DNA of 64,000 bases, taken from assembly GCA_019744845.1 (NCBI GenBank), contig JAIETW010000001.1, positions 282,176-346,175 of the forward strand. The letters are read 5' to 3'. Positions 1-64,000 of the stretch are shown piece by piece. Source of the DNA: Patescibacteria group bacterium. Its GTDB lineage: Bacteria > Patescibacteriota > Minisyncoccia > Phycocordibacterales > Phycocordibacteraceae. Position 1 is the first letter of the stretch. The number at the start of each line of letters is the position of its first letter. A program made the translations under genes and the position numbers. The notes below the pieces were generated by a model. The model had not been told where the DNA came from. It did no database searches and saw only the letters and a list, made by a program, of their open reading frames with translations.

Positions 1-528
1 GGAGTCAGTGGTGATTCACTCCTGCGCGTTCGTTACGCGCACACTGGGATAGAGGGACGAATCTACTTTGACTACATCACCAAAAAGGCCACCACGGGTG
101 CAGAAGTAGAGTATGCCTCTATGGTGTTGCGACGAGGCCACGACGATGAGTATGTGCTTGAGCATCGCTACGTGATTCCTGCCTACAGAAATCACAAAGG
201 TATTGGGTCACGGCTCTATCTTCAAGCAGAAGACTGGGTACGGCAGATTGCCACCCGGATCAAAAAACCAATTACCCTGCTTGCAGGAGTGAGTCAGTAC
301 GATGTGCTTACGTGGCTTACGAAACATGGCTACACGCCTGACGAAGAATCTACGGCTCTCTACCACGATGTCATGGAAAACGTAGGAGTCACTACTAAAT
401 TTAACGTAGAAAATGACGATGATGGACGTCACGCACCCTCCACTATTTATAAGGCCGGATCAGACGAAGACCCCATGCCAAATCCAGTACGTATTATTCT
501 TACGAAAATCATTCAGCCTGGCAGCTGA
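1..528 (+). CDS. GNAT-family N-acetyltransferase (5' end outside window)
   Basis: Frame 1 is open from nt 1. The motif YRNHKGIGSRL resembles the GNAT acetyl-CoA-binding R/Q-x-x-G-x-G/A motif. Confidence 0.4.
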   Translation, partial: GVSGDSLLRVRYAHTGIEGRIYFDYITKKATTGAEVEYASMVLRRGHDDEYVLEHRYVIPAYRNHKGIGSRLYLQAEDWVRQIATRIKKPITLLAGVSQYDVLTWLTKHGYTPDEESTALYHDVMENVGVTTKFNVENDDDGRHAPSTIYKAGSDEDPMPNPVRIILTKIIQPGS

Positions 529-1328
529 AACTTGCCCCTCTTCAGTTCAATCAAACCTTCCTTGGTAAGTGACACGAGCTGCGCGTGTAATTGCGCTTTT
601 CGTGTAGGGCCAAGAAGTGCCGAAAGAAACACTGCGGTGCGAGGTCCTTTCGCCAGCGACTTTAATATCGCCCCTCGCGCCTGACGACGAGATCCCTCAA
701 AGGCCTCCTGTTTTCGGTATGTCTTTGCCTGCGCATTTCTACGTACTCCTGAACGCTTTAAGAAACTTCCATAGTCCATAAGTGCGGAGTGCCACTCCCT
801 ACTCTTCCCTCGTGGCAGCGCCTTATCCAGTACTTGTAGTATCTTCGTGTCGTCTACCTTCTTGGTCTTAGGAAAGAAGTGATGTGTAACGACGGTTCTA
901 ATATTCGTTTCTATAAACACTGCATCTTTATTCTCAGAAAATGCCTGCACCGCACGTGCCGTGTATGGTCCTACTCCAGGAAGTGTTTCTAACTCTTCTG
1001 GAAACTTCCCTTTGTATGTAGTGACTACTTCCTTCGCTGCCTGATGCAACATCTTTCCGCGGCGGTTATAGCCAAGCCCCTGCCATGCACGAAGCACCTC
1101 CGCGAGGGGGGCCTTGGCGAGTACACGCACCGTCGGGAATCGCTTAAGCCATTCTTTGTAGTACGGGATTACTCGCTCCACCTGCGTCTGCTGCAGCATC
1201 ACCTCTGATACAAGAATCTTGTACGGATCTTGTGTCTTCCGCCAAGGCAGATCGTGCCGTCCATGCTTGCGGTAGTGATTCCAGACAACCGATCTAAACG
1301 CAGCGATCTTAGAGCTCGTAGATGACAT
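513..1328 (-). CDS. MutY-like HhH-GPD DNA glycosylase lacking the 4Fe-4S Cys cluster
   Basis: DLPWRKTQDPYKILVSEVMLQQTQV and a GVGPYTA helix-hairpin-helix align with MutY. The C-terminal region has no cysteines. Confidence 0.7.
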   Translation of the reverse strand: MSSTSSKIAAFRSVVWNHYRKHGRHDLPWRKTQDPYKILVSEVMLQQTQVERVIPYYKEWLKRFPTVRVLAKAPLAEVLRAWQGLGYNRRGKMLHQAAKEVVTTYKGKFPEELETLPGVGPYTARAVQAFSENKDAVFIETNIRTVVTHHFFPKTKKVDDTKILQVLDKALPRGKSREWHSALMDYGSFLKRSGVRRNAQAKTYRKQEAFEGSRRQARGAILKSLAKGPRTAVFLSALLGPTRKAQLHAQLVSLTKEGLIELKRGKFQLPG

Positions 1329-2001
1329 CTTTACGCTCCACCACTACTTTCCACATGCGCTTCTTTGCGTGCGTATACAGCTTCTGGTTTGGATTAAACG
1401 CAATCGCCTTCTCTACCATCTCAAGCATAGGAATATCACTCTCGGTGTCACCGACACCAATTGAATTCTCTAGAGTGAGATTCTCTTTTCGTACTGCACG
1501 CTGAAGCACTGCCGCCTTGTTGCGTATGACTTCTACGTCTTCCACTTTTCCGGTAAATGCGCCTGAAGGACCCGTCTCGTAGAAGAAGCCATAGATCTTA
1601 TCAAAACCAAGTTCAAACCCGAACGCATCCACGATAAAGCGTGGTGAATGTGAGATTGCAAGGAGAAAGTATCCTTCCTTTTTCAATTTCTTTACGAGAT
1701 CACGCGTGTAACGATATACACGATCTTTCTTCTCTTCAATAATCTCATTGGCCGTATCTTCCATTGCCTGATACGAGACGCCCTTGATGTGTGAGAGAAA
1801 TACCTCAATCACCTTTTCTACATACGCCTCATAGTCACCCTTACGATCAAGCCACTTCTCATGTTCTTCTTCGTATGCCGCTCTCGTCTCTGGGGGAAAT
1901 ATGCCTTTCTCTATCAAACGCTCTACAAGCTCTAGAAAGAGCGAGGCACGGAATATCGTGCCGTCTATATCAAACACTGCGACAGGACGCTTCTTCTCCA
2001 T
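1309..2001 (-). CDS. HAD-superfamily hydrolase (phosphoserine-phosphatase-like)
   Basis: FDIDGTI (DxDGT) motif I at the N-terminus and a GDTESD motif near the C-terminus. Confidence 0.7.
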   Translation of the reverse strand: MEKKRPVAVFDIDGTIFRASLFLELVERLIEKGIFPPETRAAYEEEHEKWLDRKGDYEAYVEKVIEVFLSHIKGVSYQAMEDTANEIIEEKKDRVYRYTRDLVKKLKKEGYFLLAISHSPRFIVDAFGFELGFDKIYGFFYETGPSGAFTGKVEDVEVIRNKAAVLQRAVRKENLTLENSIGVGDTESDIPMLEMVEKAIAFNPNQKLYTHAKKRMWKVVVERKDVIYEL

Positions 2002-2013
2002 GCCCCTATCCTA

Positions 2014-2670
2014 TCATTTCGCCTTGGGCCAGAGCTTCGCTGCCTTGGGCCAGAGCTTTGTAAGGGGGTGATCCTTGCAGTCATGAGGACGTGCAGGACA
2101 TACATAGCGTCCATACAAGACGAGCCCATTATTGAGGTATTTCCAGTCTTTCTTGGGCACCAGTGCCTCAAGGTCTTTTGATATCTTGGTGAGATCCGTA
2201 TTGTTTGTAAGATCAAACCGGAGCGCGAAGCGCCTTACATGCGTATCCGTTGGTATCCCCTCCCAGAGGTCATACAGCTCCCCGAGGATTACATGCGCAG
2301 TCTTGTATCCGATACCTGGAAGTGCCACCAGTTCCTGTTCAGTCTTCGGCACCTTTCCTTTATGTTTCTCTTGTATCACCTTTGCCGCAGCGGTGATGGC
2401 TTTTGCTTTGTTACGAAAGAATGAAATGGAAGAGATTTCCTTGGTAAACGTGGCGAGTGAGACAGATGCGAAGTCTTTGGGTGTTTTGTACTTCTTCCAG
2501 AGTGTGGCAGTGACCTTGTTCACCTGCTTATCCGTCGCCTGCGCAGACAGCATTACGGAGGCGACAAGCTGAAACGGTGCCTTGTACGCAAGCTCAGTTT
2601 TGGGCGCTGGATACGCTTTCTTCAAATACGCGACAATCTTCCGTGCGCGTGCCTCCCGCTCTTTATTCAT
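2014..2670 (-). CDS. Endonuclease III-like DNA glycosylase (Nth family) with only two Cys at the cluster position
   Basis: ELAYKAPFQLVASVMLSAQATDKQVN, LPGIGYKTAHVIL and DTHVRR are classical Nth motifs. Start chosen at MNKERE, directly after the upstream gene stop. The C-terminus is CPARPHDC followed by a KLWPKA repeat. Confidence 0.7.
   Translation of the reverse strand: MNKEREARARKIVAYLKKAYPAPKTELAYKAPFQLVASVMLSAQATDKQVNKVTATLWKKYKTPKDFASVSLATFTKEISSISFFRNKAKAITAAAKVIQEKHKGKVPKTEQELVALPGIGYKTAHVILGELYDLWEGIPTDTHVRRFALRFDLTNNTDLTKISKDLEALVPKKDWKYLNNGLVLYGRYVCPARPHDCKDHPLTKLWPKAAKLWPKAK
2021..2061. repeat. Two tandem copies of a 21-bp repeat (gccttgggccagagcttygc) at the 3' end of the nth-like gene
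   Basis: Direct tandem duplication seen in the sequence. It encodes the duplicated KLWPKAA heptad at the protein C-terminus. Confidence 0.6.
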
Positions 2671-2671
2671 G

Positions 2672-3814
2672 CTACGCAAGCAAATCTTCGTCTCTCGCAA
2701 ACGCAAACTTGTAGCAAGTGACGACAATCGCTCCTGCTGCGGCAGCGGTAAGCACCACAGACACCAAGAATCCAATCACCGGAATAACTCCTACCAAACG
2801 AAGCACCACCATGCCGAGTACCGCATGCTTCCACGTCACCACCGTGTGCTTAAACGTACGCATGAGGGCTGCACCGGCGAGCACGCCCGCATAGAGGTAT
2901 GCGAGAAGAAGGAGAAGGACATATGCAGCACCTATCACCAGCCCTATGCCAATACCCGCAAAAGAGATCATGAGAATAAATACCAACACCGGAGTTGCGA
3001 TCATTACCGCAAATCCAATGAGCGCGAGAAGTGAGAAACGACCGACGGACTGTGTAAGCGTACGGTCCACTATTCTTTGAGTAAAGACTGGGAAGAGTCC
3101 CGCCATAAGGCCAGAGGCAACCACGGCAGAAATAAGTCGTACGATGAAGAACACGCCGAGGCCTGCGAGCGCAAAGGTTTCTGCCTCTTCGGTGGTTGGA
3201 AGGAACGCAGAAGATCCTGTGTAGGCAACACTACCAACGGTCGCAGATGCAGGTATGTATGCCTCCTGTGGTGCGTTGTACTTAAGAGCGCCGGTGACGA
3301 CCGTTCCCTCTCCAAGTGCGAGACGGTCTGAGGCGACCACCGTCACGTCTCCTGCGTAGTTTCCTGAAAGTGTAACGGATGCTCCATAAATGATCACTGA
3401 TCCTGTCGCACCTTCGGTGATGGTGACCGTGCCTCCTGCGATTCTAATATCCCGCGCAATACCGGTGACAGTGATGGAGCCGCCGGCCGCAATCAAGTCC
3501 CCTGCGACCTCCTGTTCAATAAAGACTCTTCCTCCTGCGACACGAAGATCACCACCAATGGATTCACGAACATTCACATCTCCTCCGAGCAAGAGTGCAT
3601 CCCCTTCTACCGGAGCAGCAAGCACGAGTGTGCCGCCGAGTGCGGCAATGTCTTGAGGCACGGTCGTTGCCACCCGTACTTCTGACCCAAAGAGATAGGC
3701 ATTGTCGGAAGGTGGCTCCGCGACAATAAGTGCCTCATCCCCCGCAAAGGTACTCGCAAAGCTTGTGAATGGAAGGAGGAGTAGGAGGCTTATAACCAGT
3801 GCATTTCGTCGCAT
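2672..3814 (-). CDS. Membrane protein with N-terminal Gly-rich beta-helix-like repeats and C-terminal TM domain
   Basis: Signal peptide MRRNALVISLLLLLPFTSFA. Repeats such as GGDLRVAGGRV, AGGSITVTG and IAGGTVTITEG, then 4-5 hydrophobic helices. Start chosen to avoid overlap with the VKOR gene. Confidence 0.5.
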   Translation of the reverse strand: MRRNALVISLLLLLPFTSFASTFAGDEALIVAEPPSDNAYLFGSEVRVATTVPQDIAALGGTLVLAAPVEGDALLLGGDVNVRESIGGDLRVAGGRVFIEQEVAGDLIAAGGSITVTGIARDIRIAGGTVTITEGATGSVIIYGASVTLSGNYAGDVTVVASDRLALGEGTVVTGALKYNAPQEAYIPASATVGSVAYTGSSAFLPTTEEAETFALAGLGVFFIVRLISAVVASGLMAGLFPVFTQRIVDRTLTQSVGRFSLLALIGFAVMIATPVLVFILMISFAGIGIGLVIGAAYVLLLLLAYLYAGVLAGAALMRTFKHTVVTWKHAVLGMVVLRLVGVIPVIGFLVSVVLTAAAAGAIVVTCYKFAFARDEDLLA

Positions 3815-3819
3815 ACAAA

Positions 3820-4287
3820 TTATGGTAGCACAGCTGGTGGAAGTGGGAGAAGGCGCTTCCGATATGCAACTACGAGACCGGCAAGTATGAATGAAACCAC
3901 CGCAGACGCGAGACAATAAATACAGATTGCCTTAATCACGAATACTTGTAGGAAAAGGAAGTAGGCGGACGCAAGTGCTCCTACCACTGACGCAGCTGCT
4001 AGTCCCTTCACCGCAAGGCGAGATGAGCGAGAAAGGAGGTACACCGAAAGAAGGAGAATGACTGCATAGAAGCCAAGCCCATAGACCGCAAGCGGAATAC
4101 CGAGGAGCTTAGAATACGGGCTTGCTGCCACGGTGTTGCACTTATCAAGGCCTTCAATATCACAGACAAGAGGATCTGCAGTAAGAGCGCTATGAGCAAG
4201 ATAGGCTGAATCTGCGAAACCAATGAGAGTGAGAACGATTAGTATAGAAAGGAGAGCCTGGCGGGTCATATGTCCGCTATAGTACAC
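3820..4287 (-). CDS. Vitamin K epoxide reductase (VKOR) family thiol oxidoreductase
   Basis: Polytopic membrane protein with a loop Cys pair (CDIEGLDKC) and a CxxC in the last TM (CIYC), as in VKOR/DsbB-like proteins. Confidence 0.6.
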   Translation of the reverse strand: MYYSGHMTRQALLSILIVLTLIGFADSAYLAHSALTADPLVCDIEGLDKCNTVAASPYSKLLGIPLAVYGLGFYAVILLLSVYLLSRSSRLAVKGLAAASVVGALASAYFLFLQVFVIKAICIYCLASAVVSFILAGLVVAYRKRLLPLPPAVLP

Positions 4288-4294
4288 TATTCGT

Positions 4295-4690
4295 ATGAAC
4301 CCTGATGTTGAGAGCGAGAAGTGGCGAGAGAAGCTTACTGATGAGGAATATCGTGTTCTGCGGGAACAAGGGACCGAGGCACCTTTCTCAGGTGAATTCG
4401 TGAATCATCACGAAAGCGGTATGTATCGCTGCAAGGCCTGTGGTACCGAACTCTTTTCTTCAGACGCGAAGTTTGACTCGGGTACAGGCTGGCCGTCATT
4501 CACCGATCCTGCAGTCGCAGAGAATGTCGGCACCCGCCCTGATGACTCCTACGGCATGCATCGCACCGAAGTGTATTGTAAGAAATGTGGAGGACACCTT
4601 GGTCACGTATTTAATGATGGTCCTGCAGAACAAGGTGGAAAACGATACTGCATTAACTCAGTGTGTCTTGAGTTTGAGAAGCAAGACTAA
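4295..4690 (+). CDS. msrB: Peptide methionine-R-sulfoxide reductase MsrB
   Basis: RCKACGTELF...GWPSF...CKKCGGHLGHVF..RYCINS. Both zinc CxxC pairs and the catalytic Cys are present. Confidence 0.9.
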   Translation: MNPDVESEKWREKLTDEEYRVLREQGTEAPFSGEFVNHHESGMYRCKACGTELFSSDAKFDSGTGWPSFTDPAVAENVGTRPDDSYGMHRTEVYCKKCGGHLGHVFNDGPAEQGGKRYCINSVCLEFEKQD

Positions 4691-5154
4691 ATGTGACAAA
4701 CCGCGTTCGGGTGCTTTTCAAAATACCTCTGGTGATATTCCTCTGCTTTGTAGAACGGAGTGACAGCAGTAATTTCAGTCGCAATCGTCTTCGGATGGAA
4801 TGAGGGCTGAAGTTCTTTTTTCAATTGCTCAGCGATCTCTTTCTGTTCTTCATTGAGATAAAAGATACCTGAACGATACTGGCTTCCTACATCCGGTCCC
4901 TGACGATTGAGCTGCGTAGGATCGTGCACTGCAAAAAACTTTCGTACAAGCGCTTCATACGTAACCTGTGCTGGATCAAACGTCACGCGCACTGCTTCTG
5001 CATGCCCCGTTTTGTCAGTACACACCTGCTCGTACGTAGGATTCTCCGTATGTCCACCAATGTAGCCTGACTCTGCATCAGTCACTCCAGGAACCTGGAG
5101 AAACGCGTACTCCACGCCCCAGAAGCATCCCGCTGCAAATATTGCTTGATTCAT
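4687..5154 (-). CDS. msrA: Peptide methionine-S-sulfoxide reductase MsrA
   Basis: GCFWG active-site motif directly after MNQAIFAA. Stop codon overlaps the msrB stop (convergent). Start could also be at 5178. Confidence 0.9.
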   Translation of the reverse strand: MNQAIFAAGCFWGVEYAFLQVPGVTDAESGYIGGHTENPTYEQVCTDKTGHAEAVRVTFDPAQVTYEALVRKFFAVHDPTQLNRQGPDVGSQYRSGIFYLNEEQKEIAEQLKKELQPSFHPKTIATEITAVTPFYKAEEYHQRYFEKHPNAVCHI

Positions 5155-5216
5155 GTGGTTAGTATACAGAACACTCATCTAATCGCGATTTTCTCAACAC
5201 TGAATCAAAATGCAGT

Positions 5217-5639
5217 CTAGGACGCGAACCTGTTCGTTCCTCCCCTCTCCCGCTCGTTAATCGGGTGCTCATCTAGGCCAAAGTAGTGCCCCACCTCATG
5301 CCATATAGTCTCTCGTATAACCTGACGCACATACTCCCGAAACTGACTGGTATGGTCGTCAGTAAGTTCCTCAGCCTCTGCAAGGATAGGGAGACGAAAA
5401 AGCGTAATAGTGTCAGGGAGCGTACCGCCCACCCCATACTCACTCCCCCGCTCCGTATTCGGAACGCCGTGATACACCCCAAGTAGGGTCTCTCCCTCTT
5501 GTAACCCTTCTTCTGTACGAAGTGCTGCGCTCGGCTCATCCTCAATCAAAAGCGCGACATTCTGTACGAGTGCCGCAAATCGTTCAGGCACCGATTGCCA
5601 CTCAGAGAGTGCGATTGCCTCAAATTCATCCTGTTCCAT
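5217..5639 (-). CDS. Zincin-like metallopeptidase family protein (COG3824/DUF1025-like)
   Basis: HEVGHYFGL (HExxH) near the C-terminus. Small acidic protein. Confidence 0.5.
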   Translation of the reverse strand: MEQDEFEAIALSEWQSVPERFAALVQNVALLIEDEPSAALRTEEGLQEGETLLGVYHGVPNTERGSEYGVGGTLPDTITLFRLPILAEAEELTDDHTSQFREYVRQVIRETIWHEVGHYFGLDEHPINERERGGTNRFAS

Positions 5640-5662
5640 AGTTGAGATAGTATACTAGCGCG

Positions 5663-6298
5663 ATGGATATTCCCTTCCTCCACGTCACCCTTCCCGAACT
5701 CATACAGATGGTCGGGTATGTGGGCGTATTTGTGATCGTTTTCATAGAGTCCGGCGTACCGATTGGCATCGTCCTCCCACTTCCAGGAGACACCCTTCTC
5801 TTCTCCGCAGGTATCCTCGCCGCCACTCAAGCGTTTGAACTCGTACCCCTTATCGCCACTATTGTCGTCGCCGCAATACTTGGCGACAGTGCAGGCTACT
5901 GGTTTGGCTCACACTACGGCCCAAAGCTTTTTACGAAAGATAATGCGCTCATTCTTAACAAACGATATCTAGAAAAGACTGAGAAGTTCTATCAAAAGTA
6001 CGGACGCATGGCGCTCATTGTCGCGCGGTTCCTTCCCGTCTTCCGTACACTCGTGCCGATCATGGCTGGCATGGGCAGCATGAAGTACCGCACCTTCCTC
6101 GCCTTCAATATTGCCGGGGCCCTTATCTGGGGTATCTCTCTTACCATGCTCGGCTATTTCCTCGGGAACATGATCCCGAACATTGATACCTACGTGCTTC
6201 CTGTCCTTATCCTTGTGATCATCATCACTACTTTTTCTGGCTTCCGCGAAGTCTGGAAGGCGCGGAAAGAAATGCAGAATGAAAAAACCGCCCCCTAG
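5663..6298 (+). CDS. DedA family membrane protein
   Basis: GDTLLF motif, polytopic, VARFLPVFRT. Typical DedA/SNARE-associated layout. Confidence 0.8.
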   Translation: MDIPFLHVTLPELIQMVGYVGVFVIVFIESGVPIGIVLPLPGDTLLFSAGILAATQAFELVPLIATIVVAAILGDSAGYWFGSHYGPKLFTKDNALILNKRYLEKTEKFYQKYGRMALIVARFLPVFRTLVPIMAGMGSMKYRTFLAFNIAGALIWGISLTMLGYFLGNMIPNIDTYVLPVLILVIIITTFSGFREVWKARKEMQNEKTAP

Positions 6299-6326
6299 TG
6301 GAGCGGTTTTTCGTTGAGGAGAAGGA

Positions 6327-7019
6327 TTAGAGCTCAGCCTCCACGAGTGGCTTTACCACTGTGTATGGCTGCGCGCCGGCAACAAGACTGGTGCCAATGA
6401 TAGAACCTGGCGTACCGTTGATACCGAAGGTAGCGCCTTCGTCACGACTTGCACTGATAATGGTCGTGTACTCTCCTCCCTTCTCAGTGATGAGAGTAGC
6501 AACACGTGCCGTATCAATACCAAGTCCTGCGGCAGTTGCATCAAGCGCGGCACGAGAAAGAGTGTTCTCTCCTTCACCGGTCATGACCGCGTCAAACCAG
6601 GTGCCCCACTTATCAGGAGCTGCCTCCCATACGGCGTGTGAGTAGATAGCAGTATCAAGAGATGCCTGACCAAGGAACTGGAAGTCCTTGTAGACAATCT
6701 TCACTTTTCCACTGTCAACGAACTCTGCCTTAAGATCCTTAAGAGTGGTTGACTCAAAGCGCTTACAGAAGCTGCACTGGTAATCAAACCACACTGCAAC
6801 AGTCACTGGAGCGTCCTCATCTCCGATGAATGGAGTTCCTTCCGTCTTCACATCCTTGATATCAACTGCCGCAGCAGGAGCTCCCGCCTCATCCCCTGTC
6901 TTCGGTGCTGAAGGATTACCAAAGTAAATTGCCCCTGCAATGATGATGAGACCGAGAAGGAGCGCGACTGCAGTGCCGTTCTTCTCAATGAAGGTCCCTC
7001 CGTTCGTAGAATCTGCCAT
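6327..7019 (-). CDS. DsbA-like thiol:disulfide oxidoreductase (membrane-anchored)
   Basis: N-terminal TM anchor, then a thioredoxin fold with WFDYQCSFCKRF (CxxC). Confidence 0.7.
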   Translation of the reverse strand: MADSTNGGTFIEKNGTAVALLLGLIIIAGAIYFGNPSAPKTGDEAGAPAAAVDIKDVKTEGTPFIGDEDAPVTVAVWFDYQCSFCKRFESTTLKDLKAEFVDSGKVKIVYKDFQFLGQASLDTAIYSHAVWEAAPDKWGTWFDAVMTGEGENTLSRAALDATAAGLGIDTARVATLITEKGGEYTTIISASRDEGATFGINGTPGSIIGTSLVAGAQPYTVVKPLVEAEL

Positions 7020-7093
7020 AGATAAAAGTTATGCCAAAAAACCTGATATGCCACATAGCATACCAGGCTTCGGCATCCTGCCAAGTACGGGGA

Positions 7094-8483
7094 TTATGAG
7101 ACGAAGGTAAGGGCTTTCCCGACCTTCCCGGCACGGCCTGTACGGCCAATGCGGTGGGTGTAGTCCTCGTAGGACTGCGGAAGGTCATAGTTAATGACGT
7201 GGGACACGCCACTAATATCAAGACCACGCGCAGCCACATCAGTCGCCACAAGCACCTTCACATGATCACGCTTGAAGAGTGCGAGAGCCTGCTGGCGCTT
7301 GCCGTGCGTCTTATCGCCGTGAATAGATTCAGCCGCGATGCCACTACGAACAAGGTCACGTGCAAGACGCTCCACCCCGTGCTTCGTACGTCCGAAGACA
7401 AGCACCTTGTCAAAGGCAGGATCAGACAGAAGCTCTACCAACCGCTCAAACTTCTGTGACGGAGAGACACGGATCACATCCTGATCAATCGTTGCCGCCG
7501 TATCACGCGTCTTCACGGATACGTGTACTGGATCGTTAAGGAAGTCACCAATCAAGCGCTCAATATCACGGCTCATCGTTGCAGAGAAGAAGAGCGTGTG
7601 ACGATTCTTCGGCATGTGGCTCAAGATAAAGCGCATGTCATCAATGAAACCCATATCAAGCATGCGGTCTGCTTCATCAAGTACCACGGTCTGGAATGCA
7701 GAAAGATTAAGCTTCTTGCGGTCCATAAGGTCCTTCAAGCGTCCTGGCGTACCAATGACGAAGGCAGGGTCACGAGACAGTGCACGAATCTGCGGCACAA
7801 TGTTTGCGCCGCCGACACAGGTCACTGACGCAAGGCGAAGCATCTTCGCAAAGCCCCAGAACTCGTTCTCAATCTGAAGTGCAAGCTCACGCGTCGGCAC
7901 CATCACGAGAATACGATTCTCACGATTGGCGATTACCTTCTCAATAAGTGGAATGAGAAAGGCGCCCGTCTTTCCAGTACCCGTGTTTGCAAGTCCGACC
8001 ACGTCACGACCCATAAGGATGTGCGGAATAGCCTGATCCTGAATCGGCGTTGGAGTGGTGTAGCCTTTACCAATAATGTTGTCTTTAAGCTGCTCGCTGA
8101 TCGGAAGATCAATGAATGCAGTCTGAGGAACGTAGGCAACGACGTCTTCCTGAGGAGTGGCTTTGTTAATAAGCTTTGACATATCAAAGCTTGGTTCGGA
8201 GCGACCACGGCGAGAGCCACCACGGCTTCCACCACGAGGACCTCCACGTGAGGGACCTCCTGGACCACGACGGTTTCCCCCTCCGCCTCGGTATGAGGAA
8301 GAAGAGTGTTCTTTAAGGTCATAGCTAGACGCAGTGACTGGAGGCTTCCAGCCTTCCTGTGCAAAACGCATACCTGCTTCAAACGCAGGCGTGCGTACAG
8401 GACCACGGCGATGAGCGCCTGGACGTCCTCCTACCTTGGGGCGGTGACGTGCACCTCCCTTATTATCTGAATTTTTGTTCATA
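7094..8483 (-). CDS. DEAD-box ATP-dependent RNA helicase with N-terminal RGG/Gly-Arg-rich low-complexity region
   Basis: AxTGTGKT, DEAD (VLDEADRMLD), SAT and HRIGRTGR motifs. Start set at MNKNSDNKGG. The first ~110 aa are RGG/GPRGG-rich. Confidence 0.85.
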
Positions 8484-8649
8484 GAATTATGTGAGCGAAC
8501 TCGCGAATAATCGCGATACGTGAATATGGGCTCAAATGGACCGAGCGAGGTCGCAACGTCTCGAGAGTTCCGGGACCGTTCTTTTCTTCTCCCCCGGGTC
8601 TTGAGAACTCTCAAGACGAAAACTGGAGTAACGTTGTAGACGTATTATA

Positions 8650-9552
8650 TCACGTTTGTGGAGCTGACACAAGCGGAAGCCGTGCAACCGCGTACATAGA
8701 GGCTAGAAGAACCACTGCTGCAAGATACTGTCCCCCGGTGAGCGCCGTGCCGTAGAGGAAGTAATCAATCGCAATCGCGGTAAGCGGGAAGGCGAGCTCC
8801 ACAATCGTTGCGGTACTGGCAGGAGTAGAGCGAAGGCCGCGGTAGTAGATCCAAAGCGCGAGCATGCCAGTAGAGACTGCGATAAGCGCAAGTACCCCGA
8901 GTTGTGAGAGGGTGACTGCGGTTAGTGAAGGAGCGGCCCCAAGTGCTCCTACGAAGACAAGTGCAATTGGTACGGTAATAAGAAAACGAAGTCCGGTGAC
9001 GAAGGTATTGTCATGTTTTAACAACAGCGAACGGGAGAATGCAGTAGAAGAGCCCCAAGAGATAGCGGCGAGAAGCGCAAGTCCCGCAGCCATGAGATGC
9101 CCTCCCCCATCAGAGAGATTCACCACTCCTCCCGGGAAGGTCACGAAGTATCCGGCAATGAGCGCGATACCAGCAAGAAGTACATACTTCATACTCACCC
9201 GCTCTTTAAGCACTACAGCAGCGGTCGCAACGGTAAACACCGGCTGAAGCTTTTGAATGAGAAACACCACAGAAAATGGAATGAACGAAACCGCAAGAAG
9301 TGCACTCGTGAAGAAGAGGGTGCCGAGGACACCAGACAATAGCGCAACCAAGAAGATCACTCCCCACTCTTTCTTGGTAAGTACTTCTTTCTTCCAGGCC
9401 TTGAGGAGGAATGGAGAAATGAGTACGAGTCCAATCAAGTGCTCATAAAAGACAATGGTCGTCGGTGGAAGATCATAGAGCGTACGACGAAGCACTCCAT
9501 CAATGCCCCAGAGCACTGCGGCGACAAAGACAAGGAGTGGACCAATATTCAT
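8650..9552 (-). CDS. EamA/DMT-superfamily transporter
   Basis: About 10 TM helices in two similar halves, typical of EamA-domain permeases. Confidence 0.65.
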   Translation of the reverse strand: MNIGPLLVFVAAVLWGIDGVLRRTLYDLPPTTIVFYEHLIGLVLISPFLLKAWKKEVLTKKEWGVIFLVALLSGVLGTLFFTSALLAVSFIPFSVVFLIQKLQPVFTVATAAVVLKERVSMKYVLLAGIALIAGYFVTFPGGVVNLSDGGGHLMAAGLALLAAISWGSSTAFSRSLLLKHDNTFVTGLRFLITVPIALVFVGALGAAPSLTAVTLSQLGVLALIAVSTGMLALWIYYRGLRSTPASTATIVELAFPLTAIAIDYFLYGTALTGGQYLAAVVLLASMYAVARLPLVSAPQT

Positions 9553-9554
9553 GG

Positions 9555-10244
9555 CTAGCGCTTACGAGGTTTGAGTCCGCGCTCTACTGCTTCAATTGCA
9601 CCGAAGAGTGCACCACTCCCTACATACCAGAGCATGTGGATGATGATCGCGTAATACACACCACCAGGAACGAGGAGAATAATAAACGGAATCATGAACC
9701 CGCCAACCGTCGCACTAATCGTGAAGTATGTGGCCCAAAGTGCACGTGTGGTGGCGTAGAGGTGCAAGTGAATGATCGCAAAGATCACTGCAAACATTGG
9801 CACCAACTCTGAAAGTGGGATTCCTGCTCCGTACAAAAGGAGGAGGAGAATACCAACTGCCGTTTGCTGGAACACTACATCCCCTGTTTTAGAGAACAAG
9901 AAACGAGTATCAATCAAAAGAAACTGCTGATCAGGATATGCATGCGCAAGACGTGAAGGAGTCTGGTGCAGCTTCTTCATGCGCTCGTACACCCACGGAT
10001 TCACCACAAACAACATGAAGAGCGTAAAGAACACCGTGAGAGATGATACTGGATCAAACAGGCGCATCGCTTCCGCAGGAAACAGCACCGCGAGCACCAG
10101 CGCCATCAAAAGGAAGTACACAAACGTAAGGCGCGGATTCTTCGTAAGCGTGAAATGGAGCTTACGATTCACCACGTAAATAAACGCGAGCCGGTTCACC
10201 ATGACGATGAACAAAAGAAAGGCAATCTGTATGAGGAGGGCCAT
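9555..10244 (-). CDS. Polytopic membrane protein (possibly CPBP-like intramembrane protease)
   Basis: Multiple TM segments. FAIIHLH resembles the CPBP FxxxH motif, but the other CPBP motifs are weak. Confidence 0.35.
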   Translation of the reverse strand: MALLIQIAFLLFIVMVNRLAFIYVVNRKLHFTLTKNPRLTFVYFLLMALVLAVLFPAEAMRLFDPVSSLTVFFTLFMLFVVNPWVYERMKKLHQTPSRLAHAYPDQQFLLIDTRFLFSKTGDVVFQQTAVGILLLLLYGAGIPLSELVPMFAVIFAIIHLHLYATTRALWATYFTISATVGGFMIPFIILLVPGGVYYAIIIHMLWYVGSGALFGAIEAVERGLKPRKR

Positions 10245-10285
10245 GCCTATGAGGATACTCTATTCCTCCTCTAGATAAAACAGGG

Positions 10286-12087
10286 TTATCGGCGGGCTTT
10301 TGCGCGGTCGGTCTCGGTCAAGTACTGCTTGCGGAGGCGCACGCTCTCAGGAGTGACTTCAAGGTATTCATCCTCTGCCATCACTTCAAGACCGCGCTCA
10401 ATCGTGAGATTGAATGGAGGCACGAGCGTAATTGCCTCGTCATTACCTGAAGAACGAACGTTCGTAAGGTTCTTACCCTTGGTTGGGTTCACCATCATCT
10501 CCTCACCCTTAGAGGTGTTACCAAGCACCATACCCTCGTACACTTCCGTACCAGGACCAATGTAGAGCACACCGCGCTCCTGAAGACCCCAGAGGGCGTA
10601 ACCAAGCGCTTTACCAGTTGCCATAGAAATCATAGAGCCGACAAGGCGCTTCTTGATCTCTCCTGCGTGTGGCTTAAAGCCAGTCACACGAGAAGAAAGA
10701 ATCCCCTCTCCCTTGGTATCAATCACAAACTGATTCTTGTATCCAAGAAGTCCACGAGTCGGTCCTTCAAGCGTAAGGCGCACTAGCGCATCATTCTGTA
10801 CCAAGTTCTGGAGCACAAAGGCGCGCATACCAAGGCGCTCAATAATCGCTCCCTGAAATTCAGATGGCGTATCAATGATCACCTCTTCGTATGGCTCAAG
10901 CTTCTTGCCTTCCTCCTCACGGATAATGACCTGCGGCTGAGACACCTGAAGCTCGTAGCCTGCACGACGCATGTTTTCCATCAAAATAGCGATGTGGAGT
11001 TCACCACGACCAGATACCTTGAAGGCATCAGGAGAAATAAAGTCCACCTTAAGTCCGACGTTCACCTCAAGCTCGCGCTCAAGATATTCACGAAGCTGAC
11101 GACTGGTCACATACTTTCCTTCGCGTCCGGCAAACGGAGAATTGTTCACGAGGAAGTTAAGAGTGATGGTGGGCTCATCAATCGCAATTGCGGGAAGCGA
11201 CTCTGCGCTTTCATCCACACACACCGTTTCTCCAATGAAAATGTCAGGAAGTCCGGCGATAAGCACGATGTCCCCTGCTTCTGCGCGCTCAGCCTCTACA
11301 CGCTCAAGACCCTTGAATGAGAAGATCTTCGTGACCTTCCCCTTGCGACTTTCTCCACTTGGCTTCTTGACGATGACTTCCTGTCCCGTCTTTACCTCTC
11401 CTTCGTACACGCGGGCGATTGCCAAACGACCAAGGAAGTTGTCATAGCCAAGGTTAAATGGCTGGAGGCGGAGAGGCTTTGCCGCTGCCTCTGGAGTGGA
11501 TGCGGGCGGAACGTGCTCAAGAATCACATCAAGGAGCTGCGTAAGATCACGTGCGGATCCTCCATTGCTTGGCATGTCGGCAAGTGTGCGTGCCGCCACA
11601 CCATCGCGACCTATTGCATACACCACTGGGAAGTTTGACTGTGCATCAGAGGCACCAAGTTCAAAGAAGAGCTCAAGCACCTGCTCCTCAGCGCGTGCAG
11701 GATCTGCCGCAGGCTTATCAATCTTGTTCAATACCACGATTGGCTTAAGCCCAAGCTCAAGCGACTTCTTAAGTACGAAACGAGTCTGCGGCATTGGACC
11801 CTCCTGTGCGTCCACAATCAAAAGCACAGAATCAATGGAGCGAAGCACGCGCTCCACCTCAGAACCGAAGTCCGCGTGTCCTGGGGTGTCTACGATGTTG
11901 ATCTTGGTACCCTTGTACTCCACCGCCGCGTTCTTGGAGTAAATAGTAATGCCGCGCTCCTTTTCAATAGAGTTGGAGTCCATAGACACCCCTTCTACGG
12001 CAGCTCCTGTCTGACGCAGCAAGGCATCGGTCAAGGTCGTCTTGCCGTGGTCCACGTGCGCGATAATAGCGATGTTTCGGATTTCCA
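10286..12087 (-). CDS. typA: Translational GTPase TypA/BipA
   Basis: IRNIAIIAHVDHGKTTLTD G1 motif and DTPGHADF, with EF-G-like domains. Length ~600 aa. Start at MEIRN. Confidence 0.9.
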
Positions 12088-12175
12088 TACAATAAAAAGA
12101 GGCCGTGCGGCCATTCCTTCCTACACTACCGTATATATAAGGTGCGTCAATCTTTTGCCAGGTATACTCATACCC

Positions 12176-13588
12176 ATGCACGAAGACCGCGCACGCTCAC
12201 TCAACAGTACCTCTGCCCGCCCCGGACCCGTCCTGTATTGGATGGATCGTGACATGCGCCTTAAAGACAACTGGGCACTCCTCCATGCCCGTGCACTCGC
12301 AGGACCCTCTCCCCTCCTGATCGCCTATAATCTCGTGCCCTCTTTTCTTAACGGAGGAAAGCGACAGCTCGCATTCAAGCGAGATGCGCTTAAAGAACTT
12401 GAACGAGATGCTCGCGCACTGGGTATTCCCTTTATTCTCTTGGTTGACGAGAAAGGAACGAATACACCCAAACTCATCACTGCGTGTGTAGAGCGCTACG
12501 GTATCGGTACAGTAGTCACTGACTTCTCTCCTCTTCGTATTCAGAGAGCATGGAAAACAGAAATAGCAGATACACTTCCCTGTCCTCTTATAGAAGTAGA
12601 TGCACACAACATCGTGCCTGCGTGGGTCACCTCTCCAAAGGTAGAGTTTGCGGCATACACCATTCGCCCGAAGATTCACACGCTTCTCCCTACATACTGC
12701 GTAGAATTTCCTGATCTTGCTGCCCCTGAGACCGATATGGATGTGCCGATGGTTGATTGGAAACTAATAGACGCACGTCTTGAGGGATGGACTGACACCA
12801 TTCGCTTTGTCCCTGGAGAAAAAGCAGCGACCGAAGCACTACATACTTTTCTTAATGAACGACTCCCGCGCTATGGAAGTGATCGTAATGACGCGCTCGC
12901 CGATGGTCAATCAGGTCTTTCTCCCTACCTTCACTACGGCATGCTCTCTGCACAGCGTATCGCTCTCTTAGTGGTAGAAGAGGTTCAAAAACCAATTGAG
13001 ATGATTCTTTCTAAGAGTAGAAATAAGGCAAAAGTTGAGGAAGGAAAGACACTTGCACTCATAGACCATGCAGGAGCGTTCCTGGAAGAACTAATCGTGC
13101 GACGCGAACTCTCTGACAACTTCTGTTTATACAATCCTGCGTATGACTCATACGAAGGGTTCCCTGACTGGGCGAAACGTTCGTTTAATGCACATCGCAA
13201 TGACGAACGAGCGTATACCTATAGCGTAGAACAGTTTGAGAAAGGCCAGACACACGACCCACTCTGGAATGCGGCACAGTATGAAATGGTGACTTCAGGA
13301 AAAATGCACGGATATATGCGTATGTACTGGGCAAAAAAGATACTTGAGTGGACCCGAGATCCAGAAACGGCAATGGAGATCGCGATTACATTAAATGACC
13401 GCTACGAACTTGATGGCAGAGATCCAAATGGATACGCGGGTATTGCGTGGTCTATCGGTGGCACCCACGACCGTGCATGGTTCACTCGTCCTATATTCGG
13501 CCAGGTGCGGTTTATGGCTCGTAGTGGTGCGGATAAGAAGTTTGATACTGATGCCTATATTGCAAAGTGGAGTCCGAGACTTCTCTAA
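12176..13588 (+). CDS. Class II CPD deoxyribodipyrimidine photolyase
   Basis: VLYWMDRDMRLKDNWALL near the N-terminus and a C-terminal FAD-binding region (WAKKILEW, GYMRMYWAKK). Start at MHEDRARS, not overlapping typA. Confidence 0.85.
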   Translation: MHEDRARSLNSTSARPGPVLYWMDRDMRLKDNWALLHARALAGPSPLLIAYNLVPSFLNGGKRQLAFKRDALKELERDARALGIPFILLVDEKGTNTPKLITACVERYGIGTVVTDFSPLRIQRAWKTEIADTLPCPLIEVDAHNIVPAWVTSPKVEFAAYTIRPKIHTLLPTYCVEFPDLAAPETDMDVPMVDWKLIDARLEGWTDTIRFVPGEKAATEALHTFLNERLPRYGSDRNDALADGQSGLSPYLHYGMLSAQRIALLVVEEVQKPIEMILSKSRNKAKVEEGKTLALIDHAGAFLEELIVRRELSDNFCLYNPAYDSYEGFPDWAKRSFNAHRNDERAYTYSVEQFEKGQTHDPLWNAAQYEMVTSGKMHGYMRMYWAKKILEWTRDPETAMEIAITLNDRYELDGRDPNGYAGIAWSIGGTHDRAWFTRPIFGQVRFMARSGADKKFDTDAYIAKWSPRLL

Positions 13589-13597
13589 TTCTCGTTC

Positions 13598-13625
13598 GCT
13601 GTCTGGGACGATGTTGGAACCGCCT
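13598..13625. repeat. Copy A of a ~24-bp repeated motif (ctgtctKggacgatgtKggaacc)
   Basis: Sequence gctgtctgggacgatgttggaaccgcc lies between convergent gene ends. Near-identical copies at 32146, 32757 and a diverged one at 52672. Confidence 0.5.
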
Positions 13626-14362
13626 TACTCTACGAACCTATAAATTTCAACCTTCCCGTCTTTTGAGGGCTCATATTGAACGTTAGGGAACCGTAGAGGT
13701 TTCTTGTTTTTACGAAGCGTTAAAAGGGCTTTGTCTGAGTCATACGATATCTTGATTCCTGACGCCCTCGCTCTTTGCACCAGGTCGGTAATGGCCTCTT
13801 CAGCGTCATCTCTATTGCTCCAATTTATATCACTTGGCACCATGAAGACCCGCAAGACGCCACCTTGCTCTAATGCGACATACAGTTCTTTCAGTGTTCG
13901 GAGCGGATCAGGAAGAGAGTGGAATGCAAGGTGACTAACGATTAGATGATATTTCTCGTCGGGACGGAATGTTAGGTTTTTCTGATCGATGAAAGTGATC
14001 CTGTGCTTTTTATCAAATCTCTTCTCTTCTGGAGTTCTAAGATCTCCCACGCTTATCCCTGTTACCTCAACAGGCACTTCCCCAAGCTCTTGCTTCAGCT
14101 CCCTCATTGCTTGATTTGCTCCACAACCGAAATCGAGCACGCGAATAGTCTCACCTGGGTGTTTTTCTAAAAGTTTTCTGACCCGTGTAGTAATTGCTCC
14201 CTTCTTATGCCAAAGCCTGCGGTTGTACTCTTGTAAACTGGTGCGCAGCCAAGCATAACGGTCATAAGGTTCTGGATTCGTCGTTCTTGTACGTGCTCGC
14301 TCAAGCGACCACCGGCCTGTTTCTTTAATGTTAGAGAGTTTCTGCTTGTGCCCTTCCGACAT
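13625..14362 (-). CDS. Class I SAM-dependent methyltransferase
   Basis: VLDFGCGANQ (motif I) and downstream acidic-loop motifs. Confidence 0.6.
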   Translation of the reverse strand: MSEGHKQKLSNIKETGRWSLERARTRTTNPEPYDRYAWLRTSLQEYNRRLWHKKGAITTRVRKLLEKHPGETIRVLDFGCGANQAMRELKQELGEVPVEVTGISVGDLRTPEEKRFDKKHRITFIDQKNLTFRPDEKYHLIVSHLAFHSLPDPLRTLKELYVALEQGGVLRVFMVPSDINWSNRDDAEEAITDLVQRARASGIKISYDSDKALLTLRKNKKPLRFPNVQYEPSKDGKVEIYRFVE

Positions 14363-14404
14363 TTGTAAAGTATACCAACCTGCTGGCGGTCCAGGACTTG
14401 AACC

Positions 14405-16195
14405 CTATGAACTCTTCCTAAGGTCATCAGTCAAAAATCCTCCCGCCTGTATCTCCCAGAGCTTCTTGTAGAGCCCACCCTCGTGCTTAACGAGGTCCTG
14501 GTGCGTACCCGTCGTCACCACCTTCCCATTCTCAATGACGATAATGCGGTCCATCTTCATGACTGTAGAGAGACGATGCGCAATCGCAATCACGGTCTTG
14601 TCAGCCATAAGCTTCGTAAGGGCGTCCTGAATAAGAGATTCAGACTCTGAATCAAGAGACGAAGTCGCCTCATCAAGCACGAGAATTGGCGCATCCTTTA
14701 GGATGGCACGTGCAATCGCAATACGCTGGCGCTCCCCTCCTGAAAGCTTAATGCCACGCTCTCCCACGAAGGTATCAAACCCTTCTGGTGCCTTAGTGAT
14801 GAATTCATCACAGTGTGCTTTACGCGCTGCCTCAATCACCTCGTCGTCGGTGGCATCCAGGCGTCCATACCGAATGTTTTCCATGAGGGTGCGATGGAAG
14901 AGAGTGGGCTCCTGTGGCATAAAGGCAATAGATTCGCGGAGGCTCTTCTGCGTCACCTCTGCAATGTTCTGCCCATCAATCACAATCGCTCCCCCCTTCA
15001 CATCAAAGAAGCGGAGGATGAGTTTGGTGATGGTCGTCTTCCCTGCACCCGACGGGCCCACGAGCGCGACTTTCTCATGACTTCCAATGGAGAGATTGAA
15101 GTCCTGAAGCACATTCCCACTGTCATTGAACCCAAAGTCCACGTTGTTAAATGAAATAGCTCCACCGGTGACTGAAAGTGCTTTCGCATTCTTCACATCC
15201 TGCACCTCATGCGGCTCATCCATAATCTCCACCATTTCGGTGGCGTCCGCGAATGCTTCAAAGAGCTTTCGGAGCGCAGAACCAAAGTTCCACAAACGAT
15301 CAATGGCCACCAAAAGGTATGCCTGGATCAATACAAAGTCTCCAACCGTGAGCACTCCTTCTGCCCAGAGATGAATAGCGGTAAAGAAAAGAACAAACTC
15401 AATCAGCACCATCATCACGGTCTGCACACTATTCACGATTTCGTTTAAGGTCCAGGACTTATAGAACGCTTTGCGTTGTTTGGTCACCGCCTCACCCAAA
15501 AGCCGTCGCTCCTCATCCTCTCCTGCAAACGTCTTGATCGTGACATCATTTGAAATAGCATCAGACAACACACCCGTCACCTCCGAGTCACGCTCGGCGA
15601 CGGCAAGATTGTATTTGAGCATCCAGCGTGCAACTCCGATTTGAATAGCAAGAAAGATCACCACCCACACCCCAAACGCGAGACCAAGCTTTGGATCACG
15701 CAAAAAGAGCACAATAGTTATACCGGTAAGCGAGACACCAATCGGAATGAAGTCATACACGAGACGATCAAACCACTCTTCGTACGCACGAGTGAGACGT
15801 CCCACACGACGCACAAGGGATCCTGTGAAGTTATTCACGAAGAACCGATAGGAGTGACCGACGAGATACGAATACGCATTCTGCGTCATATCGCTCATGA
15901 CCTTTGGCTCTACATAGATACTGGCAATCACCCCTCCACGACGGGCCGCCTGTCGGACAATGACGACGCTAATAGTGAGTACCAGCATCCCAATCATGAG
16001 CGCCGCCACTTCTTCTGTGGCCATAGGTGCCGCCGCAGCCGTATCAATGATCCGCTTATACAGAAGCGGAATGAAAATATCTATCGCAATCGCAAGCGCA
16101 GTGAGTCCGATCGCAAGAAACGTCGCGACTGGATAGGGCTTCAAGTGTCTGAAAAACACCTTGAGCACGGCACCAACAGCAAGATGTTTTTTCAT
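14405..16195 (-). CDS. ABC transporter, fused permease/ATPase (MsbA-like exporter)
   Basis: Six N-terminal TM helices. Walker A GPSGAGKTT, signature LSGGERQRIAIARA, Walker B ILVLDEATS. Confidence 0.85.
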   Translation of the reverse strand: MKKHLAVGAVLKVFFRHLKPYPVATFLAIGLTALAIAIDIFIPLLYKRIIDTAAAAPMATEEVAALMIGMLVLTISVVIVRQAARRGGVIASIYVEPKVMSDMTQNAYSYLVGHSYRFFVNNFTGSLVRRVGRLTRAYEEWFDRLVYDFIPIGVSLTGITIVLFLRDPKLGLAFGVWVVIFLAIQIGVARWMLKYNLAVAERDSEVTGVLSDAISNDVTIKTFAGEDEERRLLGEAVTKQRKAFYKSWTLNEIVNSVQTVMMVLIEFVLFFTAIHLWAEGVLTVGDFVLIQAYLLVAIDRLWNFGSALRKLFEAFADATEMVEIMDEPHEVQDVKNAKALSVTGGAISFNNVDFGFNDSGNVLQDFNLSIGSHEKVALVGPSGAGKTTITKLILRFFDVKGGAIVIDGQNIAEVTQKSLRESIAFMPQEPTLFHRTLMENIRYGRLDATDDEVIEAARKAHCDEFITKAPEGFDTFVGERGIKLSGGERQRIAIARAILKDAPILVLDEATSSLDSESESLIQDALTKLMADKTVIAIAHRLSTVMKMDRIIVIENGKVVTTGTHQDLVKHEGGLYKKLWEIQAGGFLTDDLRKSS

Positions 16196-16216
16196 GAAGT
16201 TCCCACTATATCACTG

Positions 16217-17209
16217 CTACCGAAGATACCGATCTATGTTTGCGCGATGTGCGTTATACGAAGAGGCGCAGTGAATATCGCCATCATAATCATGCAAATA
16301 GTAGTAGCATTCAGTCTCTTCTGGATTGAGTACAGCGACAATTGCCTCAACACTGGGGTTTGCAATTGGATGCGGAGGAAGCCCCGGACGGAAATAGGTG
16401 TTGTACGGAGACTCTAGATACTTATCTTCCGACTGTGGGACTGGCCACCACTTCGTGGGCTCACCACGTATATATTGGAGTGTCGCATCTATCCCAAGCG
16501 GCATATCAATCTCAAGACGATTCCAAATAACACCCGCAATGAGTGGCATATCGTGTGCACCGTCTGCCTCTCGCTGAATCAAAGACGCAATCACCAGCGC
16601 CTCGTTCCAGTTAATTCCCTTCTCTATTGCTTCGTCCCTCAGATCCTTCGTCATGTGTGCAAAACGTGCGCGCATACGTTCGGCAACTTCGGTGGTGCTT
16701 TGGTCTGAAGGGATCAAATAAATATCCGGGAAATACACGCCCTCTACTACATCCTCCCCAATCACCGTGTCGCGGGTAATCCACTGTTGCTTCTCCTCCT
16801 CCGTCCACCCAAGTGCACGCGCAAAGAGTTCTGCAGTCTGCTCTTTCCGATATCCATCAGGCACTCGTATCCACGCAAGACGTGGTGGCTCAGAGAGAAT
16901 GGTCGCGACCGTCCACGCATCCATGTTCGGTGCGATCTCGTATCCTCCCGGCGTCAGCTCTACGCTTCCGTGCCGAATGGCATACGCAATACTGAATCCA
17001 AAGGTATTTCCGATAAGTCCACGTGCGGCAAGCGCATGCGACACATCTTCTAGTGTTTCCTCAGGAGTGACCAAGAACTCCTCATGTTCCCCCTCTTTCC
17101 CGGGTGGGCCAAAGAGCCCTGCGTATGAAAGTCCAAGGAGAATAATAAGAAGCGCGAACGTACAAAGACTGTACGCGAGCGGATGATTGCGACGAAACGA
17201 AAGAAACAT
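16217..17209 (-). CDS. mltG: Endolytic murein transglycosylase MltG (YceG-like)
   Basis: N-terminal TM. SPYNTYFRPGLPPHPIANPS matches the YceG/MltG signature. Confidence 0.8.
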   Translation of the reverse strand: MFLSFRRNHPLAYSLCTFALLIILLGLSYAGLFGPPGKEGEHEEFLVTPEETLEDVSHALAARGLIGNTFGFSIAYAIRHGSVELTPGGYEIAPNMDAWTVATILSEPPRLAWIRVPDGYRKEQTAELFARALGWTEEEKQQWITRDTVIGEDVVEGVYFPDIYLIPSDQSTTEVAERMRARFAHMTKDLRDEAIEKGINWNEALVIASLIQREADGAHDMPLIAGVIWNRLEIDMPLGIDATLQYIRGEPTKWWPVPQSEDKYLESPYNTYFRPGLPPHPIANPSVEAIVAVLNPEETECYYYLHDYDGDIHCASSYNAHRANIDRYLR

Positions 17210-17279
17210 AGAGGGAACGTTCCTATAAGTATACTGGCGCCCCAGTGAAGGAGCGCCAGTATATCAACACAGTGTCACA

Positions 17280-17807
17280 CTATGCGCTCAGCTCTGTGAA
17301 GGTCACGGTGCTTGGCACTATGAACTTACTCCCGTCCACTGACCAGGGTGCACAGTGATAATCCACTGCCGCAGATGCATCCATGGCACCCTGCGTGGTG
17401 GTCTCTGTGCTTCCGTCCGTCGCCACCTTCATCTTCATTCCCTGTGGCATCATATCGCTCCAGGTGTAGACATACCCTTCACGAGAAATCATGTATGAAT
17501 TAATCGTCATACCAGAGACCTTCGTGGCGAAGTCTCCGCGCATTTTACCCTCACTTATATATACGGTGCCGGCGCTCTCTGACGCACCATTGGTTGCCTC
17601 CGCCTTCATTTCCACATCGCAACGGAATGAACCGGTACGCATCATAAGATCTGCCAAGGTGGCAGAGCCTTCTGCCTTCTCTTCCGTCGTACCGGTGGCC
17701 CCCTCTTCAGTAGGAGCGACTGCAGCATTGTGAGATGAGAAGTACCAGACCCCTCCTCCTACCACCACGACTGCGACGAGAATACCGATAAGTGTTTTTG
17801 GTTCCAT
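17280..17807 (-). CDS. Hypothetical membrane-anchored exported protein
   Basis: N-terminal TM helix, Thr/Gly-rich linker. No recognisable motif. Confidence 0.4.
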   Translation of the reverse strand: MEPKTLIGILVAVVVVGGGVWYFSSHNAAVAPTEEGATGTTEEKAEGSATLADLMMRTGSFRCDVEMKAEATNGASESAGTVYISEGKMRGDFATKVSGMTINSYMISREGYVYTWSDMMPQGMKMKVATDGSTETTTQGAMDASAAVDYHCAPWSVDGSKFIVPSTVTFTELSA

Positions 17808-17931
17808 GTATCTTTCAAAAGTTCGTAATAGAGAAAGTATACCGCCAGACTTTCACCATGCATCCACTGACTCTCCTATATGTTTATAAGCGTATGAAAG
17901 AATCCGAAGAAACGTTGAACATACGGGCTTT

Positions 17932-19491
17932 TTGGGCTATGCTCACTACATGAAATCAGTTACTACCGGCCTACGCCGACTCCTCATGGGCATACTTCAT
18001 CCACTACGCATCACGTGGCGTAAGTACCGCACGCTTGGACGTCGTTATCAGTGGGCTATTGGGCTTGTCCTTGCCATTATCATTCTTTCCTTTGTGCTGT
18101 TCGGTGGACAGGGTACCGCGCCACAGCTTGGAAGCTACGAGCGTACCGTTACCCTCTCTACCGTAAGTAACCTCTCAGGCGTGGGTGGAGGCGGTAATGC
18201 GATTGGTACCGTACGCTCAGTCACGGAAGCAAAGCTCCTCGCACAAACGGGTGGCACCGTACGCCGTGTGAATGTAGAGGTTGGTTCTTCAGTTAGCGCG
18301 GGTGCCGTTCTTGCTGAACTTGAGAACGCGAGCGAGCGCGCAGCGGTCCTTCAGGCAGAAGGTTCGTACGACGCGGCAGTGGCAGCAAACTCGGTGTCAG
18401 TGAAGGATGTCTCTACTGATATCCGTAACGCCTACCGCTCTAACTTCGCTGAGCTTGAAACCGCGTTTGAGATCCAGATAGATAGTTTGTTTGCCGATCC
18501 TGCACCTGGGGTTCCAGGAATAATCTCTATTGCTGGGTACGAGAAAGGTACCGAGCTTCAGGATACCCGTCGCACCATTACGTATCGGCTGAACGACTGG
18601 CGCCGAAACCTTGCGACCGCAAACACCGCGCGCGCTGATGCACTCCTCATCGAAATGGAAAACGCTGTGTCTCTTTCCTCTACCTTTGTGGTACAGCTCG
18701 CACAGGCGGCAAACCGTTCTGATTCCGGCGCAACGGCAACCCAGCTTGCCAATGTCGCGGCAGCACGCACGACAATCACCAGCATGTCTGCAGAAGTATC
18801 AGGACTTCGTAATACCTATGAAGCACAGCAGACCTCTGTTCCCTCAGGTACTAGCTCCGCGACCGAAGCAGCAGTAAAGCAAGCGCTCGGTTCCCTCCGC
18901 CTCGCACAGGCGGCACTTGAGAAAACGGTGATCCGCGCCCCAATTGCGGGAACCGTAAACTTCCTCCCTATTCGCGTGGGAGACTACGTCACTTCCTTCA
19001 CCCACGTTGCTACCGTGGCACAGAATGGCGCTCTTGAGATTGTCATCTACATGTCTGAAGACCAGCGTGCAGCCCTTGCGGTTGGTGACCGGCTTATGAT
19101 TGAAGACGGACGAAGTGGGATCGTTACCTCTATCGCCCCTGCACTTGATCCTGTCACCAAACAGATTGAAGTACACATTGCGGTAGAAGGCGCGACCGAA
19201 GAAGATACGTTCGTGAACGGGCAGACCGTACGCGTGTCTATCCCAGCGATTGCGACGAGCCCGACTGGTGAAGGACCTCTCCTCCTGCCGCTGTCTGCGG
19301 TAAAGCTCTACGCCGATAGCCGTGTCGTGTTTACCGTAAGCGAAGAAGGTCGTCTGGTCGCCACTCCTGTGGAGATTGGTGATGTACGGGGTGAACGAGT
19401 AGAGATTCTCACTCCCCTTTCTCCTGACCTTCGTATTGTGACTGACGCACGTGGCCTTGCGGAAGGTGAACGGGTGAAGATCGCCCCCTAA
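17932..19491 (+). CDS. Efflux transporter periplasmic adaptor (membrane fusion protein, HlyD/AcrA-like)
   Basis: N-terminal TM. Lipoyl-like GTVRRVNVEVGSSVSAGAVLAELEN, coiled-coil region, C-terminal beta-barrel. Immediately upstream of the RND pump. Confidence 0.7.
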   Translation: MGYAHYMKSVTTGLRRLLMGILHPLRITWRKYRTLGRRYQWAIGLVLAIIILSFVLFGGQGTAPQLGSYERTVTLSTVSNLSGVGGGGNAIGTVRSVTEAKLLAQTGGTVRRVNVEVGSSVSAGAVLAELENASERAAVLQAEGSYDAAVAANSVSVKDVSTDIRNAYRSNFAELETAFEIQIDSLFADPAPGVPGIISIAGYEKGTELQDTRRTITYRLNDWRRNLATANTARADALLIEMENAVSLSSTFVVQLAQAANRSDSGATATQLANVAAARTTITSMSAEVSGLRNTYEAQQTSVPSGTSSATEAAVKQALGSLRLAQAALEKTVIRAPIAGTVNFLPIRVGDYVTSFTHVATVAQNGALEIVIYMSEDQRAALAVGDRLMIEDGRSGIVTSIAPALDPVTKQIEVHIAVEGATEEDTFVNGQTVRVSIPAIATSPTGEGPLLLPLSAVKLYADSRVVFTVSEEGRLVATPVEIGDVRGERVEILTPLSPDLRIVTDARGLAEGERVKIAP

Positions 19492-19494
19492 CAC

Positions 19495-22400
19495 ATGACG
19501 AAGTTCTGGACCTTCTTCATAGATCGGCATCACTTCACGATTCTTCTTACGATCGTACTTATTCTTGCGGGTTTCACTGCAGTAAGCGCCATTCCAAAAG
19601 AGTCTGCGCCTGAAGTGCAGGTGCCGCTTGGTATTGTCACGACCATTCTTCCAGGCGCGTCGGCAGAAGATATTGAGCAGCTCATTACGAACAAGATAGA
19701 GGACCGCGTCCTCTCTCTTGAGCGCGTGTCTAAAGTCACCTCTTCTTCAGGCGCAGGAGTGTCAAGTGTCTCGGTTGAGTTTGAAGCAAGTGCGGACATT
19801 GATCGTTCTATCCAGCTCCTCAAGGATGAAGTGGATAAGGTACGTCCTGAGCTCCCTTCGGAAGCCGAGAACCCTACCGTTTCTGATGTAAATTTCGCCG
19901 ATCAACCAATCATCATTGCCTCTATTGCAGGCGACCTCTCTCCAGGAGAACTGACTGCCCTTGGTGAAGCCGTGAAAGATGAACTTGAGCGTGTGACCGG
20001 CGTGTCTTCGGTGGCGCTCTCAGGCGTGCGCCCACGTGAGGTGCAAGTGATCGTACAGCAGGAGAAACTTCTTCAGTACGGCCTTTCGCTCGGTGATGTC
20101 ACCAACGCCATTCGTGCCTCAGGCGCTGCCTCTCCTGCCGGCACCATCACCATTGATCAGGTGAAGTATTCCGTGCGCTTTGAGGCAGGGCTTGAAGAAA
20201 CAGAAGAGGTCGCGAATGTGGCGATTGCAGGTCCCGGAGGTGCCGCGCTTCGCATACGCGATATCGCCGATGTGATTGACAGCGTTGCCGATCCTGCGAC
20301 TTTCTCTCGCGTCTCCGTTGAAAACTCACCCTCCGCTCCTGCCCTCACCCTTTCCATATTCAAGAGCCGCGGTGGAAACATCCTGCAGACAGGTACAGAC
20401 GTAAAAGATACTCTTGAGAAACTTCAGGAGACGACACTCGCCGGCACCGAGGTGGTGATTACGTATGACGCAGCAGACGACATCGCACACGATCTGATAG
20501 AGCTTTCCCGTGTTGGTATTGAAACCGTGGTGCTCGTGATGCTAATGCTATTCCTCACGCTTGGATGGCGTGAGTCTCTTGCGGCCGCACTCTCTATTCC
20601 CCTCTCTTTCCTTATCGCCTTTATTGGTATCTACGCGTCCGGAAACACCATTAACTTTATTTCGCTCTTCTCGCTGATTCTTGCGATCGGTATCTTGGTT
20701 GACTCCGGCATTGTGATTGTGGAAGCGATCCACACCCGCTTGGTGAAATTCGGTGATAAGCGTGCCGCCGCAATCGCCGCCATCCAGGAATATGCGTGGC
20801 CGCTTATCGCGGGTACCTTCACGACGATCGTGGTGTTCGTGCCGCTCTTCTTCCTCTCAGGAATCGTGGGCCAATTCATCGCCTCCATTCCATTCACGAT
20901 CATATTCGTGCTTCTTGCCTCTATTGTGGTGGCACTTGGTTTGGTTCCCCTCTTCACCATGTACATTATTCGTCCGGAGCTCTCTCCGATGGAGAAGATT
21001 CAAGAGGAATACAACGAGAAAGCACAGCACTGGTATAAGTCATTACTTCGCTCCATTCTTGGTGATCGAAAGAAGGAGAACCGCTTCCTTATTGCGATGG
21101 GTGTACTGTTCGTTATTGCACTCACTCTACCCGTCGTAGGACTCGTGAAGAGTGAGTTCTTTCCTCCTGAAGAAGCAGACCTTGCATTCATTGAGCTTGA
21201 GACTCCTCCAGGGACGCCCCTTGCCGAAACCGATCTCTCCGTGCGCGAGGTAGAGGAACACCTCTATGGCAAGGAATACATTGAATCCTTTGTGACCGAG
21301 ACGGGTGCAGGGAGCTCTCTTGCAAGCAGTAACTTTGCAGGACCTGGCAGCAATGAAAACATAGCGAACATTACGCTGAACCTTCGCGAGAAGCGTGACC
21401 TCACCAGCGCAGAGATTGTGGCAGAACTTCGCCAAGAACTCTCCTCTATCACTTCAGCTCGTATCAACGTGCTAGAGCTTCAGGGCGGTCCTCCAAGTGG
21501 CAGCGCACTTTCCGTGACCTTCTCGGGAGAAGATCTTGCCGCTCTTACGGTTGCTGCAGATCGTGCAGCTCGTCTTCTCTCCGATATTCCTGGTGCAGTA
21601 AACGTATCCGCCTCCACAAAGAGTGACGTGCCTGAGTTTGTCGTGCGTCTTGATACCGCACGCGCAGTAGAGCTCGGTGTGTCTCCTGCAACGGTGGCTG
21701 GAACACTTCGTGGTGCTCTGTTTAGCACCGAGGCCACGACCATCCGCACGGGGGGTGAAGACATAGAGGTACGTACAAAACTTAACCTCAATCCCGACTA
21801 TGTAGACCCAAGCGAGGCAACTCGTGCCACCATTGATGCAGTACGTGAGCTCTCAATCATGGGTGCCAACGGCCCTGTTCCTCTCTCCACGATTGCCACC
21901 GTGTCCTTTGAGCCATCGGTATCTACCATCCGACACGAAGGCGGTGAACGTATTGCCACCATTGCAGGAGATGTCGCTGCAGGTGCAAATGCCATAGAGA
22001 TTACCAGCACCTTGAGTCGTCTTCTTGATGAGGAAGGACTCCCCGAGGGAGTAACCAAGAAGGTCGGTGGTGAAAGTGAGGATGTGAACCAATCCTTTAC
22101 TGAAATGGGTCTCGCCCTTCTTGCGGGTCTCGCACTCATGCTTTCCATTCTCGTATTGGAATTTAACTCTTTCCGCCACTCCTTCTATCTCCTCTCCATC
22201 ATTCCACTCTCCCTTATTGGGGTGCTGTTCGGTCTTATGCTCACCGGACAGGCGCTGTCCTTCACCTCTATGCTTGGTGTGATCGCGCTTGCGGGAGTGA
22301 TCGTCAATCACGCCATTATTCTCATGGATTCTATTGCACGAATCGGTCGCGAGAATCCTGATCAAACCTTGATTGATGTGGTGGTCAACGCGTCAGCATC

Positions 22401-22647
22401 ACGCTTCCGTCCCATCATCCTCACGACCATCACCACCGTGGTGGGTATGATTCCGCTCTCATTCGCTTCTGCACTGTGGGGCCCACTCGCGTTCGCAATT
22501 ATGTTCGGCCTCACCTTCTCTATGGCCCTTACACTCATCCTCATTCCTGTGCTGTACCACCGCTGGCCAGGAAGTGCGGTGAAGAAACGGTTTAAAGAAA
22601 ACGGCACTGCGACTACGACGCCGTCAACGCCCGAGAGTGTTCATTAA
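19495..22647 (+). CDS. RND-superfamily efflux permease (AcrB/HAE family)
   Basis: 1050 aa, 12 TM helices in two repeats with large periplasmic loops. Typical AcrB architecture. Confidence 0.85.
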   Translation: MTKFWTFFIDRHHFTILLTIVLILAGFTAVSAIPKESAPEVQVPLGIVTTILPGASAEDIEQLITNKIEDRVLSLERVSKVTSSSGAGVSSVSVEFEASADIDRSIQLLKDEVDKVRPELPSEAENPTVSDVNFADQPIIIASIAGDLSPGELTALGEAVKDELERVTGVSSVALSGVRPREVQVIVQQEKLLQYGLSLGDVTNAIRASGAASPAGTITIDQVKYSVRFEAGLEETEEVANVAIAGPGGAALRIRDIADVIDSVADPATFSRVSVENSPSAPALTLSIFKSRGGNILQTGTDVKDTLEKLQETTLAGTEVVITYDAADDIAHDLIELSRVGIETVVLVMLMLFLTLGWRESLAAALSIPLSFLIAFIGIYASGNTINFISLFSLILAIGILVDSGIVIVEAIHTRLVKFGDKRAAAIAAIQEYAWPLIAGTFTTIVVFVPLFFLSGIVGQFIASIPFTIIFVLLASIVVALGLVPLFTMYIIRPELSPMEKIQEEYNEKAQHWYKSLLRSILGDRKKENRFLIAMGVLFVIALTLPVVGLVKSEFFPPEEADLAFIELETPPGTPLAETDLSVREVEEHLYGKEYIESFVTETGAGSSLASSNFAGPGSNENIANITLNLREKRDLTSAEIVAELRQELSSITSARINVLELQGGPPSGSALSVTFSGEDLAALTVAADRAARLLSDIPGAVNVSASTKSDVPEFVVRLDTARAVELGVSPATVAGTLRGALFSTEATTIRTGGEDIEVRTKLNLNPDYVDPSEATRATIDAVRELSIMGANGPVPLSTIATVSFEPSVSTIRHEGGERIATIAGDVAAGANAIEITSTLSRLLDEEGLPEGVTKKVGGESEDVNQSFTEMGLALLAGLALMLSILVLEFNSFRHSFYLLSIIPLSLIGVLFGLMLTGQALSFTSMLGVIALAGVIVNHAIILMDSIARIGRENPDQTLIDVVVNASASRFRPIILTTITTVVGMIPLSFASALWGPLAFAIMFGLTFSMALTLILIPVLYHRWPGSAVKKRFKENGTATTTPSTPESVH

Positions 22648-22844
22648 CTCTTAAGCTGTTTCCAAGTGTAGCCGCGATACGCAAGGTACCCGGCAATAAT
22701 GACTGCAACACCACTCACCCAGAGGGGTACAAACACACCTGCAATGAAGGCATCCCATCCGTACAGGAGGCGTATGCCGTGAAGAACGGCAATAATAAGG
22801 AATACAAGCGAAGTAACTTGGTAGTACGTCTTTCTATTTTTCAT
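22644..22844 (-). CDS. Small membrane protein (2 TM), hypothetical
   Basis: 66-aa ORF with two hydrophobic helices. Overlaps the RND stop by 4 nt. Confidence 0.3.
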   Translation of the reverse strand: MKNRKTYYQVTSLVFLIIAVLHGIRLLYGWDAFIAGVFVPLWVSGVAVIIAGYLAYRGYTWKQLKS

Positions 22845-23042
22845 ACCAAAAGTATATCAAATGGTTCTTATCCGCAGATTCGCGCCTCCGCTTCAGAGAG
22901 TTCAGGATGCGGCGTTCCTGCACGAAACTCTATTGCCTGTTGTGGATGTATAGGACGGATATATAGTTCGTGTCGGTCCTTACGTGTCCCCCGAAGCACG
23001 AAGTTCTGTATCCGTTTGATACTCATAGATTTTTTACCGGAT

Positions 23043-23181
23043 TCTCGCCACGAATAATGCGAATAAGCACCATGATAATGGCGAGCACGAGTAAGAGGTG
23101 TACGAACGAACCTAATGTATAAGCGCCGAGCACCCCAATAAACCAGAGGATTAACAATATAACTGCGATGGTGATTAACAT
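23043..23181 (-). CDS. Very small membrane protein (46 aa; lmo0937-like)
   Basis: Not in the ORF track (<60 aa). MLITIAVILLILWFIGVLGAYTLGSFVHLLLVLAIIMVLIRIIRGENPVKNL. A perfect palindrome cctcacagtgtgagg lies just 5' of the start. Confidence 0.4.
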
Positions 23182-23226
23182 ATCCTCACAGTGTGAGGTA
23201 CAGAGGGTGAAAATAGCGTGAGGTGC

Positions 23227-24042
23227 CTACAGGCGACTCATGTTTGAAATACGCATGACTCCCTCAATAGCATAGTTGTGGAGAGAATCGCCGAGAGGAA
23301 TCTGTGCAATCAGCGTGATGGTTCCTTCCACACGAATGGTTTCTCCGGTCGCAATGGTCATACCCTGTTCACTCGTAAACGCACTAAAATCAAGTGCGTA
23401 GTAGACGGCACCTGTCTGAATACCGAAGGCACATTCCATGGTCTGTGGTCCGGACTGATCTTTGTGTGGAAGACAAACATAGGTACCCGTAAGCGTAGTT
23501 GGTGGATTCGGTATCACCTCTTCAGGAGACGCTGTAGTGCGAAGTTCAAAAGAGGTAATCTTCCACCCCTCCGCGCGACGTTCAAGAGTCGCGACGATAG
23601 GATATCCAATCGCTTGTCCTCCCTGTGCGGCAATCTCACTCGTGTATTCCACGATGACACCTTCCACGCGTGCAGTGTTTTCTTCACGTGTTGTCGTTCC
23701 GACTTCTATACGCTCAGGCCAGGGACTTGAAGTCACTCGTCCTGGCGCTGAGTCCGGATTCTGTTTCCATGCGTCAAGCGTTTCTGATGCCACATAGGGA
23801 GCGTAGTGTGTATCCATCGCTGCTGCCGCAAGTATCGGAGGAGCGAGAAGCGACACATCCTTGAGACGGGCACCAAATGCCTCCACCACTTCCTCAGGTG
23901 GCATGGAGTCATCAGTAAGAGGCGTACCATCTTCACCGTAGAAGTGCCCATAATACGCAATGCTGAAGAGCAGTGTTCCTCCTACTGCAATAAGGAGAAT
24001 TGAGGTTAAGAGCGCCTGGTTGTTTGCGGGACTCATTGCCAT
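23227..24042 (-). CDS. Hypothetical membrane-anchored exported protein
   Basis: N-terminal TM, then a soluble domain with a Cys pair (CLPHKDQSGPQTMEC). Confidence 0.4.
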   Translation of the reverse strand: MAMSPANNQALLTSILLIAVGGTLLFSIAYYGHFYGEDGTPLTDDSMPPEEVVEAFGARLKDVSLLAPPILAAAAMDTHYAPYVASETLDAWKQNPDSAPGRVTSSPWPERIEVGTTTREENTARVEGVIVEYTSEIAAQGGQAIGYPIVATLERRAEGWKITSFELRTTASPEEVIPNPPTTLTGTYVCLPHKDQSGPQTMECAFGIQTGAVYYALDFSAFTSEQGMTIATGETIRVEGTITLIAQIPLGDSLHNYAIEGVMRISNMSRL

Positions 24043-24083
24043 AGGACCTATATATCCGTAGTGACGGTTAACTCTGGATGAAA

Positions 24084-24851
24084 TTACTCAGCACGCTTTT
24101 CTATCCCGAAGGTAAATCGGTACTCGCCTAGGGGCGTGACCACTCCTGCACGAGGCGCTGGTTCCACCGCTACCAAGGTTATAGTCTCTTGTTCCCTAGT
24201 CTCTACGATTCCAAGGGTGAACACCCCCTCAGTGGTACGCGCGCCTGAGGTGACTGACGCGCGCACGCGCACTGTTCCTGCCTGAATACACGCTACGTCT
24301 TCAGGACAGCGACTGTCCTCAAGAAGTTCTACAGGAGTCACCCGCACCCCAAGACCGCTCGCATGTTCATCAATGCGTGTCTTTAGAAGTACACTGTCTC
24401 CCGTTTTCTTAAGCACGAAGAATGGTTCAAATCCTCCACGCATTCCTTCTTCCTCTGCACTCCCTTCATCAAGATATCCACGCTTTACGATCAACTCTCC
24501 TCCTTCTTCAAACACACCAAGCTCAACACCTCCGCCTGCCCACCAGCAAATGGCACCAGACTTTTCTCCAGGGACAAGTGCCCAGCTAGACCCCTCAATT
24601 GCAACGCAGCTTCCTGGATGTGTCCCCGCGTCAAAGGTTTTCCCTTCCCAAATGAGCGACACGGCCGTGAGTGGCGTATCAGTCTCATCGGTGCCCGCAG
24701 GATCAAACGCCCACACTATTTCAGGTATACCCACGACTTCTACGGGCGTACGCACTAATTCATCCGTAGTCGTGAGTCCCTTATACGTGAAGTACCCACC
24801 CACAAGCACGACCGCGAGGACCGCGATCGTACCTGCAATCTTTTCAGTCAT
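24084..24851 (-). CDS. Hypothetical membrane-anchored exported protein
   Basis: N-terminal TM. Cys pair (RCPEDVAC). Same architecture as the upstream neighbour, possibly a paralogue. Confidence 0.4.
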   Translation of the reverse strand: MTEKIAGTIAVLAVVLVGGYFTYKGLTTTDELVRTPVEVVGIPEIVWAFDPAGTDETDTPLTAVSLIWEGKTFDAGTHPGSCVAIEGSSWALVPGEKSGAICWWAGGGVELGVFEEGGELIVKRGYLDEGSAEEEGMRGGFEPFFVLKKTGDSVLLKTRIDEHASGLGVRVTPVELLEDSRCPEDVACIQAGTVRVRASVTSGARTTEGVFTLGIVETREQETITLVAVEPAPRAGVVTPLGEYRFTFGIEKRAE

Positions 24852-24856
24852 GAACG

Positions 24857-25288
24857 TTACGCAGCCTTCTTTGAGAGCTTGGAATCAACTGCCCACTTTC
24901 CAGGACCCGTGAAAACGAGTGAGAGGGTTGCAGCGAGAATAAGAAGGATGAACTCGTAGCCACCGGTTGCCATGAAGAATCCGTTCTGTGCGTGTACGGT
25001 GAAGAGTGCAATAACCGCAACCACCGCAAGAATCTTTGCCGTCCAGTGCGTAAAGGCGCCAAGGATGAGCAAGATACCACCAATAAGCTCAGCGGCGATA
25101 AGCAGCACCGCAAATACCTCGGGAGCTGGGAATCCAAGAGAGCCAAGGAATCCTGCAACGCCTGGGACACCGCCTTCAAGCTTCTGCCACCCATGCATGG
25201 CAAAGATGAGACCGACAGTGATACGAACGAGGAACGGTCCAACACCGATCCACTTCTCTCCACAGGTGCACTTAAGAATATTTTGCAT
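24857..25288 (-). CDS. DoxX family membrane protein
   Basis: Four TM helices. VRITVGLIFAMHGWQKL is typical of DoxX. Confidence 0.7.
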   Translation of the reverse strand: MQNILKCTCGEKWIGVGPFLVRITVGLIFAMHGWQKLEGGVPGVAGFLGSLGFPAPEVFAVLLIAAELIGGILLILGAFTHWTAKILAVVAVIALFTVHAQNGFFMATGGYEFILLILAATLSLVFTGPGKWAVDSKLSKKAA

Positions 25289-25391
25289 AGATATAACTGA
25301 TATATAGGGTTATACGTCTATTGTACCCTGCCCCTAGGGCCCGCAACCTGGGGACGGGGACAGACCTGCCACGGTACAATGGCTTCCCCCT

Positions 25392-26009
25392 ATGCCACGC
25401 GCCGGACACCAAGCAAAGCTCTTTGATACGGGAACCTCGCTGCCAAACGGCTTTGTATACCGCCCCCACTTCCTTACTCCTGAAGAAGAGAATGAACTCG
25501 TAGAGTGGTTTGCTGATCTTCCTTTTGAGCGCTCACTCAGTGCTGAAGGATACGAAGCAAAACGCCGCATCGTGAATTTCGGATGGTCCTATGATTTTGA
25601 AACAGGTGCACTCATTCCCGGTCCTGCCCTGCCACCCTTCCTACAACCACTCGCCCGTAAGGTGGCAAAATGGATAGATGTTCCAAAAACGCGCGTGGTG
25701 GAAGCACTGATTAGTGAATATGAACCCGGCGCCGCAATCGGATGGCATCGTGATAACGAACCGTTTGAATCCGTTATTGGGATCTTTCTTGCTGGGTGGG
25801 CGCGCATGCGCCTGAGGCCCATTGCGCCCCTCGGGCAGCGTAACCCGAAAGACGTAGTCTCTCTTGAGGTAGAGCCTAGAAGTGCGTACCTTATGCAAAA
25901 AGAAAGCCGGTGGAACTATCAACACTCTATTCCAGCACTCAACGCGCTTCGGTATTCCATTACATTCCGCACACTCCCTCCTCATGTGCGTATCCCGAGA
26001 CGTAGATAA
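25392..26009 (+). CDS. alkB: AlkB-like Fe(II)/2-oxoglutarate-dependent dioxygenase (alkylation repair)
   Basis: IGWHRDNE (HxD) and a C-terminal RYSITFRT, as in the AlkB H-D...H...R-x-S-x-T-x-R arrangement. Confidence 0.75.
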   Translation: MPRAGHQAKLFDTGTSLPNGFVYRPHFLTPEEENELVEWFADLPFERSLSAEGYEAKRRIVNFGWSYDFETGALIPGPALPPFLQPLARKVAKWIDVPKTRVVEALISEYEPGAAIGWHRDNEPFESVIGIFLAGWARMRLRPIAPLGQRNPKDVVSLEVEPRSAYLMQKESRWNYQHSIPALNALRYSITFRTLPPHVRIPRRR

Positions 26010-26017
26010 AAAATAAT

Positions 26018-26527
26018 TTACTGACGTGCGTATGTGCGCAGCACGGTCTCGTATGCGTGGGTATGATCCCCACGTGACAGCCACGTGCGGGAGATTGCCA
26101 CCACCTGATTCCCCTGGATAAACGCAGTGGTGTCACCTTCGTACAGCCCTGACCACGAATATCTCACTGCCTCCATACTGTTTACCAATGCGCTGGTGTG
26201 TGTTTCAGCACCAAGCTCATAGTTAGATGCTCCATTCTCAAGCCACTGTGTAAGTGTCTCGCCCTCGTTGAGCGGGTGCATGGTAATCGTGATACCTGTC
26301 GGACCTTCACCTGCAATCGGTGCAACCGTGTCATCACTTCGCACCATACTCACTCCCTCAGGGGTCGGGGTGACTACATACCCGTCAGGATATGAAAACG
26401 TATAGTTCGTTCCTTCATAGACCATAAGACCTTCCCCTGGGACCGGTGCCTTGTGTTCGGTATACAAGAAGAACCCAAGCAGCAAGATCAGAAGGCCAAT
26501 GAGTGCGAATGGAAGTTTTTGTATCAT
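26018..26527 (-). CDS. Hypothetical exported protein (signal-anchored)
   Basis: Start taken at MIQKLPFALIGLLILLLGFFLY. No known motif. Confidence 0.35.
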   Translation of the reverse strand: MIQKLPFALIGLLILLLGFFLYTEHKAPVPGEGLMVYEGTNYTFSYPDGYVVTPTPEGVSMVRSDDTVAPIAGEGPTGITITMHPLNEGETLTQWLENGASNYELGAETHTSALVNSMEAVRYSWSGLYEGDTTAFIQGNQVVAISRTWLSRGDHTHAYETVLRTYARQ

Positions 26528-26590
26528 AGAGAAAGTATAGCGCGTCTCTACCCGCATCACGACAAGAGCACCCCATGGGTGCTCTTTCAC

Positions 26591-26878
26591 TTACGGCCAC
26601 CAGTAGCGGCTGTAGTCCCCACCGTAGTAATTGTAGAAGCTGCGCTTTTTCTTCTTCTCACTGTAGTACGGATCGTTATACGGGAACTCGTACGGATCAA
26701 AGTAGAACTGGGGACGGTGATACCCACTCCAGTCCCAGTACCCGCGCTGATATGGGCGCTCGCCATAGTAATCGTACCCACCGTTACAGTAGTAACGACC
26801 GTAACAGGCCTCCGCAACGGGAGTGAGTACAAAGAATCCAGCAAGTATGAGCGCGAGAAATCCAGTTATGTATTTCAT
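26591..26878 (-). CDS. Small secreted Tyr/Gly/Pro-rich low-complexity protein
   Basis: Signal peptide MKYITGFLALILAGFFVLTPVAEA, then a YGRYYCNGGYDYYGERPYQRGYWDW... region with very high Tyr content. Start inferred at the internal Met. Confidence 0.4.
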   Translation of the reverse strand: MKYITGFLALILAGFFVLTPVAEACYGRYYCNGGYDYYGERPYQRGYWDWSGYHRPQFYFDPYEFPYNDPYYSEKKKKRSFYNYYGGDYSRYWWP

Positions 26879-26937
26879 ACAGAGTGTGGCACAGGGTGCC
26901 TCCATAAACCATACAATGCGATACAAAAAAGGCAACT

Positions 26938-27351
26938 CTACCCCTCCTTGCGCTTCACTGACGGAATACGAGGGATCACCGCAGCGGCGATACCACCGAT
27001 AATTGCAATGAAGTAGAAGCCGAACCCGATTGCCATACCAAGCGCAGCCGCATACCAAAGAGACGCAGCGGTGGTGAGATTTTTCACGGACGCACCTTCC
27101 TTAAGAATGAGTCCTGCACCTAGAAAGCCGATACCTGCGACAATCTGTGACGCAATGCGTGATGTAGAGTTCGGATCTACGTTCATAGAGAGGATAGTGA
27201 AGATCATAGATCCTCCGATCACCATCATGTGGGTAGAGATTCCTGCATCCTTTCCGCGACTCTCACGCTCAATACCAATAATGAGTCCGATAAGAATAGA
27301 GAGGGCGAGTCCCATTACGAACTGCCCTTCAATAGGTCCAATGAATTCCAT
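26938..27351 (-). CDS. MgtC/SapB family membrane protein
   Basis: LALSILIGLIIGIERE...GISTHMMV matches the MgtC signature. Confidence 0.8.
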   Translation of the reverse strand: MEFIGPIEGQFVMGLALSILIGLIIGIERESRGKDAGISTHMMVIGGSMIFTILSMNVDPNSTSRIASQIVAGIGFLGAGLILKEGASVKNLTTAASLWYAAALGMAIGFGFYFIAIIGGIAAAVIPRIPSVKRKEG

Positions 27352-27379
27352 GCCACTATCCTAGCACGCACGCTCTCCC

Positions 27380-28147
27380 CTATTTCAAGGTTCTGTTAAG
27401 AAATGCGAGGGTCTTCTCCCACGCATCAGCGGTCTCTTCTGGGGCGTAATTATTTCCTGTGGGGTTCGCAAACGCATGTCCCACTCCCTCGTACATATAA
27501 ATCTCATTCTCTACCCCCACTTGATCAAGTGCGCGCTCAAACGTCGCAACCGTCGTTGTGGAGATGGATTGGTCGGCACTGCCGAACACTCCAAGCACTG
27601 GCCACTCAATTGCACTGAGACGTGCAGGGTCGGTCACAAGTGTGCCGTAGTACACCACCGTCGCATCCAACTCTTCACCTGCAAGGGAGAACTGAAGTGC
27701 CTGTCCTCCTCCAAAGCACCATCCAAGTGCGGCAATCTTTTCTGCACCTTCTTGTGTAAGAAACGCCGTTGCTGCCTTCATATTCGCGAGTGCCTCTTCC
27801 TGATTAAGCGCTCCGACGAGCGCCATCGCCTCTTCACGTGTGGTCGCGATGGAGCCATGGAGATCAACGGCAAGGACACGGTACCCATGTCCTGCAAGTT
27901 CCTCTGCCTTTTCTTTTATGTGCTCATTAAGCCCCCACCATTCATGCACCATCACTACTCCTGGGTAGTTCCCTTCTCCTTCAGGCTCGGCGTACCATCC
28001 TTTCGTGGTTTGGTGGTACACCAGCTCATGCGACGATACTGGAAGCTCAGAGACAGAATTCTGTTTTGAAAGTGGCCCACCGACAAACAAATACAGTCCT
28101 ACTACGATAAGTGCACCGGCAAATGCAGGGAGAAGGTGCTTTTTCAT
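27380..28147 (-). CDS. Dienelactone hydrolase family alpha/beta hydrolase
   Basis: VVMVHEWWGLNEHIK, nucleophile elbow GWCFGG, and a C-terminal His (GVGHAF). Start at MKKHLLP. Confidence 0.7.
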   Translation of the reverse strand: MKKHLLPAFAGALIVVGLYLFVGGPLSKQNSVSELPVSSHELVYHQTTKGWYAEPEGEGNYPGVVMVHEWWGLNEHIKEKAEELAGHGYRVLAVDLHGSIATTREEAMALVGALNQEEALANMKAATAFLTQEGAEKIAALGWCFGGGQALQFSLAGEELDATVVYYGTLVTDPARLSAIEWPVLGVFGSADQSISTTTVATFERALDQVGVENEIYMYEGVGHAFANPTGNNYAPEETADAWEKTLAFLNRTLK

Positions 28148-28175
28148 ACACCTCCAAGTATACCAGCGAGAGAGG

Positions 28176-28493
28176 TTATGACGCCTTAGAACCAATCCAC
28201 ATGTAGAGACCAAATGCAGGGATCACAAATGGAAACGCCGTGTAGAGGGCACCGGCAAGAGACTGCGTCTGCATCAGTGCGGCAATTAGAATATGAAGAG
28301 AAAACACGAGAAATATGAAAAACACCATGTATCCCTGAAGAGACACGGGTCTATACAACCACCCGAACGAGACGAACCATTTCATGCTTTTTCCTGCTTT
28401 CATGAAGATAACAACGATGAGGGAACGAAGGGCACGAACGAACGCAACGAAAAGAGTGATAATACCAAAGACGAGAGCATAAATGCCGTTCAT
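28176..28493 (-). CDS. Small polytopic membrane protein, hypothetical
   Basis: 105 aa, three hydrophobic helices. Confidence 0.3.
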   Translation of the reverse strand: MNGIYALVFGIITLFVAFVRALRSLIVVIFMKAGKSMKWFVSFGWLYRPVSLQGYMVFFIFLVFSLHILIAALMQTQSLAGALYTAFPFVIPAFGLYMWIGSKAS

Positions 28494-28516
28494 AAAAAGT
28501 ATAACCTAGAAGAGAC

Positions 28517-29482
28517 TTATGTCGTTGCAAATCTCACGAGGTTTGCCAATTGTATCACGAGGAACACGACGTAGAAAAGAAGCAGAACACCCCCTTCCAT
28601 GCGTGACAACTTGTGTTCTGATCGTGCAAAGAGGTAGAAAAGTGGCACACCGACAAGCATGAGGCTCGTGGTGAGGAAGAACTCACTTGCCTCTAGGAAG
28701 AAAGTTCCCGAGGCAATTGCGACGAAACCAAAAATCACCAAGTTCATGGACGCAGAGCCGAGATAGTCTCCAAACGCAATATCCATGCGCTTCCCTGCGA
28801 TAGACCGTACGGCAATGACCAACTCCGGAAGATTCGTACCAATAGAGAGAATGAGAAGACCAATCAACGATGCGGGGATGGTCAAAAGATTCGCAAAATA
28901 CACTGACTCTTCCACCAAAAAGTGGGTGGCAAGGAAAATACCGATGGCACCGACCACAATACGGCCAATGTCACGAAACAGTGTGGAGACTCCTCGCTGC
29001 TCAGGCTCAGGCGCTGCCGTAACCAAGGTCGTGTGCTGACGACGAATAGCATAGAAGAGTGCTGCGTATACAAGAATCGACAGCAGTCCTTCGGTTGCCG
29101 TGACATTCCCATCCATCACCAAGAGTGCCGGGAGCATGATTGCGGCAAGTGCAAAAAGGAGATTCCGCTGTGAAATCGCGTGCGCAAGCCGTATCCCGTT
29201 TCCTGCAATAGCGAAAATAGGAATGATGAGGAACATGATCACAAACGTGGCACCGATGAGGTTACCGACAGACACCTCAGGCGCACCTGCAAGTATGGAG
29301 TTAGTTGCAACAGAAAACTCACTGATAGACGTGAGGAGACCGAGCACAAGGAACGCGACACTAAATCCGCTCTTATGGAGGTGTTTGGCGAGACGATCTA
29401 CCGCAGAGACGAGTGAGCCTGCAAAGAACCACAGCACCGCGGCTGAGGCAAAGAAAATAACGAGGTTAACGAATATCGTCAT
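28517..29482 (-). CDS. Ca2+/cation antiporter (CaCA family, YrbG-like)
   Basis: Two alpha-repeat regions (GNLIGATFV... and GDYLGASMNLV...) in a 10-TM protein. Confidence 0.75.
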   Translation of the reverse strand: MTIFVNLVIFFASAAVLWFFAGSLVSAVDRLAKHLHKSGFSVAFLVLGLLTSISEFSVATNSILAGAPEVSVGNLIGATFVIMFLIIPIFAIAGNGIRLAHAISQRNLLFALAAIMLPALLVMDGNVTATEGLLSILVYAALFYAIRRQHTTLVTAAPEPEQRGVSTLFRDIGRIVVGAIGIFLATHFLVEESVYFANLLTIPASLIGLLILSIGTNLPELVIAVRSIAGKRMDIAFGDYLGSASMNLVIFGFVAIASGTFFLEASEFFLTTSLMLVGVPLFYLFARSEHKLSRMEGGVLLLFYVVFLVIQLANLVRFATT

Positions 29483-29506
29483 GCTGCCGCCACTATAGCA
29501 GACTCT

Positions 29507-29881
29507 CTACTCTCCGGGACACGGAGCAAATTCACAGTTCGGGCCACTGCGTCCCACCCCTGTTCCGTCAGGACATATCTTGGCGTCCGCGGGACACGCC
29601 ATCGGTTCTTGTGGTGTGGGTCGTGAGATTGGCGTCTGGTCAATTTCGTTCTCCTCAGGAATCTCCCGGATAAAGAGCTGCCCGTCAGGGGTGCGACACT
29701 GCTCGGGGTATGACTCCATCACTGGGTACCCCGCAGCCGCACATTCTTCAAAAGAATCAATCATTTCTTGAGTGGTCGTTTGCACTCCATGATCATAGCC
29801 GAACAAGTACCCCATACCCGCGCCAAGAATAAGGGCAAAGAGAAGTGCGACTAAAATTGAAAATACGAGTGTGTTGTTCAT
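29507..29881 (-). CDS. Hypothetical exported protein with C-terminal Cys-rich segment
   Basis: N-terminal TM or signal. C-terminal CPADAKICPDG...CEFAPCPGE. Confidence 0.35.
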   Translation of the reverse strand: MNNTLVFSILVALLFALILGAGMGYLFGYDHGVQTTTQEMIDSFEECAAAGYPVMESYPEQCRTPDGQLFIREIPEENEIDQTPISRPTPQEPMACPADAKICPDGTGVGRSGPNCEFAPCPGE

Positions 29882-29884
29882 GGG

Positions 29885-30298
29885 TTAGCTTGTGCGAATC
29901 TTCTTTCCCTCTTTGCCCCATTCAGTAAACCGCCACCACGTTGGAGAAAACGTGAAGAAAATCACATTCTCTCCCTGTGCCTTTGCCACCTTTTCCGGAA
30001 ACTTCGCGAGGTATGTGGCTTTAAGTGTCTCATCATTGGTAAGAGAGACCACTCCATCTAGCTGAAGTGTCTCCGTCTTCCCTTCTACAGTGCCCACCAC
30101 CACGGACGCACGAGAGGTCTCGCGTCCAAAAAGAGGCTCACTCTTCCGATATGTTTTGTCAGTCTCAAAAATAAAACAGAAAGGATCTTCGGCAGTTGCA
30201 AAATGGACCGTAGACGCATGAGGAGATCCGTCCATCATCTCCACTGCAACGACACAGGTTCGCTCCCCCTTTAAATACTCACGTATGTCCTGATCCAT
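29885..30298 (-). CDS. Pyridoxamine 5'-phosphate oxidase-like FMN-binding split-barrel protein
   Basis: Size and pattern (TCVVAV..DGSPHASTVHFA...) fit the PPOX/general-stress-26 family. Confidence 0.55.
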   Translation of the reverse strand: MDQDIREYLKGERTCVVAVEMMDGSPHASTVHFATAEDPFCFIFETDKTYRKSEPLFGRETSRASVVVGTVEGKTETLQLDGVVSLTNDETLKATYLAKFPEKVAKAQGENVIFFTFSPTWWRFTEWGKEGKKIRTS

Positions 30299-30307
30299 AT
30301 CCCAATA

Positions 30308-30607
30308 TTACACTGTTCGTGACCGAAGGACGCAGCGTGCCGTTACTTGCACACCTTCTTCAAGAGCTTCTGCCTTGCGTACCGCTGCCTTTATAGGAAG
30401 AAGGTACGGACCTTCTTTACTGGGGAATATGCTCGTGTCCCAGGTACTGGTGCCGATCGTGGCGCGAACAGGAACCGATCCCCACCCAAGTCGTCGCTTT
30501 TCTTGTGCTTTTATCTGTACTCCCTGTGCCTTGGTCGTAGAAAGGAAATACCAAGCCGCAGTTCCTTGGTATTTCCAGAGTGTTCCTTCAATCACCACTT
30601 CTTTCAT
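30308..30607 (-). CDS. DUF1905 domain protein
   Basis: WKYQGTAAWYFLS...GWGSVPVRATIGTSTWDTSIFPSKEGPYLLPIKAAVRKAEALEEGVQV matches the DUF1905 consensus. Start at MKEVV gives the typical ~100 aa. Confidence 0.6.
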   Translation of the reverse strand: MKEVVIEGTLWKYQGTAAWYFLSTTKAQGVQIKAQEKRRLGWGSVPVRATIGTSTWDTSIFPSKEGPYLLPIKAAVRKAEALEEGVQVTARCVLRSRTV

Positions 30608-30649
30608 ATGCGTAGAGGAGTATACCAAGTGATGGTATTCTTCCCTCAT

Positions 30650-31495
30650 ATGGCACACAAAGACGGACTGCGACCAGGCGACAGCTTTGCTCCTGAGGAA
30701 TGGAATTACCACGAAAGCACGGAGCTTCCCCCTAATTCTTCTTTGGGAGAAGTGTTCAAATTCGCCCACGGTCTGACCAAAGAACGTAACGAACGTAGAT
30801 TCCCTACTCCTCTTCACCGTACCAGCCACCTTGTTGACGGTGGAGGGGAGGTGCTTGATGCACTGCGTGTAGAAAACAAAGAGATCCTCCGTAAAGTCGG
30901 TGCAAAAGTTGCAATGCGTATTTTCAATGTGCTTCAGGGACTTGGCGAGCGCGACACTGCACTTATTGATGCGGTCATAGAGAAGTATTACTTCTACTCT
31001 GCGGACACACCTGAGGGTGGGTGTTGCTATTGTGGAGAGAAACCATGTGTCTGTGGTCTTGATAAGCCAAAGAAAGAACTAGTACGTGCAGACATGCCTC
31101 AAGAGGTGCGTGAGAAACTCGCGTCATGGACCTTCACTGACTGGCAGCGATACTTTGATGAACTCTACGGTGCGAACAACCGTGCACGTGGACTTACCCT
31201 AACCGCCGATCGGTTGACCTCTGAAATCATAGAGGCAAATACTGCGAGTCTCCGCATGAGCACCGCAATCTCTCCTGAACATGTAGACGCACAGAGGAAA
31301 GCACTGCTCCTTGAGCTTGCAGATTCATTTGCCTGGCTTGCGGGCCTCTACAACGTGCTTGGCACTTCCTTTGAGAACGCGCCAAAGCTAGACGATGAAT
31401 TTATTGCCATCTATGGTAACGGCTGCCCTAACTGCAAAAAGTTCCCGTGTGTCTGTGGCGCATTTGGCTATGTCGCTGATCGTAAGCAGAAGTAA
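30650..31495 (+). CDS. Tandemly duplicated MazG-like nucleotide pyrophosphohydrolase, each half ending in a Cys4 motif
   Basis: Two homologous halves. The second has an EIIEA...ELADSFAWL MazG-type motif. Each ends in CCYCGEKPCVCG / CPNCKKFPCVCG. Start inferred at MAHKDG, back-to-back with the DUF1905 gene. Confidence 0.5.
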   Translation: MAHKDGLRPGDSFAPEEWNYHESTELPPNSSLGEVFKFAHGLTKERNERRFPTPLHRTSHLVDGGGEVLDALRVENKEILRKVGAKVAMRIFNVLQGLGERDTALIDAVIEKYYFYSADTPEGGCCYCGEKPCVCGLDKPKKELVRADMPQEVREKLASWTFTDWQRYFDELYGANNRARGLTLTADRLTSEIIEANTASLRMSTAISPEHVDAQRKALLLELADSFAWLAGLYNVLGTSFENAPKLDDEFIAIYGNGCPNCKKFPCVCGAFGYVADRKQK

Positions 31496-32122
31496 CTACT
31501 TCTCATCAATCCACTTCACACCGCTCCGCTCAAACTGACGTTTTAAATCCTCTTTTACCGCATCAAGAAAATCCTTGAGTTCAGGGAAATGGTGTGTTGC
31601 CTCATCAAAGGCGTCTACTGCCTTATTGGCATAGTCCGCATGGAACTCCTTCGGGATGTACATCTGCACCTCCCCTTCGGCGATGTGGAGGAACCCTTCA
31701 ATCTTGTCCAGCGCTTTAATAAACTTCGCCTCAGTCGTTTCCTGCGCTTCGTATTCCTTCCATAGGGTATAAATGCGATCTCCAAACGAAATATCTCCTG
31801 TCATTTCGCGCATCGTACTTTCTTCCTCCTGTTCTTTTGCTTGTAAGACTTGATTCCCTCCCTGTATCTGCGTGTACGCGTCTACATCCCCCGAGCGCGC
31901 TTCGCCAAGATCATGAATGAGTGCAAGTGCCAGCGCATGGCTCATATCCACCTGTATGTTGCATTCAGATCCTATGACGTAGGCCATGAGTCCAAGGCGC
32001 CATGAGTGTTCAGCAACGGTGTTACGACCCCCTCGGAGTGAGGAGCTATAGCGCTCTTTGGATTCAAGTGCCTTACTTCTATGTAAGAAGGTGAGGATGT
32101 CACGTACTTGGGTTCGTTGCAT
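31496..32122 (-). CDS. HD-domain phosphohydrolase (YfbR-like 5'-deoxynucleotidase family)
   Basis: VAEHSWRL...ALIHDLGEARSGD, an H..HD..D metal-binding pattern. Confidence 0.75.
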   Translation of the reverse strand: MQRTQVRDILTFLHRSKALESKERYSSSLRGGRNTVAEHSWRLGLMAYVIGSECNIQVDMSHALALALIHDLGEARSGDVDAYTQIQGGNQVLQAKEQEEESTMREMTGDISFGDRIYTLWKEYEAQETTEAKFIKALDKIEGFLHIAEGEVQMYIPKEFHADYANKAVDAFDEATHHFPELKDFLDAVKEDLKRQFERSGVKWIDEK

Positions 32123-32145
32123 ACGGTCGGATAAGTATAACCTTG

Positions 32146-32173
32146 CTGGCTGTCTTGGACGATGTGGGAACCC
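32146..32173. repeat. Copy B of the ~24-bp motif (ggctgtcttggacgatgtgggaaccc)
   Basis: Direct repeat of copy C. Together they flank the low-GC gene 32185..32730. Confidence 0.5.
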
Positions 32174-32184
32174 TTCTGGATTCT

Positions 32185-32730
32185 TTATATTCCTGAATAC
32201 TCGCTGCTTAACCGGGTCGTTGAACCTGTGCGCACATCAAGGTTCCACTTTTCAAAGACACCTCCCCCGCCATCTCCACTGGAAGCGGTGAAGAATACCG
32301 TGTTTTCATCTATAAAGCGCAAGCTATCAGGATCAATTCCCGGACCTCCCGTGTAAGAACCAATGTATTCAATAGAAGGAGTATATGCCCACGTAGACTC
32401 AAGGAAGAAATAGCACGTTGGCGGTCCATAAGGGCCACATGAAGAATCATTTATTCCCCGCTCAACTACCACATACAGTCCATCATAATGATGGGTGGTG
32501 GTTGAGAATTCTGAAACAAATTGGTTTCTTACAATACTAACGACTTTAAATTTAGAACTTTCATATAACTCAGGAGTTGAGAAGCCACTTACTGCCTCAG
32601 CATTCAAAGAAACTTCTGGCGAGGTATTTGAGCTTAAGTCTCTATTTTTTGTATAAACAATAAAAATAACAACACTGACTACAATTACTAGAACGATACC
32701 CACTCCAATTCGTCCTATTTTTGTATTCAT
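32185..32730 (-). CDS. Hypothetical membrane-anchored protein in a low-GC insert
   Basis: N-terminal TM. Visibly AT-richer than the flanks. Bounded by direct copies of the 24-bp motif. Confidence 0.4.
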   Translation of the reverse strand: MNTKIGRIGVGIVLVIVVSVVIFIVYTKNRDLSSNTSPEVSLNAEAVSGFSTPELYESSKFKVVSIVRNQFVSEFSTTTHHYDGLYVVVERGINDSSCGPYGPPTCYFFLESTWAYTPSIEYIGSYTGGPGIDPDSLRFIDENTVFFTASSGDGGGGVFEKWNLDVRTGSTTRLSSEYSGI

Positions 32731-32756
32731 ACAGTAAACATACTATCACCAAGTGC

Positions 32757-32785
32757 TGACTGTCTTGGACGATGTTGGAACCAGA
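32757..32785. repeat. Copy C of the ~24-bp motif (gactgtcttggacgatgttggaaccag)
   Basis: See copies A and B. Confidence 0.5.
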
Positions 32786-33214
32786 TTATGCTGCTGGTCT
32801 TTCCCCCAAATCCTGGTAGAAGCGTAGCAGATATCCATCTGGGTCTTGCACCCAGAACTGTCTGTTCCCTCCCTCTGTTGCGCCAGTCCTATACCACTTA
32901 TCTTCCATCTCACTAAAAATTGGATAGGCGTTGTCTTTGAAATTCGTGTACAGAGCCTCAACGTCTTCAACTTCTATCTGAAAGTGCATTCCTCGGCCTA
33001 GTGGATATTCCAACGCTCCGACCTGCATAGTGCGGCTTTTCTCTGTAAGAGATTCAATCATGACCCACGCCCTCCCTTTACTGAGCATCGCAAACTCTTC
33101 TTCTGGTCGTTGGTATTCAACGTCAAACTGAGCGAGTTTCGTATAAAACTCACGACTCTTATTGAAGTCAGTGACTTTCAACTCAGGAATGAGTGCGGGC
33201 GACTTTCTTTCCAT
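32786..33214 (-). CDS. VOC-family (glyoxalase/bleomycin-resistance-like) protein
   Basis: Paired beta-alpha-beta-beta-beta modules. MHFQIEVEDVEAL is typical of the family. Confidence 0.6.
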   Translation of the reverse strand: MERKSPALIPELKVTDFNKSREFYTKLAQFDVEYQRPEEEFAMLSKGRAWVMIESLTEKSRTMQVGALEYPLGRGMHFQIEVEDVEALYTNFKDNAYPIFSEMEDKWYRTGATEGGNRQFWVQDPDGYLLRFYQDLGERPAA

Positions 33215-33235
33215 GCGTCTATCTTACCTTACGAG

Positions 33236-33306
33236 CTGCGGGACTAGGACTCGAACCTAGATAAACGCCTCCAGAGGGCGCTGTCCTACCATTAGACGAT
33301 CCCGCA
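33236..33306 (-). tRNA. tRNA-Gln (anticodon CTG)
   Basis: Cloverleaf with U1:A72 and G73 (Gln identity elements), U8, anticodon loop CUCUGGA, T-loop TTCGAGT. No encoded CCA. Confidence 0.8.
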
Positions 33307-33371
33307 ATATTGAGAGCGGCAGGAGCCGCCTCAATCTGCGCACGATACTTTAAAATCTGCTTTCCTTCAAC

Positions 33372-33794
33372 CTATCCGAAGTACCCAAGGATAGCACCCA
33401 TGAGGAGCAGAGATACGAGATAGTAGGACGCATTCAGTACCCAGAGCGTGATGGACTTCCCTTCCCAGAGATACGCACCGGCCGTAAGAGGGACGGCGAA
33501 ACCAAGCCAGTACCAGAATGCACCCATCATTCCTCCCGCAACTCCTGTCGTGCCCAGATACGCATTCCCGAACACAATCCCGTGCGCAAGCACATACGCC
33601 ATAAGCAGCGTGGTGATGAGTCCAAGCCCCATTGCCATCGCAGGTGAGAGCTTCATTGCTTTCATTCCTTCCGGGGTAAGTCCTATCATTCCCATCCACT
33701 GTTTTCCAAACAGTGGACCATACCAAAGTGCACCAAGAATGATTGCGGCAACTGCTGCACCAAGCACTGCCCAATAGTTAATGATTATTTCCAT
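33372..33794 (-). CDS. DUF1761 family membrane protein
   Basis: INYWAVLGAAVAAIILGALWYGPLFGKQWM matches the DUF1761 N-terminal signature. Four TM helices. Confidence 0.5.
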   Translation of the reverse strand: MEIIINYWAVLGAAVAAIILGALWYGPLFGKQWMGMIGLTPEGMKAMKLSPAMAMGLGLITTLLMAYVLAHGIVFGNAYLGTTGVAGGMMGAFWYWLGFAVPLTAGAYLWEGKSITLWVLNASYYLVSLLLMGAILGYFG

Positions 33795-33854
33795 ACGTCT
33801 ATGTGGTTATGTACTAAGTATATACCTGATGCTATAGTGCTCCTGGAATTATTA

Positions 33855-33946
33855 GTATCCAGAGCGCGACGAGGGATCTGGCCCTTTGACTCGCCGGCAA
33901 CCTGTAAAAATACAAGGTGCCTCCAGCCCCGTATGGGGGACGATAC
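33855..33946 (+). promoter_or_regulatory. SAM-I (S-box) riboswitch in the metK leader
   Basis: GUAUCCAGAGCGCGACGAGGGAUCUGGCCCUUUGACUCGCCGGCAACC...GGUGCCUCCAGC...GAUAC matches the S-box consensus (AUCaAGAG.GG.GGAGGGA.UGGCCC.AUGA..CCGGCAACC...GGUGC.A.UCCAGC). A P1 helix GUAUC/GAUAC closes it. Confidence 0.65.
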
Positions 33947-33956
33947 CTACTATCTA

Positions 33957-33990
33957 TCATCCCGCATACGCGGGATTTGCGTTTATGTTT
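33957..33990 (+). terminator. Putative riboswitch expression-platform terminator (atcccgc-ata-gcgggat + U-tract)
   Basis: Hairpin followed by tttgcgtttatgttt. The U-tract runs into the metK start codon, so the exact mechanism is uncertain. Confidence 0.35.
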
Positions 33991-35037
33991 CATCTACTTA
34001 CCCACTACACCACCGAAAGCGTGACGCGAGGGCACCCTGACAAAGTCTGTGACCAGATCTCAGATGCTATTCTTGATGCCTGCCTCGCTGAGGATCCACA
34101 GTCCCGTGTCGCGGTAGAAACGTTCGGGAGCCATGGCACTTTAATGATCGGGGGTGAAATCACCACAAACGCAAAACCAAATTGCGAGGCAATTGCTCGT
34201 AAAGTATATGAAGACATCGGGTACACCGAGGAGCTGGATATCCTCTCTCGTGTCGTCTCTCAGTCTCCTGATATTGCGATGGGAGTAGATACGGGTGGTG
34301 CCGGTGATCAAGGCATCATGTATGGATACGCTACTGATGAAACTCCTGAGTATCTTCCGAAAGGAGTGGTGCTTGCGCACGCACTTGCACGAAGGCTTGA
34401 GAAACTCCGTACGGATGGCACCCTCCCCTATTTGCGCCCTGATGGGAAAACCCAGGTGACAATCAAAGAGGGACAAGTAGTGACCGCGCTCACCTCTACT
34501 CAACATGCAGAGGAGGCAGATCTCAAAGATATTGAGCGCGATCTTAAAGAACATCTCTTCACTCCCGTACTTGGAAGTCTTGAGGGTATAGAAATACTGG
34601 TGAATCCTACAGGACGTTTTGTACAGGGAGGCTTTGAAGCAGATGCCGGACTCACGGGGCGCAAGATCATGGTGGATACCTACGGTGGCCTCATCCCCCA
34701 CGGTGGAGGCTGTTTCTCTGGGAAAGACTCAACAAAAGTGGACCGTTCTGCAGCATACATGTGCCGTTTCGTGGCAAAGAACTTGGTCGCAAACGGCTAC
34801 GCAAAGAAAGCATTGGTTTCCGTCGCGTACGCCATCGGACGCGTAGAGCCCGTGATGGTGGAAGCCTTCGGTGACGATGGAAAGAATCTCACCGACATTG
34901 TGACCAAGAACTTTGACTTCCGTCCACGAGAAATAGAAAAGCGCCTCCAACTACGTCGCCCTATCTTCCAAGAAACCGCAGCGTATGGACACTTCGGTGT
35001 AGACGGACGCCCCTGGGAAGCAGTAGAAAAGATCTAA
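33985..35037 (+). CDS. metK: S-adenosylmethionine synthetase
   Basis: ESVTRGHPDKVCDQISDAILDA, GAGDQGIMYGYA, TGRKIMVDTYGG and DRSAAY are all MetK signatures. Start at MFHLL. Confidence 0.92.
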   Translation: MFHLLTHYTTESVTRGHPDKVCDQISDAILDACLAEDPQSRVAVETFGSHGTLMIGGEITTNAKPNCEAIARKVYEDIGYTEELDILSRVVSQSPDIAMGVDTGGAGDQGIMYGYATDETPEYLPKGVVLAHALARRLEKLRTDGTLPYLRPDGKTQVTIKEGQVVTALTSTQHAEEADLKDIERDLKEHLFTPVLGSLEGIEILVNPTGRFVQGGFEADAGLTGRKIMVDTYGGLIPHGGGCFSGKDSTKVDRSAAYMCRFVAKNLVANGYAKKALVSVAYAIGRVEPVMVEAFGDDGKNLTDIVTKNFDFRPREIEKRLQLRRPIFQETAAYGHFGVDGRPWEAVEKI

Positions 35038-35798
35038 ACCTTTTCTAGCATCGCCACAATAGCGGCATGATCTGAGACTCCGAGCCGCAATGACACATCC
35101 CTTGCCTCATACTCCGGTGAGGTAAAGAGCCCATCTACCATAAGTTTGGAGAGGTTCTCTCCATCTGTTTCTCCTGCCCGGTGTACTGAGATATCAAGAC
35201 TGGTCTTGTAATGGACAGGAATGTTGTCTTTGTACTCCCTGGCCAGCAATGAAAAGATCTCTCCTCCACGCGGTGCATTGAAATCCCCGCACACAATGAC
35301 GGGAGATTCTTTTTTCAATAGTGAAAGAAGTGCCCGTATGTCCGTGCGCTGATACTCATCTGCATTCCCTCTCGGAGTCCATGTGAAGTGCGTGGTGCCA
35401 ATACGATATAGTGCTCCCTCGTACATCACCTCAGACACCGCAAGCACACAGTGCTGCGTCTTCCGTTTCTCTTCTGGAGAGCCGTCAATAAATACAGGCA
35501 TGTCCTCTGCCGAACGATGGTAGTAATGCACGACCTCACGCGAGCGCGGCAGACGAGTGATGATCCCCACCCCCATCACGACGGTTTCCCCCTTCGGTGC
35601 AATGCGAGTTCCTGCAGGGAGCACCATCATTGGTGCATAGAAACACTTCCCGCCCATCAACTCTTCAAGGAGCGGAATGTCCGACTTCAACAGTTCCTGT
35701 ATACAAAGTACGTCTGGTTGTGCCTCTTCTATAAAGGCTTGCACCTTCTCTAGATGAAGGCCTCCTTCAATATTTATGGAAACAAGCGAGAGCGCCAC
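35034..35798 (-). CDS. Endonuclease/exonuclease/phosphatase (EEP) family protein
   Basis: SINIEGG...DVLCIQEL N-terminal motif and a C-terminal GVSDHAAIVA (SDH) motif. Confidence 0.7.
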   Translation of the reverse strand: MALSLVSINIEGGLHLEKVQAFIEEAQPDVLCIQELLKSDIPLLEELMGGKCFYAPMMVLPAGTRIAPKGETVVMGVGIITRLPRSREVVHYYHRSAEDMPVFIDGSPEEKRKTQHCVLAVSEVMYEGALYRIGTTHFTWTPRGNADEYQRTDIRALLSLLKKESPVIVCGDFNAPRGGEIFSLLAREYKDNIPVHYKTSLDISVHRAGETDGENLSKLMVDGLFTSPEYEARDVSLRLGVSDHAAIVAMLEKV

Positions 35799-35800
35799 GA

Positions 35801-37447
35801 CTATTTTGACTGCACACGATTCTTTGCAGCTTTCATGAACTCGGTGAACAAAGGATGCGGTGCGAGAGGGCGTGCCTGAAGTTCTGGATGGAACTGCGTA
35901 CCGAGGAAGAATGGATGTACCTCACGAGGAAGCTCTGCAATTTCCATCAGCACGCCATCTGGTGACTTTCCAGAGAATACGACACCTGCGCCTTCAAGTT
36001 TAGGAATGTATTCAGGATTTACCTCATAGCGATGACGGTGGCGCTCCTCTACTTTGTCTTTCTTATACGCGTCGCGCGCAATAGTGCCCTTCCCAAGCTC
36101 TGCCGTGTAGGAACCAAGACGCATAGTGCCACCGTAGTCTGCGGTTGCAATGATGTCCTTCTGCTCTGGCATCACGTCAATAATTGGGTGTGGGCAGGTA
36201 GGATTGATCTCTACCGTGTGAGCACCTTCAAGACCAATGCCGTGGCGCGCAATCTCCACCATCGCAAGCTGCATACCGTAGCAAAGACCAAAGTATGGGA
36301 TCTGGTTCTCGCGTGCGTAACGAATGGTGTTGATCTTTCCTTCAATGCCCGTCTCTCCGAATCCTCCTGGCACGATAATGCCGTCGTAGGTCGCAAGACG
36401 ATCCATGTTCTTCCCTTCTTGGAAGTCTTTGGCGTTAATCCAATCAATCTTTGCAGTCACTCCGACTTCTGCTGCAGAGAATTTAATCGCCTCAATCACG
36501 GAAAGGTACGCATCAGAAAGAATATAGTCCCCCGTATCAAAGTATTTCCCGACAATACCGATAGTCACCTCAGGACCGCCTGCAGAAATACGCCCGACAA
36601 ACTGCTCCCATTCCTTAAGATCAGAGTTGCCACGCTTCAAATCAAGCTCATCAAGAATCATGTTCCCAAAGTCATCCTTCTCAAAGTTGAGTGGCACATC
36701 GTAAATAGAATTCACATCTGGTGCAGAGATGATGTGCTCAGGAGGCACGTTCGTAGAAATCGCGAGCTTCTCTTTACGCTTCTCATCAAGACGCTCTTTT
36801 GCGCGCGCAATAATAAAGTCAGGCTGCACTCCGTATGCATTCAATTCACGCACTGCACTCTGCGTCGGCTTCGTCTTCATCTCTCCGAGCGTGGACGGTA
36901 CTGGAAGGAAGGACACCATGACAAACAAGACATCATCCTTGTGATGCATCTTAAGTACGCGTGCTGCTTCTATGTAGAGCGCATTCTGGAAATCACCCAC
37001 CGTGCCTCCGATCTCAATCACAGAAATCTGACTGCCATTGTGTGCAGCAGCGGCTTCAATGCGGCGAAGAATCTCATCACGCACATGTGGAATCGCTTCT
37101 ACACATTTACCTCCGTACTTAAGCGCACGCTCTGCTTCAATCACCGACTTGTACACCATGCCTGAAGTCATGTAATCTTCAGGACCAAGATCGCGTCCGA
37201 GGAACCGCTCGTAGTTCCCCATATCCTGATCAGTCTCAAGACCCGAGTTAAGCACGAACACTTCTCCGTGTTCGGTTGGGTTCATCGTTCCCGCGTCTAC
37301 GTTCAAGTACGGATCTATCTTTACGAGATTCACTTTATATCCACGACGATTCAAGATAAGACCAATGGAAGAAGAAGCGATGCCCTTTCCGACGCCGCTC
37401 ATCACCCCGCCTATCACGAATATGTACTTGTGACCTTTGGTCGCCAT
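35801..37447 (-). CDS. pyrG: CTP synthase
   Basis: YIFVIGGVMSGVGKGI N-terminus. C-terminal glutamine amidotransferase domain with GLCYGMQ and H/E residues. Confidence 0.95.
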   Translation of the reverse strand: MATKGHKYIFVIGGVMSGVGKGIASSSIGLILNRRGYKVNLVKIDPYLNVDAGTMNPTEHGEVFVLNSGLETDQDMGNYERFLGRDLGPEDYMTSGMVYKSVIEAERALKYGGKCVEAIPHVRDEILRRIEAAAAHNGSQISVIEIGGTVGDFQNALYIEAARVLKMHHKDDVLFVMVSFLPVPSTLGEMKTKPTQSAVRELNAYGVQPDFIIARAKERLDEKRKEKLAISTNVPPEHIISAPDVNSIYDVPLNFEKDDFGNMILDELDLKRGNSDLKEWEQFVGRISAGGPEVTIGIVGKYFDTGDYILSDAYLSVIEAIKFSAAEVGVTAKIDWINAKDFQEGKNMDRLATYDGIIVPGGFGETGIEGKINTIRYARENQIPYFGLCYGMQLAMVEIARHGIGLEGAHTVEINPTCPHPIIDVMPEQKDIIATADYGGTMRLGSYTAELGKGTIARDAYKKDKVEERHRHRYEVNPEYIPKLEGAGVVFSGKSPDGVLMEIAELPREVHPFFLGTQFHPELQARPLAPHPLFTEFMKAAKNRVQSK

Positions 37448-37449
37448 AC

Positions 37450-38364
37450 CTAGACTTTAAGGTATTTCCGCACTGCAAACCAGCTCGCGACCCCTCCAAG
37501 TACGACCCCAGATCCGACCAAGGTGAGGAAGATCATCGGGAAATGGTCTAGATAGTAGGTAAAGAGGTTAAACCCGCCCAGCCAGCCGCTCGCGCTTTCG
37601 CCTATATACCAGGCTATCGGATAGAACACGACTAAGGTAATCACTGCCGAAAGGAGGCCTGCGATGATGCCTGCCACCACGAAGGGCGCCCGAATATACA
37701 TGTTGGAAGCTCCCACGAGGCGCATCACGGCAATCTCGTCACGAGCGGTGTAGATTGCAAGACGGATGGTGGCAAAGATAATGGTGGCTGAGGCAAGGGC
37801 AAATAGCGCCACAATGACTGCTCCTGCGCTCTCAGTGGCCCGAATCGCAGAGGTGAGGCGATCAATCACCGTCTTGTTTTGGAAATAGTTAATACGATCA
37901 ATGATGACCTCATTACTTATGTCGTCCGAAAGGAAGCGGACGATGCTCTCATACTGTCCCGGATCCTTTGCTTTCACTGCAAGAGAGGCGCCAAGTGGGT
38001 TCTCTCCAAGCTCTTCAAGCGCCTGAAGGGTCAATTGATCATCTGCATGTCGCTCACGGAATTCTGCAAGTGCCTTATCACGAGAGGTATAGGTCACCAC
38101 GGCCACTTCAGGAAGTGTCGCAAGCTGGTCTCGTACTAAAAGAATCTCTGGCTCACTTGCGGTCGTCACAAAATAAATATTCACGTCCACCTTGTCTTCA
38201 ATTGCGGCAAGGGTGTAGGAGAGAATCGCTGAGAGGAAGATCAAGAACCCGACAATCATCAGGGTCACCGTCATCACGAGCACGGTCGCAAAGGAGACAG
38301 AGCCACTTCGCATGAAGCTCTTTGCTCCTCCTCCAATCATTCGCTTTAGCATCGTGAAGTTCAT
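37450..38364 (-). CDS. ftsX: Cell-division ABC transporter permease FtsX
   Basis: N-terminal TM, large periplasmic loop, three C-terminal TM helices. Directly follows ftsE. Confidence 0.8.
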   Translation of the reverse strand: MNFTMLKRMIGGGAKSFMRSGSVSFATVLVMTVTLMIVGFLIFLSAILSYTLAAIEDKVDVNIYFVTTASEPEILLVRDQLATLPEVAVVTYTSRDKALAEFRERHADDQLTLQALEELGENPLGASLAVKAKDPGQYESIVRFLSDDISNEVIIDRINYFQNKTVIDRLTSAIRATESAGAVIVALFALASATIIFATIRLAIYTARDEIAVMRLVGASNMYIRAPFVVAGIIAGLLSAVITLVVFYPIAWYIGESASGWLGGFNLFTYYLDHFPMIFLTLVGSGVVLGGVASWFAVRKYLKV

Positions 38365-38367
38365 AGG

Positions 38368-39048
38368 CTAGAGAATATAGTGACCATTCTTATCATCGCG
38401 CACGACCTTTCCCTTCTCCATCGTAATCACGCGCTTCCCCATCGCATCCACGACACCTTTGTTGTGCGTCGTGATGATGACGGTGGTACCGAGCTCATTA
38501 ATCTTTTTCAAGATCTCAATAATCTCGTACGTGTTCACGGGATCAAGGTTTCCGGTTGGTTCATCTGCCACAATCAAATCTGGTTGGTTGATGATGGCGC
38601 GACCAATCGCCACACGCTGCTGCTCTCCACCTGAAAGCTGCGATGGAAAATGGTCTGCCTTATCTCCAAGATCGACGAGGTCAAGAATGTAGGGGACATC
38701 GGACGCAATCTCATCATCCGCACGTCCTGCTGCCTCCATTGCAAACGCAATGTTCTCGTAGGCAGTCTTGTTGGGGATAAGGCGGAAATCCTGGAACACA
38801 GTTCCAATCTTGCGGCGATAGTGATGGAGAGAACTGGAAGGAAGGGTGTGAATATCCACCTCCTCAAAGAAGACTGCGCCCTGGGAAGGCTTCTCCTGTG
38901 CCAGGAGCATTTTAATGAGAGTGGTTTTCCCTGCACCTGAGTGGCCGACGATAGAAACGAACTCTTTTGGAGAGATGCCGAGTGTCACATCGGAGAGAGC
39001 AGGAGTTCCATCGCGATACTCTTTCGTTACGTTGTCGAAGTAGATCAT
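38368..39048 (-). CDS. ftsE: Cell-division ABC transporter ATPase FtsE
   Basis: GHSGAGKTT Walker [15 protein letters not shown] signature, [11 protein letters not shown] Walker B. Confidence 0.9.
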
Positions 39049-39057
39049 ATAACCGAG

Positions 39058-39933
39058 CTATTCTACCGCACTTGTGGTACCCGCGTCTATAAAACCATCA
39101 AGATCTCCTTCAAGTACACTCTCAGGATCGTGGGATTCATGTCCTGTTTCGTGATCTTTCACCATCTTGTATGGGTGAAGGACATAGGAACGACGCTGAC
39201 TCCCCCACTCATTCTTCGTTGAGGCAGAGATGGAGCGCCCTTTTGCCTCTGCTTCACGCTTTTCTTCCTCCATACGAAAGAGTTTTGCCTTTACGAGCTC
39301 CATTGCACGCTCACGGTTCGCAAGCTGGCTGCGCTCAGAAGACACATGCGCAGAGACTCCCGTAGGCGTATGCACGATACGCACTGCGGTCTCACGCTTG
39401 TTCACATTCTGTCCTCCTGCACCCCCGGAGCGTGCAAATTGAATATCTAGATCATCTGGCCGTATCTCTATCTTGTCTGAAGGCGCGATACGCGGGAGCA
39501 CTTCTACCATGACAAACGAAGTCTGACGCTTTGCCTGTGCGTTAAACGGAGAAATGCGCACCAAGCGATGCACACCAGACTCCGACTTTAGTCGCCCGTA
39601 TGCGCCAGTACCATTAACTTCAATCAATACGTTACGATATCCCCCATGATCATTCTCGTTCGCATGCAGTTCGCGTACCGTCCATCCCTTTGATACGGCG
39701 TACCCTTCATACATACGCCGAAGCATGTGTGCGAAATCTTCTGCGTCATCCCCTCCTGCTCCTGCAAGCACGGCAAGCGTGGCATCTCCGTCATCATGTA
39801 CATCACCTGAACCTCCTTCCTTAAGTGCCTGATATTCACGCACAATCTGCTGTGCCTTGTCTTTGTCGGCCCAGAAGTCAGGCGATGCCATCATCGCTTC
39901 TATCTCAGCGAGTCGTGGATTCTCCTCGTTCAT
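39058..39933 (-). CDS. prfB: Peptide chain release factor 2 (N-terminally short, no programmed frameshift)
   Basis: SPF tripeptide (RF2-specific) and GGQ motif ([11 protein letters not shown]). Only 291 aa. A tRNA gene sits immediately upstream, so there is no room for a frameshifted leader. Confidence 0.85.
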
Positions 39934-39958
39934 AGGGCGAGTATACCGCAGAACTTCT

Positions 39959-40034
39959 TGGAGCCACCTCCCGGGATTGAACCGGGGACCTCTTCGTTAC
40001 GAGTGAAGTGCTCTACCAACTGAGCTAAGGTGGC
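39959..40034 (-). tRNA. tRNA-Thr (anticodon CGT), CCA encoded
   Basis: Acceptor GCCACCT/AGGTGGC, D-arm GCTCAGTTGGTAGAGC, anticodon loop CTCGTAA, variable AGGTC, T-arm CCCGGTTCAATCCCGGG, 3' TCCA. Confidence 0.8.
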
Positions 40035-40102
40035 GCGTACCTTTTATAGCCTCTTCCACACAGATGTGCAATGCAAGACAGAGGAGAGGTATACTGTCAT
40101 GA

Positions 40103-40696
40103 ATGATCCCTACTGATTTTACATTCGTAGGAAAGCATTACGCGGCACGTACGCATGAAAAGATGCGCGAGGTGCTTATGAACCCAGACGCACCGGGACC
40201 AGAGGTGCACTACTACATGATTCGTGGCGGGGAGACGCAGCGAAACATCACCGTCTGGGAGCCAGGGCTGGTCGGCGGTGAATACATTAAGACCTACGGC
40301 CACTACCATGTGGGAGAACTTGATGAGACCTATTGGATTATTTTTGGAGAAGGACTCATCCTCAAACAAAAGATGACGAATGATCCGACCGTGGTTGAAG
40401 AGTTCTCTATCACCCGCGTCACTCAGGGCGACAGTGTCTTTCTCGCTCCTGGATACGGACACCTCGCCATCAACATTGGTTCTACCTTCTTTGTCACTGC
40501 GGATGACAGTCCTGTGCGTTTTGATGATCCCGATCCTGCAGGGCTTCCCGGACACGCAGACTACGAGCCCGTACGAAAGATGCGCGGGTTTGCGTACTAT
40601 GTGATTGAACAGAATGGTGGACCTGCTCTCGTCCGCAATACGAACTACGCCGCAATACGAAAAGAAGACCTTGCAGGTCTTCTTGTTGTGAAATAA
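40103..40696 (+). CDS. Cupin-type glucose-6-phosphate isomerase (archaeal-type cPGI family)
   Basis: KTYGHYH...GEGLILKQ...APGYGHLAINIG aligns with Pyrococcus cPGI (TKGHFH...GKGGMLLQ...PPYWAHRTVNIG): metal-binding His and Glu within a cupin fold. Confidence 0.6.
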   Translation: MIPTDFTFVGKHYAARTHEKMREVLMNPDAPGPEVHYYMIRGGETQRNITVWEPGLVGGEYIKTYGHYHVGELDETYWIIFGEGLILKQKMTNDPTVVEEFSITRVTQGDSVFLAPGYGHLAINIGSTFFVTADDSPVRFDDPDPAGLPGHADYEPVRKMRGFAYYVIEQNGGPALVRNTNYAAIRKEDLAGLLVVK

Positions 40697-40700
40697 ACAC

Positions 40701-40851
40701 TTGGAGACCCTATTAAACTCCGTTAGAACCCATTTTGCAAAGGAGCCCTGATTACTCGCGCCTCGCAGACTCGGCGCTCGCCCCGACCCCGGTCCGCACT
40801 GAAATCCTTTTCTTTTTTCGCGGGGGGAATCCAAAAATCCGGGCTCGGAGC
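40701..40851. repeat. Repeat X, inverted copy (attR-like: X arm + CTCCA + cPGI 3' end)
   Basis: 150 bp, the near-perfect reverse complement of 45021..45161. It ends in gggtCTCCA, abutting the cPGI stop. Confidence 0.85.
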
Positions 40852-40950
40852 GGCAGGGCTCGGGGGTAGCCCAAAATACCCAGTGGTCTCGTGTCTGTTT
40901 TTATCCGCTTTGAATCGTCCCTGACTAAAGAGATTCACCCCTCGGCATCC

Positions 40951-41253
40951 GCCTCGGGGCTGTTTCCGCTATGGCTACGAAGGCCTAGATTTCTCTGTGC
41001 CGCCTTTTTCCTTGCTCTCCGCCCTGCGGGGCGGGAGCTTCGGGGCGGCTTCCAGTTTGGGGGAAGGAAGTTATCCTTCCCCCAGCTTCGGCCTCCTCCT
41101 CGTTCCTTCGGAGTCCGGCCTCGCACAACCCCCATCCTCGTTTGCATACGCGAGTGTTCGTTGTGTCGCTTCCGCTTCGGGATACGGTGCCTCCGGTGTT
41201 CGTCGGCCTTCGTCCTTTAGCCATGGACGCTCATAGCGGAAACAGCCCCGAGG
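40951..41253 (+). other. GC-rich ~300-bp noncoding element with 23-bp perfect terminal inverted repeat and multiple C(UUCG)G tetraloop hairpins (candidate structured RNA or MITE)
   Basis: gcctcggggctgtttccgctatg at 40951 is the reverse complement of catagcggaaacagccccgaggc at 41231. The interior holds a 10-bp perfect hairpin (gggggaagga/tccttccccc) and four cttcgg motifs. Only spurious high-GC ORFs overlap it. Confidence 0.4.
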
Positions 41254-41317
41254 CAAATACATAATGCTTGCCCCTCCCACCCGTGCGCGCATACCGCCTA
41301 GCAGAACGGCGGGCTCC

Positions 41318-41686
41318 CTAAGAACGACGCAGCTGCTTATATACAAACCAGCCCAGGGGTATGAAAAACAGAGATGTAATGAGGCCGGGAGAGTAGGCTT
41401 GATCCGCAAATGCGGTAAACGGATGAGACAGTTCGATTACGCAGAAAACTAAAAGAACGAACCACAGTATTTTTGCTTTTGGATTTTCACGAATCTTGTA
41501 CAAAAGGTACAGGAAAATAAAGACCACTACTTGCACCAACAACCAAACAATTACTTGCGGGAGAAAAAGAGTTTCTGAAAACCATTTAAGAATAGTGTCA
41601 GTTCGATGGAATCCAGACAGATATTCTTCAACGGCGTGGGCCAGGAATAAAAACGCGGCAAGAGCAAGGATAACGGTCTTATTCAT
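41318..41686 (-). CDS. HXXEE-domain membrane protein
   Basis: LAHAVEEYL HXXEE motif in the first TM region. Four TM helices. Confidence 0.5.
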   Translation of the reverse strand: MNKTVILALAAFLFLAHAVEEYLSGFHRTDTILKWFSETLFLPQVIVWLLVQVVVFIFLYLLYKIRENPKAKILWFVLLVFCVIELSHPFTAFADQAYSPGLITSLFFIPLGWFVYKQLRRS

Positions 41687-41689
41687 AAG

Positions 41690-42127
41690 TTAGTGTTTAA
41701 CCAAATATGCTAGTTGCTCAGCTGATAAAATTTCTGAGATCGGATACAAGAATAAGAATCTTGGATCATATGGCTCACGTTTCTGAGATAAATCGACCGA
41801 AATACCTTTACCTTTCAAATACTGTATTGCGGCATTTACTGCCTTCAACTCTTCATCACGACGAAATGAGGTGGAGAAGATGTATTGCAGTGCGAATTTA
41901 AAAGGACCCTTCTTTTGCTCGCGCCTATGTTCCTCCTCATGAACTAGCAGGGCTTGAAAGGTTATTTCTGGGTTTTCACTGTGTAGATTTTCGTAGATTG
42001 ATTCTGGCAAGAATATGTATGGATAAATTGAATAAGCAACCTTCTTTCTAAGAAAGAATCTCAAGGAGCTCGGGGTTTTTCGCACATACCGAGGTAATTC
42101 CATTGCTCTCAATAGTACACTCCTCAT
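41690..42127 (-). CDS. Hypothetical protein with HEEEH (HExxH-like) motif
   Basis: LLVHEEEHRRE. Possible minimal zinc-metallopeptidase-like fold. No other support. Confidence 0.3.
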   Translation of the reverse strand: MRSVLLRAMELPRYVRKTPSSLRFFLRKKVAYSIYPYIFLPESIYENLHSENPEITFQALLVHEEEHRREQKKGPFKFALQYIFSTSFRRDEELKAVNAAIQYLKGKGISVDLSQKREPYDPRFLFLYPISEILSAEQLAYLVKH

Positions 42128-42157
42128 ATCAAAAAGCCCCTTTCGGGGCTTTTTGAT

Positions 42158-42784
42158 CTAGAGAAGAATCAGGAGTAATCCTGCTAACGCCGCCATGCCG
42201 AAGTCCTCGATGAGAGTGATCTTCGTTAGCGGAACTTTGAGGAAAGTTCCGAGGCACGCGCACATGAATTCTTCCTTCTTCGCTATCTTGATCGCAACTC
42301 CGATACCGCTGAAAAGCATCACGACGAGTTCCGTCCACAAGAGCCACGCATCGTGAATACCCGCGAGCATCAGGAGACCGAACGCGAGTTCTATGAACGG
42401 GTAGATATACCCGTAGGAAGACCAGCGACTTGCAAGGAGGTCATAGGTTGAGTACCCCTCCGCAAATCCCTTGAGGTCTAGGAACTTGAATCCCGCGAAG
42501 ACGAGGAAGAATCCTGCCATGAAGTACCCGATAGTGTTCGGGAGTGCGAATTCTCCGTTCGCATAATCTCCCCACGAAGCCGCAAGCGTGCCCGCGATGA
42601 GGAGCCCGAAGATAACCATGAGCGGGATATAACTCTTCCAAGTTATCGGCCCGAGGCCTCGGTCTTCAATGTGTCGTTTTGGGGTTGCGATTACTTCCGC
42701 TTCCGGTACGAGCGCCATGTGGCACTTCGGGCATCGCCCCGGCCCTTCTTGTCGCACTTCAGGATGCATTGGACAGGTATACAT
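42158..42784 (-). CDS. Heavy-metal-binding domain (CPMHPE...CPKC) fused to MauE/DoxX-like membrane domain
   Basis: N-terminal MYTCPMHPEVRQEGPGRCPKCHMAL (HMBD/YHS-like Cu-site). Membrane domain with FMCACLGTF, characteristic of MauE/DoxX redox proteins. Confidence 0.6.
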   Translation of the reverse strand: MYTCPMHPEVRQEGPGRCPKCHMALVPEAEVIATPKRHIEDRGLGPITWKSYIPLMVIFGLLIAGTLAASWGDYANGEFALPNTIGYFMAGFFLVFAGFKFLDLKGFAEGYSTYDLLASRWSSYGYIYPFIELAFGLLMLAGIHDAWLLWTELVVMLFSGIGVAIKIAKKEEFMCACLGTFLKVPLTKITLIEDFGMAALAGLLLILL

Positions 42785-42786
42785 GG

Positions 42787-43278
42787 CTATATCGCTTCAT
42801 AACTGATAATGACTTTCTCTTTGTCTTTGAGCACGGTGTTTTCGTAGGTGTCCACTTCCTTGCCATCCACCAGAACCTTAATCCGGTGAGTCTCGTCCGT
42901 TTTGTACCCGAGGATTTCTTCGCTCGTGAACGGCTCTCCCCACACCGCGAAGAAGTCGGCGAGCGTGAAGTCGCGCCGTTCCGGCGATTCCACATGAATT
43001 GTTCCTATCGCATCGTGCGTATGAAGAGCGTTCATGCAGTCAGTACGCACACCAATATTCACGGGTATCTCCTGTATCTGCCCGTTCACGACTATTTCAA
43101 GCGTCGGATGAATGTGGAACTCAGTCGCCATATCCGTCGTACAAGTCAGAGCGACTTCCCTGTTCGTGCGTTCGGTCTTTATGGGTTCTTGCTCTCCTCG
43201 CGTGAAGAGGACGAAGAGCAGGATGAGTGCCGATATGCCGAAGACGATTGCGATGTTCGTCTTCATACTATCCTTCAC
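42787..43278 (-). CDS. Hypothetical exported His-rich protein
   Basis: Signal anchor. HIHPTLEIVVNG and ALHTHDAIGTIHVE His motifs (candidate metal ligands). Confidence 0.35.
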   Translation of the reverse strand: MKDSMKTNIAIVFGISALILLFVLFTRGEQEPIKTERTNREVALTCTTDMATEFHIHPTLEIVVNGQIQEIPVNIGVRTDCMNALHTHDAIGTIHVESPERRDFTLADFFAVWGEPFTSEEILGYKTDETHRIKVLVDGKEVDTYENTVLKDKEKVIISYEAI

Positions 43279-43364
43279 GCAAGGCTTGCTCTATCGACTC
43301 ATACGGCTGCGCGCCCGAGAACAGGGTGAGATACTTCTCCAGCGTCGAGTTCATGGTCGGTTTT

Positions 43365-43757
43365 TTACTCAGTTCCGTACCACGCCTTCTGCCACTCTTT
43401 CATCTGCGCGATTTCTGCATTCTGTGCCGAGATGATGGCGTTCGCCATTGCCTTTATCTCTGCGTGCTTCGCATCCTTAAGTGCCGCTTCTGCCATCGCG
43501 ACTGCTCCTTCGTGATGCATGATCATCTCCGAGAGAAACGCCTTATCAAAGGCATCCCCCGTCTTTCCAGAAAGACCCATCATCATAGAGTCCATTTCGC
43601 CCTCCATGCCGGATGACATGGAACCAGACATCATGTTTCCGTCCGGCATCATGTGCCCGTTCTGTTGCTCGGGAGCAGTTTTCCCTACAAATGCATAGGT
43701 GCCAAGACCCCCGATAATAAGAGATACAAGTGCGACGAGAACGATATTTTTTTGCAT
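43365..43757 (-). CDS. DUF305 family protein with Met-rich segment
   Basis: MIMHHEGAVAMAE matches the DUF305 HH-x-GA motif. Preceded by MMPDGNMMSGSMSSGMEGEMDSMMMG (Met-rich, Cu(I)-binding-like). Start at MQKNIV. Confidence 0.6.
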   Translation of the reverse strand: MQKNIVLVALVSLIIGGLGTYAFVGKTAPEQQNGHMMPDGNMMSGSMSSGMEGEMDSMMMGLSGKTGDAFDKAFLSEMIMHHEGAVAMAEAALKDAKHAEIKAMANAIISAQNAEIAQMKEWQKAWYGTE

Positions 43758-43799
43758 AGGTTTTGAATCAAAGCGAATAAGCGCACGAAAACGCGGCAC

Positions 43800-44162
43800 T
43801 TAGTACGCTTTTGAATTCAGGAGTCCTTGCGCGAACAGTTCTTGAAAGAGTGTCGGTCGAGCCGCGTATGTAGGTGGCGGAGGCGACCATTCGTTCCGGC
43901 GAGGAAGAAGGTACGCAAAGCCAATCGTTGCAATGACAGCAAGGTATGGAAGCGAATCAACGAGCGTAGTCGTGAACGCACTTTGCCAATGCTCTATGTG
44001 ATCGAACACGCTCATGGCGCAGATGGACATCTGTCCCTGCATGAACGGACAGCCGATGTCGTGATTCTCGGACATGGAGAGAAGCGTGAACGGCCCGAGC
44101 ACGACCATCACAAAGACGGCGGCAGTGAGCCCTATGGAGACAAATACCTTCCTGATAGCCAT
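43800..44162 (-). CDS. Hypothetical membrane protein with CPF...C motif
   Basis: Two TM helices. GCPFMQGQMSIC. Confidence 0.3.
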   Translation of the reverse strand: MAIRKVFVSIGLTAAVFVMVVLGPFTLLSMSENHDIGCPFMQGQMSICAMSVFDHIEHWQSAFTTTLVDSLPYLAVIATIGFAYLLPRRNEWSPPPPTYAARPTLFQELFAQGLLNSKAY

Positions 44163-44251
44163 GTATGTATTATACCGCGCAAGTCAAGGGCGCGGAATTA
44201 TACCCCCTCATGCGTACTTCATACCTTCTTAACTAGGATTATACTTAGGAT

Positions 44252-44704
44252 ATGAATCACAGCCCCTACCCGCGCTTTGCCCTGATGATTCTGCTTTCGT
44301 TCGTCGCGATGTACATCCTTATGTTTTCAATGGCGAACGTGTTTGCGAATGTGTATCCGAGCTTCAATCAACTCTACATGGCAGGGCTTATGACCGCGCC
44401 CATGGTGCTGTTTGAAATATTCCTTATGGGCGCTATGTACCAGAACAAGAAACTTAACCTCGCGATTGTTGCTGTGGCGCTACTCGCGCTCATCGGCTTC
44501 TTTTTCGCGATTCGCTACCAAGTGGGCATATCGGACGAGGAATTTCTAAAATCAATGATTCCTCACCATGCTGGGGCAATCCTTATGTGTGAAAAGGCCT
44601 CGATTGATGACCCGGATATCAAGGAACTATGTAGCGGTATTCTCTCTGGGCAACAGTCAGAGGTGGATTGGATGAAAGCAAAACTGAGTGAATTAGAAAA
44701 ATAA
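44252..44704 (+). CDS. DUF305 family membrane protein
   Basis: MIPHHAGAILMCE DUF305 motif after three TM helices. Confidence 0.55.
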   Translation: MNHSPYPRFALMILLSFVAMYILMFSMANVFANVYPSFNQLYMAGLMTAPMVLFEIFLMGAMYQNKKLNLAIVAVALLALIGFFFAIRYQVGISDEEFLKSMIPHHAGAILMCEKASIDDPDIKELCSGILSGQQSEVDWMKAKLSELEK

Positions 44705-44721
44705 ACAATTAATTCAAAAAT

Positions 44722-44943
44722 ATGAAATTATCAAAACCAATGCATGTTATTAGTGTCATAGTTGGACTTGTTGGGATTGGCACATTAATTGCGGCAACTG
44801 TTGCCGGACAAAGTAATTTGGTGTTTGGATTTACTCGGGAGCATTTACTCTTTTGTTCCATCATTGTCTTTCTCGTAGCAATCTGGCTTCAGATTGCCAC
44901 CATCCATCATATGATGCTTGAGAAGCGCGGAGAGGTGGTCTAA
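44722..44943 (+). CDS. Small membrane protein, hypothetical
   Basis: 73 aa, two TM helices. Confidence 0.3.
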   Translation: MKLSKPMHVISVIVGLVGIGTLIAATVAGQSNLVFGFTREHLLFCSIIVFLVAIWLQIATIHHMMLEKRGEVV

Positions 44944-45020
44944 CTAACGGTCTGCAACTAGTTAGCCGATACAGCAAGAGATAATCTAGTTAAAAAATTC
45001 CTCGCCCTGCCGCTCCTTGC

Positions 45021-45310
45021 CGGATTTTTGGATTCCCCCCGCGAAAAAAGAAAAGGATTTCAGTGCGGACCGGGGTCGGGGCGAGCGCCGAGTCTGCGAG
45101 GCGCGAGTAATCAGGGCTCCTTTGCAAAATGGGTTCTAACGGAGTTTAATAGGGTCTCCAAAATCGAAATCAGCCCAGTTTTTCCCGAATGCATTTTTGC
45201 GCAGTGCAATTCCCGCCAAGGGAGTTCAGGGATTCCGCGCGCTTCGCGCGCGTGGAGGGAGGTTCAGAAATACAGAATCCGAAAATTTTCTGGAGGGAGG
45301 ATTTTTTATT
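45021..45310. repeat. Repeat X+Y contiguous (attP-like: X arm, CTCCA at 45156-45160, Y arm)
   Basis: 45021-45161 is the reverse complement of 40701-40851. 45156-45307 is the reverse complement of 48683-48825, about 95% identical with one small indel. Confidence 0.85.
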
Positions 45311-45393
45311 CCTTGTGTGCTTGCCCCACCCTTCCCGTGCGCGCACACGAGCCCTTTCGCTAAAAACGCTGTAATTAGCGAAACTCCCTCCTA

Positions 45394-46683
45394 TTACTTC
45401 AGAAGATCATCCAGTTCACTGGATAGTAAAGCAGATTTATTGAGCAAAATCTCCTCTTTCTGATTCAGATTCTCAGCAGTCATTCTAATGACTTTCGTAC
45501 GGATTATGTTGCCTAAAATAATGTTCCCGGTTTTATCTAGATATTTCCTTGTTTTCCTTGCAAACAAAGTCGCATACTGTCGCAATTTCTCTTCAGAAGC
45601 AGGATGGGAGCTTGAGCCGTTGGCGCCAAACTCTATTTTATTATCAAGCGATATATCTCGCTCAGTTGGCAAGTCTCCGTCGCGGAAGTGGATCCAATAC
45701 TCACTAATTGCATACTGAACATGTACGGGTTCCCCTTCTTCGGTTGAGTAGTCGTAACTAAAGAAAAACGTATCCGTACGGAAATCCTGAAATACGCGAA
45801 TGTGTTCAAGTGAACGAACCTTCCTAATTCCATAACTATCCAGAAGGCGAAGATAACTCTCGCGCCAGTTTGTAAGCCAATTTGTAACGAAGGTCTGATT
45901 TACGAACAGCGGGCTTAGATCCTGCTTAAGGTTTTCGTCGCTCACTTTATTCATCTGAAGAGTGAGCTTGTCGAACAGTGCGCGCGGGTCTTTCACGTCA
46001 ATGCCTTTCGCAATCAGATAATCAAAATCAGGAACAACTTTCTTAGTCATATACCAGAGCAAATCATAGATATCTCTTCCCTTTTCTTCATATGTAGCCT
46101 GTCCAACCCCCCTTGTTCCGCGTAGGAAAATTGCAGCAATTTTACTAGCCATCAGTGAAGACATGTTGTAGGTGAGAATGACGAATGACATTTGGTCGCG
46201 GTTAATCGGCCTACGCTCCGTCACAGTCTTTGGGGCAACAAAATGATTTAGGTCTATTTTTACGTGAATCTGTTTTGAAGGATGTCCCGAGCTCAAATCG
46301 TCTCCAACAATAAACCTGAGCAACAACCCTCTACCGGTAGTTACTTTGATGGTAAGAAAGTCGCTACCGGCGCCATATGTATTAGCAAAATACTCTTCCA
46401 CCTCACTCTTTAGACTTTCCAAGAACTTTTCTGTGATTGAATGACCTACCTCAAAATCCAAATCAACAGACATACGATCTAGCCCGTGGATGATGCGAAG
46501 AGCGGAACCGCCGTACATGACCCATTTGCTGTATTCGGGATGGTGATAGACAAAGTCGAGAACAAAATACTGAAGCTCTTCTTTAAGCGCATTTCGACGT
46601 GTTTCCGCATCCAAGCCACCGTAAGCGGAAAGTTCTTCAAGTTTTCTTTTCAAGATTGTTACGATCTGTTCACTCATAGACAT
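45394..46683 (-). CDS. AbiEii/AbiGii-family nucleotidyltransferase toxin (type IV TA / abortive infection)
   Basis: VMYGGSALRIIHGLDRMSVDLDFEV matches the AbiEii GG(S/T)AL...R.S.DLDF signature. At 429 aa it is longer than typical. Overlaps the upstream antitoxin gene by 14 nt. Confidence 0.75.
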   Translation of the reverse strand: MSMSEQIVTILKRKLEELSAYGGLDAETRRNALKEELQYFVLDFVYHHPEYSKWVMYGGSALRIIHGLDRMSVDLDFEVGHSITEKFLESLKSEVEEYFANTYGAGSDFLTIKVTTGRGLLLRFIVGDDLSSGHPSKQIHVKIDLNHFVAPKTVTERRPINRDQMSFVILTYNMSSLMASKIAAIFLRGTRGVGQATYEEKGRDIYDLLWYMTKKVVPDFDYLIAKGIDVKDPRALFDKLTLQMNKVSDENLKQDLSPLFVNQTFVTNWLTNWRESYLRLLDSYGIRKVRSLEHIRVFQDFRTDTFFFSYDYSTEEGEPVHVQYAISEYWIHFRDGDLPTERDISLDNKIEFGANGSSSHPASEEKLRQYATLFARKTRKYLDKTGNIILGNIIRTKVIRMTAENLNQKEEILLNKSALLSSELDDLLK

Positions 46684-47287
46684 ACGCTTTTATCATGTCA
46701 TTAAATTTCTGCTGTTCACTAATTTCCATTTCTTCAAAATCTATTCTAAGTTCGTTAATTATTTTTGGTATTTCATTACGACGAACACCACGAAACTGAC
46801 GTGTCCTGAAATATAGCAAGTCAAACAATGCTTTCGAGGGAGAGGCGATAAAGAAATTAAACTTCCCTTCCATAAGTGAGTAGTCAGAAAAGAGTTCTTT
46901 TTTAATTGACTGATACGAAAATGTCCCAGCTTTTGTTTCGTAATCTCTGGTCACCTTAAGTGAGACTGACGTAACTGAGCGAATAACCTCTGTAGTGAGA
47001 TTGTAATACTGAAGTGCCGTCCACGAGCTTATGTACGATGGCTTCCGAAGGATGTTCGCAAGGTAGTAAAGATACGAAATTTCACTTTTGTTTTTTTCAA
47101 AGAAGTCTCCCGAAATATATAGGCCATTTTTAAGCGCAAGAATTTCCCTCCGCTTAAGAAAACGGCTTACATAGGTGTTAATTGTGCTCTTTTTGAGGCC
47201 TAGCTGATCAGCAAGCTGAAAAACTGTATTTTTGCTGAAATGAGGTAGAGCCTTGAGCTGTTCTATTAGATTGCTCTTGCTTTTCAT
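46670..47287 (-). CDS. AbiEi-like antitoxin/transcriptional regulator (wHTH)
   Basis: About 200 aa, N-terminal winged-HTH-like region, immediately upstream of and overlapping AbiEii. Canonical AbiE operon order. Confidence 0.6.
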   Translation of the reverse strand: MKSKSNLIEQLKALPHFSKNTVFQLADQLGLKKSTINTYVSRFLKRREILALKNGLYISGDFFEKNKSEISYLYYLANILRKPSYISSWTALQYYNLTTEVIRSVTSVSLKVTRDYETKAGTFSYQSIKKELFSDYSLMEGKFNFFIASPSKALFDLLYFRTRQFRGVRRNEIPKIINELRIDFEEMEISEQQKFNDMIKAYVYE

Positions 47288-47328
47288 AAATATGACACTA
47301 GTGTATTATATATGAAATAAGAAGTCAA

Positions 47329-48900
47329 TTGGCTATGAAATACTTCCTATACGCCCGCAAAAGCACCGACACAGAGGACAAACAGGTTCTCTCTATTGAG
47401 GCGCAACTAGCCGAATTGCGCTCCCTCGCCCGTCGTGATGGGCTAGAAATCGCTGAGGAGTTTGTAGAAAAGCGGAGCGCGAAATCGCTTGGTCGTCCCG
47501 TGTTCGGCGAAATGATGACGCGCATCCAAAACGGTGAGGCACAAGGAATACTCTGTTGGAAGATAGATCGCCTCGCACGTAATCCTGTAGACGGTGGACA
47601 GATTCAGTGGCTACTTCAACAAGGCGTGATTCGCCATATCCAAACGCACGACCGCTCCCACTTTCCGAACGACAATGTGCTGATGATGTCGGTAGAACTC
47701 GGCATGGCGAACGAATATATACGCCAACTCTCCGCAAACACCGCACGGGGATTACGACAGAAAGCGCGAACGGGCGTGTACCCCGGTCTCGCCCCTATCG
47801 GCTACCTAAACGACCCACGCACGAAAACTATCCGCACTCACAAAAAGAACTCTGTACTTGTGCGTGAAATGTTTGAGCGGTACGCGAACGGAAACACAAC
47901 ACTAAACGATCTCGCGCTCTTTCTTGAAAACTCTGGGGTGATTTCTAAGGGCAGTAAGCGCGTAAATATTTCGCGTGTCTCGTTTGTTTTGCAGAACCCT
48001 TTTTACTACGGCCATTTCCGCTACGCGGGCGAAGTATATGAGGGTAAGCACGAGCCGATCATCACGAAAGCGTTATACGACAAAGCGAATACGGTACTGC
48101 GAAGCCGTGGCCGAACTCCGGCCTCTAAAGCCGTTCCTAGCCCCTATTGTGGCCTCCTACGCTGTGGCGAGTGCGGTATGGGCATCACGGCCGAAGTGAA
48201 GGAAAAGCACCAAAAGAACGGCAATGTCCACCACTACACCTACTACCGTTGTACCCGTAAATCTAAAACTCAAAAGTGCAAAGAAGCGCCGATACGAAGC
48301 GAACTTCTTGATTCGCAACTAACGGCACTTCTAGGCGAGTACACGATGCCTGCCGAGTGGGTGTCCCCTCTAAACGAAATGCTCAACCGCGAGGCGACTA
48401 TGGCCTCACAGACCGCATCAGGGGCGATTTTTGAACTACGAGCAAAAGCGGAAGATATATCGCGCCAACTTTCTCGCCTCACGGATTTGTATGTGGCGGA
48501 AGATTTGGAGCGCGATGACTATCTTGCTCGCCGAAAGTCCCTCGTGTCCGACAAGCGGACGCTAGACGAGAAAATCGCCAAACTTGAACAAGCCCCTTCG
48601 GCTTGGGTTGAACCTGTTAGGGAATGGATTTCGGACGCTTCGCGCCTGGGTGAAATCGCAAAGTCCGAAGACCCGCATTCCAAAAAATCCTCCCTCCAGA
48701 AAATTTTCGGACTGAACCTCTCCCTCCACGCGCGCGAAGCGCGCGGAATCCCTGAACTCCCTTGGCGGGAATTGCACTGCGCAAAAATGCATTCGGGAAA
48801 AACTGGGCTGATTTCGATTTTGGAGCCGATGTCCGGGATTGAACCGGAGACCTCGTCCTTCGCTTACACTCTCGCTTCTTGCATGCGCGCGAAAGGCTAG
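47329..48900 (+). CDS. Large serine recombinase (integrase); annotated 3' end uncertain
   Basis: YARKSTDTEDKQ catalytic Ser motif, resolvase domain, recombinase domain, zinc ribbon CGLLRCGECG...YYRC and coiled-coil. The last ~85 codons run through repeat Y and the tRNA. Confidence 0.8.
   Translation: MAMKYFLYARKSTDTEDKQVLSIEAQLAELRSLARRDGLEIAEEFVEKRSAKSLGRPVFGEMMTRIQNGEAQGILCWKIDRLARNPVDGGQIQWLLQQGVIRHIQTHDRSHFPNDNVLMMSVELGMANEYIRQLSANTARGLRQKARTGVYPGLAPIGYLNDPRTKTIRTHKKNSVLVREMFERYANGNTTLNDLALFLENSGVISKGSKRVNISRVSFVLQNPFYYGHFRYAGEVYEGKHEPIITKALYDKANTVLRSRGRTPASKAVPSPYCGLLRCGECGMGITAEVKEKHQKNGNVHHYTYYRCTRKSKTQKCKEAPIRSELLDSQLTALLGEYTMPAEWVSPLNEMLNREATMASQTASGAIFELRAKAEDISRQLSRLTDLYVAEDLERDDYLARRKSLVSDKRTLDEKIAKLEQAPSAWVEPVREWISDASRLGEIAKSEDPHSKKSSLQKIFGLNLSLHAREARGIPELPWRELHCAKMHSGKTGLISILEPMSGIEPETSSFAYTLASCMRAKG
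48683..48825. repeat. Repeat Y, inverted copy (attL-like: tRNA-Thr 3' end + CTCCA + Y arm)
   Basis: Reverse complement of 45156-45307. The CTCCA core is nt 72-76 of tRNA-Thr(GGT). Confidence 0.85.
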
Positions 48901-49074
48901 ACTGTATCTTTATCCTAACGGATACCCTTGTCAGTCGTTCGGGCGATATCTCGCCACGGTCTTGTCTCGCATGAGATATTAACCGTTATTCGGGATTCAC
49001 CTACACATTGCTGCATAAGTGGGCAGGGTCTGCGACCCACCATGGACGCGCTCTACCAACTGAGCTACATCGGC
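48821..49074 (-). tRNA. tRNA-Thr (anticodon GGT) split by a 178-nt group-I-like intron in the anticodon loop; CCA encoded
   Basis: 5' exon GCCGATGTAGCTCAGTTGGTAGAGCGCGTCC-ATGGT; 3' exon AA-GGACG-AGGTC-TCCGGTTCAATCCCGGA-CATCGGC-T-CCA. The exons are near-identical to E. coli tRNA-Thr(GGU). The anticodon stem halves CGTCC/GGACG lie 185 nt apart. Confidence 0.65.
48861..49038 (-). ncRNA. Group-I-like intron in tRNA-Thr(GGT), inserted after anticodon nt 36
   Basis: The 5' exon ends in U. The intron ends in G (GTGTAAGCG|AA). P7-like pairing CGACTGACAAGG...AGATACAGTCTAGCC resembles Tetrahymena CAGACUAAAUG...AGAUAUAGUCGGACC. Confidence 0.5.
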
Positions 49075-49193
49075 ATTATCTGACTCGTAAGGAACCCAGG
49101 CATCCTAACGCGACTGCACTAATCTTTCAATCTTCACCAAGTAACCTGGTAGGCTTGCGAGTGGTTCATAAAGGTATACTCTGCTCATAATAT

Positions 49194-51020
49194 ATGTGTG
49201 GCATCGTTGGATACGTGGGCTCCCGAAGTGCATCTCCTATTCTGATGAATGGGCTTCGTGCGCTTGAATACCGTGGATATGATTCCGCGGGCATCTATAT
49301 AAGCGGTGCGGGCGCTATGAAGCGTGCAGGACAGGTCTCAGCCCTTGCTGATGCCCTTCCAGCCTCCTTTGAGGGTACCTGTGGGATTGCACACACCCGC
49401 TGGGCTACCCATGGCGCCCCAACTGAAGTAAACGCACACCCTCATACCGATGGCGAGGAGAGCGTTTGGCTCGTACATAACGGCATTATTGAAAACTATG
49501 CTGATATCCGTGCCGAACTCGTGAAAGATGGTGCAACGTTTAAATCAGACACGGATACCGAAGTACTCGCGGCCCTCATCGCCAAGAAATACACGGAGGA
49601 TATGCTTCTTGAAGATGCGGTTGCCGCAGCCCTTAAGGAAGTGCGTGGCACCTATGGCATTGCGGTTGCGTCTACCCGCGAACCCGAGAAGATTGTCGCT
49701 GCACGCCTCGCAAGCCCAATCATGCTTGGTATAGGTACTGATGGGTATTACGTTGCCTCTGATGCAACGCCAATTCTGAAACACACACGCGAGGTGGTGT
49801 ATCTGGACGATCGTGAGATGGCAATCCTCACTCCTGATGGATACCGCGTCACGACCCTCTCCAAGGAAGTACTCCAAAAAGAAGTAGAAACTCTAGAGTG
49901 GGATATTGAGTCTGCACAGAAGAAGGGATACGAACACTTCATGCTGAAAGAGATGATGGAGATCCCTGATGCCATTGAAAACACGCTCCGTGGCCGTTTG
50001 GTCCCTGCAAGTGGTGAGGTAAATCTGGGTGGGCTTCGCGATGTACTCCCTCGTATTAAGAATGCAAAGCGCATCGTGATCACTGCCTGCGGAAGCGCCT
50101 TCTACGCCGCACAGGCAGGCGAACTTCTGATTGAAGAGCTTACTGGTATTCCGGTAGAGACGGTACTTGCCTCTGAACTCCGCTATCGTCGCAATACGAT
50201 GGATCCAAACGACACCATCCTCTTTGCGATCTCTCAGTCTGGAGAAACGTTGGATACACTTGAAGCAATTCGTGAAGCAAAGCGTCATGGCATTCTTGTT
50301 CTCGGCGTCGTCAACGTAGTCGGATCTTCTATCGCACGCGAAACAGATGCAGGCGTGTACAACCACGCCGGTCCTGAGATAAGTGTCGCCTCTACTAAGG
50401 CCGTGATCTCACAAATGACGGTACTCGCCCTCATTGCCATTCTTATGGGCCGTAATAATGGGCTCTCCCTTCCCGATGGCGAACGCCTCGTGAAAGAGAT
50501 TGCCCGTCTTCCTGAACTTGCACGCAAGGTGCTTGAAGGACACGAGAAGATTCAAGAGATTGCAAAGAAGTATTCCGACACCACGGGTGCCTTCTACCTC
50601 GGCCGCAAGTTCCAGTATCCGGTTGCGTACGAAGGCGCAATCAAACTTAAGGAGATTTCCTACATCCACGCAGAAGCGTACGGCGCAGGAGAAATGAAGC
50701 ACGGACCTATCGCGCTTATTGAGCCAGCCTTCCTTTCCGTCGTACTTGCACCGGAGGATTCTATGTATGAAAAGTCTAAATCAAACATGCAGGAAATCCG
50801 TGCACGTGGTGGACGCATCCTTGCCATTACCACCGAAGGAAAAGAAGAAGATCTAAAGGGTCTTGCGGATGATGTCCTTTCCGTACCAAAGACGGGTGAA
50901 CTCTTCCTCCCTATTCTCACGACTATTCCTCTGCAGCTCTTTGCATACTATGTCGCCCTACGCCGTGAACTTCCTATTGATAAACCTAGGAATCTTGCGA
51001 AGTCGGTGACTGTGGAGTAG
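49194..51020 (+). CDS. glmS: Glutamine--fructose-6-phosphate aminotransferase
   Basis: MCGIVGY N-terminal nucleophile and two SIS domains. 608 aa. C-terminal ...KSVTVE. Confidence 0.95.
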   Translation: MCGIVGYVGSRSASPILMNGLRALEYRGYDSAGIYISGAGAMKRAGQVSALADALPASFEGTCGIAHTRWATHGAPTEVNAHPHTDGEESVWLVHNGIIENYADIRAELVKDGATFKSDTDTEVLAALIAKKYTEDMLLEDAVAAALKEVRGTYGIAVASTREPEKIVAARLASPIMLGIGTDGYYVASDATPILKHTREVVYLDDREMAILTPDGYRVTTLSKEVLQKEVETLEWDIESAQKKGYEHFMLKEMMEIPDAIENTLRGRLVPASGEVNLGGLRDVLPRIKNAKRIVITACGSAFYAAQAGELLIEELTGIPVETVLASELRYRRNTMDPNDTILFAISQSGETLDTLEAIREAKRHGILVLGVVNVVGSSIARETDAGVYNHAGPEISVASTKAVISQMTVLALIAILMGRNNGLSLPDGERLVKEIARLPELARKVLEGHEKIQEIAKKYSDTTGAFYLGRKFQYPVAYEGAIKLKEISYIHAEAYGAGEMKHGPIALIEPAFLSVVLAPEDSMYEKSKSNMQEIRARGGRILAITTEGKEEDLKGLADDVLSVPKTGELFLPILTTIPLQLFAYYVALRRELPIDKPRNLAKSVTVE

Positions 51021-51747
51021 GAAGTTTTTCTCCAGCACGAGGACCAGCAGTAATAAGTGCAATGTAGGATTCAGACGCAACACTCACGGCGTCCACTATA
51101 TCTAGTTTCCCCTGCACCTCGTGGGTACCCACCAAGAGCATCTTTTCATATCGTGAATTGATAGTTTTCATATCCCCAATCAACTCCAGCATACGATCTA
51201 TCGCCGTTGTGATTTCTGCGGCGCGTGGAATCTCGTACACCGGGCGGTTCCGGTTAAACATTGAACTCTTCGGATTGAGGCGCTCACGTACCTGTATGAG
51301 TTTAGAAATCACACCCGTGCAGAATGAAAGACGGAAGCGGTTTGCCTCAAACACCTTTTTAAAGGCAGAGCCGAATAATTCATTGTTTTTCCCCTTGAAT
51401 TCGCGTCGCTGCTGATGGGTCATGAAATCATCCTGCGTTGCATCGGTAGCAAGAAAGTGAGCTGCAAGATCAGCGGTAAACTGCAATTCACGCATAATCT
51501 CTTCAGGAAGATGGCCGAACACCTCCAGATTCAGATCTGAATTCACCCGTTCGGCATGCCGCCATACTTCTACGAGGTGGTCAGTCACTACCGCCTGTAC
51601 TGCCTGCAACAATTCTGCCTCCGTGCTGATCTTCACGGTAGGAGGAATGTTGGCGAGTACGTCTGGTATCTCGCGACGCCACGGACGAAGTGGGTCGGGT
51701 ACCGCGACAGGCTGTTCGGGTGGAGTGTAGCGCGCAGCCTCTGACAT
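50986..51747 (-). CDS. Hypothetical protein
   Basis: 253 aa, no recognised motif. Second gene of a two-gene minus-strand unit. Overlaps the glmS 3' end by 35 nt. Confidence 0.4.
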   Translation of the reverse strand: MSEAARYTPPEQPVAVPDPLRPWRREIPDVLANIPPTVKISTEAELLQAVQAVVTDHLVEVWRHAERVNSDLNLEVFGHLPEEIMRELQFTADLAAHFLATDATQDDFMTHQQRREFKGKNNELFGSAFKKVFEANRFRLSFCTGVISKLIQVRERLNPKSSMFNRNRPVYEIPRAAEITTAIDRMLELIGDMKTINSRYEKMLLVGTHEVQGKLDIVDAVSVASESYIALITAGPRAGEKLPTPQSPTSQDS

Positions 51748-51783
51748 ACGTATGATTTTACTATAGAATGTAAAAAGATAATG

Positions 51784-52623
51784 TCAATGCTCCCCTTCTA
51801 CCCCATACATTCTATAGAAGTCCTCTATTGCACCTTCTGCTTTGTAGGATTTTAAGGGGAAAAGCTTCATAAGGTCTTGGTCCGTGATGCTATCACCTAG
51901 TGCGTAGAGATTTTGAATAAACTCTCGTCGTGCATCATCTGACTTCAAACGAAGCGTATGATCTAGAAATTGTCCCCAGATCTGCCGACCACGAGAGAAT
52001 ACCCCCGCGCTGGTTTCAAGCGTAAGGTGCGACGTATAACTTTCAGGAAATAGACGCCGATATGCCTCAAGGTTATAGAGCCAGGAGTTTCCGTTTACTG
52101 TCTTTGCATCAGGGTACAGTCGTCGTATGAGCGTAAACATGTCGCGAAGTTCACGACGTCTACGATATATCTTCTCTTCAGTGAGCGGTCCCGTGGCATC
52201 CCGCTCATCGTTTTGAAAGTGAATGGTCACTGCCTGCTCTTCGGGATCGTACTCAGAGTTAAAGCAGCCAAACCGGAACGAACCTTCTGGGTGGTATGGC
52301 TGAGGAGCCATCTTCTCAAGTTGGGTTTTATACTGATCCACGAGTGCATGCGTGACTGTATCTACGGACGCAGTGTTGAACCACTCAGGTACGGTCCCCT
52401 CTACAAAGGTTTCTATTGCAGAAGTAAATCTATGAAGTACTTTCACGAATGGAGCCCCTGTTTGTTCGGAAAGTCGCTTCGCCACAAACACCTGAAACCG
52501 TACATACTCTGGCGCAGGTGGGGCCTCCTTTGTTTCAACCCACCAGTCCGGCGCAGGAAATGTGCTTGCAGGTGCGCGTGCTTCTACTCGCGAAACTTCT
52601 GACATGAAGAGAGTATAAAACAC
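51784..52623 (-). CDS. Hypothetical protein
   Basis: 279 aa. Weak resemblance to GNAT-like/acyltransferase folds (FRFGCFNSEY...NGNSWLYNLEAY), not confirmed. Confidence 0.4.
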   Translation of the reverse strand: MFYTLFMSEVSRVEARAPASTFPAPDWWVETKEAPPAPEYVRFQVFVAKRLSEQTGAPFVKVLHRFTSAIETFVEGTVPEWFNTASVDTVTHALVDQYKTQLEKMAPQPYHPEGSFRFGCFNSEYDPEEQAVTIHFQNDERDATGPLTEEKIYRRRRELRDMFTLIRRLYPDAKTVNGNSWLYNLEAYRRLFPESYTSHLTLETSAGVFSRGRQIWGQFLDHTLRLKSDDARREFIQNLYALGDSITDQDLMKLFPLKSYKAEGAIEDFYRMYGVEGEH

Positions 52624-52735
52624 AAAACCACCTCATGGTGGGGTGGGGTGGCACATGTATGTTGGCGCAGGCTACTGAACGTTGTTGGAACTAGGATACA
52701 GAGAAGATTAATCAAGAGGCTCCTATGTGAAGTTT

Positions 52736-52744
52736 GTTATAATC
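52736..52744 (+). promoter_or_regulatory. Extended -10 promoter element TGtTATAAT upstream of the zinc-ribbon gene
   Basis: tgttataat lies about 30 nt upstream of the 52773 start. No clear -35. Confidence 0.3.
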
Positions 52745-52772
52745 AAGATTATTATTCTTTTGCTAAATTCGT

Positions 52773-53063
52773 ATGAACTGCCCAACCTGTAGTGTTCCCC
52801 TGCTCATTAGCGAGCGTCAAGGAATTGAAATAGATTACTGCCAAAAGTGCCGCGGCGTCTGGCTTGATCGCGGTGAGCTCGACAAGCTTATTGAACGTGC
52901 TGGCTCAACTAGTGCTCGACAACACGGCTCTGGGTACGAAGACGATGATGATGAAAAAAAGGGATTCGGTCAATCCTCAAAACCTGACGGTTTTGGTATG
53001 GGGGGTATGGGGAAAAGACGAGAACGAGAAAACCCTATTGGTGAACTCTTTGATTTCTTCTAG
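52773..53063 (+). CDS. TFIIB-type zinc-ribbon protein (COG3809-like)
   Basis: CPTCSVPL...YCQKCRGVWLDRGELDKL matches the zf-TFIIB family. Acidic/Gly-rich C-terminus. Confidence 0.6.
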   Translation: MNCPTCSVPLLISERQGIEIDYCQKCRGVWLDRGELDKLIERAGSTSARQHGSGYEDDDDEKKGFGQSSKPDGFGMGGMGKRRERENPIGELFDFF

Positions 53064-53261
53064 GCATTCCCCTGTTACTTCCGTTTGAACCAGAAAGACC
53101 GCCCAACGAGGCGGTCTTTCTGTATTCTTTGAGCGTTCAACGTTATGCTTAACCCTTCTTTTCGTCAGGCATTGTGTAATACGTTTCTTCTCTTTCTATG
53201 TACACATTCTTTATATTCCTCAAACCAGCAGTATCATCGAGCGAACCAGCACTGATGAATA

Positions 53262-54186
53262 ACTTGGTAGTTATCCCTTGACAACAGGTAACCCCCGGAA
53301 CTAGAATTGGAGTATATGAAGTACACCATTATCCAGTTCCAGAAAGATTATCCGACCGACGATGCCTGCCTTGAACGCCTCTTTAGGCAGAAGTTCCCCA
53401 ATACCGAGGGATACTACAGAATCAAGAATCGCATGTGCTACTCCCACAAGACCACCCGCCACCAGATACATCCCCTCGCAGGCACTATCTTTGAGAAGAC
53501 CTCAACTCCTCTCACGCTCTGGTTCCATGCAATATATCTCTTCTCTACTTCTAAGAATGGAGTATCTGCCAAAGAGCTTCAGCGTCAGCTTGGCGTCACA
53601 TACAAGACTGCATGGCGCATGGCGCATCAGATTCGGAAGCTCATGGAGCAGGGCTCAGATCCGCTTTCAGGGGTGGTGGAAGTAGATGAGACGTACTTCG
53701 GGAAGCGAGGAGACAATGAGAGAAAATTCAAGAACAAGGCGGCGCTTATCGGAGCCGTGGAGCGCAAGGGACGTGTACGGGCAGTCAAAGCTCCTAATCG
53801 TAGAGCAGAAATAGTCTTACCCTTCGTAAAGGAGAACGTGGAGCGCGGCGCTCACGTGATGACGGATGAATACAGCGCCTATGGCAGGCTTACAGGTTCA
53901 GCGTATGGATACGCCCACACGTCCGTAAAGCACGGCAAGAAACACTACACCTGGGGCGAGAGCCACACGAATACCATTGAGGGCTTCTGGGGCCAGTTTA
54001 AGCGCTCTGTTAGGGGGACGTACTCTTTCGTTTCTTCGCAGCACCTGCAGGCTTACGTGAACGAGTTCGCGTTCCGCTATAATTACCGGTCTTCTTCGGT
54101 TTTCGACCAACTACTGGCGAGGATATAGCTTTGGAGAGGAGGCGTTCGAAGTCGTCCTTTTGGGTCATGGAAGGAATTCTACCATT
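53262..54186. mobile_element. Tentative IS1595-family element boundaries (imperfect 12-bp IRs TGGTAGTTATCC / GGAATTCTACCA)
   Basis: Left IR tggtagttatcc at ~53265. Right gga​attctacca at ~54173, reverse complement tggtagaattcc (9/12 match). Boundaries not certain. Confidence 0.3.
53307..54128 (+). CDS. IS1595-family transposase (ISXO2-like DDE domain)
   Basis: N-terminal zinc region, VEVDETYFGKRG, HVMTDEYSAYGRL, NTIEGFWGQFKR. Characteristic ISXO2-like domain. Confidence 0.85.
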   Translation: MEYMKYTIIQFQKDYPTDDACLERLFRQKFPNTEGYYRIKNRMCYSHKTTRHQIHPLAGTIFEKTSTPLTLWFHAIYLFSTSKNGVSAKELQRQLGVTYKTAWRMAHQIRKLMEQGSDPLSGVVEVDETYFGKRGDNERKFKNKAALIGAVERKGRVRAVKAPNRRAEIVLPFVKENVERGAHVMTDEYSAYGRLTGSAYGYAHTSVKHGKKHYTWGESHTNTIEGFWGQFKRSVRGTYSFVSSQHLQAYVNEFAFRYNYRSSSVFDQLLARI

Positions 54187-54214
54187 TGCTGTCTGAGGCA
54201 ATTGTGGAACTTTC

Positions 54215-54826
54215 TTAGGTTCTCGTTTGTTCTAATAAGGTGAAGGGAATGTGCATTATTTGCTCTTTCTTGTATACAGCATAATGCGTCTTGTCATAAA
54301 AATTGTCTTTTATGCCATCGTACGCGATACTCCTGTCGTATTCCAAACCATTTCGAGTTACTTTTGCAATACGCGGTGTTCTGATGTTTAAAAAACAGGG
54401 ATAAACGGAGCGCTCGGCTGCTTTTCCTGGAGCTGTTTTTATTCTTCCCCAATACTCAGCATAACTCCATAGATCGGAAAAGTAGACCAGGTCGTCAGAT
54501 AAAGAGTCAGGCATTAACCCTTCGGCATTTGGAATATCTACCGGTGTTCCGTGGAAAAATACTTTTGGCTCTCCTGTGGATTCGTAAACGACTGTGCTTG
54601 CGTTCTTGGAATCGGATTCCCAATCTCCAAACCAATTCTTAAATGTGCTTGTTCTTATTATTCTGCAGAGGAGTTCATTGTCCCGAAGTTCGGAGATTTC
54701 CCCGTTAGGAGCCAAAATTTCTCCCTTTTCGTTGCGTTCCAATATGATGCTTTCTGCCTCTTTCTCGCACTGCTCAAATAGAGTAAACATGTGCTCTGGT
54801 GAACGAAAAGTCTCTGGAGATTGCAT
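54215..54826 (-). CDS. Hypothetical protein with ART-fold-like HGT motif (possible ADP-ribosyltransferase/Tpt1-like)
   Basis: KVFFHGTPVD...VYFSDLWSY...EYD is reminiscent of H-Y-E ART-fold proteins (diphtheria-toxin/Tpt1-like HGT). Weak. Confidence 0.3.
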   Translation of the reverse strand: MQSPETFRSPEHMFTLFEQCEKEAESIILERNEKGEILAPNGEISELRDNELLCRIIRTSTFKNWFGDWESDSKNASTVVYESTGEPKVFFHGTPVDIPNAEGLMPDSLSDDLVYFSDLWSYAEYWGRIKTAPGKAAERSVYPCFLNIRTPRIAKVTRNGLEYDRSIAYDGIKDNFYDKTHYAVYKKEQIMHIPFTLLEQTRT

Positions 54827-54872
54827 GACCGTATTTTAACCTATTGCTTGGCTGTCTAGAATTCGAACATTC

Positions 54873-55172
54873 TTAAACTACCTGTCTCCAGGGGATAAGT
54901 ACCAATAACTTAGGCCCTGCTGTCTGTCTTTTAAAGAGTGCAGAACCACATGCTGCACAGAAACCGCGCTCTGCCGACTCTGAAGAGGCGAACCATGAGA
55001 TGTCTCCTTTAAGCGCCACATCTTCTACGTTGGCCACTATCATTGGATTGTAGTTTCCGTGGTACCGCTGACAACTCTTACAGTGGCAAGAAACCACCCC
55101 AGTATATTCACCAGTGATGCTATAGGTTACGTTCCCGCATACACATGCTCCTGTTTTTTCTTTCATATGCAT
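54873..55172 (-). CDS. GFA (glutathione-dependent formaldehyde-activating/CENP-V-like) family protein
   Basis: CVCGNV...CHCKSCQRYHG...CAACGSALF: the Zn-binding Cys pattern of the GFA domain. Confidence 0.65.
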   Translation of the reverse strand: MHMKEKTGACVCGNVTYSITGEYTGVVSCHCKSCQRYHGNYNPMIVANVEDVALKGDISWFASSESAERGFCAACGSALFKRQTAGPKLLVLIPWRQVV

Positions 55173-55244
55173 CAGTATACTGCCAGTTTAAACGTCTCGT
55201 TTACCGAAACACAAAACCGCCTAGATAGGCGGCTTGTGTGAGTG

Positions 55245-55318
55245 CGCGGTCGACGAGACTTGAACTCGCAACCTCCCGCGTGACAGGCGGGTGCTCTAAC
55301 CAGTTGAGCTACGACCGC
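55245..55318 (-). tRNA. tRNA-Asp (anticodon GTC)
   Basis: GCGGTCG acceptor, anticodon arm CCCGC-CTGTCAC-GCGGG, T-arm GCGAGTTCAAGTCTCGT, discriminator G. Confidence 0.85.
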
Positions 55319-55592
55319 AAACGAGCACAGAGGGCACTTTAGCTGGTTTTTGCTCCTGGAGCAAGCTTCTTCCACATCCCCCGAAGGGCCACAAGGGCCC
55401 ATACTGTCTCAATGACAATGAAAGGCCAGGAGTTGATAAGGACCGCATACCAGGTGAGGAGTGCTGCCCCTACAAAGTTAAGCGTGTTGTACCAGAGACC
55501 CTCATCCTCCATGACGTTCAGCGCGCCTGCAATAAACGCAGCCAGCAGAAGAGCTGCTCCGAGAACGCCTATAAGGGTAATGGGATCTATAG

Positions 55593-55666
55593 TGCTGGTG
55601 GGAGGACTTGCACCTCCGACCTTGGGTTTATGAGTCCCATGCTCTAACTACCTGAGCTACACCAGC
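55593..55666 (-). tRNA. tRNA with CAT anticodon (elongator Met or Ile2-lysidine type)
   Basis: G1:C72, anticodon loop CTCATAA, variable AGGTC, atypical T-loop TGCAAGT. Not initiator-like. Confidence 0.65.
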
Positions 55667-55700
55667 AGTCTCCGCACCTTACTATTTTTATGCCCGTACT

Positions 55701-56375
55701 TCAACGCCCTAGTTTTACTTCCGCAGTGGCGATGTCTTCTGGGCGTCCGATTGGAATCCACAGCGACTGCTCCACCACCGTAATCGGAAGCTCCTTCGCC
55801 ATCAAATTAAGGGGGTGGGTCATGAAGTATTCCCCACTCTCATGCCGTGCAGCCTCAAAAGAGAAGAGGCGCTCATCAAGCACCATGCCGCCGGTAGAGA
55901 CCAGATTCCCTTTCGGGTGCTCTGGCTTCTCTATGACCTCCTCAAGTGTACCGTTCTCCCGTACCGACACCACGCCCATGCTTTCAGGACGATCATGCGG
56001 TGCAACGAGAATGGCGAGCTCGTGTGATACCGCCTTAGTGAGTGCTTCTTTTCCTTGAATATCATCTGCATTCAAAAGAAGAAACTTCCCCGTGATAAGA
56101 GGACGTGCGACTGAAAGTGCGTGTGCCGTGCCTGCAGGCATCCACTGATGCGCATAGCGGACCGGAAGACCTTGGTAGGAGTCTCCAATATGCGCCCGCA
56201 CCATGTCGGCCTTGTACCCCACTATAAGAATGATCTCCGTTATGGAGTCAGGGAGTGCATCAAGCACATGCTCAAGAATAGTCTTTCCCGAGACCTCAAT
56301 AAGAGGCTTCGGACGCTCAAGGGTAAGGGGGCGCATGCGCTTCCCTTCTCCCGCTGCCATGATGACTGCCTGCAT
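55701..56375 (-). CDS. Sugar-phosphate nucleotidyltransferase (NTP-transferase family)
   Basis: VIMAAGEGKRMRPLT (G-x-G-x-R) and LLNADDI motifs. 224 aa. Confidence 0.75.
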   Translation of the reverse strand: MQAVIMAAGEGKRMRPLTLERPKPLIEVSGKTILEHVLDALPDSITEIILIVGYKADMVRAHIGDSYQGLPVRYAHQWMPAGTAHALSVARPLITGKFLLLNADDIQGKEALTKAVSHELAILVAPHDRPESMGVVSVRENGTLEEVIEKPEHPKGNLVSTGGMVLDERLFSFEAARHESGEYFMTHPLNLMAKELPITVVEQSLWIPIGRPEDIATAEVKLGR

Positions 56376-56441
56376 ATAGAGAGACTATACGACATAGCCG
56401 CCTCGTTTTATAGCGGTATCCCGTATGCTAAAGTACACACC

Positions 56442-57167
56442 ATGAACGAGGAATTTGACGCACATGAGGCGTTAGTGCGCGAACTCTCTGATCCCCACCT
56501 TCGTGAGCAGTACGCCCGCCCCTATAACGGACGAAAGATCGGCCTTGTGCCAAAGATTCTTGCTGCCTTCCTTGTAGGTTCTGGCACTCTGCTTTACGGC
56601 CGTCGCCCTTCCTACGGGAAATTCAAGGCAATTGAGGTCATTGCGCGTGTTCCCTACCAATCATGGGAAGTGGCAGCGTACACGCTCGTCTCTGCCTTTC
56701 ATGGAAACGAGAAGATGGCGATTGAGCTTTGTAAGACGAGTGCCTTTAGCCGCTTCGCACAGGACAATGAAACGATGCACGTCGTCGTGATCTCACACCT
56801 CGCACGACGCAAGAAAGATCATGGACTCTTCCGGTTCACCCTCATACCTCTCATTTTCGCCCTCATCTACTTCTGGGCGATTTACTTCCTCTACATGATT
56901 TCTCATAAGGCAGCACTAGAGCTGAACTACCTCTTTGAGTCTCATGCCTATGAGCAGTACCAGGAGTTTATTGATACGAACGAAGAAATGCTCAAACAGA
57001 CTCCTGTGATGTCCGACTTCCTCGCCTTCTACGGTCGGAACGTAAAGAGTGAGTATGAGTTCTTTGAGAGTGTACGTAACGACGAACTCATCCACCGCAA
57101 CCGTTCTATCCGCGAACTTGAGGTGCGCGGCACTCGCATTAAGCCTTCGTTTGAGGAGACGGTGTAG
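56442..57167 (+). CDS. Alternative-oxidase (AOX/PTOX)-like membrane di-iron carboxylate protein
   Basis: IEVIARVPYQSW (AOX LETVA-VP), LFESHAYEQY and RNDELIHRNRS (AOX RADEAHHR) give an E...ExxH...E...ExxH pattern with an amphipathic membrane helix region. Start at MNEEF after the upstream gene. Confidence 0.5.
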   Translation: MNEEFDAHEALVRELSDPHLREQYARPYNGRKIGLVPKILAAFLVGSGTLLYGRRPSYGKFKAIEVIARVPYQSWEVAAYTLVSAFHGNEKMAIELCKTSAFSRFAQDNETMHVVVISHLARRKKDHGLFRFTLIPLIFALIYFWAIYFLYMISHKAALELNYLFESHAYEQYQEFIDTNEEMLKQTPVMSDFLAFYGRNVKSEYEFFESVRNDELIHRNRSIRELEVRGTRIKPSFEETV

Positions 57168-57747
57168 TGTTTCTCTGCTTTTGAATAAAGAGCACCATGA
57201 GCGTGTTGATGCAGATCATCGCAACTGAATGAATTGTCGTCGCGATATTGTAGGAACCAAGTGAGAGGAGAGTCAGCACATGACGTCCGACGTTCATACC
57301 GTAGAGAAGTGGCTGTTCGGTTTCAGGATGCATCCACGTCTTTCGTAAGGTCGGAATGAATGCGACCACATCAATTCCCACCATAATCACTACGGATATA
57401 GTGGGATCCTTCGTAAGTGCCCATGGAATAAGACCAATGAGCGCTACGGCAAGGAAATAATTATCTATAGGGCGTATGTGCTGCCCACGATCTGTGAACA
57501 GATACTTAAGAGAGAGCAGAAAAATAATGATCGTAAATGCTTCGGCAATTCCGGTAGGAATGGCACCAATCCCTGCACCCTTCACTACCCCACCAAGAAA
57601 GGTCGTCATGGAGACGATTGACCATATAAACCACGTGTACGGGTGCGGCTTTACTCGCCCACTAAGCGCATCCCTGAGATAGGAGACGTTCCCCACGATC
57701 GCCAAGATTGAGGCGATAATCACAAAAAGCACAGTAAGATCAAACAT
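57139..57747 (-). CDS. Polytopic membrane protein, hypothetical
   Basis: About six TM helices. No motif recognised. Confidence 0.4.
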   Translation of the reverse strand: MFDLTVLFVIIASILAIVGNVSYLRDALSGRVKPHPYTWFIWSIVSMTTFLGGVVKGAGIGAIPTGIAEAFTIIIFLLSLKYLFTDRGQHIRPIDNYFLAVALIGLIPWALTKDPTISVVIMVGIDVVAFIPTLRKTWMHPETEQPLLYGMNVGRHVLTLLSLGSYNIATTIHSVAMICINTLMVLFIQKQRNTTPSPQTKA

Positions 57748-57806
57748 AGTTGAATGGTATCACTCGTGAACGAAGAAAAGCGCCACTGGCGCTTTTCTAT
57801 ATCTTG

Positions 57807-58123
57807 TTGCGGGGGCCGGAATCGAACCGGCGTCTGGAGGTTCTTTTACACCTTCTGTTTCCAGAAGGAATGGACTATCCCATAATCCTGACGGATTCTC
57901 CCATTATAGTCTCTGAACCTTCCCCGAATGTACTCGAGGCTTGGCTGCTGATTGCCGAATCTTTTTGTTTTTCAAACCGTCGCATCCATCCTTTCGGATC
58001 ACGCTGTGGTACAAAAAGCTCTAACGGTGTTCCAGCAATTTAGAGAGTTTTTCCACTACCCGTTGCCGGATAGGGTCACGTTTACCACATGAGCCTCCCG
58101 AGGTACCTCTCCTCTACCCCGCG
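57807..58123 (-). tRNA. Initiator tRNA-fMet (anticodon CAT) split by a 246-nt group-I-like intron after anticodon nt 36
   Basis: 5' exon CGCGGGGTAGAGGAGAGGTACCTCGGGAGG-CTCAT, nearly identical to E. coli tRNA-fMet including the C1xA72 mismatch and A11:U24. 3' exon AA-CCTCC-AGAC-GCCGGTTCGATTCCGGC-CCCCGCA-A. Confidence 0.7.
57843..58088 (-). ncRNA. Group-I-like intron in tRNA-fMet
   Basis: The 5' exon ends in U. The intron ends in G (GGTGTAAAAG|AA). GGTTCAGAGACTATAATGGG...GGATAGTCCATTCC resembles the Tetrahymena J6/7-P7 segment AGUUCACAGACUAAAUG...GAUAUAGUCGGACC. Confidence 0.55.
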
Positions 58124-58245
58124 ATATATTGCTTCGTTCACCGAAGCCCCAGGCAAATTACCATTTTAGACACTAAATGGCAACAAAATTATGAAAATGA
58201 TCATTCATAACCTCGTATGTATTTTATGATACTATTTGTGTAGCT

Positions 58246-58617
58246 ATGCCCCTTTCAGACCCACATAAGCGAAAAAAGTACCACGCAAAATATATGAGAG
58301 AGGTGTGGTATCCGAAGAATAAAGAGCGGCACCTCACTTACGTAAAGCGAAACAAGCAACGCGTGACAGAGTTTATTGAAAGTTACAAGAGAGCCCGGTC
58401 ATGTATTGACTGTGGTTTTTCCGGTAAAAACTTTCCTTATGTTTTAGATTTTGACCATATACATGGAAGAGACGCTAAGAAGTTCACTATCGGCAGCTGG
58501 TCTCACTCAGTACTTAGCGTTGAGGCTATTAGGAAGGAAATAGAAAAGTGTGAACTAGTATGTGCAAACTGTCATCGTATACGAACATTCAAAACGAAAC
58601 AGCGTGCTCAAAAATAG
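58246..58617 (+). CDS. HNH endonuclease (free-standing, adjacent to intron-containing tRNA-fMet)
   Basis: CIDCGF...LDFDHIHG...CANCHR gives C-x2-C...HH...C-x2-C-H, an HNH/zinc-finger nuclease motif. Confidence 0.6.
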   Translation: MPLSDPHKRKKYHAKYMREVWYPKNKERHLTYVKRNKQRVTEFIESYKRARSCIDCGFSGKNFPYVLDFDHIHGRDAKKFTIGSWSHSVLSVEAIRKEIEKCELVCANCHRIRTFKTKQRAQK

Positions 58618-58621
58618 AGCC

Positions 58622-59239
58622 TTATACATCAATCGTATCAAACTCCCTAAACACCGCTTCATAGTGCTTAATCGCGCGATACGCCACTTCATCCTTTAGG
58701 GGCTCCTCTGGCGCTGCGGCCATTTGGTTTCGTACGTTATGTGCCTCCCATGCCTCGTTCAAAGTCTTAAACCGTGCAGGGTCCACCTTCGCAAGCTTCT
58801 CCGCGACCGTGTTTCCTTCGTAGTGTTGTTCGGTCAAAATCTCATCAAGCATGATGTCAGCCTCAATCACTGCCTGACGCCAGTCCTTTTCATGAGGACT
58901 TTCAACAAGTGAAACCACATGCTGCCAGCGTGAGCGGTCTACCTGACGATCTGCCTCTTCAAATTCAATATCTTCATACAAATGTTCCTCCGCACGACGA
59001 ATCTGGTAGATACGAACAGTGGCAAACACCAGCACCATAAGTGCGAGCAAGGAGATCACAAACCCAAGAATGGTTACTACATTCCATATCGCACTCATGA
59101 TGGGGCCAAACTGAATGGCGTTCACATTAATCGTTGCCCCACTCTCTATATGTCCGCGGAACAACGCCTCATAGATAAGGCGAAAGAAATACTCAACGTT
59201 AAGAAAATGAATTGGTCCCTCTCCTTCAGCCATTAGCAC
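58622..59239 (-). CDS. Hypothetical membrane-anchored protein
   Basis: One central TM helix, then an acidic helical C-terminal region. Confidence 0.35.
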   Translation of the reverse strand: MLMAEGEGPIHFLNVEYFFRLIYEALFRGHIESGATINVNAIQFGPIMSAIWNVVTILGFVISLLALMVLVFATVRIYQIRRAEEHLYEDIEFEEADRQVDRSRWQHVVSLVESPHEKDWRQAVIEADIMLDEILTEQHYEGNTVAEKLAKVDPARFKTLNEAWEAHNVRNQMAAAPEEPLKDEVAYRAIKHYEAVFREFDTIDV

Positions 59240-59242
59240 TGA

Positions 59243-60676
59243 TTATAGCGTTTCTTTGGTCACTCGGGCGCCGATTGTAAACAGGAGGTCATCTGCACCG
59301 AGAGGCGCGGTGAAGTGGATCCCAGTAGGAAGAGAGACCCCGTCGCGCTCTACATTCCCCATAGGCACGGAAAGGGCCGGCATTCCAGTAAGGTCCGCAG
59401 ACACCGTAAAGATATCTTCAAGATACATGGACACCGGATCACTCTTCTCACCAAACTTGAAGGCAGGAGACGGTGTAGTAGGAGAGGCAATGACGTCTAC
59501 CGTTTCAAACGCACGGTCATATTCTTCACGCAGCACCTGTCTTGCCGCATCTGCCTTGCGATAGTAGGCATCTATATACCCTGAAGAAAGTACAAAAGTG
59601 CCAAGAAGAATACGCCGTTTCGTTTCAGGACCAAATCCTTCAGTACGAGACGCAAGATACCCAGCAAGAAGATCCTTCCCTTCTTTGGATACACCATAGC
59701 GAATACCATCAAAGCGTGCGAGGTTCGTGGATGCTTCTGCAGGTTGAATCACGTAGTACGCCGCAAGCGCGTACGGACTCGTCGGAAGTGAGACTTCTAC
59801 AAGCGTATGTCCTTCTGCCTCAAGTTCTTTGAGAGTACGCTCAAAATTCTCCTTCACATCAGGATCAAGTCCTTCTTCAAGCAAATGGTATGGCACGCCG
59901 ATGCGGAACGTCTTTGGCGTTTCCTTACGTGGATACGTCGTATCGGTAATAGATGTTGAATCAAGTACGTCCGGTCCCCTAACCGCATCAAAGAGTGCTT
60001 TAGCGTCTGCAACTGATTTTGCGAGTGGTCCTGCCTGATCGAGCGAAGAGCCAAGAGCGATAAGACCATGACGAGAGATCGCGCCGTAGGTAGGCTTGAG
60101 TCCTACCAGACCGCAGTGTGCAGCAGGCTGACGAATAGACCCTCCAGTATCGGTACCAAAGGAGCCAAGACACAGATGTCCGGCTGAGGCAGCAGCAGAG
60201 CCTCCTGAGGAGCCTCCAGGCACACGAGTAGGATCAATAGGGTTCCGTACGGGTCCGAATGCTGAGTTTTCGGTAGAGGAGCCCATTGCGAACTCATCCA
60301 TGTTCGTGCGGCCAATAAATAGTGCCCCTGCCTCCTTCAGCTTCTTAGTAACAGTCGCGTCGTAGGTCGCTTTGTAGTTTGAAAGAATCTTAGACGCAGC
60401 ACTTGCGATATGTCCTTCAATCAAAATGTTGTCCTTCATTGCAAGCGGAATGCCGCAGAGAAGCGGTGCCGCGTCTCCTTCGGTATCAATTCGTGTCTGT
60501 GCAGCCGCAATCGCCATTTCATCAGCCTCAAAAAGCTCAAGATACACGTTAAGCGCTACATTCTTTTCTCTCGCGGCGTGCACACAGGCGTCATACAACT
60601 CACGCACCGTACACTCGCCTGCACGAAGCATGCGTGCGGCCTCTGTAATGGTGAGCTCGTTTAATGCCTTAGTCAT
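59243..60676 (-). CDS. gatA: Asp-tRNA(Asn)/Glu-tRNA(Gln) amidotransferase subunit A
   Basis: Amidase signature GGSSGGSAAA with Ser-cisSer-Lys residues. About 478 aa. Start at MTKALNELT, overlapping gatC by 8 nt. Confidence 0.9.
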   Translation of the reverse strand: MTKALNELTITEAARMLRAGECTVRELYDACVHAAREKNVALNVYLELFEADEMAIAAAQTRIDTEGDAAPLLCGIPLAMKDNILIEGHIASAASKILSNYKATYDATVTKKLKEAGALFIGRTNMDEFAMGSSTENSAFGPVRNPIDPTRVPGGSSGGSAAASAGHLCLGSFGTDTGGSIRQPAAHCGLVGLKPTYGAISRHGLIALGSSLDQAGPLAKSVADAKALFDAVRGPDVLDSTSITDTTYPRKETPKTFRIGVPYHLLEEGLDPDVKENFERTLKELEAEGHTLVEVSLPTSPYALAAYYVIQPAEASTNLARFDGIRYGVSKEGKDLLAGYLASRTEGFGPETKRRILLGTFVLSSGYIDAYYRKADAARQVLREEYDRAFETVDVIASPTTPSPAFKFGEKSDPVSMYLEDIFTVSADLTGMPALSVPMGNVERDGVSLPTGIHFTAPLGADDLLFTIGARVTKETL

Positions 60677-60959
60677 AGAAAATAATCTGTGGCACCTTAA
60701 GTGCGTTCCCCTCCTTCTTTGGGAACTGCTCAACTATCTTTTTTGTGTACGTACCTTTCTCACGAGGCTCTCCATCCTCTCTAAATACGTTACGTACTGG
60801 AGAGACCACCTCCTCTTTTGCAGACACCTTCAGATCTTCAAGCTGACTCACGTACGCCAAAATACCTTCAAACTGCTCTGCAAATTTTGCGAGCTCAGCG
60901 TCGGTAAAGTCTATGCGCGCAAGCGCTGCAAGCTTTCGTACGTCCTCTACGGATGCCAT
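60669..60959 (-). CDS. gatC: Asp/Glu-tRNA amidotransferase subunit C
   Basis: 96 aa, VEDVRKLAALARIDFTDAEL, typical of GatC. Directly upstream of gatA. Confidence 0.8.
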   Translation of the reverse strand: MASVEDVRKLAALARIDFTDAELAKFAEQFEGILAYVSQLEDLKVSAKEEVVSPVRNVFREDGEPREKGTYTKKIVEQFPKKEGNALKVPQIIFYD

Positions 60960-60971
60960 GGTGCCACTCTA

Positions 60972-63447
<2,476 letters not shown>

Positions 63448-63451
<4 letters not shown>

Positions 63452-63933
63452 AGCCAGTCGCGTAGATTTTCAGACACCGAGAGCGAGAAGGTGCCTCCGC
63501 CCGTCTGCCACTCAACCGTCACGGTCACCAACACTTCGTTCGTACTGATGGTCGTGATGGTCACCTCACGAGTGAAACGCGTAAGCGGGTACCCGCCCGT
63601 CACCTGTTGGGTATAGAGCCCCGTCGGAGAGAGGCGTAGTGGCGCAATAGAGGCACTCACCGTCCCCTGCGTGGCATCCACGACGCACGGCCCTGGCTGG
63701 CAAGCAGCAAGGCCCGCAAGCCAGCTGCTGCGACCAAGGTAGTTCCCGTCTCGCACGCTGCGCACATACTCAATTCCTTCCTGGGCAAGTGAGGCTGCCA
63801 CGAGCTGATCACGCGCCACAAAAGAGTTACGAAGCGCGCCCTGAATGGCCTGAAAAGGACCGGCAACCGCAAGCGCAAGCACCGTAATGGCGACCAAAGT
63901 CTCAATAAGGGTAAATCCTTTCATAGGCGTCAT
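63448..63933 (-). CDS. Type IV pilin / type II secretion pseudopilin (prepilin N-terminal methylation domain)
   Basis: MKGFTLIETLVAITVLALAVAG is the canonical GFTLIE class-III signal peptide. Overlaps the downstream pilin-like gene by 4 nt. Confidence 0.65.
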
Positions 63934-64000
63934 ATTTCAATCAGGCGCTGCGTGGCACTCGTCTGAATGGAGAAGTCAGTGGTGCGATTACTGATACCTA

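Follow-up and report, generated by a model that had tools for sequence, protein, structure and literature searches.

A conserved repeat marks tRNA-Gln-anchored arrays of single-gene cassettes in CPR bacteria, an apparently undescribed integron-like system

The window analysed here, a 64,000-nucleotide stretch of a Patescibacteria group bacterium, carries a short repeat of what is apparently an undescribed integron-like system of CPR bacteria: accessory genes are stacked singly behind tRNA-Gln, and each has one repeat. The arrays are modular, anchored on tRNA-Gln and of constant polarity; they gain and lose repeat-bounded segments of cassette size, and the repeat is conserved above its cargo. 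We consider it probable that the motif is the cassette-borne half of the attachment site of a CPR gene-cassette system, the primary chromosomal site being the 3′ end of tRNA-Gln. No earlier description of this CPR cassette system was found in the literature. The initial annotation of this DNA had treated the motif as a local feature; it is a widespread CPR family, and the anchoring of the window's array on a tRNA-Gln gene (33235-33306) had been missed.

On the minus strand the element reads A.AAAG GTTCCAACATCGTCCCAGAC(A/T)G CCAGCAA and is about 35 nt long. It starts 0-10 nt past the stop codon of a gene, and the next gene's own promoter or a terminator then follows. The CTGTCTKGGACGATGTKGGAACC pattern occurs exactly three times in the window, always on the plus strand (13599-13621, 32150-32172 and 32760-32782), against a chance expectation of 0 (100 shuffles), and on the minus strand each copy begins 3-12 nt past the stop of a minus-strand gene. 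Four copies had originally been claimed: those placed at 13598, 32146 and 32757 are exact, with coordinates 1-4 nt off, and the half-repeat TGGAC-N5-TGGAAC described within the motif is present. The fourth (52670-52692, minus strand; AGTTCCAACAACGTTCAGTAGCC) has 8/23 mismatches and a partial profile match, at 52679-52692, that is not significant (E = 0.47); it is followed by a hairpin terminator and then a TATACT promoter, as in the repeat family, and may be a decayed relic.

Three further diverged relatives had been overlooked. The first, on the minus strand at 54189-54211 (GTTCCACAATTGCCTCAGACAG; 7 mismatches to the 23-mer first described, 5 to the 22-nt core), lies 3 nt past the stop codon that ends ORF 54215-54826, with TAGAAT and then ATG after it; this ORF is ADP-ribosyltransferase-like, with a Pfam ART-PolyVal match below the Pfam cut-off. 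The second, recognized by reading of the sequence, is an intermediate variant between the GFA and ART genes (54844-54868, minus strand; GTTCGAATTCTAGACAGCCAAGCAA), with a T-loop-like left half and a right half resembling AGACAG-CCAGCAA. The third is a partial tRNA-Gln-like 23-mer at 14382-14404. An IS1595 element stands between the 52670 and 54189 copies.

The array that contains two of the exact copies is headed by a tRNA-Gln (CUG) gene on the minus strand (33235-33306), identified by ARAGORN and Rfam. The head proper is the 3′ end of this tRNA, GGTTCGAGTCCTAGTCCCGCAGC, which would be the primary attachment site, and the promoter of the first cassette (TAAGAT) begins 9 nt past it. Cassette 1 carries a glyoxalase/bleomycin-resistance family gene (32786-33214, minus strand; Pfam PF00903; GC 0.466), apparently leaderless, and copy C stands at its 3′ end (32753-32785, minus strand; TAA tct G GTTCCAACATCGTCCAAGACAG TCAGCAC; nhmmer E = 5e-9). 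Cassette 2 encodes a membrane-anchored hypothetical protein (32185-32730, minus strand) that has no match in Pfam; upstream of the gene are TGATAGTAT (an extended −10), 10 nt and the ATG, and the repeat that belongs to it is copy B (32143-32177, minus strand; GGTTCCCACATCGTCCAAGACAG CCAGCAA; nhmmer E = 3e-7). Downstream of copy B come TATACT and the ATG of an HD-domain (YfbR-like) gene (31496-32122, minus strand; Pfam), which has no repeat after it and which in other CPR genomes (loci L092-L094) lies in a different, repeat-free neighbourhood. The cassette genes of the window are low in GC and, as had been noted, two copies flank the low-GC ORF 32185-32730 (0.408, compared with 0.503 for the whole window).

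The remaining exact copy belongs to a single cassette whose cargo is a class I SAM methyltransferase (13625-14362, minus strand; Pfam; GC 0.462), preceded by TGGTATACT, 6 nt and the ATG; a search with this protein gave only itself and no other homologue. On one side, directly past the TAG stop of an ABC transporter, the partial tRNA-Gln-like 23-mer (14382-14404, minus strand; GGTTCAAGTCCTGGACCGCCAGC) is the putative left junction (attL-like) of the cassette. On the other, copy A (13594-13625, minus strand; TAA ggc G GTTCCAACATCGTCCCAGACAG cgaacgag; nhmmer E = 6e-9) is without the CCAGC right part, abuts the 3′ end of a convergent photolyase gene and is the putative right junction (attR-like). 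The two junctions of this single insertion are reciprocal, ..GGACCG|CCAGCA being paired with ..CAGACAG|cgaacgag. The same holds for locus L007, where ..GGGCGG|CCAGCA is paired with ..CAGACAG|tcagatacgg and the corresponding site in L035 is repeat-free, this 'empty' site being diverged and not clean. That the junctions are reciprocal at CCAGC suggests a crossover at a fixed place.

The ABC/BipA site, past the ABC transporter, behaves as a hotspot: L217 and L218 have nothing there, and the cargo differs among the window, L219 and L220. The class of 23-mer found at 14382-14404 is missing from L217, and in L219 it stands at the head of another cassette. Both outer boundaries are common to the window and L219, so that this particular exchange could be due to flanking homologous recombination. 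In addition, L155 exceeds L159, from a related genome, by precisely one gene and one 29-nt repeat; the inserted gene is reversed, while the polarity of the repeat is unchanged. Repeat polarity follows the array and is independent of gene orientation, which argues against a promoter or 3′-UTR role. Together, the reciprocal junctions and the precise one-cassette indel are comparative footprints of a putative recombination site.

The repeat is not confined to this genome: 457 copies were found in 168 CPR (Patescibacteria) loci, abundant but strictly positioned, and not at the random positions that the initial annotation had named as the outcome against its reading. In all of the multi-copy metagenomic loci (81/81) the copies are on one strand. 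They are spaced by about 520 nt (median 518 nt), which corresponds to a single accessory gene, small, unrelated to the others and low in GC, for each repeat. Of the 437 testable copies, 246 have the end of an ORF of 60 aa or more no further than 40 nt upstream, the stop codon being mostly 0-10 nt ahead of GTTCC. The 62 cassette ORFs of the 47 genome loci fall into 56 clusters, and a Pfam census identified the cargo as small accessory enzymes, among them GNAT, HAD, NUDIX, glyoxalase and cupin proteins. The genes neighbouring the arrays are housekeeping genes, and arrays are headed by tRNA-Gln, partial tRNA copies or housekeeping genes. Among 19 homologous pairs the identity of the repeat is 0.86, compared with 0.63 for the ORFs (p = 2e-4), and sequence variants of the repeat are array-specific (p < 0.0005).

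The connection to tRNA-Gln recurs across the family. This tRNA accounts for 34 of the 49 tRNAs near arrays or in motif-bearing loci and is always upstream of the array and co-oriented with it. Moreover, cassettes are headed on the array strand by 46 partial tRNA-Gln 3′ ends, of which 40 measure exactly 23-25 nt (GGTTC..CCAGC), and L014 and L097 hold duplicates of 55-57 nt. The repeat and tRNA-Gln have the terminal CCAGC(AA) in common, and the same cassette gene with its promoter is found after a true tRNA-Gln end (L045), after pseudo-tRNA fragments (L038, L050) or after a canonical repeat. In this comparison the homology begins right past CCAGC, and the canonical repeat always comes after the gene. 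The canonical repeat has only a modest similarity to tRNA-Gln (shuffle test, p 0.008-0.17) and none to Rfam families or the tRNA model. The repeat appears to derive from the tRNA-Gln 3′ end, and a cassette-borne attachment site recombining with this end at CCAGC(AA) is the best reading of the data.

Under the attachment-site reading, the mobile unit would consist of CCAGC(AA), an extended −10 promoter of its own, a single accessory gene that is small and mostly leaderless, the stop codon and AAAG GTTCCAACATCGTCCCAGAC(A/T)G. A circular cassette would recombine with the 3′ end of tRNA-Gln, a partial copy of it or an existing repeat, by a crossover within the short core CCAGC(AA) that they have in common, the counterpart of the acceptor end, G73 and trailer in tRNA-Gln. 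This would keep the tRNA intact with the new cassette placed beside it, and older cassettes would be displaced distally, which would leave every repeat with a cassette on either side. Cassettes would be excised when one repeat recombines with another. The gene for the recombinase would lie elsewhere in the genome, a tyrosine recombinase being the natural candidate.

No array-linked recombinase was found in the 47 genome loci, the window and 571 kb of metagenomic loci. By phmmer, none of the 1,382 ORF segments from the genome loci and the window is XerD-, IntE- or PinE-like, and in the metagenomic loci the matches stayed at background level, with no more than a pair of orthologous Xer-like genes and two weak Pin-like ones. 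At one syntenic position (L137/L153) a Xer-type gene stands at the distal end of the array. The consensus has no dyad symmetry or palindrome by inspection and folding, the three window copies, folded as DNA together with their flanks, gave no hairpin on either strand (z from −1.36 to +0.45), and the positional profile is one contiguous 35-nt block with no partner arm. A search for a circular cassette or an attP-bearing phage or plasmid found none. The attachment-site explanation is weakened by the missing linkage to a recombinase, by the lack of a dyad or hairpin, which sets the repeat apart from attC and from the core sites on which tyrosine recombinases usually act, by the failure to find a circular form or attP carrier, and by the modest similarity to tRNA-Gln.

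The first two of these points would suit an unlikely alternative in which the repeat is a portable short homology of 29-35 nt with no dedicated recombinase; cassettes would be exchanged, lost or gained by RecA-dependent or slippage-type recombination, for instance following natural transformation, a capacity that CPR bacteria are believed to have, and the likeness to tRNA-Gln would be historical. Deletion between 29-nt direct repeats explains the L155/L159 difference equally well, the outer flanks common to the window and L219 fit, and gene conversion could give array-specific variants. However, efficient RecA recombination usually has a minimum at which, or below which, a repeat of about 30 nt stands, and second-order selection for recombination is unlikely to keep about 95% per-position identity of the repeat across CPR lineages while cargo identity falls to 63%. 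The sharp length of the partial tRNA copies also speaks against it, as do the reciprocal CCAGC junctions.

It is quite improbable that the repeat is a 3′-UTR RNA element, a tRNA-3′-end-like mRNA tag acting as a processing, termination or stability signal (e.g. for tRNA-processing nucleases) in polycistronic cassette transcripts. Such a role would account for the tight coupling to stop codons, the likeness to the T-loop and acceptor end of tRNA-Gln and the position of terminators, which, where present, are downstream of the motif, so that it would be transcribed. But 19% of the copies come after a divergent gene start and are in no co-oriented 3′ UTR, the reversed gene of L155 left the repeat polarity as it was, there is no conserved secondary structure or 5′ partner for a minihelix, and the lack of similarity to Rfam or the tRNA model also counts against it.

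An operator or promoter element of the downstream gene is very unlikely. Here two 11-nt direct repeats (GTTCCAA-CATC / GTCCCAG-ACAG) would bind an OmpR/PhoB-type regulator about 10-12 nt upstream of an extended −10 with no −35. Direct repeats upstream of a −10 resemble pho-box architecture, the motif does stand 9-14 nt upstream of TAnnnT boxes, and in extended copies of about 60 nt it provides a TTGGAA −35 for a divergent promoter. Against this, 28% of the copies face the 3′ end of a convergent gene, another 24% lack a gene within reach, about 13% directly precede a terminator, and copy A has no gene to control; the 'regulon' would be made up of hypervariable genes with no relation to one another, and the tRNA-Gln anchoring and partial tRNA copies would be left unexplained. 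An OmpR/PhoB-type operator at a fixed distance from the promoter was rejected, as the spacing to the −10 ranges over 9-18 nt and varies by at least 6 nt. That a promoter role is unlikely had been recognized from the start, and it is borne out by the 28% of copies with no downstream co-oriented gene.

The proposal that the flanking copies mark the insertion of the low-GC gene holds in so far as some form of site-specific recombination is supported by cassette-sized, repeat-bounded indels between related genomes, and fails in that this insertion made no duplication, each cassette carrying its own 3′ copy. A target-site duplication, formed when gene 32185-32730 entered a pre-existing target motif, would explain why two direct copies flank a low-GC gene, and is scarcely credible, being already contradicted by the family-wide architecture: copies B and C differ at 1 position and are joined to the 3′ ends of different genes, the repeat occurs 457 times with unrelated cargo, and a tRNA, not a repeat, heads the first cassette.

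Among known systems, close parallels to the cassette organization can be drawn with integron and CALIN arrays, which likewise hold co-polar, single, small, unrelated and often low-GC genes, each with a site-like repeat near the stop, and show occasional reversed cassettes with unchanged site polarity, repeats that are homogeneous within an array and similar cargo (GNAT, glyoxalase, NUDIX and others). The CPR arrays are co-polar, diverse and single-gene in the same manner, but have neither the attC hairpin nor an adjacent IntI/attI. Their repeat is about 35 nt, sequence-conserved, asymmetric and unstructured, whereas attC is an imperfect palindrome of 55-140 nt that folds as single-stranded DNA; no IntI is adjacent in the 47 loci, the window and 571 kb, and the head is the 3′ end of tRNA-Gln and not attI. 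By their sequence the CPR cassettes have their own promoters, and there are many small arrays per genome in place of one platform. Xer/dif modules (IMEX, pdif) are mobile units that lack a recombinase of their own and use a host enzyme, as the CPR cassettes would. A dif-type site of about 28 bp is made of two 11-bp arms, inverted relative to each other, and a 6-bp spacer between them, whereas the CPR repeat has no inverted-arm symmetry and is not a dif-like site. A REP or MITE-type repeat was ruled out, there being no palindrome and the polarity within arrays being strictly single.

The tycheposons of Prochlorococcus are tRNA-anchored genomic islands built by successive integrations; they are kilobases long, and what defines them is a site-specific integrase of their own together with hallmark replication genes (bioRxiv 10.1101/2020.12.28.424599). 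As in the CPR arrays, the island adjoins a particular tRNA gene, partial copies of the tRNA 3′ end occur throughout it as att remnants, and the genomes are streamlined and poor in classical mobile elements; newer elements displace older ones further inwards, as new CPR cassettes would. The CPR units have the tRNA anchor and the partial tRNA copies, but they are single genes of about 0.5 kb that encode no integrase or hallmark genes, and their main repeat does not copy the resident tRNA, being a derived sequence of 30 nt that is conserved from one CPR lineage to another. The rAID-1 arrays of Bacteroidales, with co-directional genes, skewed GC and repetitive intergenic sequences called reminiscent of integrons, have a conserved 5′ XerD-like recombinase gene and immunity-gene cargo (bioRxiv 10.1101/471110), whereas the CPR arrays have no 5′ XerD-like gene and are not defined by immunity genes. 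We tentatively suggest that CPR bacteria may possess a gene-capture system of their own, parallel to integrons in function and of independent origin, with the tRNA-Gln 3′ end as acquisition site, a 30-nt unstructured, tRNA-derived cassette site, self-promoted cassettes and an unlinked, possibly housekeeping, Xer-type recombinase. If so, it would be a major route for the exchange of accessory genes across lineages of ultra-small symbiotic bacteria.

The 23-bp sequence CTGTCTKGGACGATGTKGGAACC has exactly three matches in the window, all on the + strand, at 13599-13621, 32150-32172 and 32760-32782 (copies A, B and C), with none expected in shuffled window sequence. The initial annotation had placed the copies 1-4 nt away from these positions and counted a fourth one, at 52670-52692, which has 8/23 mismatches to the motif and only partially matches (E = 0.47) a search profile built from 120 family members. 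It had also overlooked a better diverged copy at 54189-54211, an intermediate variant at 54844-54868 and a related 23-mer at 14382-14404. The two middle copies do flank, as claimed, a low-GC ORF (32185-32730, GC 0.408 vs 0.503 for the window), for which exact-protein look-ups returned only members of the same population, arranged identically. The initial observation is thus essentially sound and the suspicion of recombination turns out to be partly right, whereas a local duplication does not describe the feature, which is much larger and represents one locus of a widespread system.

Read on the minus strand, every window copy follows a gene of that strand, starting 3-12 nt past its stop codon, and the genes concerned encode a SAM methyltransferase (13625-14362, −), a membrane-anchored hypothetical protein (32185-32730, −), a glyoxalase/bleomycin-resistance protein (32786-33214, −) and an ART-like protein (54215-54826, −). 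The consensus of the element, from a positional profile made with 124 copies, is A.AAAG GTTCCAACATCGTCCCAGAC(A/T)G CCAGCAA, with an information content above 1 bit at positions −1 to +25 and background values outside −6 to +28. The element is followed 3' either by an extended −10 box (TGnTAnnnT), with the ATG of an apparently leaderless next gene about 7 nt further on, or by a hairpin terminator. One small gene with its own promoter and the repeat after its stop codon is referred to here as a cassette, and cassettes in series as an array.

In the window, the cassette genes appear to be leaderless, as does the reversed photolyase gene, and so do the cassette genes of most other loci, with a TAnnnT box 6-7 nt before the ATG, often a TG upstream of it, and no Shine-Dalgarno sequence (examples in the window are the stretches 33215-33234, 32731-32759, 14363-14381 and 12160-12200). 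Some copies in other loci (denoted by L-numbers) have directly upstream a 32-nt extension, CTAGACAGAACGTACCATATGTTGCAGAAAG, which is 85-96% identical between distant genomes (L013 6418-6449, L020, L023, L032 6175-6206, L033, L047 and others). On the opposite strand this extension corresponds to an extended −10 promoter, TGGTACGTT, for which the repeat supplies TTGGAA as −35, and which drives divergent small genes that, unlike the leaderless cassette genes, have GGAG-type ribosome-binding sites. The gene divergent from these extended copies of ~60 nt was considered as a recombinase candidate and rejected, since its products are mutually unrelated small proteins and the extension reads as an opposite-strand promoter.

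Several simple explanations of the motif fail: as a −35 element its distance to the −10 is too variable, as a dif site it lacks dyad symmetry, and as a DNA uptake sequence, by reasoning, its density is ~10-fold too low and its positions and polarity are too strict. A structured RNA fares no better, as searches for a tRNA or tRNA-like RNA with Rfam, at both gathering and permissive thresholds, returned genuine tRNA-Gln genes only. No Rfam family matches the element, its hairpin potential is not significant on either strand (z −1.4 to +0.45), and its resemblance to tRNA is confined to the primary sequence.

When one genome per species was scanned, the motif was found in 53 loci, 47 of them from Patescibacteria/CPR, with record titles that include Saccharibacteria, Paceibacterota/Parcubacteria, Wolfebacteria and Kaiserbacteria, and a metagenome scan gave at least 120 loci. 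The genomes and the metagenome matches listed together hold at least 457 copies (up to 5 mismatches allowed against the 22-nt core), spread over at least 168 loci. Among the metagenome matches listed, all copies are on one strand in 81 of 81 multi-copy loci, and the median spacing of 518 nt (IQR 392-609) corresponds to one small gene per repeat; the array of L024 has at least 8 copies by the 22-nt-core criterion. An ORF of at least 60 aa ends within 40 nt upstream in 246 of the 437 testable copies, with peaks of the stop-to-GTTCC gap at 4, 2, 1, 8 and 0 nt.

The other 6 of the 53 genome loci are alphaproteobacterial and have one high-GC coding sequence in common. Coding sequence of GC 0.60-0.70 in Rhodobacterales-type genomes and IMG/VR contigs (L008, L016, L017, L025, L048, L053, L059-L091) contains an identical 22-mer, GTTCCAACATCGTCCCAGACAG or its variant ending in A, and the long ORF covering it gave no Pfam hit. 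We judge these to be chance matches within a single conserved gene family and unrelated to the CPR element, because about one such family is expected by chance for 20 specified bases in ~600 Gb. A phage or plasmid carrier bearing an attP site was also rejected, as all 33 IMG/VR hits are this same high-GC alphaproteobacterial coding sequence with the 22-mer. Curated phage and plasmid collections contained no real match to the motif, and there are no circular contigs among the metagenome matches listed (at least 120 loci).

The cargo is diverse, with the 62 ORFs that end at a repeat in the 47 CPR genome loci falling into 56 sequence clusters. The products that can be named are small accessory enzymes, such as GNAT, HAD, NUDIX, glyoxalase, cupin, histidine phosphatase, nucleotidyltransferase, SDR, VanX-like peptidase and methyltransferase proteins, whereas the genes bordering the arrays are housekeeping ones (for example SerRS, DNA polymerase III clamp loader, Dus, nrdA/nrdB). 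In the window, the cassette genes have a GC of 0.41-0.47, compared with 0.51 for the neighbouring ABC transporter. The L032 array is preceded by ribonucleotide reductase genes, upstream of which there is an AdoCbl riboswitch-like match (185-252, 40.8 bits) that does not reach the gathering score of 50.

The arrays are anchored at tRNA-Gln. In the window, the glyoxalase cassette starts 9 nt past the tRNA-Gln gene (33235-33306), and tRNA-Gln represents 34 of the 49 tRNA genes in all motif-bearing loci, every other species occurring at most three times. In every tRNA-Gln locus with copies these lie downstream on the tRNA strand, with none on the opposite strand. Outside tRNA genes, a further 46 fragments in the format of the tRNA-Gln 3' end (GGTTCGAnnCCnnnnCnnCCAGC) are found on the array strand; 40 of these keep exactly the last 23-25 nt, often with a TAG stop directly before, and three keep 42-57 nt. 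The canonical repeat and the tRNA-Gln end have GGTTC, GTCCC and the terminal CCAGC(AA) in common, with an overall similarity that is only modest (p 0.008-0.17, shuffle test), and the variant at 54844-54868 (GTTCGAATTC-TAGACAG-CCAAGCAA) is intermediate between the tRNA-like and canonical classes. Partial tRNA-Gln duplicates of 55-57 nt lie immediately downstream of the intact gene in two loci (L014 7141-7194; L097 7865-7943), and are classic integration scars. Just outside the tRNA-Gln array of the window, a SAM riboswitch (33852-33949, +, 56 bits) lies upstream of the S-adenosylmethionine synthetase gene (33886-35037).

Comparison between loci points to the repeat as the boundary of mobile units. 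Homologous cassette genes with homologous promoters are headed either by a real tRNA-Gln end (L045/L173) or by pseudo-tRNA fragments (L038, L050), and in other gene clusters by a canonical repeat; cassette homology begins directly after CCAGC, and the canonical repeat is always 3' of the gene. This combination of variable heads and a constant repeat after the gene indicates that the canonical repeat travels with its upstream gene. The methyltransferase cassette of the window has the left junction TAG GGTTCAAGTCCTGGACCG/CCAGCA-promoter and the right junction GGTTCC..CAGACAG/cgaacgag (slashes mark the junctions), and the same pattern is observed in L007 relative to the repeat-free site in L035. 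These reciprocal junctions are what a crossover at ..G/CCAGC would predict.

At the site of this cassette, between ABC transporter and BipA genes, the repeat is absent in L217/L218 (93% identity), where the BipA promoter and the stop codon of the ABC gene overlap. Before this same promoter the window has the methyltransferase cassette and the reversed photolyase gene, L219 has YgjV and two ORFs with the same 23-mer head, and L220/L221 have two other genes and two canonical repeats. Between flanks that are 92-95% identical in the two loci, L155 is 844 nt longer than L159, and this extra sequence consists exactly of one reversed 275-aa ORF and one 29-nt repeat. Cassette-sized blocks of homology between two repeats, in otherwise unrelated contexts, are found in L024/L043 and L001/L027.

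In the 368 copies with both flanks complete, the 3' end of a convergent gene comes next in 28%, and in 19% the copy comes after the start of a divergent gene. Inside arrays the polarity never switches, whatever the orientation of the flanking genes, and it is unaffected by the reversed cassette of L155. This constancy argues against a role as operator or promoter for the gene downstream, or as 3'-UTR element for the gene upstream, and favours a directional DNA site. The repeat is under a constraint of its own, as in 19 homologous cassette pairs repeat identity is 0.86 and ORF nucleotide identity 0.63 (p = 2e-4). The choice of A or T at core position 20 is array-specific (p < 0.0005), resembling the homogeneous attC sites of chromosomal integrons.

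The architecture of the arrays, their anchoring at a tRNA and the footprints seen in comparisons are direct observations, and the best-supported model for them is attachment at tRNA-Gln. The primary attachment site would be the tRNA-Gln 3' end or a partial copy of it, the cassette-borne site would be the canonical repeat, and strand exchange would take place inside the common CCAGC(AA) core, which would preserve the tRNA and put each new cassette beside it; a cassette would be excised when two repeats recombine. From this we infer a circular intermediate, an exact crossover point and an enzyme. The main weakness of the model is that a recombinase is missing. Neither the 47 genome loci nor the window contain Xer-, Int- or Pin-like ORFs, and 571 kb of metagenomic loci (matches listed) contain two Xer-type genes and two weak Pin-like fragments, about the background for any CPR DNA. 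The Xer-type genes are orthologues of each other (71% identity) and occupy the same syntenic position in L137 (5434-6471) and L153, at the distal end of the array and facing inward; at this background frequency they were rejected as a linked recombinase, leaving no candidate near the arrays. Since the recombinase is missing and the repeat is without dyad symmetry, which recombinase core sites typically have, recombination through short homology with no recombinase involved is a real rival to attachment at tRNA-Gln.

The window has several other features. An IS1595-family element (52773-54128, +), with a Zn-ribbon ORF (52773-53063, +) and an ISXO2-like DDE transposase (53307-54128, +), has the possibly decayed copy at 52670 on one side and the diverged copy at 54189 on the other, and was probably inserted into a small array downstream of tRNA-Asp. 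The HD-domain (YfbR-like) gene at 31496-32122 is in the terminal position of the tRNA-Gln array; its more distant homologues in other CPR (L092-L094) are beside TrmB, deoxyribosyltransferase and dUTPase-like genes in a repeat-free neighbourhood, and it may have been captured by, or relocated to, the array end. A group I catalytic intron (57851-58100, −; Rfam RF00028, 71 bits, gathering score 50) has no tRNA call at its position. A low-GC patch at 45394-47287 (−, GC 0.40-0.47) contains an AbiEii-type nucleotidyltransferase toxin gene (45394-46683, −) and an adjoining 205-aa ORF that matches no Pfam family, and probably represents a type IV toxin-antitoxin or abortive-infection module.

The CPR/Patescibacteria, which comprise a large part of bacterial diversity, have very small genomes that are considered poor in classical mobile elements; to our knowledge, the means by which they gain and exchange accessory genes are largely unknown. 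A conserved and easily searchable 30-nt repeat, which flags hundreds of single-gene cassettes with putative detoxification, modification and resistance-type enzymes and many unknowns, would be a direct handle on the flexible gene pool of CPR and on gene flow between lineages, and makes the recombinase question directly testable. A short unstructured site with a defined insertion point by tRNA-Gln is also a possible genetic tool for organisms that are hard to manipulate.

The literature searched for the sequence and for CPR cassettes, integrons and islands contained no description, and the window feature is one locus of a widespread, apparently undescribed tRNA-Gln-anchored CPR cassette system. 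It has repetitive intergenic sequences in common with rAID-1 arrays, but not their 5' XerD-like gene. The tRNA anchoring and partial-tRNA repeats are common to tRNA-targeting islands such as tycheposons, whereas here there is no element-encoded integrase and the units are single genes. The defining features of an integron cassette array, the attC fold and IntI, are absent, yet the system works alike, and would be a second integron-like capture system that is mechanistically distinct.

Follow-up and report, generated by a model that had tools for sequence, protein, structure and literature searches.

A predicted MazG-type pyrophosphohydrolase with one degenerate repeat and two Cys4 loops represents an unannotated, mostly patescibacterial protein family

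The locus described here is part of a 64-kb stretch of DNA, the whole of which is referred to below as the window. It consists of two convergent genes, one encoding a 281-aa protein with two MazG-like repeats, and the other encoding an HD-domain phosphohydrolase (Table 1). The reading frame of the MazG-like gene is intact, running from the ATG at 30650 to the TAA at 31493-31495 (281 codons plus the stop), and its product is 100% identical to K2Y00_01745, which is listed at the NCBI as a “hypothetical protein” of a Patescibacteria group bacterium. A longer ORF that starts from a TTG codon (30347-31495, 382 aa) was rejected because it overlaps the divergent DUF1905 gene and because the homologues begin at the position equivalent to the ATG. 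The N-terminal extension is seen in the alignment only in the closest relatives (P0001-P0005 and P0011-12); it is probably disordered, as the AlphaFold2 model suggests, with pLDDT below 50 for residues 1-17. The protein contains no signal peptide, and a promoter and terminator scan of positions 29800-32800 recovered nothing exceeding the shuffled expectation, with no terminator between the convergent genes.

Table 1. Genes, repeats, and motifs at the locus (window coordinates; aa numbering of the 281-aa protein)
Feature	Coordinates	Strand	Basis or remark
DUF1905 gene	30311-30625	divergent from the MazG-like gene	overlapped by the rejected TTG-start ORF
Gene for the tandem MazG-like protein, 281 aa	30650..31495, including stop codon	+	ORF, sequence, NCBI identity, AF2 model
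N-terminal extension, aa 1-27	30650..30730	+	alignment, pLDDT
N-terminal degenerate (pseudo-)MazG repeat, aa 28-124	30731..31021	+	hhalign against the C-half; without acidic metal ligands
Cys cluster 1, C125-x2-C128-x4-C133-x-C135, probable Zn site	31022..31054	+	conservation; pLDDT ~83-91
C-terminal MazG repeat, predicted catalytic, aa 156-258	31115..31423	+	
E192-x2-E195, first half of the MazG metal-binding motif	31223..31234	+	conserved; aligns with EEvGE of 1vmg
E222-x2-D225 (ELAD), second half of the MazG metal-binding motif, followed by W229	31313..31324	+	aligns with EELAD of 1vmg
Cys cluster 2, C259-x2-C262-x4-C267-x-C269, probable Zn site	31424..31456	+	conservation
HD-domain phosphohydrolase (HD_3, HDDC2/YfbR-like 5'-deoxynucleotidase type)	31496..32122	-	Pfam, PDB matches

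A sequence-only reading of this locus had proposed that the protein consists of two homologous halves, each ending in a Cys cluster. The homology is weak when single sequences are compared, BLASTP of one half against the other yielding a match in the Cys region only (E 3e-4), but decisive at the level of profiles: hhalign aligns the N-half and C-half profiles of 151 members over 94 columns with a probability of 99.3% (E 2.6e-20), and it is this match that establishes the tandem duplication as real. Both halves close with the motif C-x2-C-x4-C-x-C, embedded in CCYCGEKPCVCG (aa 125-136) and CPNCKKFPCVCG (aa 259-270), C126 being an additional, non-conserved cysteine. Conservation was scored on a MAFFT alignment of 151 full-length members, the representatives of clusters at 50% identity. 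In cluster 1, each of C125, C128, C133, and C135 is 100% conserved, and in cluster 2, the conservation of C259, C262, C267, and C269 is 96-99%. With all eight positions conserved at this level among the homologues, the Cys motifs are not a product of chance.

Searches against Pfam, NCBIfam, PADLOC, and PHROGs recovered no model that matches the 281-aa protein, and any label of a defense system or phage family was, accordingly, dropped. The Pfam MazG model (PF03819) does not match the protein even at E<=1 and detects only 2 of 12 relatives (E 0.0035); NCBIfam PRK09562, the model of the E. coli-type MazG, does not match it at E<=1 either, and the dimeric-dUTPase models of Pfam match neither the protein nor the relatives tested. 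The link to MazG comes from profiles built on the family itself. Compared with the PDB, the whole-family profile matches the MazG pyrophosphohydrolase SSO3215 (1vmg; E 8e-9), and the profile of the C-half alone matches the same structure at E 5.8e-13, followed by 5ie9, iMazG, YpjD, and the dCTP pyrophosphatases RS21-C6/DCTPP1; furthermore, a search with the C-half profile brings up MazG proteins of ~96-120 aa that stand alone and carry PF03819 (E around 1e-19). AlphaFold2, run on a 12-sequence alignment, produced a confident all-helical model (pLDDT 87.5, pTM 0.86) that displays the four-helix-bundle MazG fold of the all-alpha NTP pyrophosphohydrolase superfamily (MazG/HisE/dimeric dUTPase) and, overall, resembles the dimeric dUTPase 1w2y across 150 residues; a Foldseek search was uninformative. 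The sequence profile and the predicted fold thus agree in assigning the second half to the MazG-type NTP-pyrophosphohydrolase domains, as had been surmised from the motifs EIIEA and ELADSFAWL, which are indeed present at aa 192-196 and 222-230, respectively.

These two motifs comprise the acidic signature E-x2-E ... E-x2-D, the four acidic residues of which bind the catalytic Mg2+/Mn2+ in characterized MazG enzymes. In the C-half, 150 of the 151 members share E192 and E195, 149 share E222 and D225, and 145 share W229. The signature is absent from the N-half, where the equivalent of E192 is A/G, that of E222 is A, that of D225 is R/S/K, and E195 alone corresponds to an acidic residue (D/E, in about 60%). 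With three of the four signature acids replaced by small or basic residues and the metal ligands thereby lost, the N-half appears to be a catalytically degenerate copy, although it has retained conserved residues of its own, namely, R46, N47, R57, R73, R90, and K112, the last of these being 98% conserved. The sequence-only reading had overlooked the loss of the catalytic acids in the first half.

The family is far larger than quick searches indicate. A word-indexed search returned only 7 and then 11 proteins; when an HMM was run exhaustively over 1.84 billion cluster representatives, the yield rose to 1421 matches at E<=1e-3, 802 at E<=1e-10, and 211 at E<=1e-30, the last figure corresponding to a family of at least 211 clusters at 50% identity. 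The best 150 matches are nearly all full-length proteins of 230-260 aa. Members that could be assigned to a genome come nearly all from Patescibacteria (Saccharibacteria, Paceibacterota, Parcubacteria, Shapirobacteria, Roizmanbacteria, and Levyibacteriota), with a few from MAGs labeled otherwise, and the members named by their sources, the 281-aa protein and P0006, are both “hypothetical protein”. A scan of IMG/VR found no contig carrying the family, and one match in INPHARED is a 330-aa member with a C-terminal extension encoded by a Vibrio inovirus, a filamentous phage (PQ189347). Another unusual member, from a Pirellulaceae MAG (L025), is fused to a Ser/Thr protein kinase and adjoins tmk. 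Almost the entire family HMM aligns with both the phage protein and the kinase fusion, at ~100 bits each.

The genomic context of the relatives, compared over about 29 independent synteny groups, implies a connection with nucleotide metabolism. The gene for thymidylate kinase (tmk) is a neighbor in five independent contexts (L021, L022, L025, L026, and L046), and in two of these, L022 and L026, it lies directly upstream of the family gene, with overlapping or adjacent stop and start codons, which looks like an arrangement within the same operon. The first of these two loci is a dcd-dut-tmk-X-thyX cluster, where X is the family gene; the second contains thyX, dcd, and tmk-X, and thyX is found again in L028. 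Elsewhere, ndk is located 19 nt upstream of the family gene (L002), pyrF downstream of it (L036/L045 and L047 and, weakly, L037), a nucleoside 2-deoxyribosyltransferase gene adjoins it (L035), and a canonical small MazG together with AlkD is encoded nearby (L017/L032), as are AlkD in L018, L027, and L038 and dnaE in L013. In about half of the synteny groups, however, the neighbors are unrelated (FtsA, alanine racemase, GT28, radical SAM, Fic, histidine kinase, and others), and within the 64-kb window, there is no tmk, thyX, dcd, dut, or ndk. The part in nucleotide metabolism suggested for the protein of the window is backed by the neighborhoods of its relatives, through tmk, thyX, dcd, dut, ndk, pyrF, and the deoxyribosyltransferase.

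Considering the sequence features and genomic context together, it appears likely that the product of the gene is a single-chain, pseudo-dimeric MazG-type NTP pyrophosphohydrolase with structural Zn loops, the predicted substrates of which are, probably, pyrimidine dNTPs. The same neighboring genes, along with those for AlkD and the HD 5'-deoxynucleotidase, point to a pyrimidine deoxynucleoside triphosphate, canonical or damaged, as the most probable substrate. The function could be narrower, that of a specific biosynthetic dUTPase/dCTPase that supplies dUMP/dCMP for ThyX-dependent thymidylate synthesis, perhaps replacing the trimeric Dut in many Patescibacteria, rather than a house-cleaning enzyme. 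This possibility, to which we attach a tentative and minor probability, would fit the position of the family gene right after tmk and beside thyX and dcd in L022 and L026, as well as the dimeric dUTPase-like fold and the similarity of the C-half profile to DCTPP1/RS21-C6. However, L022 already encodes Dcd along with the trimeric Dut, so that a plain dUTPase would be redundant there; no dimeric-dUTPase model of Pfam matches; and the neighbors AlkD and dnaE suit sanitation in the service of DNA integrity equally well.

The HD-domain neighbor matches the Pfam models HD_3 (E 6.4e-30, 104.7 bits against a cut-off of 22.5) and YfbR-like (E 2.4e-10, 40.9 bits against 25.9), both above threshold and in line with the label it had been given from sequence, and in the PDB, it is closest to HDDC2-type nucleotidases (3kh1 and HDDC2 4dmb, about E 1e-14; HDDC2 E 8.6e-14). 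Against PRK03826, the NCBIfam equivalog model of E. coli YfbR, it scores only 22.9 bits with a cut-off of 122; by sequence criteria, it belongs to the same broad family as YfbR and is not a YfbR equivalog. The stop of the HD gene abuts that of the MazG-like gene without an intervening base, as had been noticed, and from this pairing, a catabolic module had been suggested. In its strongest form, this would be a dedicated, co-evolved two-gene module in which the dNTP is converted to dNMP by the MazG-like enzyme and then to the deoxynucleoside by the HD 5'-deoxynucleotidase. The HD protein does fall into the HD_3/HDDC2/YfbR-like nucleotidase group, the two reactions are chemically compatible, and the abutting stops recur in a homologue of 82% identity (L010). 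But the genes are convergent and hence produce separate transcripts, and the relatives of 57% identity (L006, L011, and L012) lack the HD neighbor, as do about 27 other synteny groups; the only locus that tblastn with the HD protein recovers is L029, and L029 and L010 are one and the same contig. The adjacency is lineage-specific, the idea of a conserved module does not hold, and a dedicated pathway of this kind is doubtful.

The Cys4 elements had been described as possible metal/zinc-ribbon elements; both the Cys spacing and the model contradict their interpretation as zinc ribbons. A zinc ribbon consists of two CxxC knuckles, each on its own beta-hairpin and, as a rule, 10 or more residues from the other; here, all four cysteines fall within 11 residues, and the corresponding region of the model contains no DSSP strands of 3 or more residues and no beta-hairpins, so that the element is a short knuckle or loop. 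Most likely, to judge by its sequence, each loop is a putative site for one structural Zn2+. Cluster 2 has His in place of C259 in 4 members (HxxC-x4-CxC), CxxC in place of CxC, and 5-9 additional loop residues in its variant forms; sites of structural Zn typically accept such a His and such differences in loop length, and the element is similar to short structural Cys4 loops. A disulfide role was rejected by inference, given that the protein has no signal peptide and is, presumably, cytoplasmic.

The origin of the loops is illuminated by the stand-alone MazG proteins retrieved with the C-half profile (P0161-P0187). They originate in Planctomycetaceae, Candidatus Caldarchaeum, and metagenomes, and for several of them, the source records already give the name nucleotide pyrophosphohydrolase or NTP pyrophosphatase. 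These proteins terminate in KYGNGCPxCxxxPCxCG, the same motif as in the tandem family, which implies that the unit of MazG and Cys4 predates the duplication. The 281-aa protein, then, arose by tandem duplication of a MazG module similar to SSO3215 that already bore the C-x2-C-x4-C-x-C tail, and the stand-alone proteins probably represent something close to the precursor of this duplication. Their nearest solved relative is, again, 1vmg (E 4e-17), which stops exactly at ...KY, before the Cys loop, and none of the solved structures matching the profiles aligns over the loop. The architecture, which had not been recognized from characterized MazG/dUTPase-like enzymes, has more precedent than had been assumed: the combination of MazG with CxxCx4CxC already exists in stand-alone proteins of ~100 aa, and tandem MazG domains in the E. 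coli MazG. The family itself is covered by none of the Pfam and NCBIfam models, and literature searches on MazG with zinc, CxxC, Patescibacteria/CPR, tmk, and thyX found nothing on the tandem MazG-Cys4 architecture.

Beyond a structural role, the Cys clusters might themselves be functional, as a redox- or metal-sensing switch, as an Fe-S or Cu cluster, or as nucleic-acid-binding zinc knuckles that gate or tether the enzyme. Their conservation exceeds that of most core residues, the module has been kept in stand-alone MazG proteins of distant phyla, and the C-x2-C-x4-[C/H] spacing of the first three ligands is that of the retroviral CCHC knuckle. Nevertheless, we consider such roles improbable: the variants with His at ligand 1, CxxC for CxC, and insertions of 5 to 9 residues typify structural Zn, and the loop lacks the conserved aromatic and basic residues of nucleic-acid knuckles. 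At the speculative end, and with a distinctly low probability, the Cys4 loops could make the protein a dNTP pyrophosphatase that is gated by metal or redox state, or tethered to nucleic acid, and that controls the supply of pyrimidine dNTPs in Patescibacteria, or else the protein could act in a pathway with Tmk and ThyX homologues for a modified pyrimidine nucleotide in these bacteria. Should either be the case, the Vibrio phage and kinase-fusion members would point to use of the family as a regulatory module.

Returning to the predicted pseudo-dimeric pyrophosphohydrolase with structural Zn loops, a scheme of its action can be outlined. The high pTM makes the predicted packing of both halves a confident one, and the two repeats would pack like the subunits of a canonical MazG dimer, creating, we infer, one active site. 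The carboxylates of the C-repeat would hold the Mg2+/Mn2+ ions, and the dead N-repeat would take the place of the second subunit of the MazG dimer, its Arg and Lys residues conceivably aiding in the binding of the triphosphate or the base. The (d)NTP would be cut between the alpha and beta phosphates, yielding (d)NMP and pyrophosphate, and a Zn(Cys)4 loop, tolerant of His at ligand position 1, may cap and stabilize the end of each repeat. Such an enzyme could shape the dNTP pool used for thymidylate synthesis and DNA replication in these bacteria with their reduced genomes, or keep it clean; in the lineage represented by the window, the HD nucleotidase might go on to remove the phosphate from the dNMP. 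That the protein is, instead, a non-catalytic nucleotide-binding or regulatory protein retaining the MazG fold, as the pseudo-domain in one half and the hint of signaling in the Ser/Thr kinase fusion of L025 might suggest, is very unlikely given the 98-99% conservation of the four C-half carboxylates, which is hard to explain without catalysis.

Compared with known systems, the family shows a mixture of familiar and distinct features. SSO3215 of Sulfolobus solfataricus (1vmg, PF03819) is a stand-alone protein of ~83 residues that ends where the Cys loop starts and has neither a tandem repeat nor a pseudo-domain. The stand-alone MazG-Cys4 proteins share the MazG module and the C-x2-C-x4-C-x-C tail with the tandem family but contain one repeat each; they would presumably assemble as homodimers carrying two active sites. 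The E. coli MazG (3cra, PRK09562) is the classical case of two MazG domains in tandem, but it represents a different MazG subtype without Cys loops; because PRK09562 does not match the tandem family, the duplication in the latter is independent. DCTPP1/RS21-C6 (2oie, 6sqw) is a MazG-type enzyme that acts on (modified) dCTP and is matched by the C-half profile at E 1e-4, but is eukaryotic and has one MazG domain per chain and no Cys loop; it is homotetrameric. Finally, the dimeric all-alpha dUTPases (1w2y, 2yay, 5myd) show no sequence-profile match, possess other conserved motifs, and lack Cys loops. In its fold, its catalytic motif, and the chemistry that it likely performs, the family follows the known MazG superfamily; what is new is an unannotated, mostly patescibacterial family, the pairing of a presumably active with a dead repeat, and the doubled invariant Cys4 loop.

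Taken together, these observations place in the MazG superfamily a sizeable family that public annotation has left blank. They also bring to light a probably Zn-binding C-terminal extension of MazG that is present in distant phyla and, as far as we could find, has not been described. The significance is that of a lead for annotation and enzymology, with no known principle overturned. The combination of a presumably active and a dead repeat, together with the repeated occurrence near tmk, thyX, dcd, dut, ndk, and pyrF, allows a concrete function to be proposed for the family. Patescibacteria are thought to depend heavily on salvaged nucleotides, and nucleotide economy lies at the heart of the way in which these ultra-small bacteria live in dependence on a host.

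The tandem MazG-Cys4 architecture recurs in two further protein contexts, one cellular and one viral. At locus L025, in a Pirellulaceae MAG, a full-length copy of the tandem (105 bits with the family HMM) is fused to a CxxC...CxxC segment at the N-terminal end and to a Ser/Thr protein kinase domain, which Pfam Pkinase matches at E 3e-40. The first Cys site of the copy departs from the family pattern and reads C-x2-C-x4-C-x2-HH. Immediately downstream of this fusion gene is a thymidylate kinase fragment. The other context is a filamentous Vibrio phage (locus L051), the sole match among phage records in the family search, where the protein retains the pseudo-MazG-Cys/MazG-Cys tandem of the family (96 bits with the family HMM, profile positions 7-236) and carries an extra C-terminal extension of approximately 90 residues.

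Outside the window, the profile of the C-terminal half also retrieved stand-alone, roughly 100-aa MazG (PF03819) proteins (P0161-P0187) from Planctomycetaceae, Candidatus Caldarchaeum and metagenomes, with a conserved C-terminal tail, KYGNGCPxCxxxPCxCG(xxEKP). None of the solved structures matching these proteins aligns over the tail, and a literature search found no description of it.

In the window, the starts of the MazG-like gene and the divergent DUF1905 gene are separated by just 24 bp, a gap in which a consensus scan detected no sigma-70-like promoter. Downstream of the MazG-like gene lies an ORF that we take, by eye, to resemble S-adenosylmethionine synthetase (MetK); the TTG given as its start codon probably lies upstream of the true one.

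Features of the window and of loci in other genomes that bear family members
Feature	Location	Strand	Remarks
Small 124-aa protein	window 29507-29881	-	N-terminal hydrophobic segment; Cys/Pro-rich C-terminus CPADAKICPDGTGVGRSGPNCEFAPCPGE
PNPOx-like gene	window 29885-30298	-	pyridoxamine 5'-phosphate oxidase fold; next after DUF1905 gene
DUF1905 gene	window 30311-30625	-	divergent to MazG-like gene
MetK-like ORF	window 33886-35037	+	TTG start listed; translation contains GHPDKVCDQISDAILDA
570-aa kinase/tandem MazG-Cys4 fusion	L025:4098-5810	+	Pirellulaceae MAG CAZUAH010000071.1
330-aa tandem family member	L051:2360-3352	+	Vibrio phage 10N.286.54.E11_PE002A, PQ189347.1, Tubulavirales
Compact thymidylate cluster	L022:3090-7535	+	dcd-dut-tmk-family gene-thyX
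Compact thymidylate cluster	L026:2424-5687		thyX, dcd, tmk-family gene
Canonical small MazG gene	L017:532-924 / L032:4744-5136	+ / +	PF03819, E 8e-7

Elsewhere, some relatives of the gene occupy thymidylate and DNA-repair neighbourhoods. Two loci are compact thymidylate clusters; the ThyX proteins of one of these (L022) and of a further locus (L028) are each about 600 aa long, with two Thy1 stretches. In a Roizmanbacteria lineage (L017 and L032), the small MazG gene comes straight after the family gene, with an AlkD-like gene for DNA alkylation repair behind it, so that a DNA glycosylase is encoded alongside two distinct MazG-type enzymes.

Follow-up and report, generated by a model that had tools for sequence, protein, structure and literature searches.

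A serine-recombinase element integrated at a tRNA-Thr gene of a Patescibacteria genome retains a second, inverted attP-type site

Results

The window analysed here, a 64,000-nt stretch from a Patescibacteria group bacterium (GCA_019744845.1, JAIETW010000001.1:282176-346175), contains a host gene for a cupin-type glucose-6-phosphate isomerase (cPGI; 40103..40696, plus strand; Pfam GPI, synteny with loci L008 and L017) and a tRNA-Thr(GGT) gene (48821..49074, minus strand), the latter recognised from its sequence, from comparison with L017 and from published work (PMC13011429). What lies between them, at 40701-48825, is almost certainly an integrated 8.1-kb mobile element seated at the end of the tRNA gene, belonging to a family in which a spare attP is a shared trait. 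The insertion is the work of a large serine recombinase.

The element is bounded and divided by two inverted repeats. The first, X, pairs 40701-40842 with 45020-45161 (142 nt, 100% identity), with weaker likeness reaching to about 40859/45004. The second, Y, comprises two blocks, 45156-45261 with 48720-48825 (106 nt, 100%) and 45278-45307 with 48682-48711 (30 nt, 100%), between which an indel accounts for 16 nt in the internal copy and 8 nt in the one at the recombinase. In 11 kb, perfect repeats as long as these cannot be due to chance. The outer copy of X (X', 40701..40859, minus strand) is perfect to 40842 and degenerate beyond, and holds within its first 30 nt a conserved attP-type left half-site, GGTTC-N19-CTC; the inner copy occupies 45004..45161 (plus strand). 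Of the Y arms, Y'(rec) (48682..48825, plus strand) is the 3′ coding end of the recombinase gene and contains a hairpin with a UUCG loop, within which compensatory changes are present. Its partner Y(int) (45156..45307, plus strand) is non-coding: it repeats, in inverted orientation, the final 144 nt of the gene as far as the core, and its frame is broken by a net insertion of 8 nt, rich in A.

Three related sites, which read exactly as a first-pass annotation of the sequence had written them, share a CTCCA core. Junction A, on the reverse complement, is X-CTCCA-AGTGTTTATTTCAC, joining X to the host (cPGI) flank; junction B is X-CTCCA-AAATCGAAATCAGCCC, joining X to Y; and junction C, again on the reverse complement, is ...CATCGGCTCCA-AAATCGAAATCAGCCC, joining the tRNA to Y. 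These sequences bear out the proposal that A is attR and C is attL. The attR core, CTCCAA (40701..40706, minus strand), is placed by sequence, by the repeats and by the empty site described below, and lies 4 nt beyond the cPGI stop; the attL core is at 48820..48825 (minus strand), where CTCCA takes in the final base of the acceptor stem of the tRNA, its discriminator and its encoded CCA. Site B, previously described as attP-like and inverted relative to attL and attR, proves to be a complete attP-type X|Y site in that orientation (core 45156..45161, plus strand). Across eight elements the core common to the three sites reduces to a non-palindromic CTC.

The annotation had further predicted an attB consisting of the tRNA-Thr 3′ end abutting the cPGI stop, and comparison with related genomes found this empty site in L017: the cPGI stop is followed by 3 nt and then by TGGAGCCGATGTCC, where a tRNA-Thr(GGT) gene without an intron has its 3′ end. 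With attL and attR as reciprocal hybrids of attP and attB, an empty attB in a relative, no duplicated host bases and a short, non-palindromic crossover, the insertion has the features of a large serine integrase element. Relatives with the same gene content and no repeats, which would have spoken against reading the junctions as att sites, did not turn up; the repeats are present in the relatives. One of these, L058, carries an element about 85% identical, with the same copper cargo, at another site, between prfB and tRNA-Thr(CGT). The distance from GGTTC to the core is 19 nt in X and 15 nt in the tRNA ends of the window and of a minimal element (L027). In work on the LI integrase the outer recognition motif is reportedly about 5 bp further from the centre in attP than in attB half-sites, and the 4-bp shift in these sequences would be in line with such a rule.

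The target gene is itself interrupted. Within 49074..48821 a 178-nt insert follows U36, at 49038..48861 (minus strand), and judging by this placement it is the divergent group I intron already published for tRNA-Thr(GGU) of Patescibacteria, an intron that resides at 36/37 and is missed by standard covariance models (PMC13011429). Both the position and the lack of any Rfam match to the insert fit that description. The insert has a conserved core common to eight loci and, because it interrupts the tRNA, ARAGORN and Rfam miss the gene in the window.

The two repeats divide the gene content, which Pfam and PADLOC confirm to be as first annotated, into two modules. The cargo module S1 (41318..44943, mixed strands) is a copper module defined by its ORFs and Pfam matches, by the same cargo at 83-86% in L058 and by an independently assembled segment (L004). 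On the minus strand it encodes HXXEE (41318-41686), a 145-aa ORF (41690-42127), HMBD-MauE (42158-42784), a 163-aa ORF (42787-43278), DUF305 (43365-43799) and a 120-aa ORF (43800-44162), and on the plus strand a second DUF305 (44252-44704) and a 73-aa ORF (44722-44943). Module S2 contains, besides the recombinase, a cargo of AbiEii nucleotidyltransferase toxin (45394..46683, minus strand; Pfam 9e-22, PADLOC 2e-29) and AbiEi antitoxin/regulator (46670..47287, minus strand; PADLOC 1e-36), adjacent ORFs overlapping by 14 nt as in an AbiE type IV toxin-antitoxin/abortive infection pair. A conserved structured motif, with strong covariation in 56 instances, follows each inner arm end on the same strand: copy 1 (41256..41321, plus strand) has a stem around the loop CCCCUCCCACCCGU, a second hairpin and then GCUCCCU, and copy 2 lies at 45309..45391 (plus strand). 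Just before copy 1 lies a GC-rich insert of about 300 nt (40951..41254, plus strand) with a 23-bp perfect closing helix and a strongly predicted fold (MFE -163 kcal/mol, z = -8).

The recombinase (47335..48900, plus strand) is 521 aa long from an ATG, or 523 from a TTG at 47329. It has the Resolvase (PF00239), Recombinase (PF07508) and Zn_ribbon_recom (PF13408) domains of a large serine recombinase, and its distant PDB homologues are the SPbeta SprA, A118/LI and TP901-1 integrases (E about 1e-12). Its ORF passes through Y', the attL core and the 3′ exon of the tRNA, so that the last 24 codons are antisense to that exon and the end of the intron. A pattern for such tRNA-antisense tails is matched by 68 of 120 homologue clusters, and many of the unclassified tails look tRNA-derived by eye; an X-encoded tail is found in at least 6 of the 120. 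The two states have different motifs, EPxxGIEP... when integrated (tRNA-antisense) and E[S/T]LLxxARTYF... in the attP state (X-encoded). Because of the core's position within the ORF, a crossover there also exchanges the C-terminal tail of the protein. This swap may contribute to directionality, an idea that arises because minimal elements possess no other mobility gene: L027 (3.6 kb) consists of one cargo gene and the recombinase, and no candidate directionality factor was seen in it.

Independent assemblies support the segments and their junctions. Logan assemblies of SRR15085116/126/127 match the window at 100% and reproduce all unique segments, with unitigs ending exactly 30 nt (k-1) inside the arms: L001-L003 run from the flank into 30 nt of X, L004 spans the cargo module with 30 nt of the X arm on either side, and L104 likewise the recombinase module with 30 nt of either Y arm. 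For X and for Y alike, the reads therefore contain the junctions on the inner and on the outer side. At the core the Logan unitigs show no branching; no free circle or empty-site variant was found, and neither a circular contig nor a relative among viral contigs was seen.

We surveyed 56 related Patescibacteria genome loci. In 47 the 3′ end of the recombinase gene runs into a tRNA-type 3′ end (41 with a tRNA called by ARAGORN, six with a tRNA-like end), and the targets of the family are the very 3′ ends (CTC / CCA) of tRNA genes, mostly tRNA-Thr. An inverted upstream copy of the recombinase 3′ end is present in 48 of the 56, and three of the eight loci that do not have one offer less than 1.6 kb of upstream contig. 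A conserved X end adjoins the internal Y copy in many loci, and both repeat pairs occur in at least 14. Where integrase elements are expected to carry one attP, an inverted second attP thus stands in 48 loci, a recurrence which indicates an inherited architecture and not a local accident. The internal inverted attP copy is a conserved trait of a large and apparently undescribed family of serine-recombinase elements; in the literature we found no published description of this bipartite, spare-attP architecture. The orientation is strongly biased, with the tRNA or tRNA-like end adjoining Y(rec) in 47 loci and Y(int) in three, indicating that the two attP copies are used unequally or that flipping is rare.

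The arms evolve in concert, and their identity is highest at the core: it is 97% beside the core and has sunk to background about 160 nt out in Y (n=49) and 150-350 nt out in X (n=12). Paired arms within the window match each other at 100%, whereas the Y arm of the window and that of L058 agree at only about 87%. Between relatives, modules have been reassorted, and they also occur in chains. The window combines copper cargo (S1) with AbiE plus recombinase (S2); L008 has the same S2 with a different S1, and L058 the same S1 with a recombinase-only S2. Chains with attP sites in alternating orientation are found in L083/L094, L008 and L090. In L083 the junctions X2|Y(int) and X1|Y(rec) flank a single recombinase module; with X1 and X2 sharing only about 70% at their ends, these junctions must have been made at the core.

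The spare site has also left traces of use. The recombinase module of L015 and that of L055 have tRNA-Thr|Y(int) on one side and, on the other, Y'(rec) joined to a tRNA-like half-site; in L055 this half-site has GGTTC 15 nt from CTCC, and neither second half-site was recognised as a tRNA gene. Both Y arms therefore sit on tRNA-type half-sites in two genomes, from which we infer that the spare attP has been used. In L084, moreover, the module of L083 (99.8%) is joined to tRNA-Thr(CGT) via Y(int). Finally, one module appears in both orientations in two metagenomes (L083 and L085), the breakpoints of the inversion falling in a stretch of about 115 nt over which the arms are identical. A recombinase-driven invertible segment, the other reading first proposed, would flip at the cores with no change to any of the three junction sequences, and the observed flip could equally stem from RecA/homologous recombination or from an arbitrary choice by the assembler.

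Discussion

The explanation that we favour, and to which as a whole statement we give a probability of roughly 0.65, is one of bipartite design. An X-bracketed cargo module and a Y-bracketed recombinase module are joined by a second complete attP (X|Y), with one Y arm doubling as the 3′ end of the recombinase gene. Recombination between attL and attR would excise a non-replicating circle carrying two inverted attP sites, either of which could be used for integration, and the attP kept inside would stay recombinogenic. Such a site would permit inversion of modules, exchange of cassettes and accretion between elements, and now and then an inversion between tRNA genes. Against this picture count the free circle and the empty-site variant that were looked for and not found, the orientation bias, and the second half-sites of L015 and L055, which are not recognised tRNA genes. 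We consider it quite probable that the spare attP works in recombination; any particular selective purpose for it is tentative at best.

A critical issue is whether the arms are active or passive. It is unlikely, if far from fanciful, that the internal attP does not work and that the recombinase relies solely on the attP at the 3′ end of its gene: an ancestral rearrangement (for example a tandem dimer, an internal inversion and deletions) would have duplicated attP once, with host homologous recombination and gene conversion keeping the copies alike and sometimes flipping modules. The orientation bias accords with such a history, as do the broken frame of the internal Y copy in the GC-rich subfamily and the L083/L085 breakpoints within identical sequence. 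Moreover, canonical large serine integrases (phiC31, Bxb1, A118) are not known to recombine attP with attP, attL or attR, and inversion or cassette exchange driven by the recombinase would thus need an atypical enzyme. However, a useless 300-bp site should vanish often from streamlined genomes, whereas this one persists in 48 of the 56 loci, even where recombinase identity has fallen to about 53%. The arrangements in L015 and L055 need core-specific recombination at both attP copies, which homologous recombination cannot provide, and it was at the core that non-homologous arms (X1 and X2, flanking one module) were joined.

A role for the arms mainly as RNA or regulatory structures, with the att-like appearance of B being secondary, is distinctly improbable. 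Y(int) might then be an antisense or self-pairing partner of the 3′ end of the recombinase mRNA, and the arm hairpins and C-rich motif might terminate or insulate transcription across att sites and tRNA. The UUCG-loop hairpin with its compensatory changes and the covarying motif after each inner arm end suit such roles, and minimal elements place B 130-300 nt upstream of where the recombinase gene starts. In the window, though, AbiEi/AbiEii separate B from the recombinase, so B is not the promoter region of that gene; and regulation leaves unexplained both the full X half-site and exact core beside Y(int) and the duplication of X.

The two inverted dif-like sites in the single-stranded form of the Vibrio phage CTX pair into one duplex site, and an inverted attP pair might similarly let a single-stranded element, after uptake or transfer, fold one double-stranded attP. 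X'/X and Y/Y' can indeed pair on one strand, rebuild a duplex X|Y and draw the two host flanks together, and strand-specific covarying hairpin motifs would suit single-strand functions. We nevertheless regard this as very improbable: serine recombinases cut both strands of duplex sites, integration of a dumbbell would leave a hairpin-capped, broken chromosome requiring extra steps, minimal elements have no replication, transfer or phage genes, and viral-contig relatives are absent. Two nested or sequential integrations, as first suggested, or misassembly at the repeats can be set aside with near certainty. Although the unitigs fix no module orientation across perfect repeats that exceed the k-mer, 48 of the 56 loci share this layout, dozens of genomes obtained in different studies and with different assemblers show it, often with imperfect arms that assemble through, and three independent read sets contain every inner and outer repeat junction. 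Conservative attP x attB events, moreover, cannot duplicate arms of more than 100 nt, however many follow one another.

Returning to the bipartite design, it is instructive to set the element beside known systems. Like phiC31, Bxb1, A118/LI, TP901-1 and SPbeta SprA, it has a three-domain recombinase with a coiled-coil region; as in phiC31-type elements, attP x attB yields hybrid attL and attR with a short non-palindromic crossover and no target duplication, and the attP-type half-site may likewise be longer than the attB-type (GGTTC at 19 versus 15 nt). Unlike those elements, it keeps a second inverted attP inside, its family has arm repeats of 100-350 nt, its crossover falls within the recombinase ORF such that the C-terminal tail changes with state, its minimal relatives have no evident directionality factor, and its recombinase has low similarity to solved integrases (E about 1e-12). 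It also differs in targeting the 3′ end of tRNA genes, a target usual for tyrosine integrases. Among these, the archaeal SSV-type/pTN3 enzymes likewise have attP inside the integrase ORF and use tRNA genes, but they belong to another recombinase superfamily, their gene is split and not tail-swapped, and they have no duplicated inverted attP. Integrases of the pTN3 type have been proposed to drive chromosomal inversions in Thermococcales (PMC5495485).

The predicted circle would resemble the yeast 2-micron plasmid (FLP/FRT) in having two long inverted repeats, each with a recombination site, and two unique segments, one encoding the recombinase, with inversion isomers expected. FLP, however, is a tyrosine recombinase, and the plasmid replicates, flips for copy-number amplification and does not integrate. 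The window element and the minimal elements have no replication gene, and the likeness is one of inverted-repeat geometry only. Segments bracketed by inverted sites beside a serine recombinase gene are also the mark of Hin, Gin, Cin and Pin (with the Rci shufflon as a tyrosine analogue), and multiple-inversion systems have chains of segments with sites in alternating orientation, as here. Yet the Hin/Gin enzymes are of about 190 aa, have a C-terminal helix-turn-helix, need an enhancer and Fis, act on sites of about 26 bp and neither integrate nor move, whereas the window recombinase has 521 aa and large-serine domains; and inversion here changes no junction and no obvious expressed product except the recombinase tail.

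TnpX of Tn4451, TndX of Tn5397 and CcrAB of SCCmec are large serine recombinases too, 'transposases' that manage excision and insertion by themselves with no directionality factor and tolerate several site pairings. Their elements close into a circle with one joint, lack long inverted arms inside and use other targets, but the enzymes provide a precedent for relaxed rules of site pairing. It is conceivable, although we think it rather doubtful, that the family represents a new functional class of large serine recombinase, one that would recombine identical attP-type sites with each other as well as with a tRNA attB, would flip, swap and chain modules bracketed by inverted repeats with no directionality factor, perhaps switched by its own tail, and would invert the segments between tRNA genes.

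Results

Arms, junctions and genes of the element

The element (40701-48825) lies between cPGI and tRNA-Thr(GGT) and is built upon two pairs of inverted arms. The X pair, which brackets the cargo module, is a perfect repeat of 142 nt (40701-40842 versus 45020-45161); the Y pair, which brackets the recombinase module, consists of two perfect blocks of 106 nt (45156-45261 versus 48720-48825) and 30 nt (45278-45307 versus 48682-48711), between which the internal copy is 8 nt longer. Read in tRNA orientation, junction C (attL) is tRNA-CTCCA-Y, junction B (the internal attP-like site) is X-CTCCA-Y on the opposite strand, and junction A (attR) is X-CTCCA-cPGI flank. The repeat coordinates and junction sequences bear out the hybrid pattern around CTCCA, with its inverted internal site, that the first-pass annotation had described. 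The genes it listed are also present: a large serine recombinase of 521/523 aa, an AbiEi/AbiEii pair, and a metal-related set comprising HMBD-MauE, two DUF305 proteins and HXXEE. Exact-protein look-up gave matches for AbiEi and HMBD-MauE and none for the recombinase (both starts) or AbiEii, probably because the gene calls differ.

Logan unitigs from three sequencing runs (SRR15085116/126/127) match the window at 100% identity and end exactly k-1 = 30 nt within the arms: one comprises the cargo segment plus 30 nt of each X arm, another the recombinase segment plus 30 nt of each Y arm. The reads thus confirm every repeat boundary, the orientation of the segments across the perfect arms being unreadable from unitigs.

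The target tRNA and the empty site

The integration target, tRNA-Thr(GGT) (49074..48821, minus strand), was detected by neither ARAGORN nor Rfam, a failure attributable to a 178-nt insert (48861-49038, minus strand) that interrupts it after U36 of the anticodon. The insert, likewise invisible to ARAGORN and without an Rfam match even at E<=10, has a core (GAAUCCCGAAUAACGGUUAA ... CGAACGACUGACAAGGG ... AGAUACAGUCUAGCC ... GUGUAAGCG) that is kept in seven of the related loci from Patescibacteria genomes and metagenomes to which we gave L-numbers (L008, L011, L015, L029, L032, L077 and L084). It matches an already published type, the divergent group I introns at position 36/37 of Patescibacteria tRNA-Thr(GGU) (PMC13011429).

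The empty site that had been predicted exists: in L017 just 3 nt part the cPGI stop from the 3' end (TGGAGCCGATGTCC...) of a tRNA-Thr(GGT) that lacks the intron; in the source samples an empty attB would read gtgaaataaacacTTGGAGCCGATGTCC. A related element in L058, 83-87% identical and including the copper cargo, sits between prfB and tRNA-Thr(CGT); its presence at another tRNA indicates that the element is both mobile and site-specific. The genes for the two isoacceptors, CGT (39959-40034) and GGT (48821-49074), are adjacent in many relatives and are parted in the window by cPGI and the element. In relatives one or other of these genes carries an element, and sometimes both do, in tandem (L009, L014).

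The internal inverted attP among relatives

Homology places the recombinase firmly among the large serine recombinases, with SPbeta SprA and the A118/LI and TP901-1 integrases as distant relatives. The database holds >5,800 homologues at E<=1e-20, many of them 60-90% identical and from Patescibacteria assemblies. We fetched 75 genome loci and counted architectures in the 56 with a near-full-length recombinase gene. A convergent tRNA whose 3' end overlaps that of the recombinase was present in 41 (34 Thr, with GGT, CGT or TGT anticodons; two Val; one each of Gly, Phe, Arg and Ile; and one with a TTA anticodon, 'tRNA-Stop'), and six further loci have a tRNA-like end not called by ARAGORN. In 48 of the 56, the 3' end of the recombinase gene recurs in inverted orientation upstream of the gene, 131-8,992 nt from its start; three of the other eight have <1.6 kb of upstream contig. 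Where the sequence extends that far, this internal Y copy adjoins a conserved X end (GGTTCTAGC-N-AATAGRGACTC); many contigs begin a few tens of nt within that end, as a repeated X would lead one to expect.

Both repeat pairs are present in at least fourteen loci, the window included, and the hybrid logic of A, B and C holds in L008, L014, L021, L025, L027, L040, L046 and L058; the sequence shared by the three sites reduces to a non-palindromic CTC. The smallest complete element (L027, 3.6 kb) has one cargo gene between its X arms and the recombinase alone between its Y arms. On these counts the internal inverted attP-type site is a family trait. Nested integration, which the first-pass annotation had entertained, is untenable, as is misassembly, because the same layout recurs across the surveyed loci.

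Evolution of the arms

Identity between the two copies of one arm is ~97% beside the core and falls to background by ~160 nt in Y (n=49) and 150-350 nt in X (n=12). The arms are identical within the window, yet the corresponding Y arm of L058 diverges from that of the window by ~13%: arm copies thus evolve in concert. An A-rich insertion of 8-12 nt in the internal Y copy, Y(int), is typical of a GC-rich subfamily; an AT-rich subfamily has arms of equal length that are 99-100% identical, and the absence of the insertion there rules out a Y(int) insertion of 8-10 nt as a universal feature.

The motif GGTTC stands 19 nt from the core in X versus 15 nt in tRNA ends. In large serine integrases the attP-type half-site is longer than the attB-type, and the spacing in X offers a lead in that it would fit the longer, attP-type half-site.

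A crossover inside the recombinase gene

The crossover core lies ~20 codons upstream of the recombinase stop, inside its own gene. After integration the protein ends in a tail that runs antisense to the tRNA (...LEPMSGIEPETSSLPWTRSTN), which yields the common 516-aa form; the window and other intron-bearing loci have the tail ...SSFAYT.... A gene in the attP configuration takes its tail from X (...LESLLYSARTYFS...; X-encoded form ...ILETLLNSVRTHFAKEP). Among 120 homologue clusters the tRNA-antisense pattern is found in 68 and an X-type tail in at least six; by eye, many unclassified tails also look tRNA-derived. This exchange of tails accounts for the many different C-termini in recombinase gene calls, and one may ask whether it influences directionality.

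Within the last 50 codons, 45-65 nt from the core, the gene also contains a hairpin whose loop is usually UUCG (region 48760-48790 of the window; columns 76-90 of our alignment A2). Compensatory substitutions between subfamilies in the stem of this Y-arm hairpin point to a conserved nucleic-acid structure within coding sequence.

Structured motifs beside the arms

Beyond each inner arm end comes a conserved structured motif (41256-41321 and 45309-45391, plus strand), always on the recombinase strand, with 56 instances in related loci (our alignment A1). Its stem of 8 bp encloses the loop CCCCACCCACCCGU and covaries strongly (AU<->GC 27:24, CG<->UA 33:18, C-G<->A-U 43:12); in most instances a variable second hairpin comes next, and ACUCCCU closes the motif. 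Its candidate roles are terminator or insulator, single-strand signal and regulatory RNA. Next to the first of the two copies in the window lies a GC-rich insert of ~300 nt (40951-41254) that contains many hairpins of the cUUCGg type; a perfect helix of 23 bp closes it, and the predicted fold has -163 kcal/mol (z = -8 versus shuffles). The insert is kept at 83-87% in L058 and L009, L027 having just a short hairpin there, and contains no ORF with family support. Rfam searches over arms, motif, GC-rich insert and tRNA intron gave no match.

Reassortment, chains and possible inversions

Judging by sequence identity, modules are reassorted among relatives: L008 joins the recombinase module of the window (86%) to a different cargo module, and L058 joins the cargo of the window to a recombinase-only module. 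Modules are also strung together in chains, the attP-type junctions between them alternating in orientation (L083/L094, L008, L090). Such chains, of at least three modules, occupy 1-7909 of L083 (= L094) and 2083-3925 of L008, and a further one is in L090; they hold decayed recombinase remnants (L083, 6238-7692), and in L008 a decayed Y-like stub lies beside the outer X copy, X'. In L083 one recombinase module lies between X2/Y(int) and Y'(rec)/X1' junctions, Y'(rec) being the Y copy at the recombinase 3' end. The X1 and X2 ends are only ~70% alike, which argues for exchange at the core, and against homologous recombination, as the origin of these joints. In L084 this recombinase module (99.8%) is connected via Y(int) to tRNA-Thr(CGT).

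Two further loci have tRNA-type half-sites on both sides of the recombinase module (L015, 9445-11700; L055, 9421-11560), which lies between tRNA-Thr/Y(int) and Y'(rec)/tRNA-like half-site junctions. The tRNA-like half-site of L055 has GGTTC 15 nt from CTCC, the attB-type spacing; it is not called as a tRNA, and that of L015 gave no tRNA or tmRNA call. Whatever the orientation of the module, this layout requires core-specific recombination at both attP copies, and it suggests a chromosomal inversion between two tRNA-type sites. An X-bracketed module is also found inverted between two metagenomes: L083 3523-6096 is the reverse of L085 3497-6070 at 100%, the flank being colinear at 99.6%. Here identity of the arms over the first ~115 nt from the core makes crossover mapping uninformative and leaves site-specific inversion, RecA-mediated inversion and assembler choice inseparable. 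An all-against-all search gave no second case of inversion among 14 closely related locus pairs.

Discussion

The best-supported picture is of an integrative element that, when free, would form a circle carrying two inverted attP sites; the one that remains inside after integration would stay recombinogenic. The comparisons among relatives suggest that this spare site is used. Three considerations counsel caution as to mechanism. Firstly, canonical large serine integrases are not known to pair attP with attP, attL or attR. Secondly, there is a strong orientation bias: the tRNA or tRNA-like end stands beside Y(rec) in 47 loci versus beside Y(int) in three. Thirdly, neither circles nor empty-site variants were found in the source samples. 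A pattern scan of metagenomes turned up a Y'(rec)/X' junction in 14 loci, of which not one is demonstrably circular, and some of its matches are internal copies without the insertion; the viral contigs searched contained no relatives.

Candidate purposes for the spare site are a 2-micron-like flip-flop, a relaxed, transposase-like enzyme, regulation at the RNA level, and duplex formation in a single-stranded form. Other readings of the architecture fail. Junction B as promoter or operator of the recombinase is at odds with the window, where B is not adjacent to that gene, and a hairpin-telomere or inverted-dimer replicon would give X/X' and Y'/Y junctions, not X/Y. That each module is a separate circle with a palindromic joint is impossible, since the CTC core is non-palindromic and left- and right-type half-sites never swap sides.

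Full-text literature searches gave no description of the double-attP architecture or of the element family. The element is best described as a large serine recombinase integrative element of bipartite, inverted-repeat, double-attP design. Large serine integrases are prized as simple and strictly directional, with a single attP and attB and a distinct factor that reverses the reaction; the present family keeps a second, inverted attP and has no obvious reversal factor. The repeated-arm architecture also explains the frequent contig breaks at tRNA-Thr loci in Patescibacteria genomes.

If the spare site is used, this would be a serine integrase that supports modular cassette exchange, accretion and tRNA-to-tRNA chromosomal inversions, and such enzymes, with unusual site-pair rules, would be of interest for genome engineering. 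It would also matter for these bacteria themselves, whose genomes are tiny and for which few routes of gene transfer are known.
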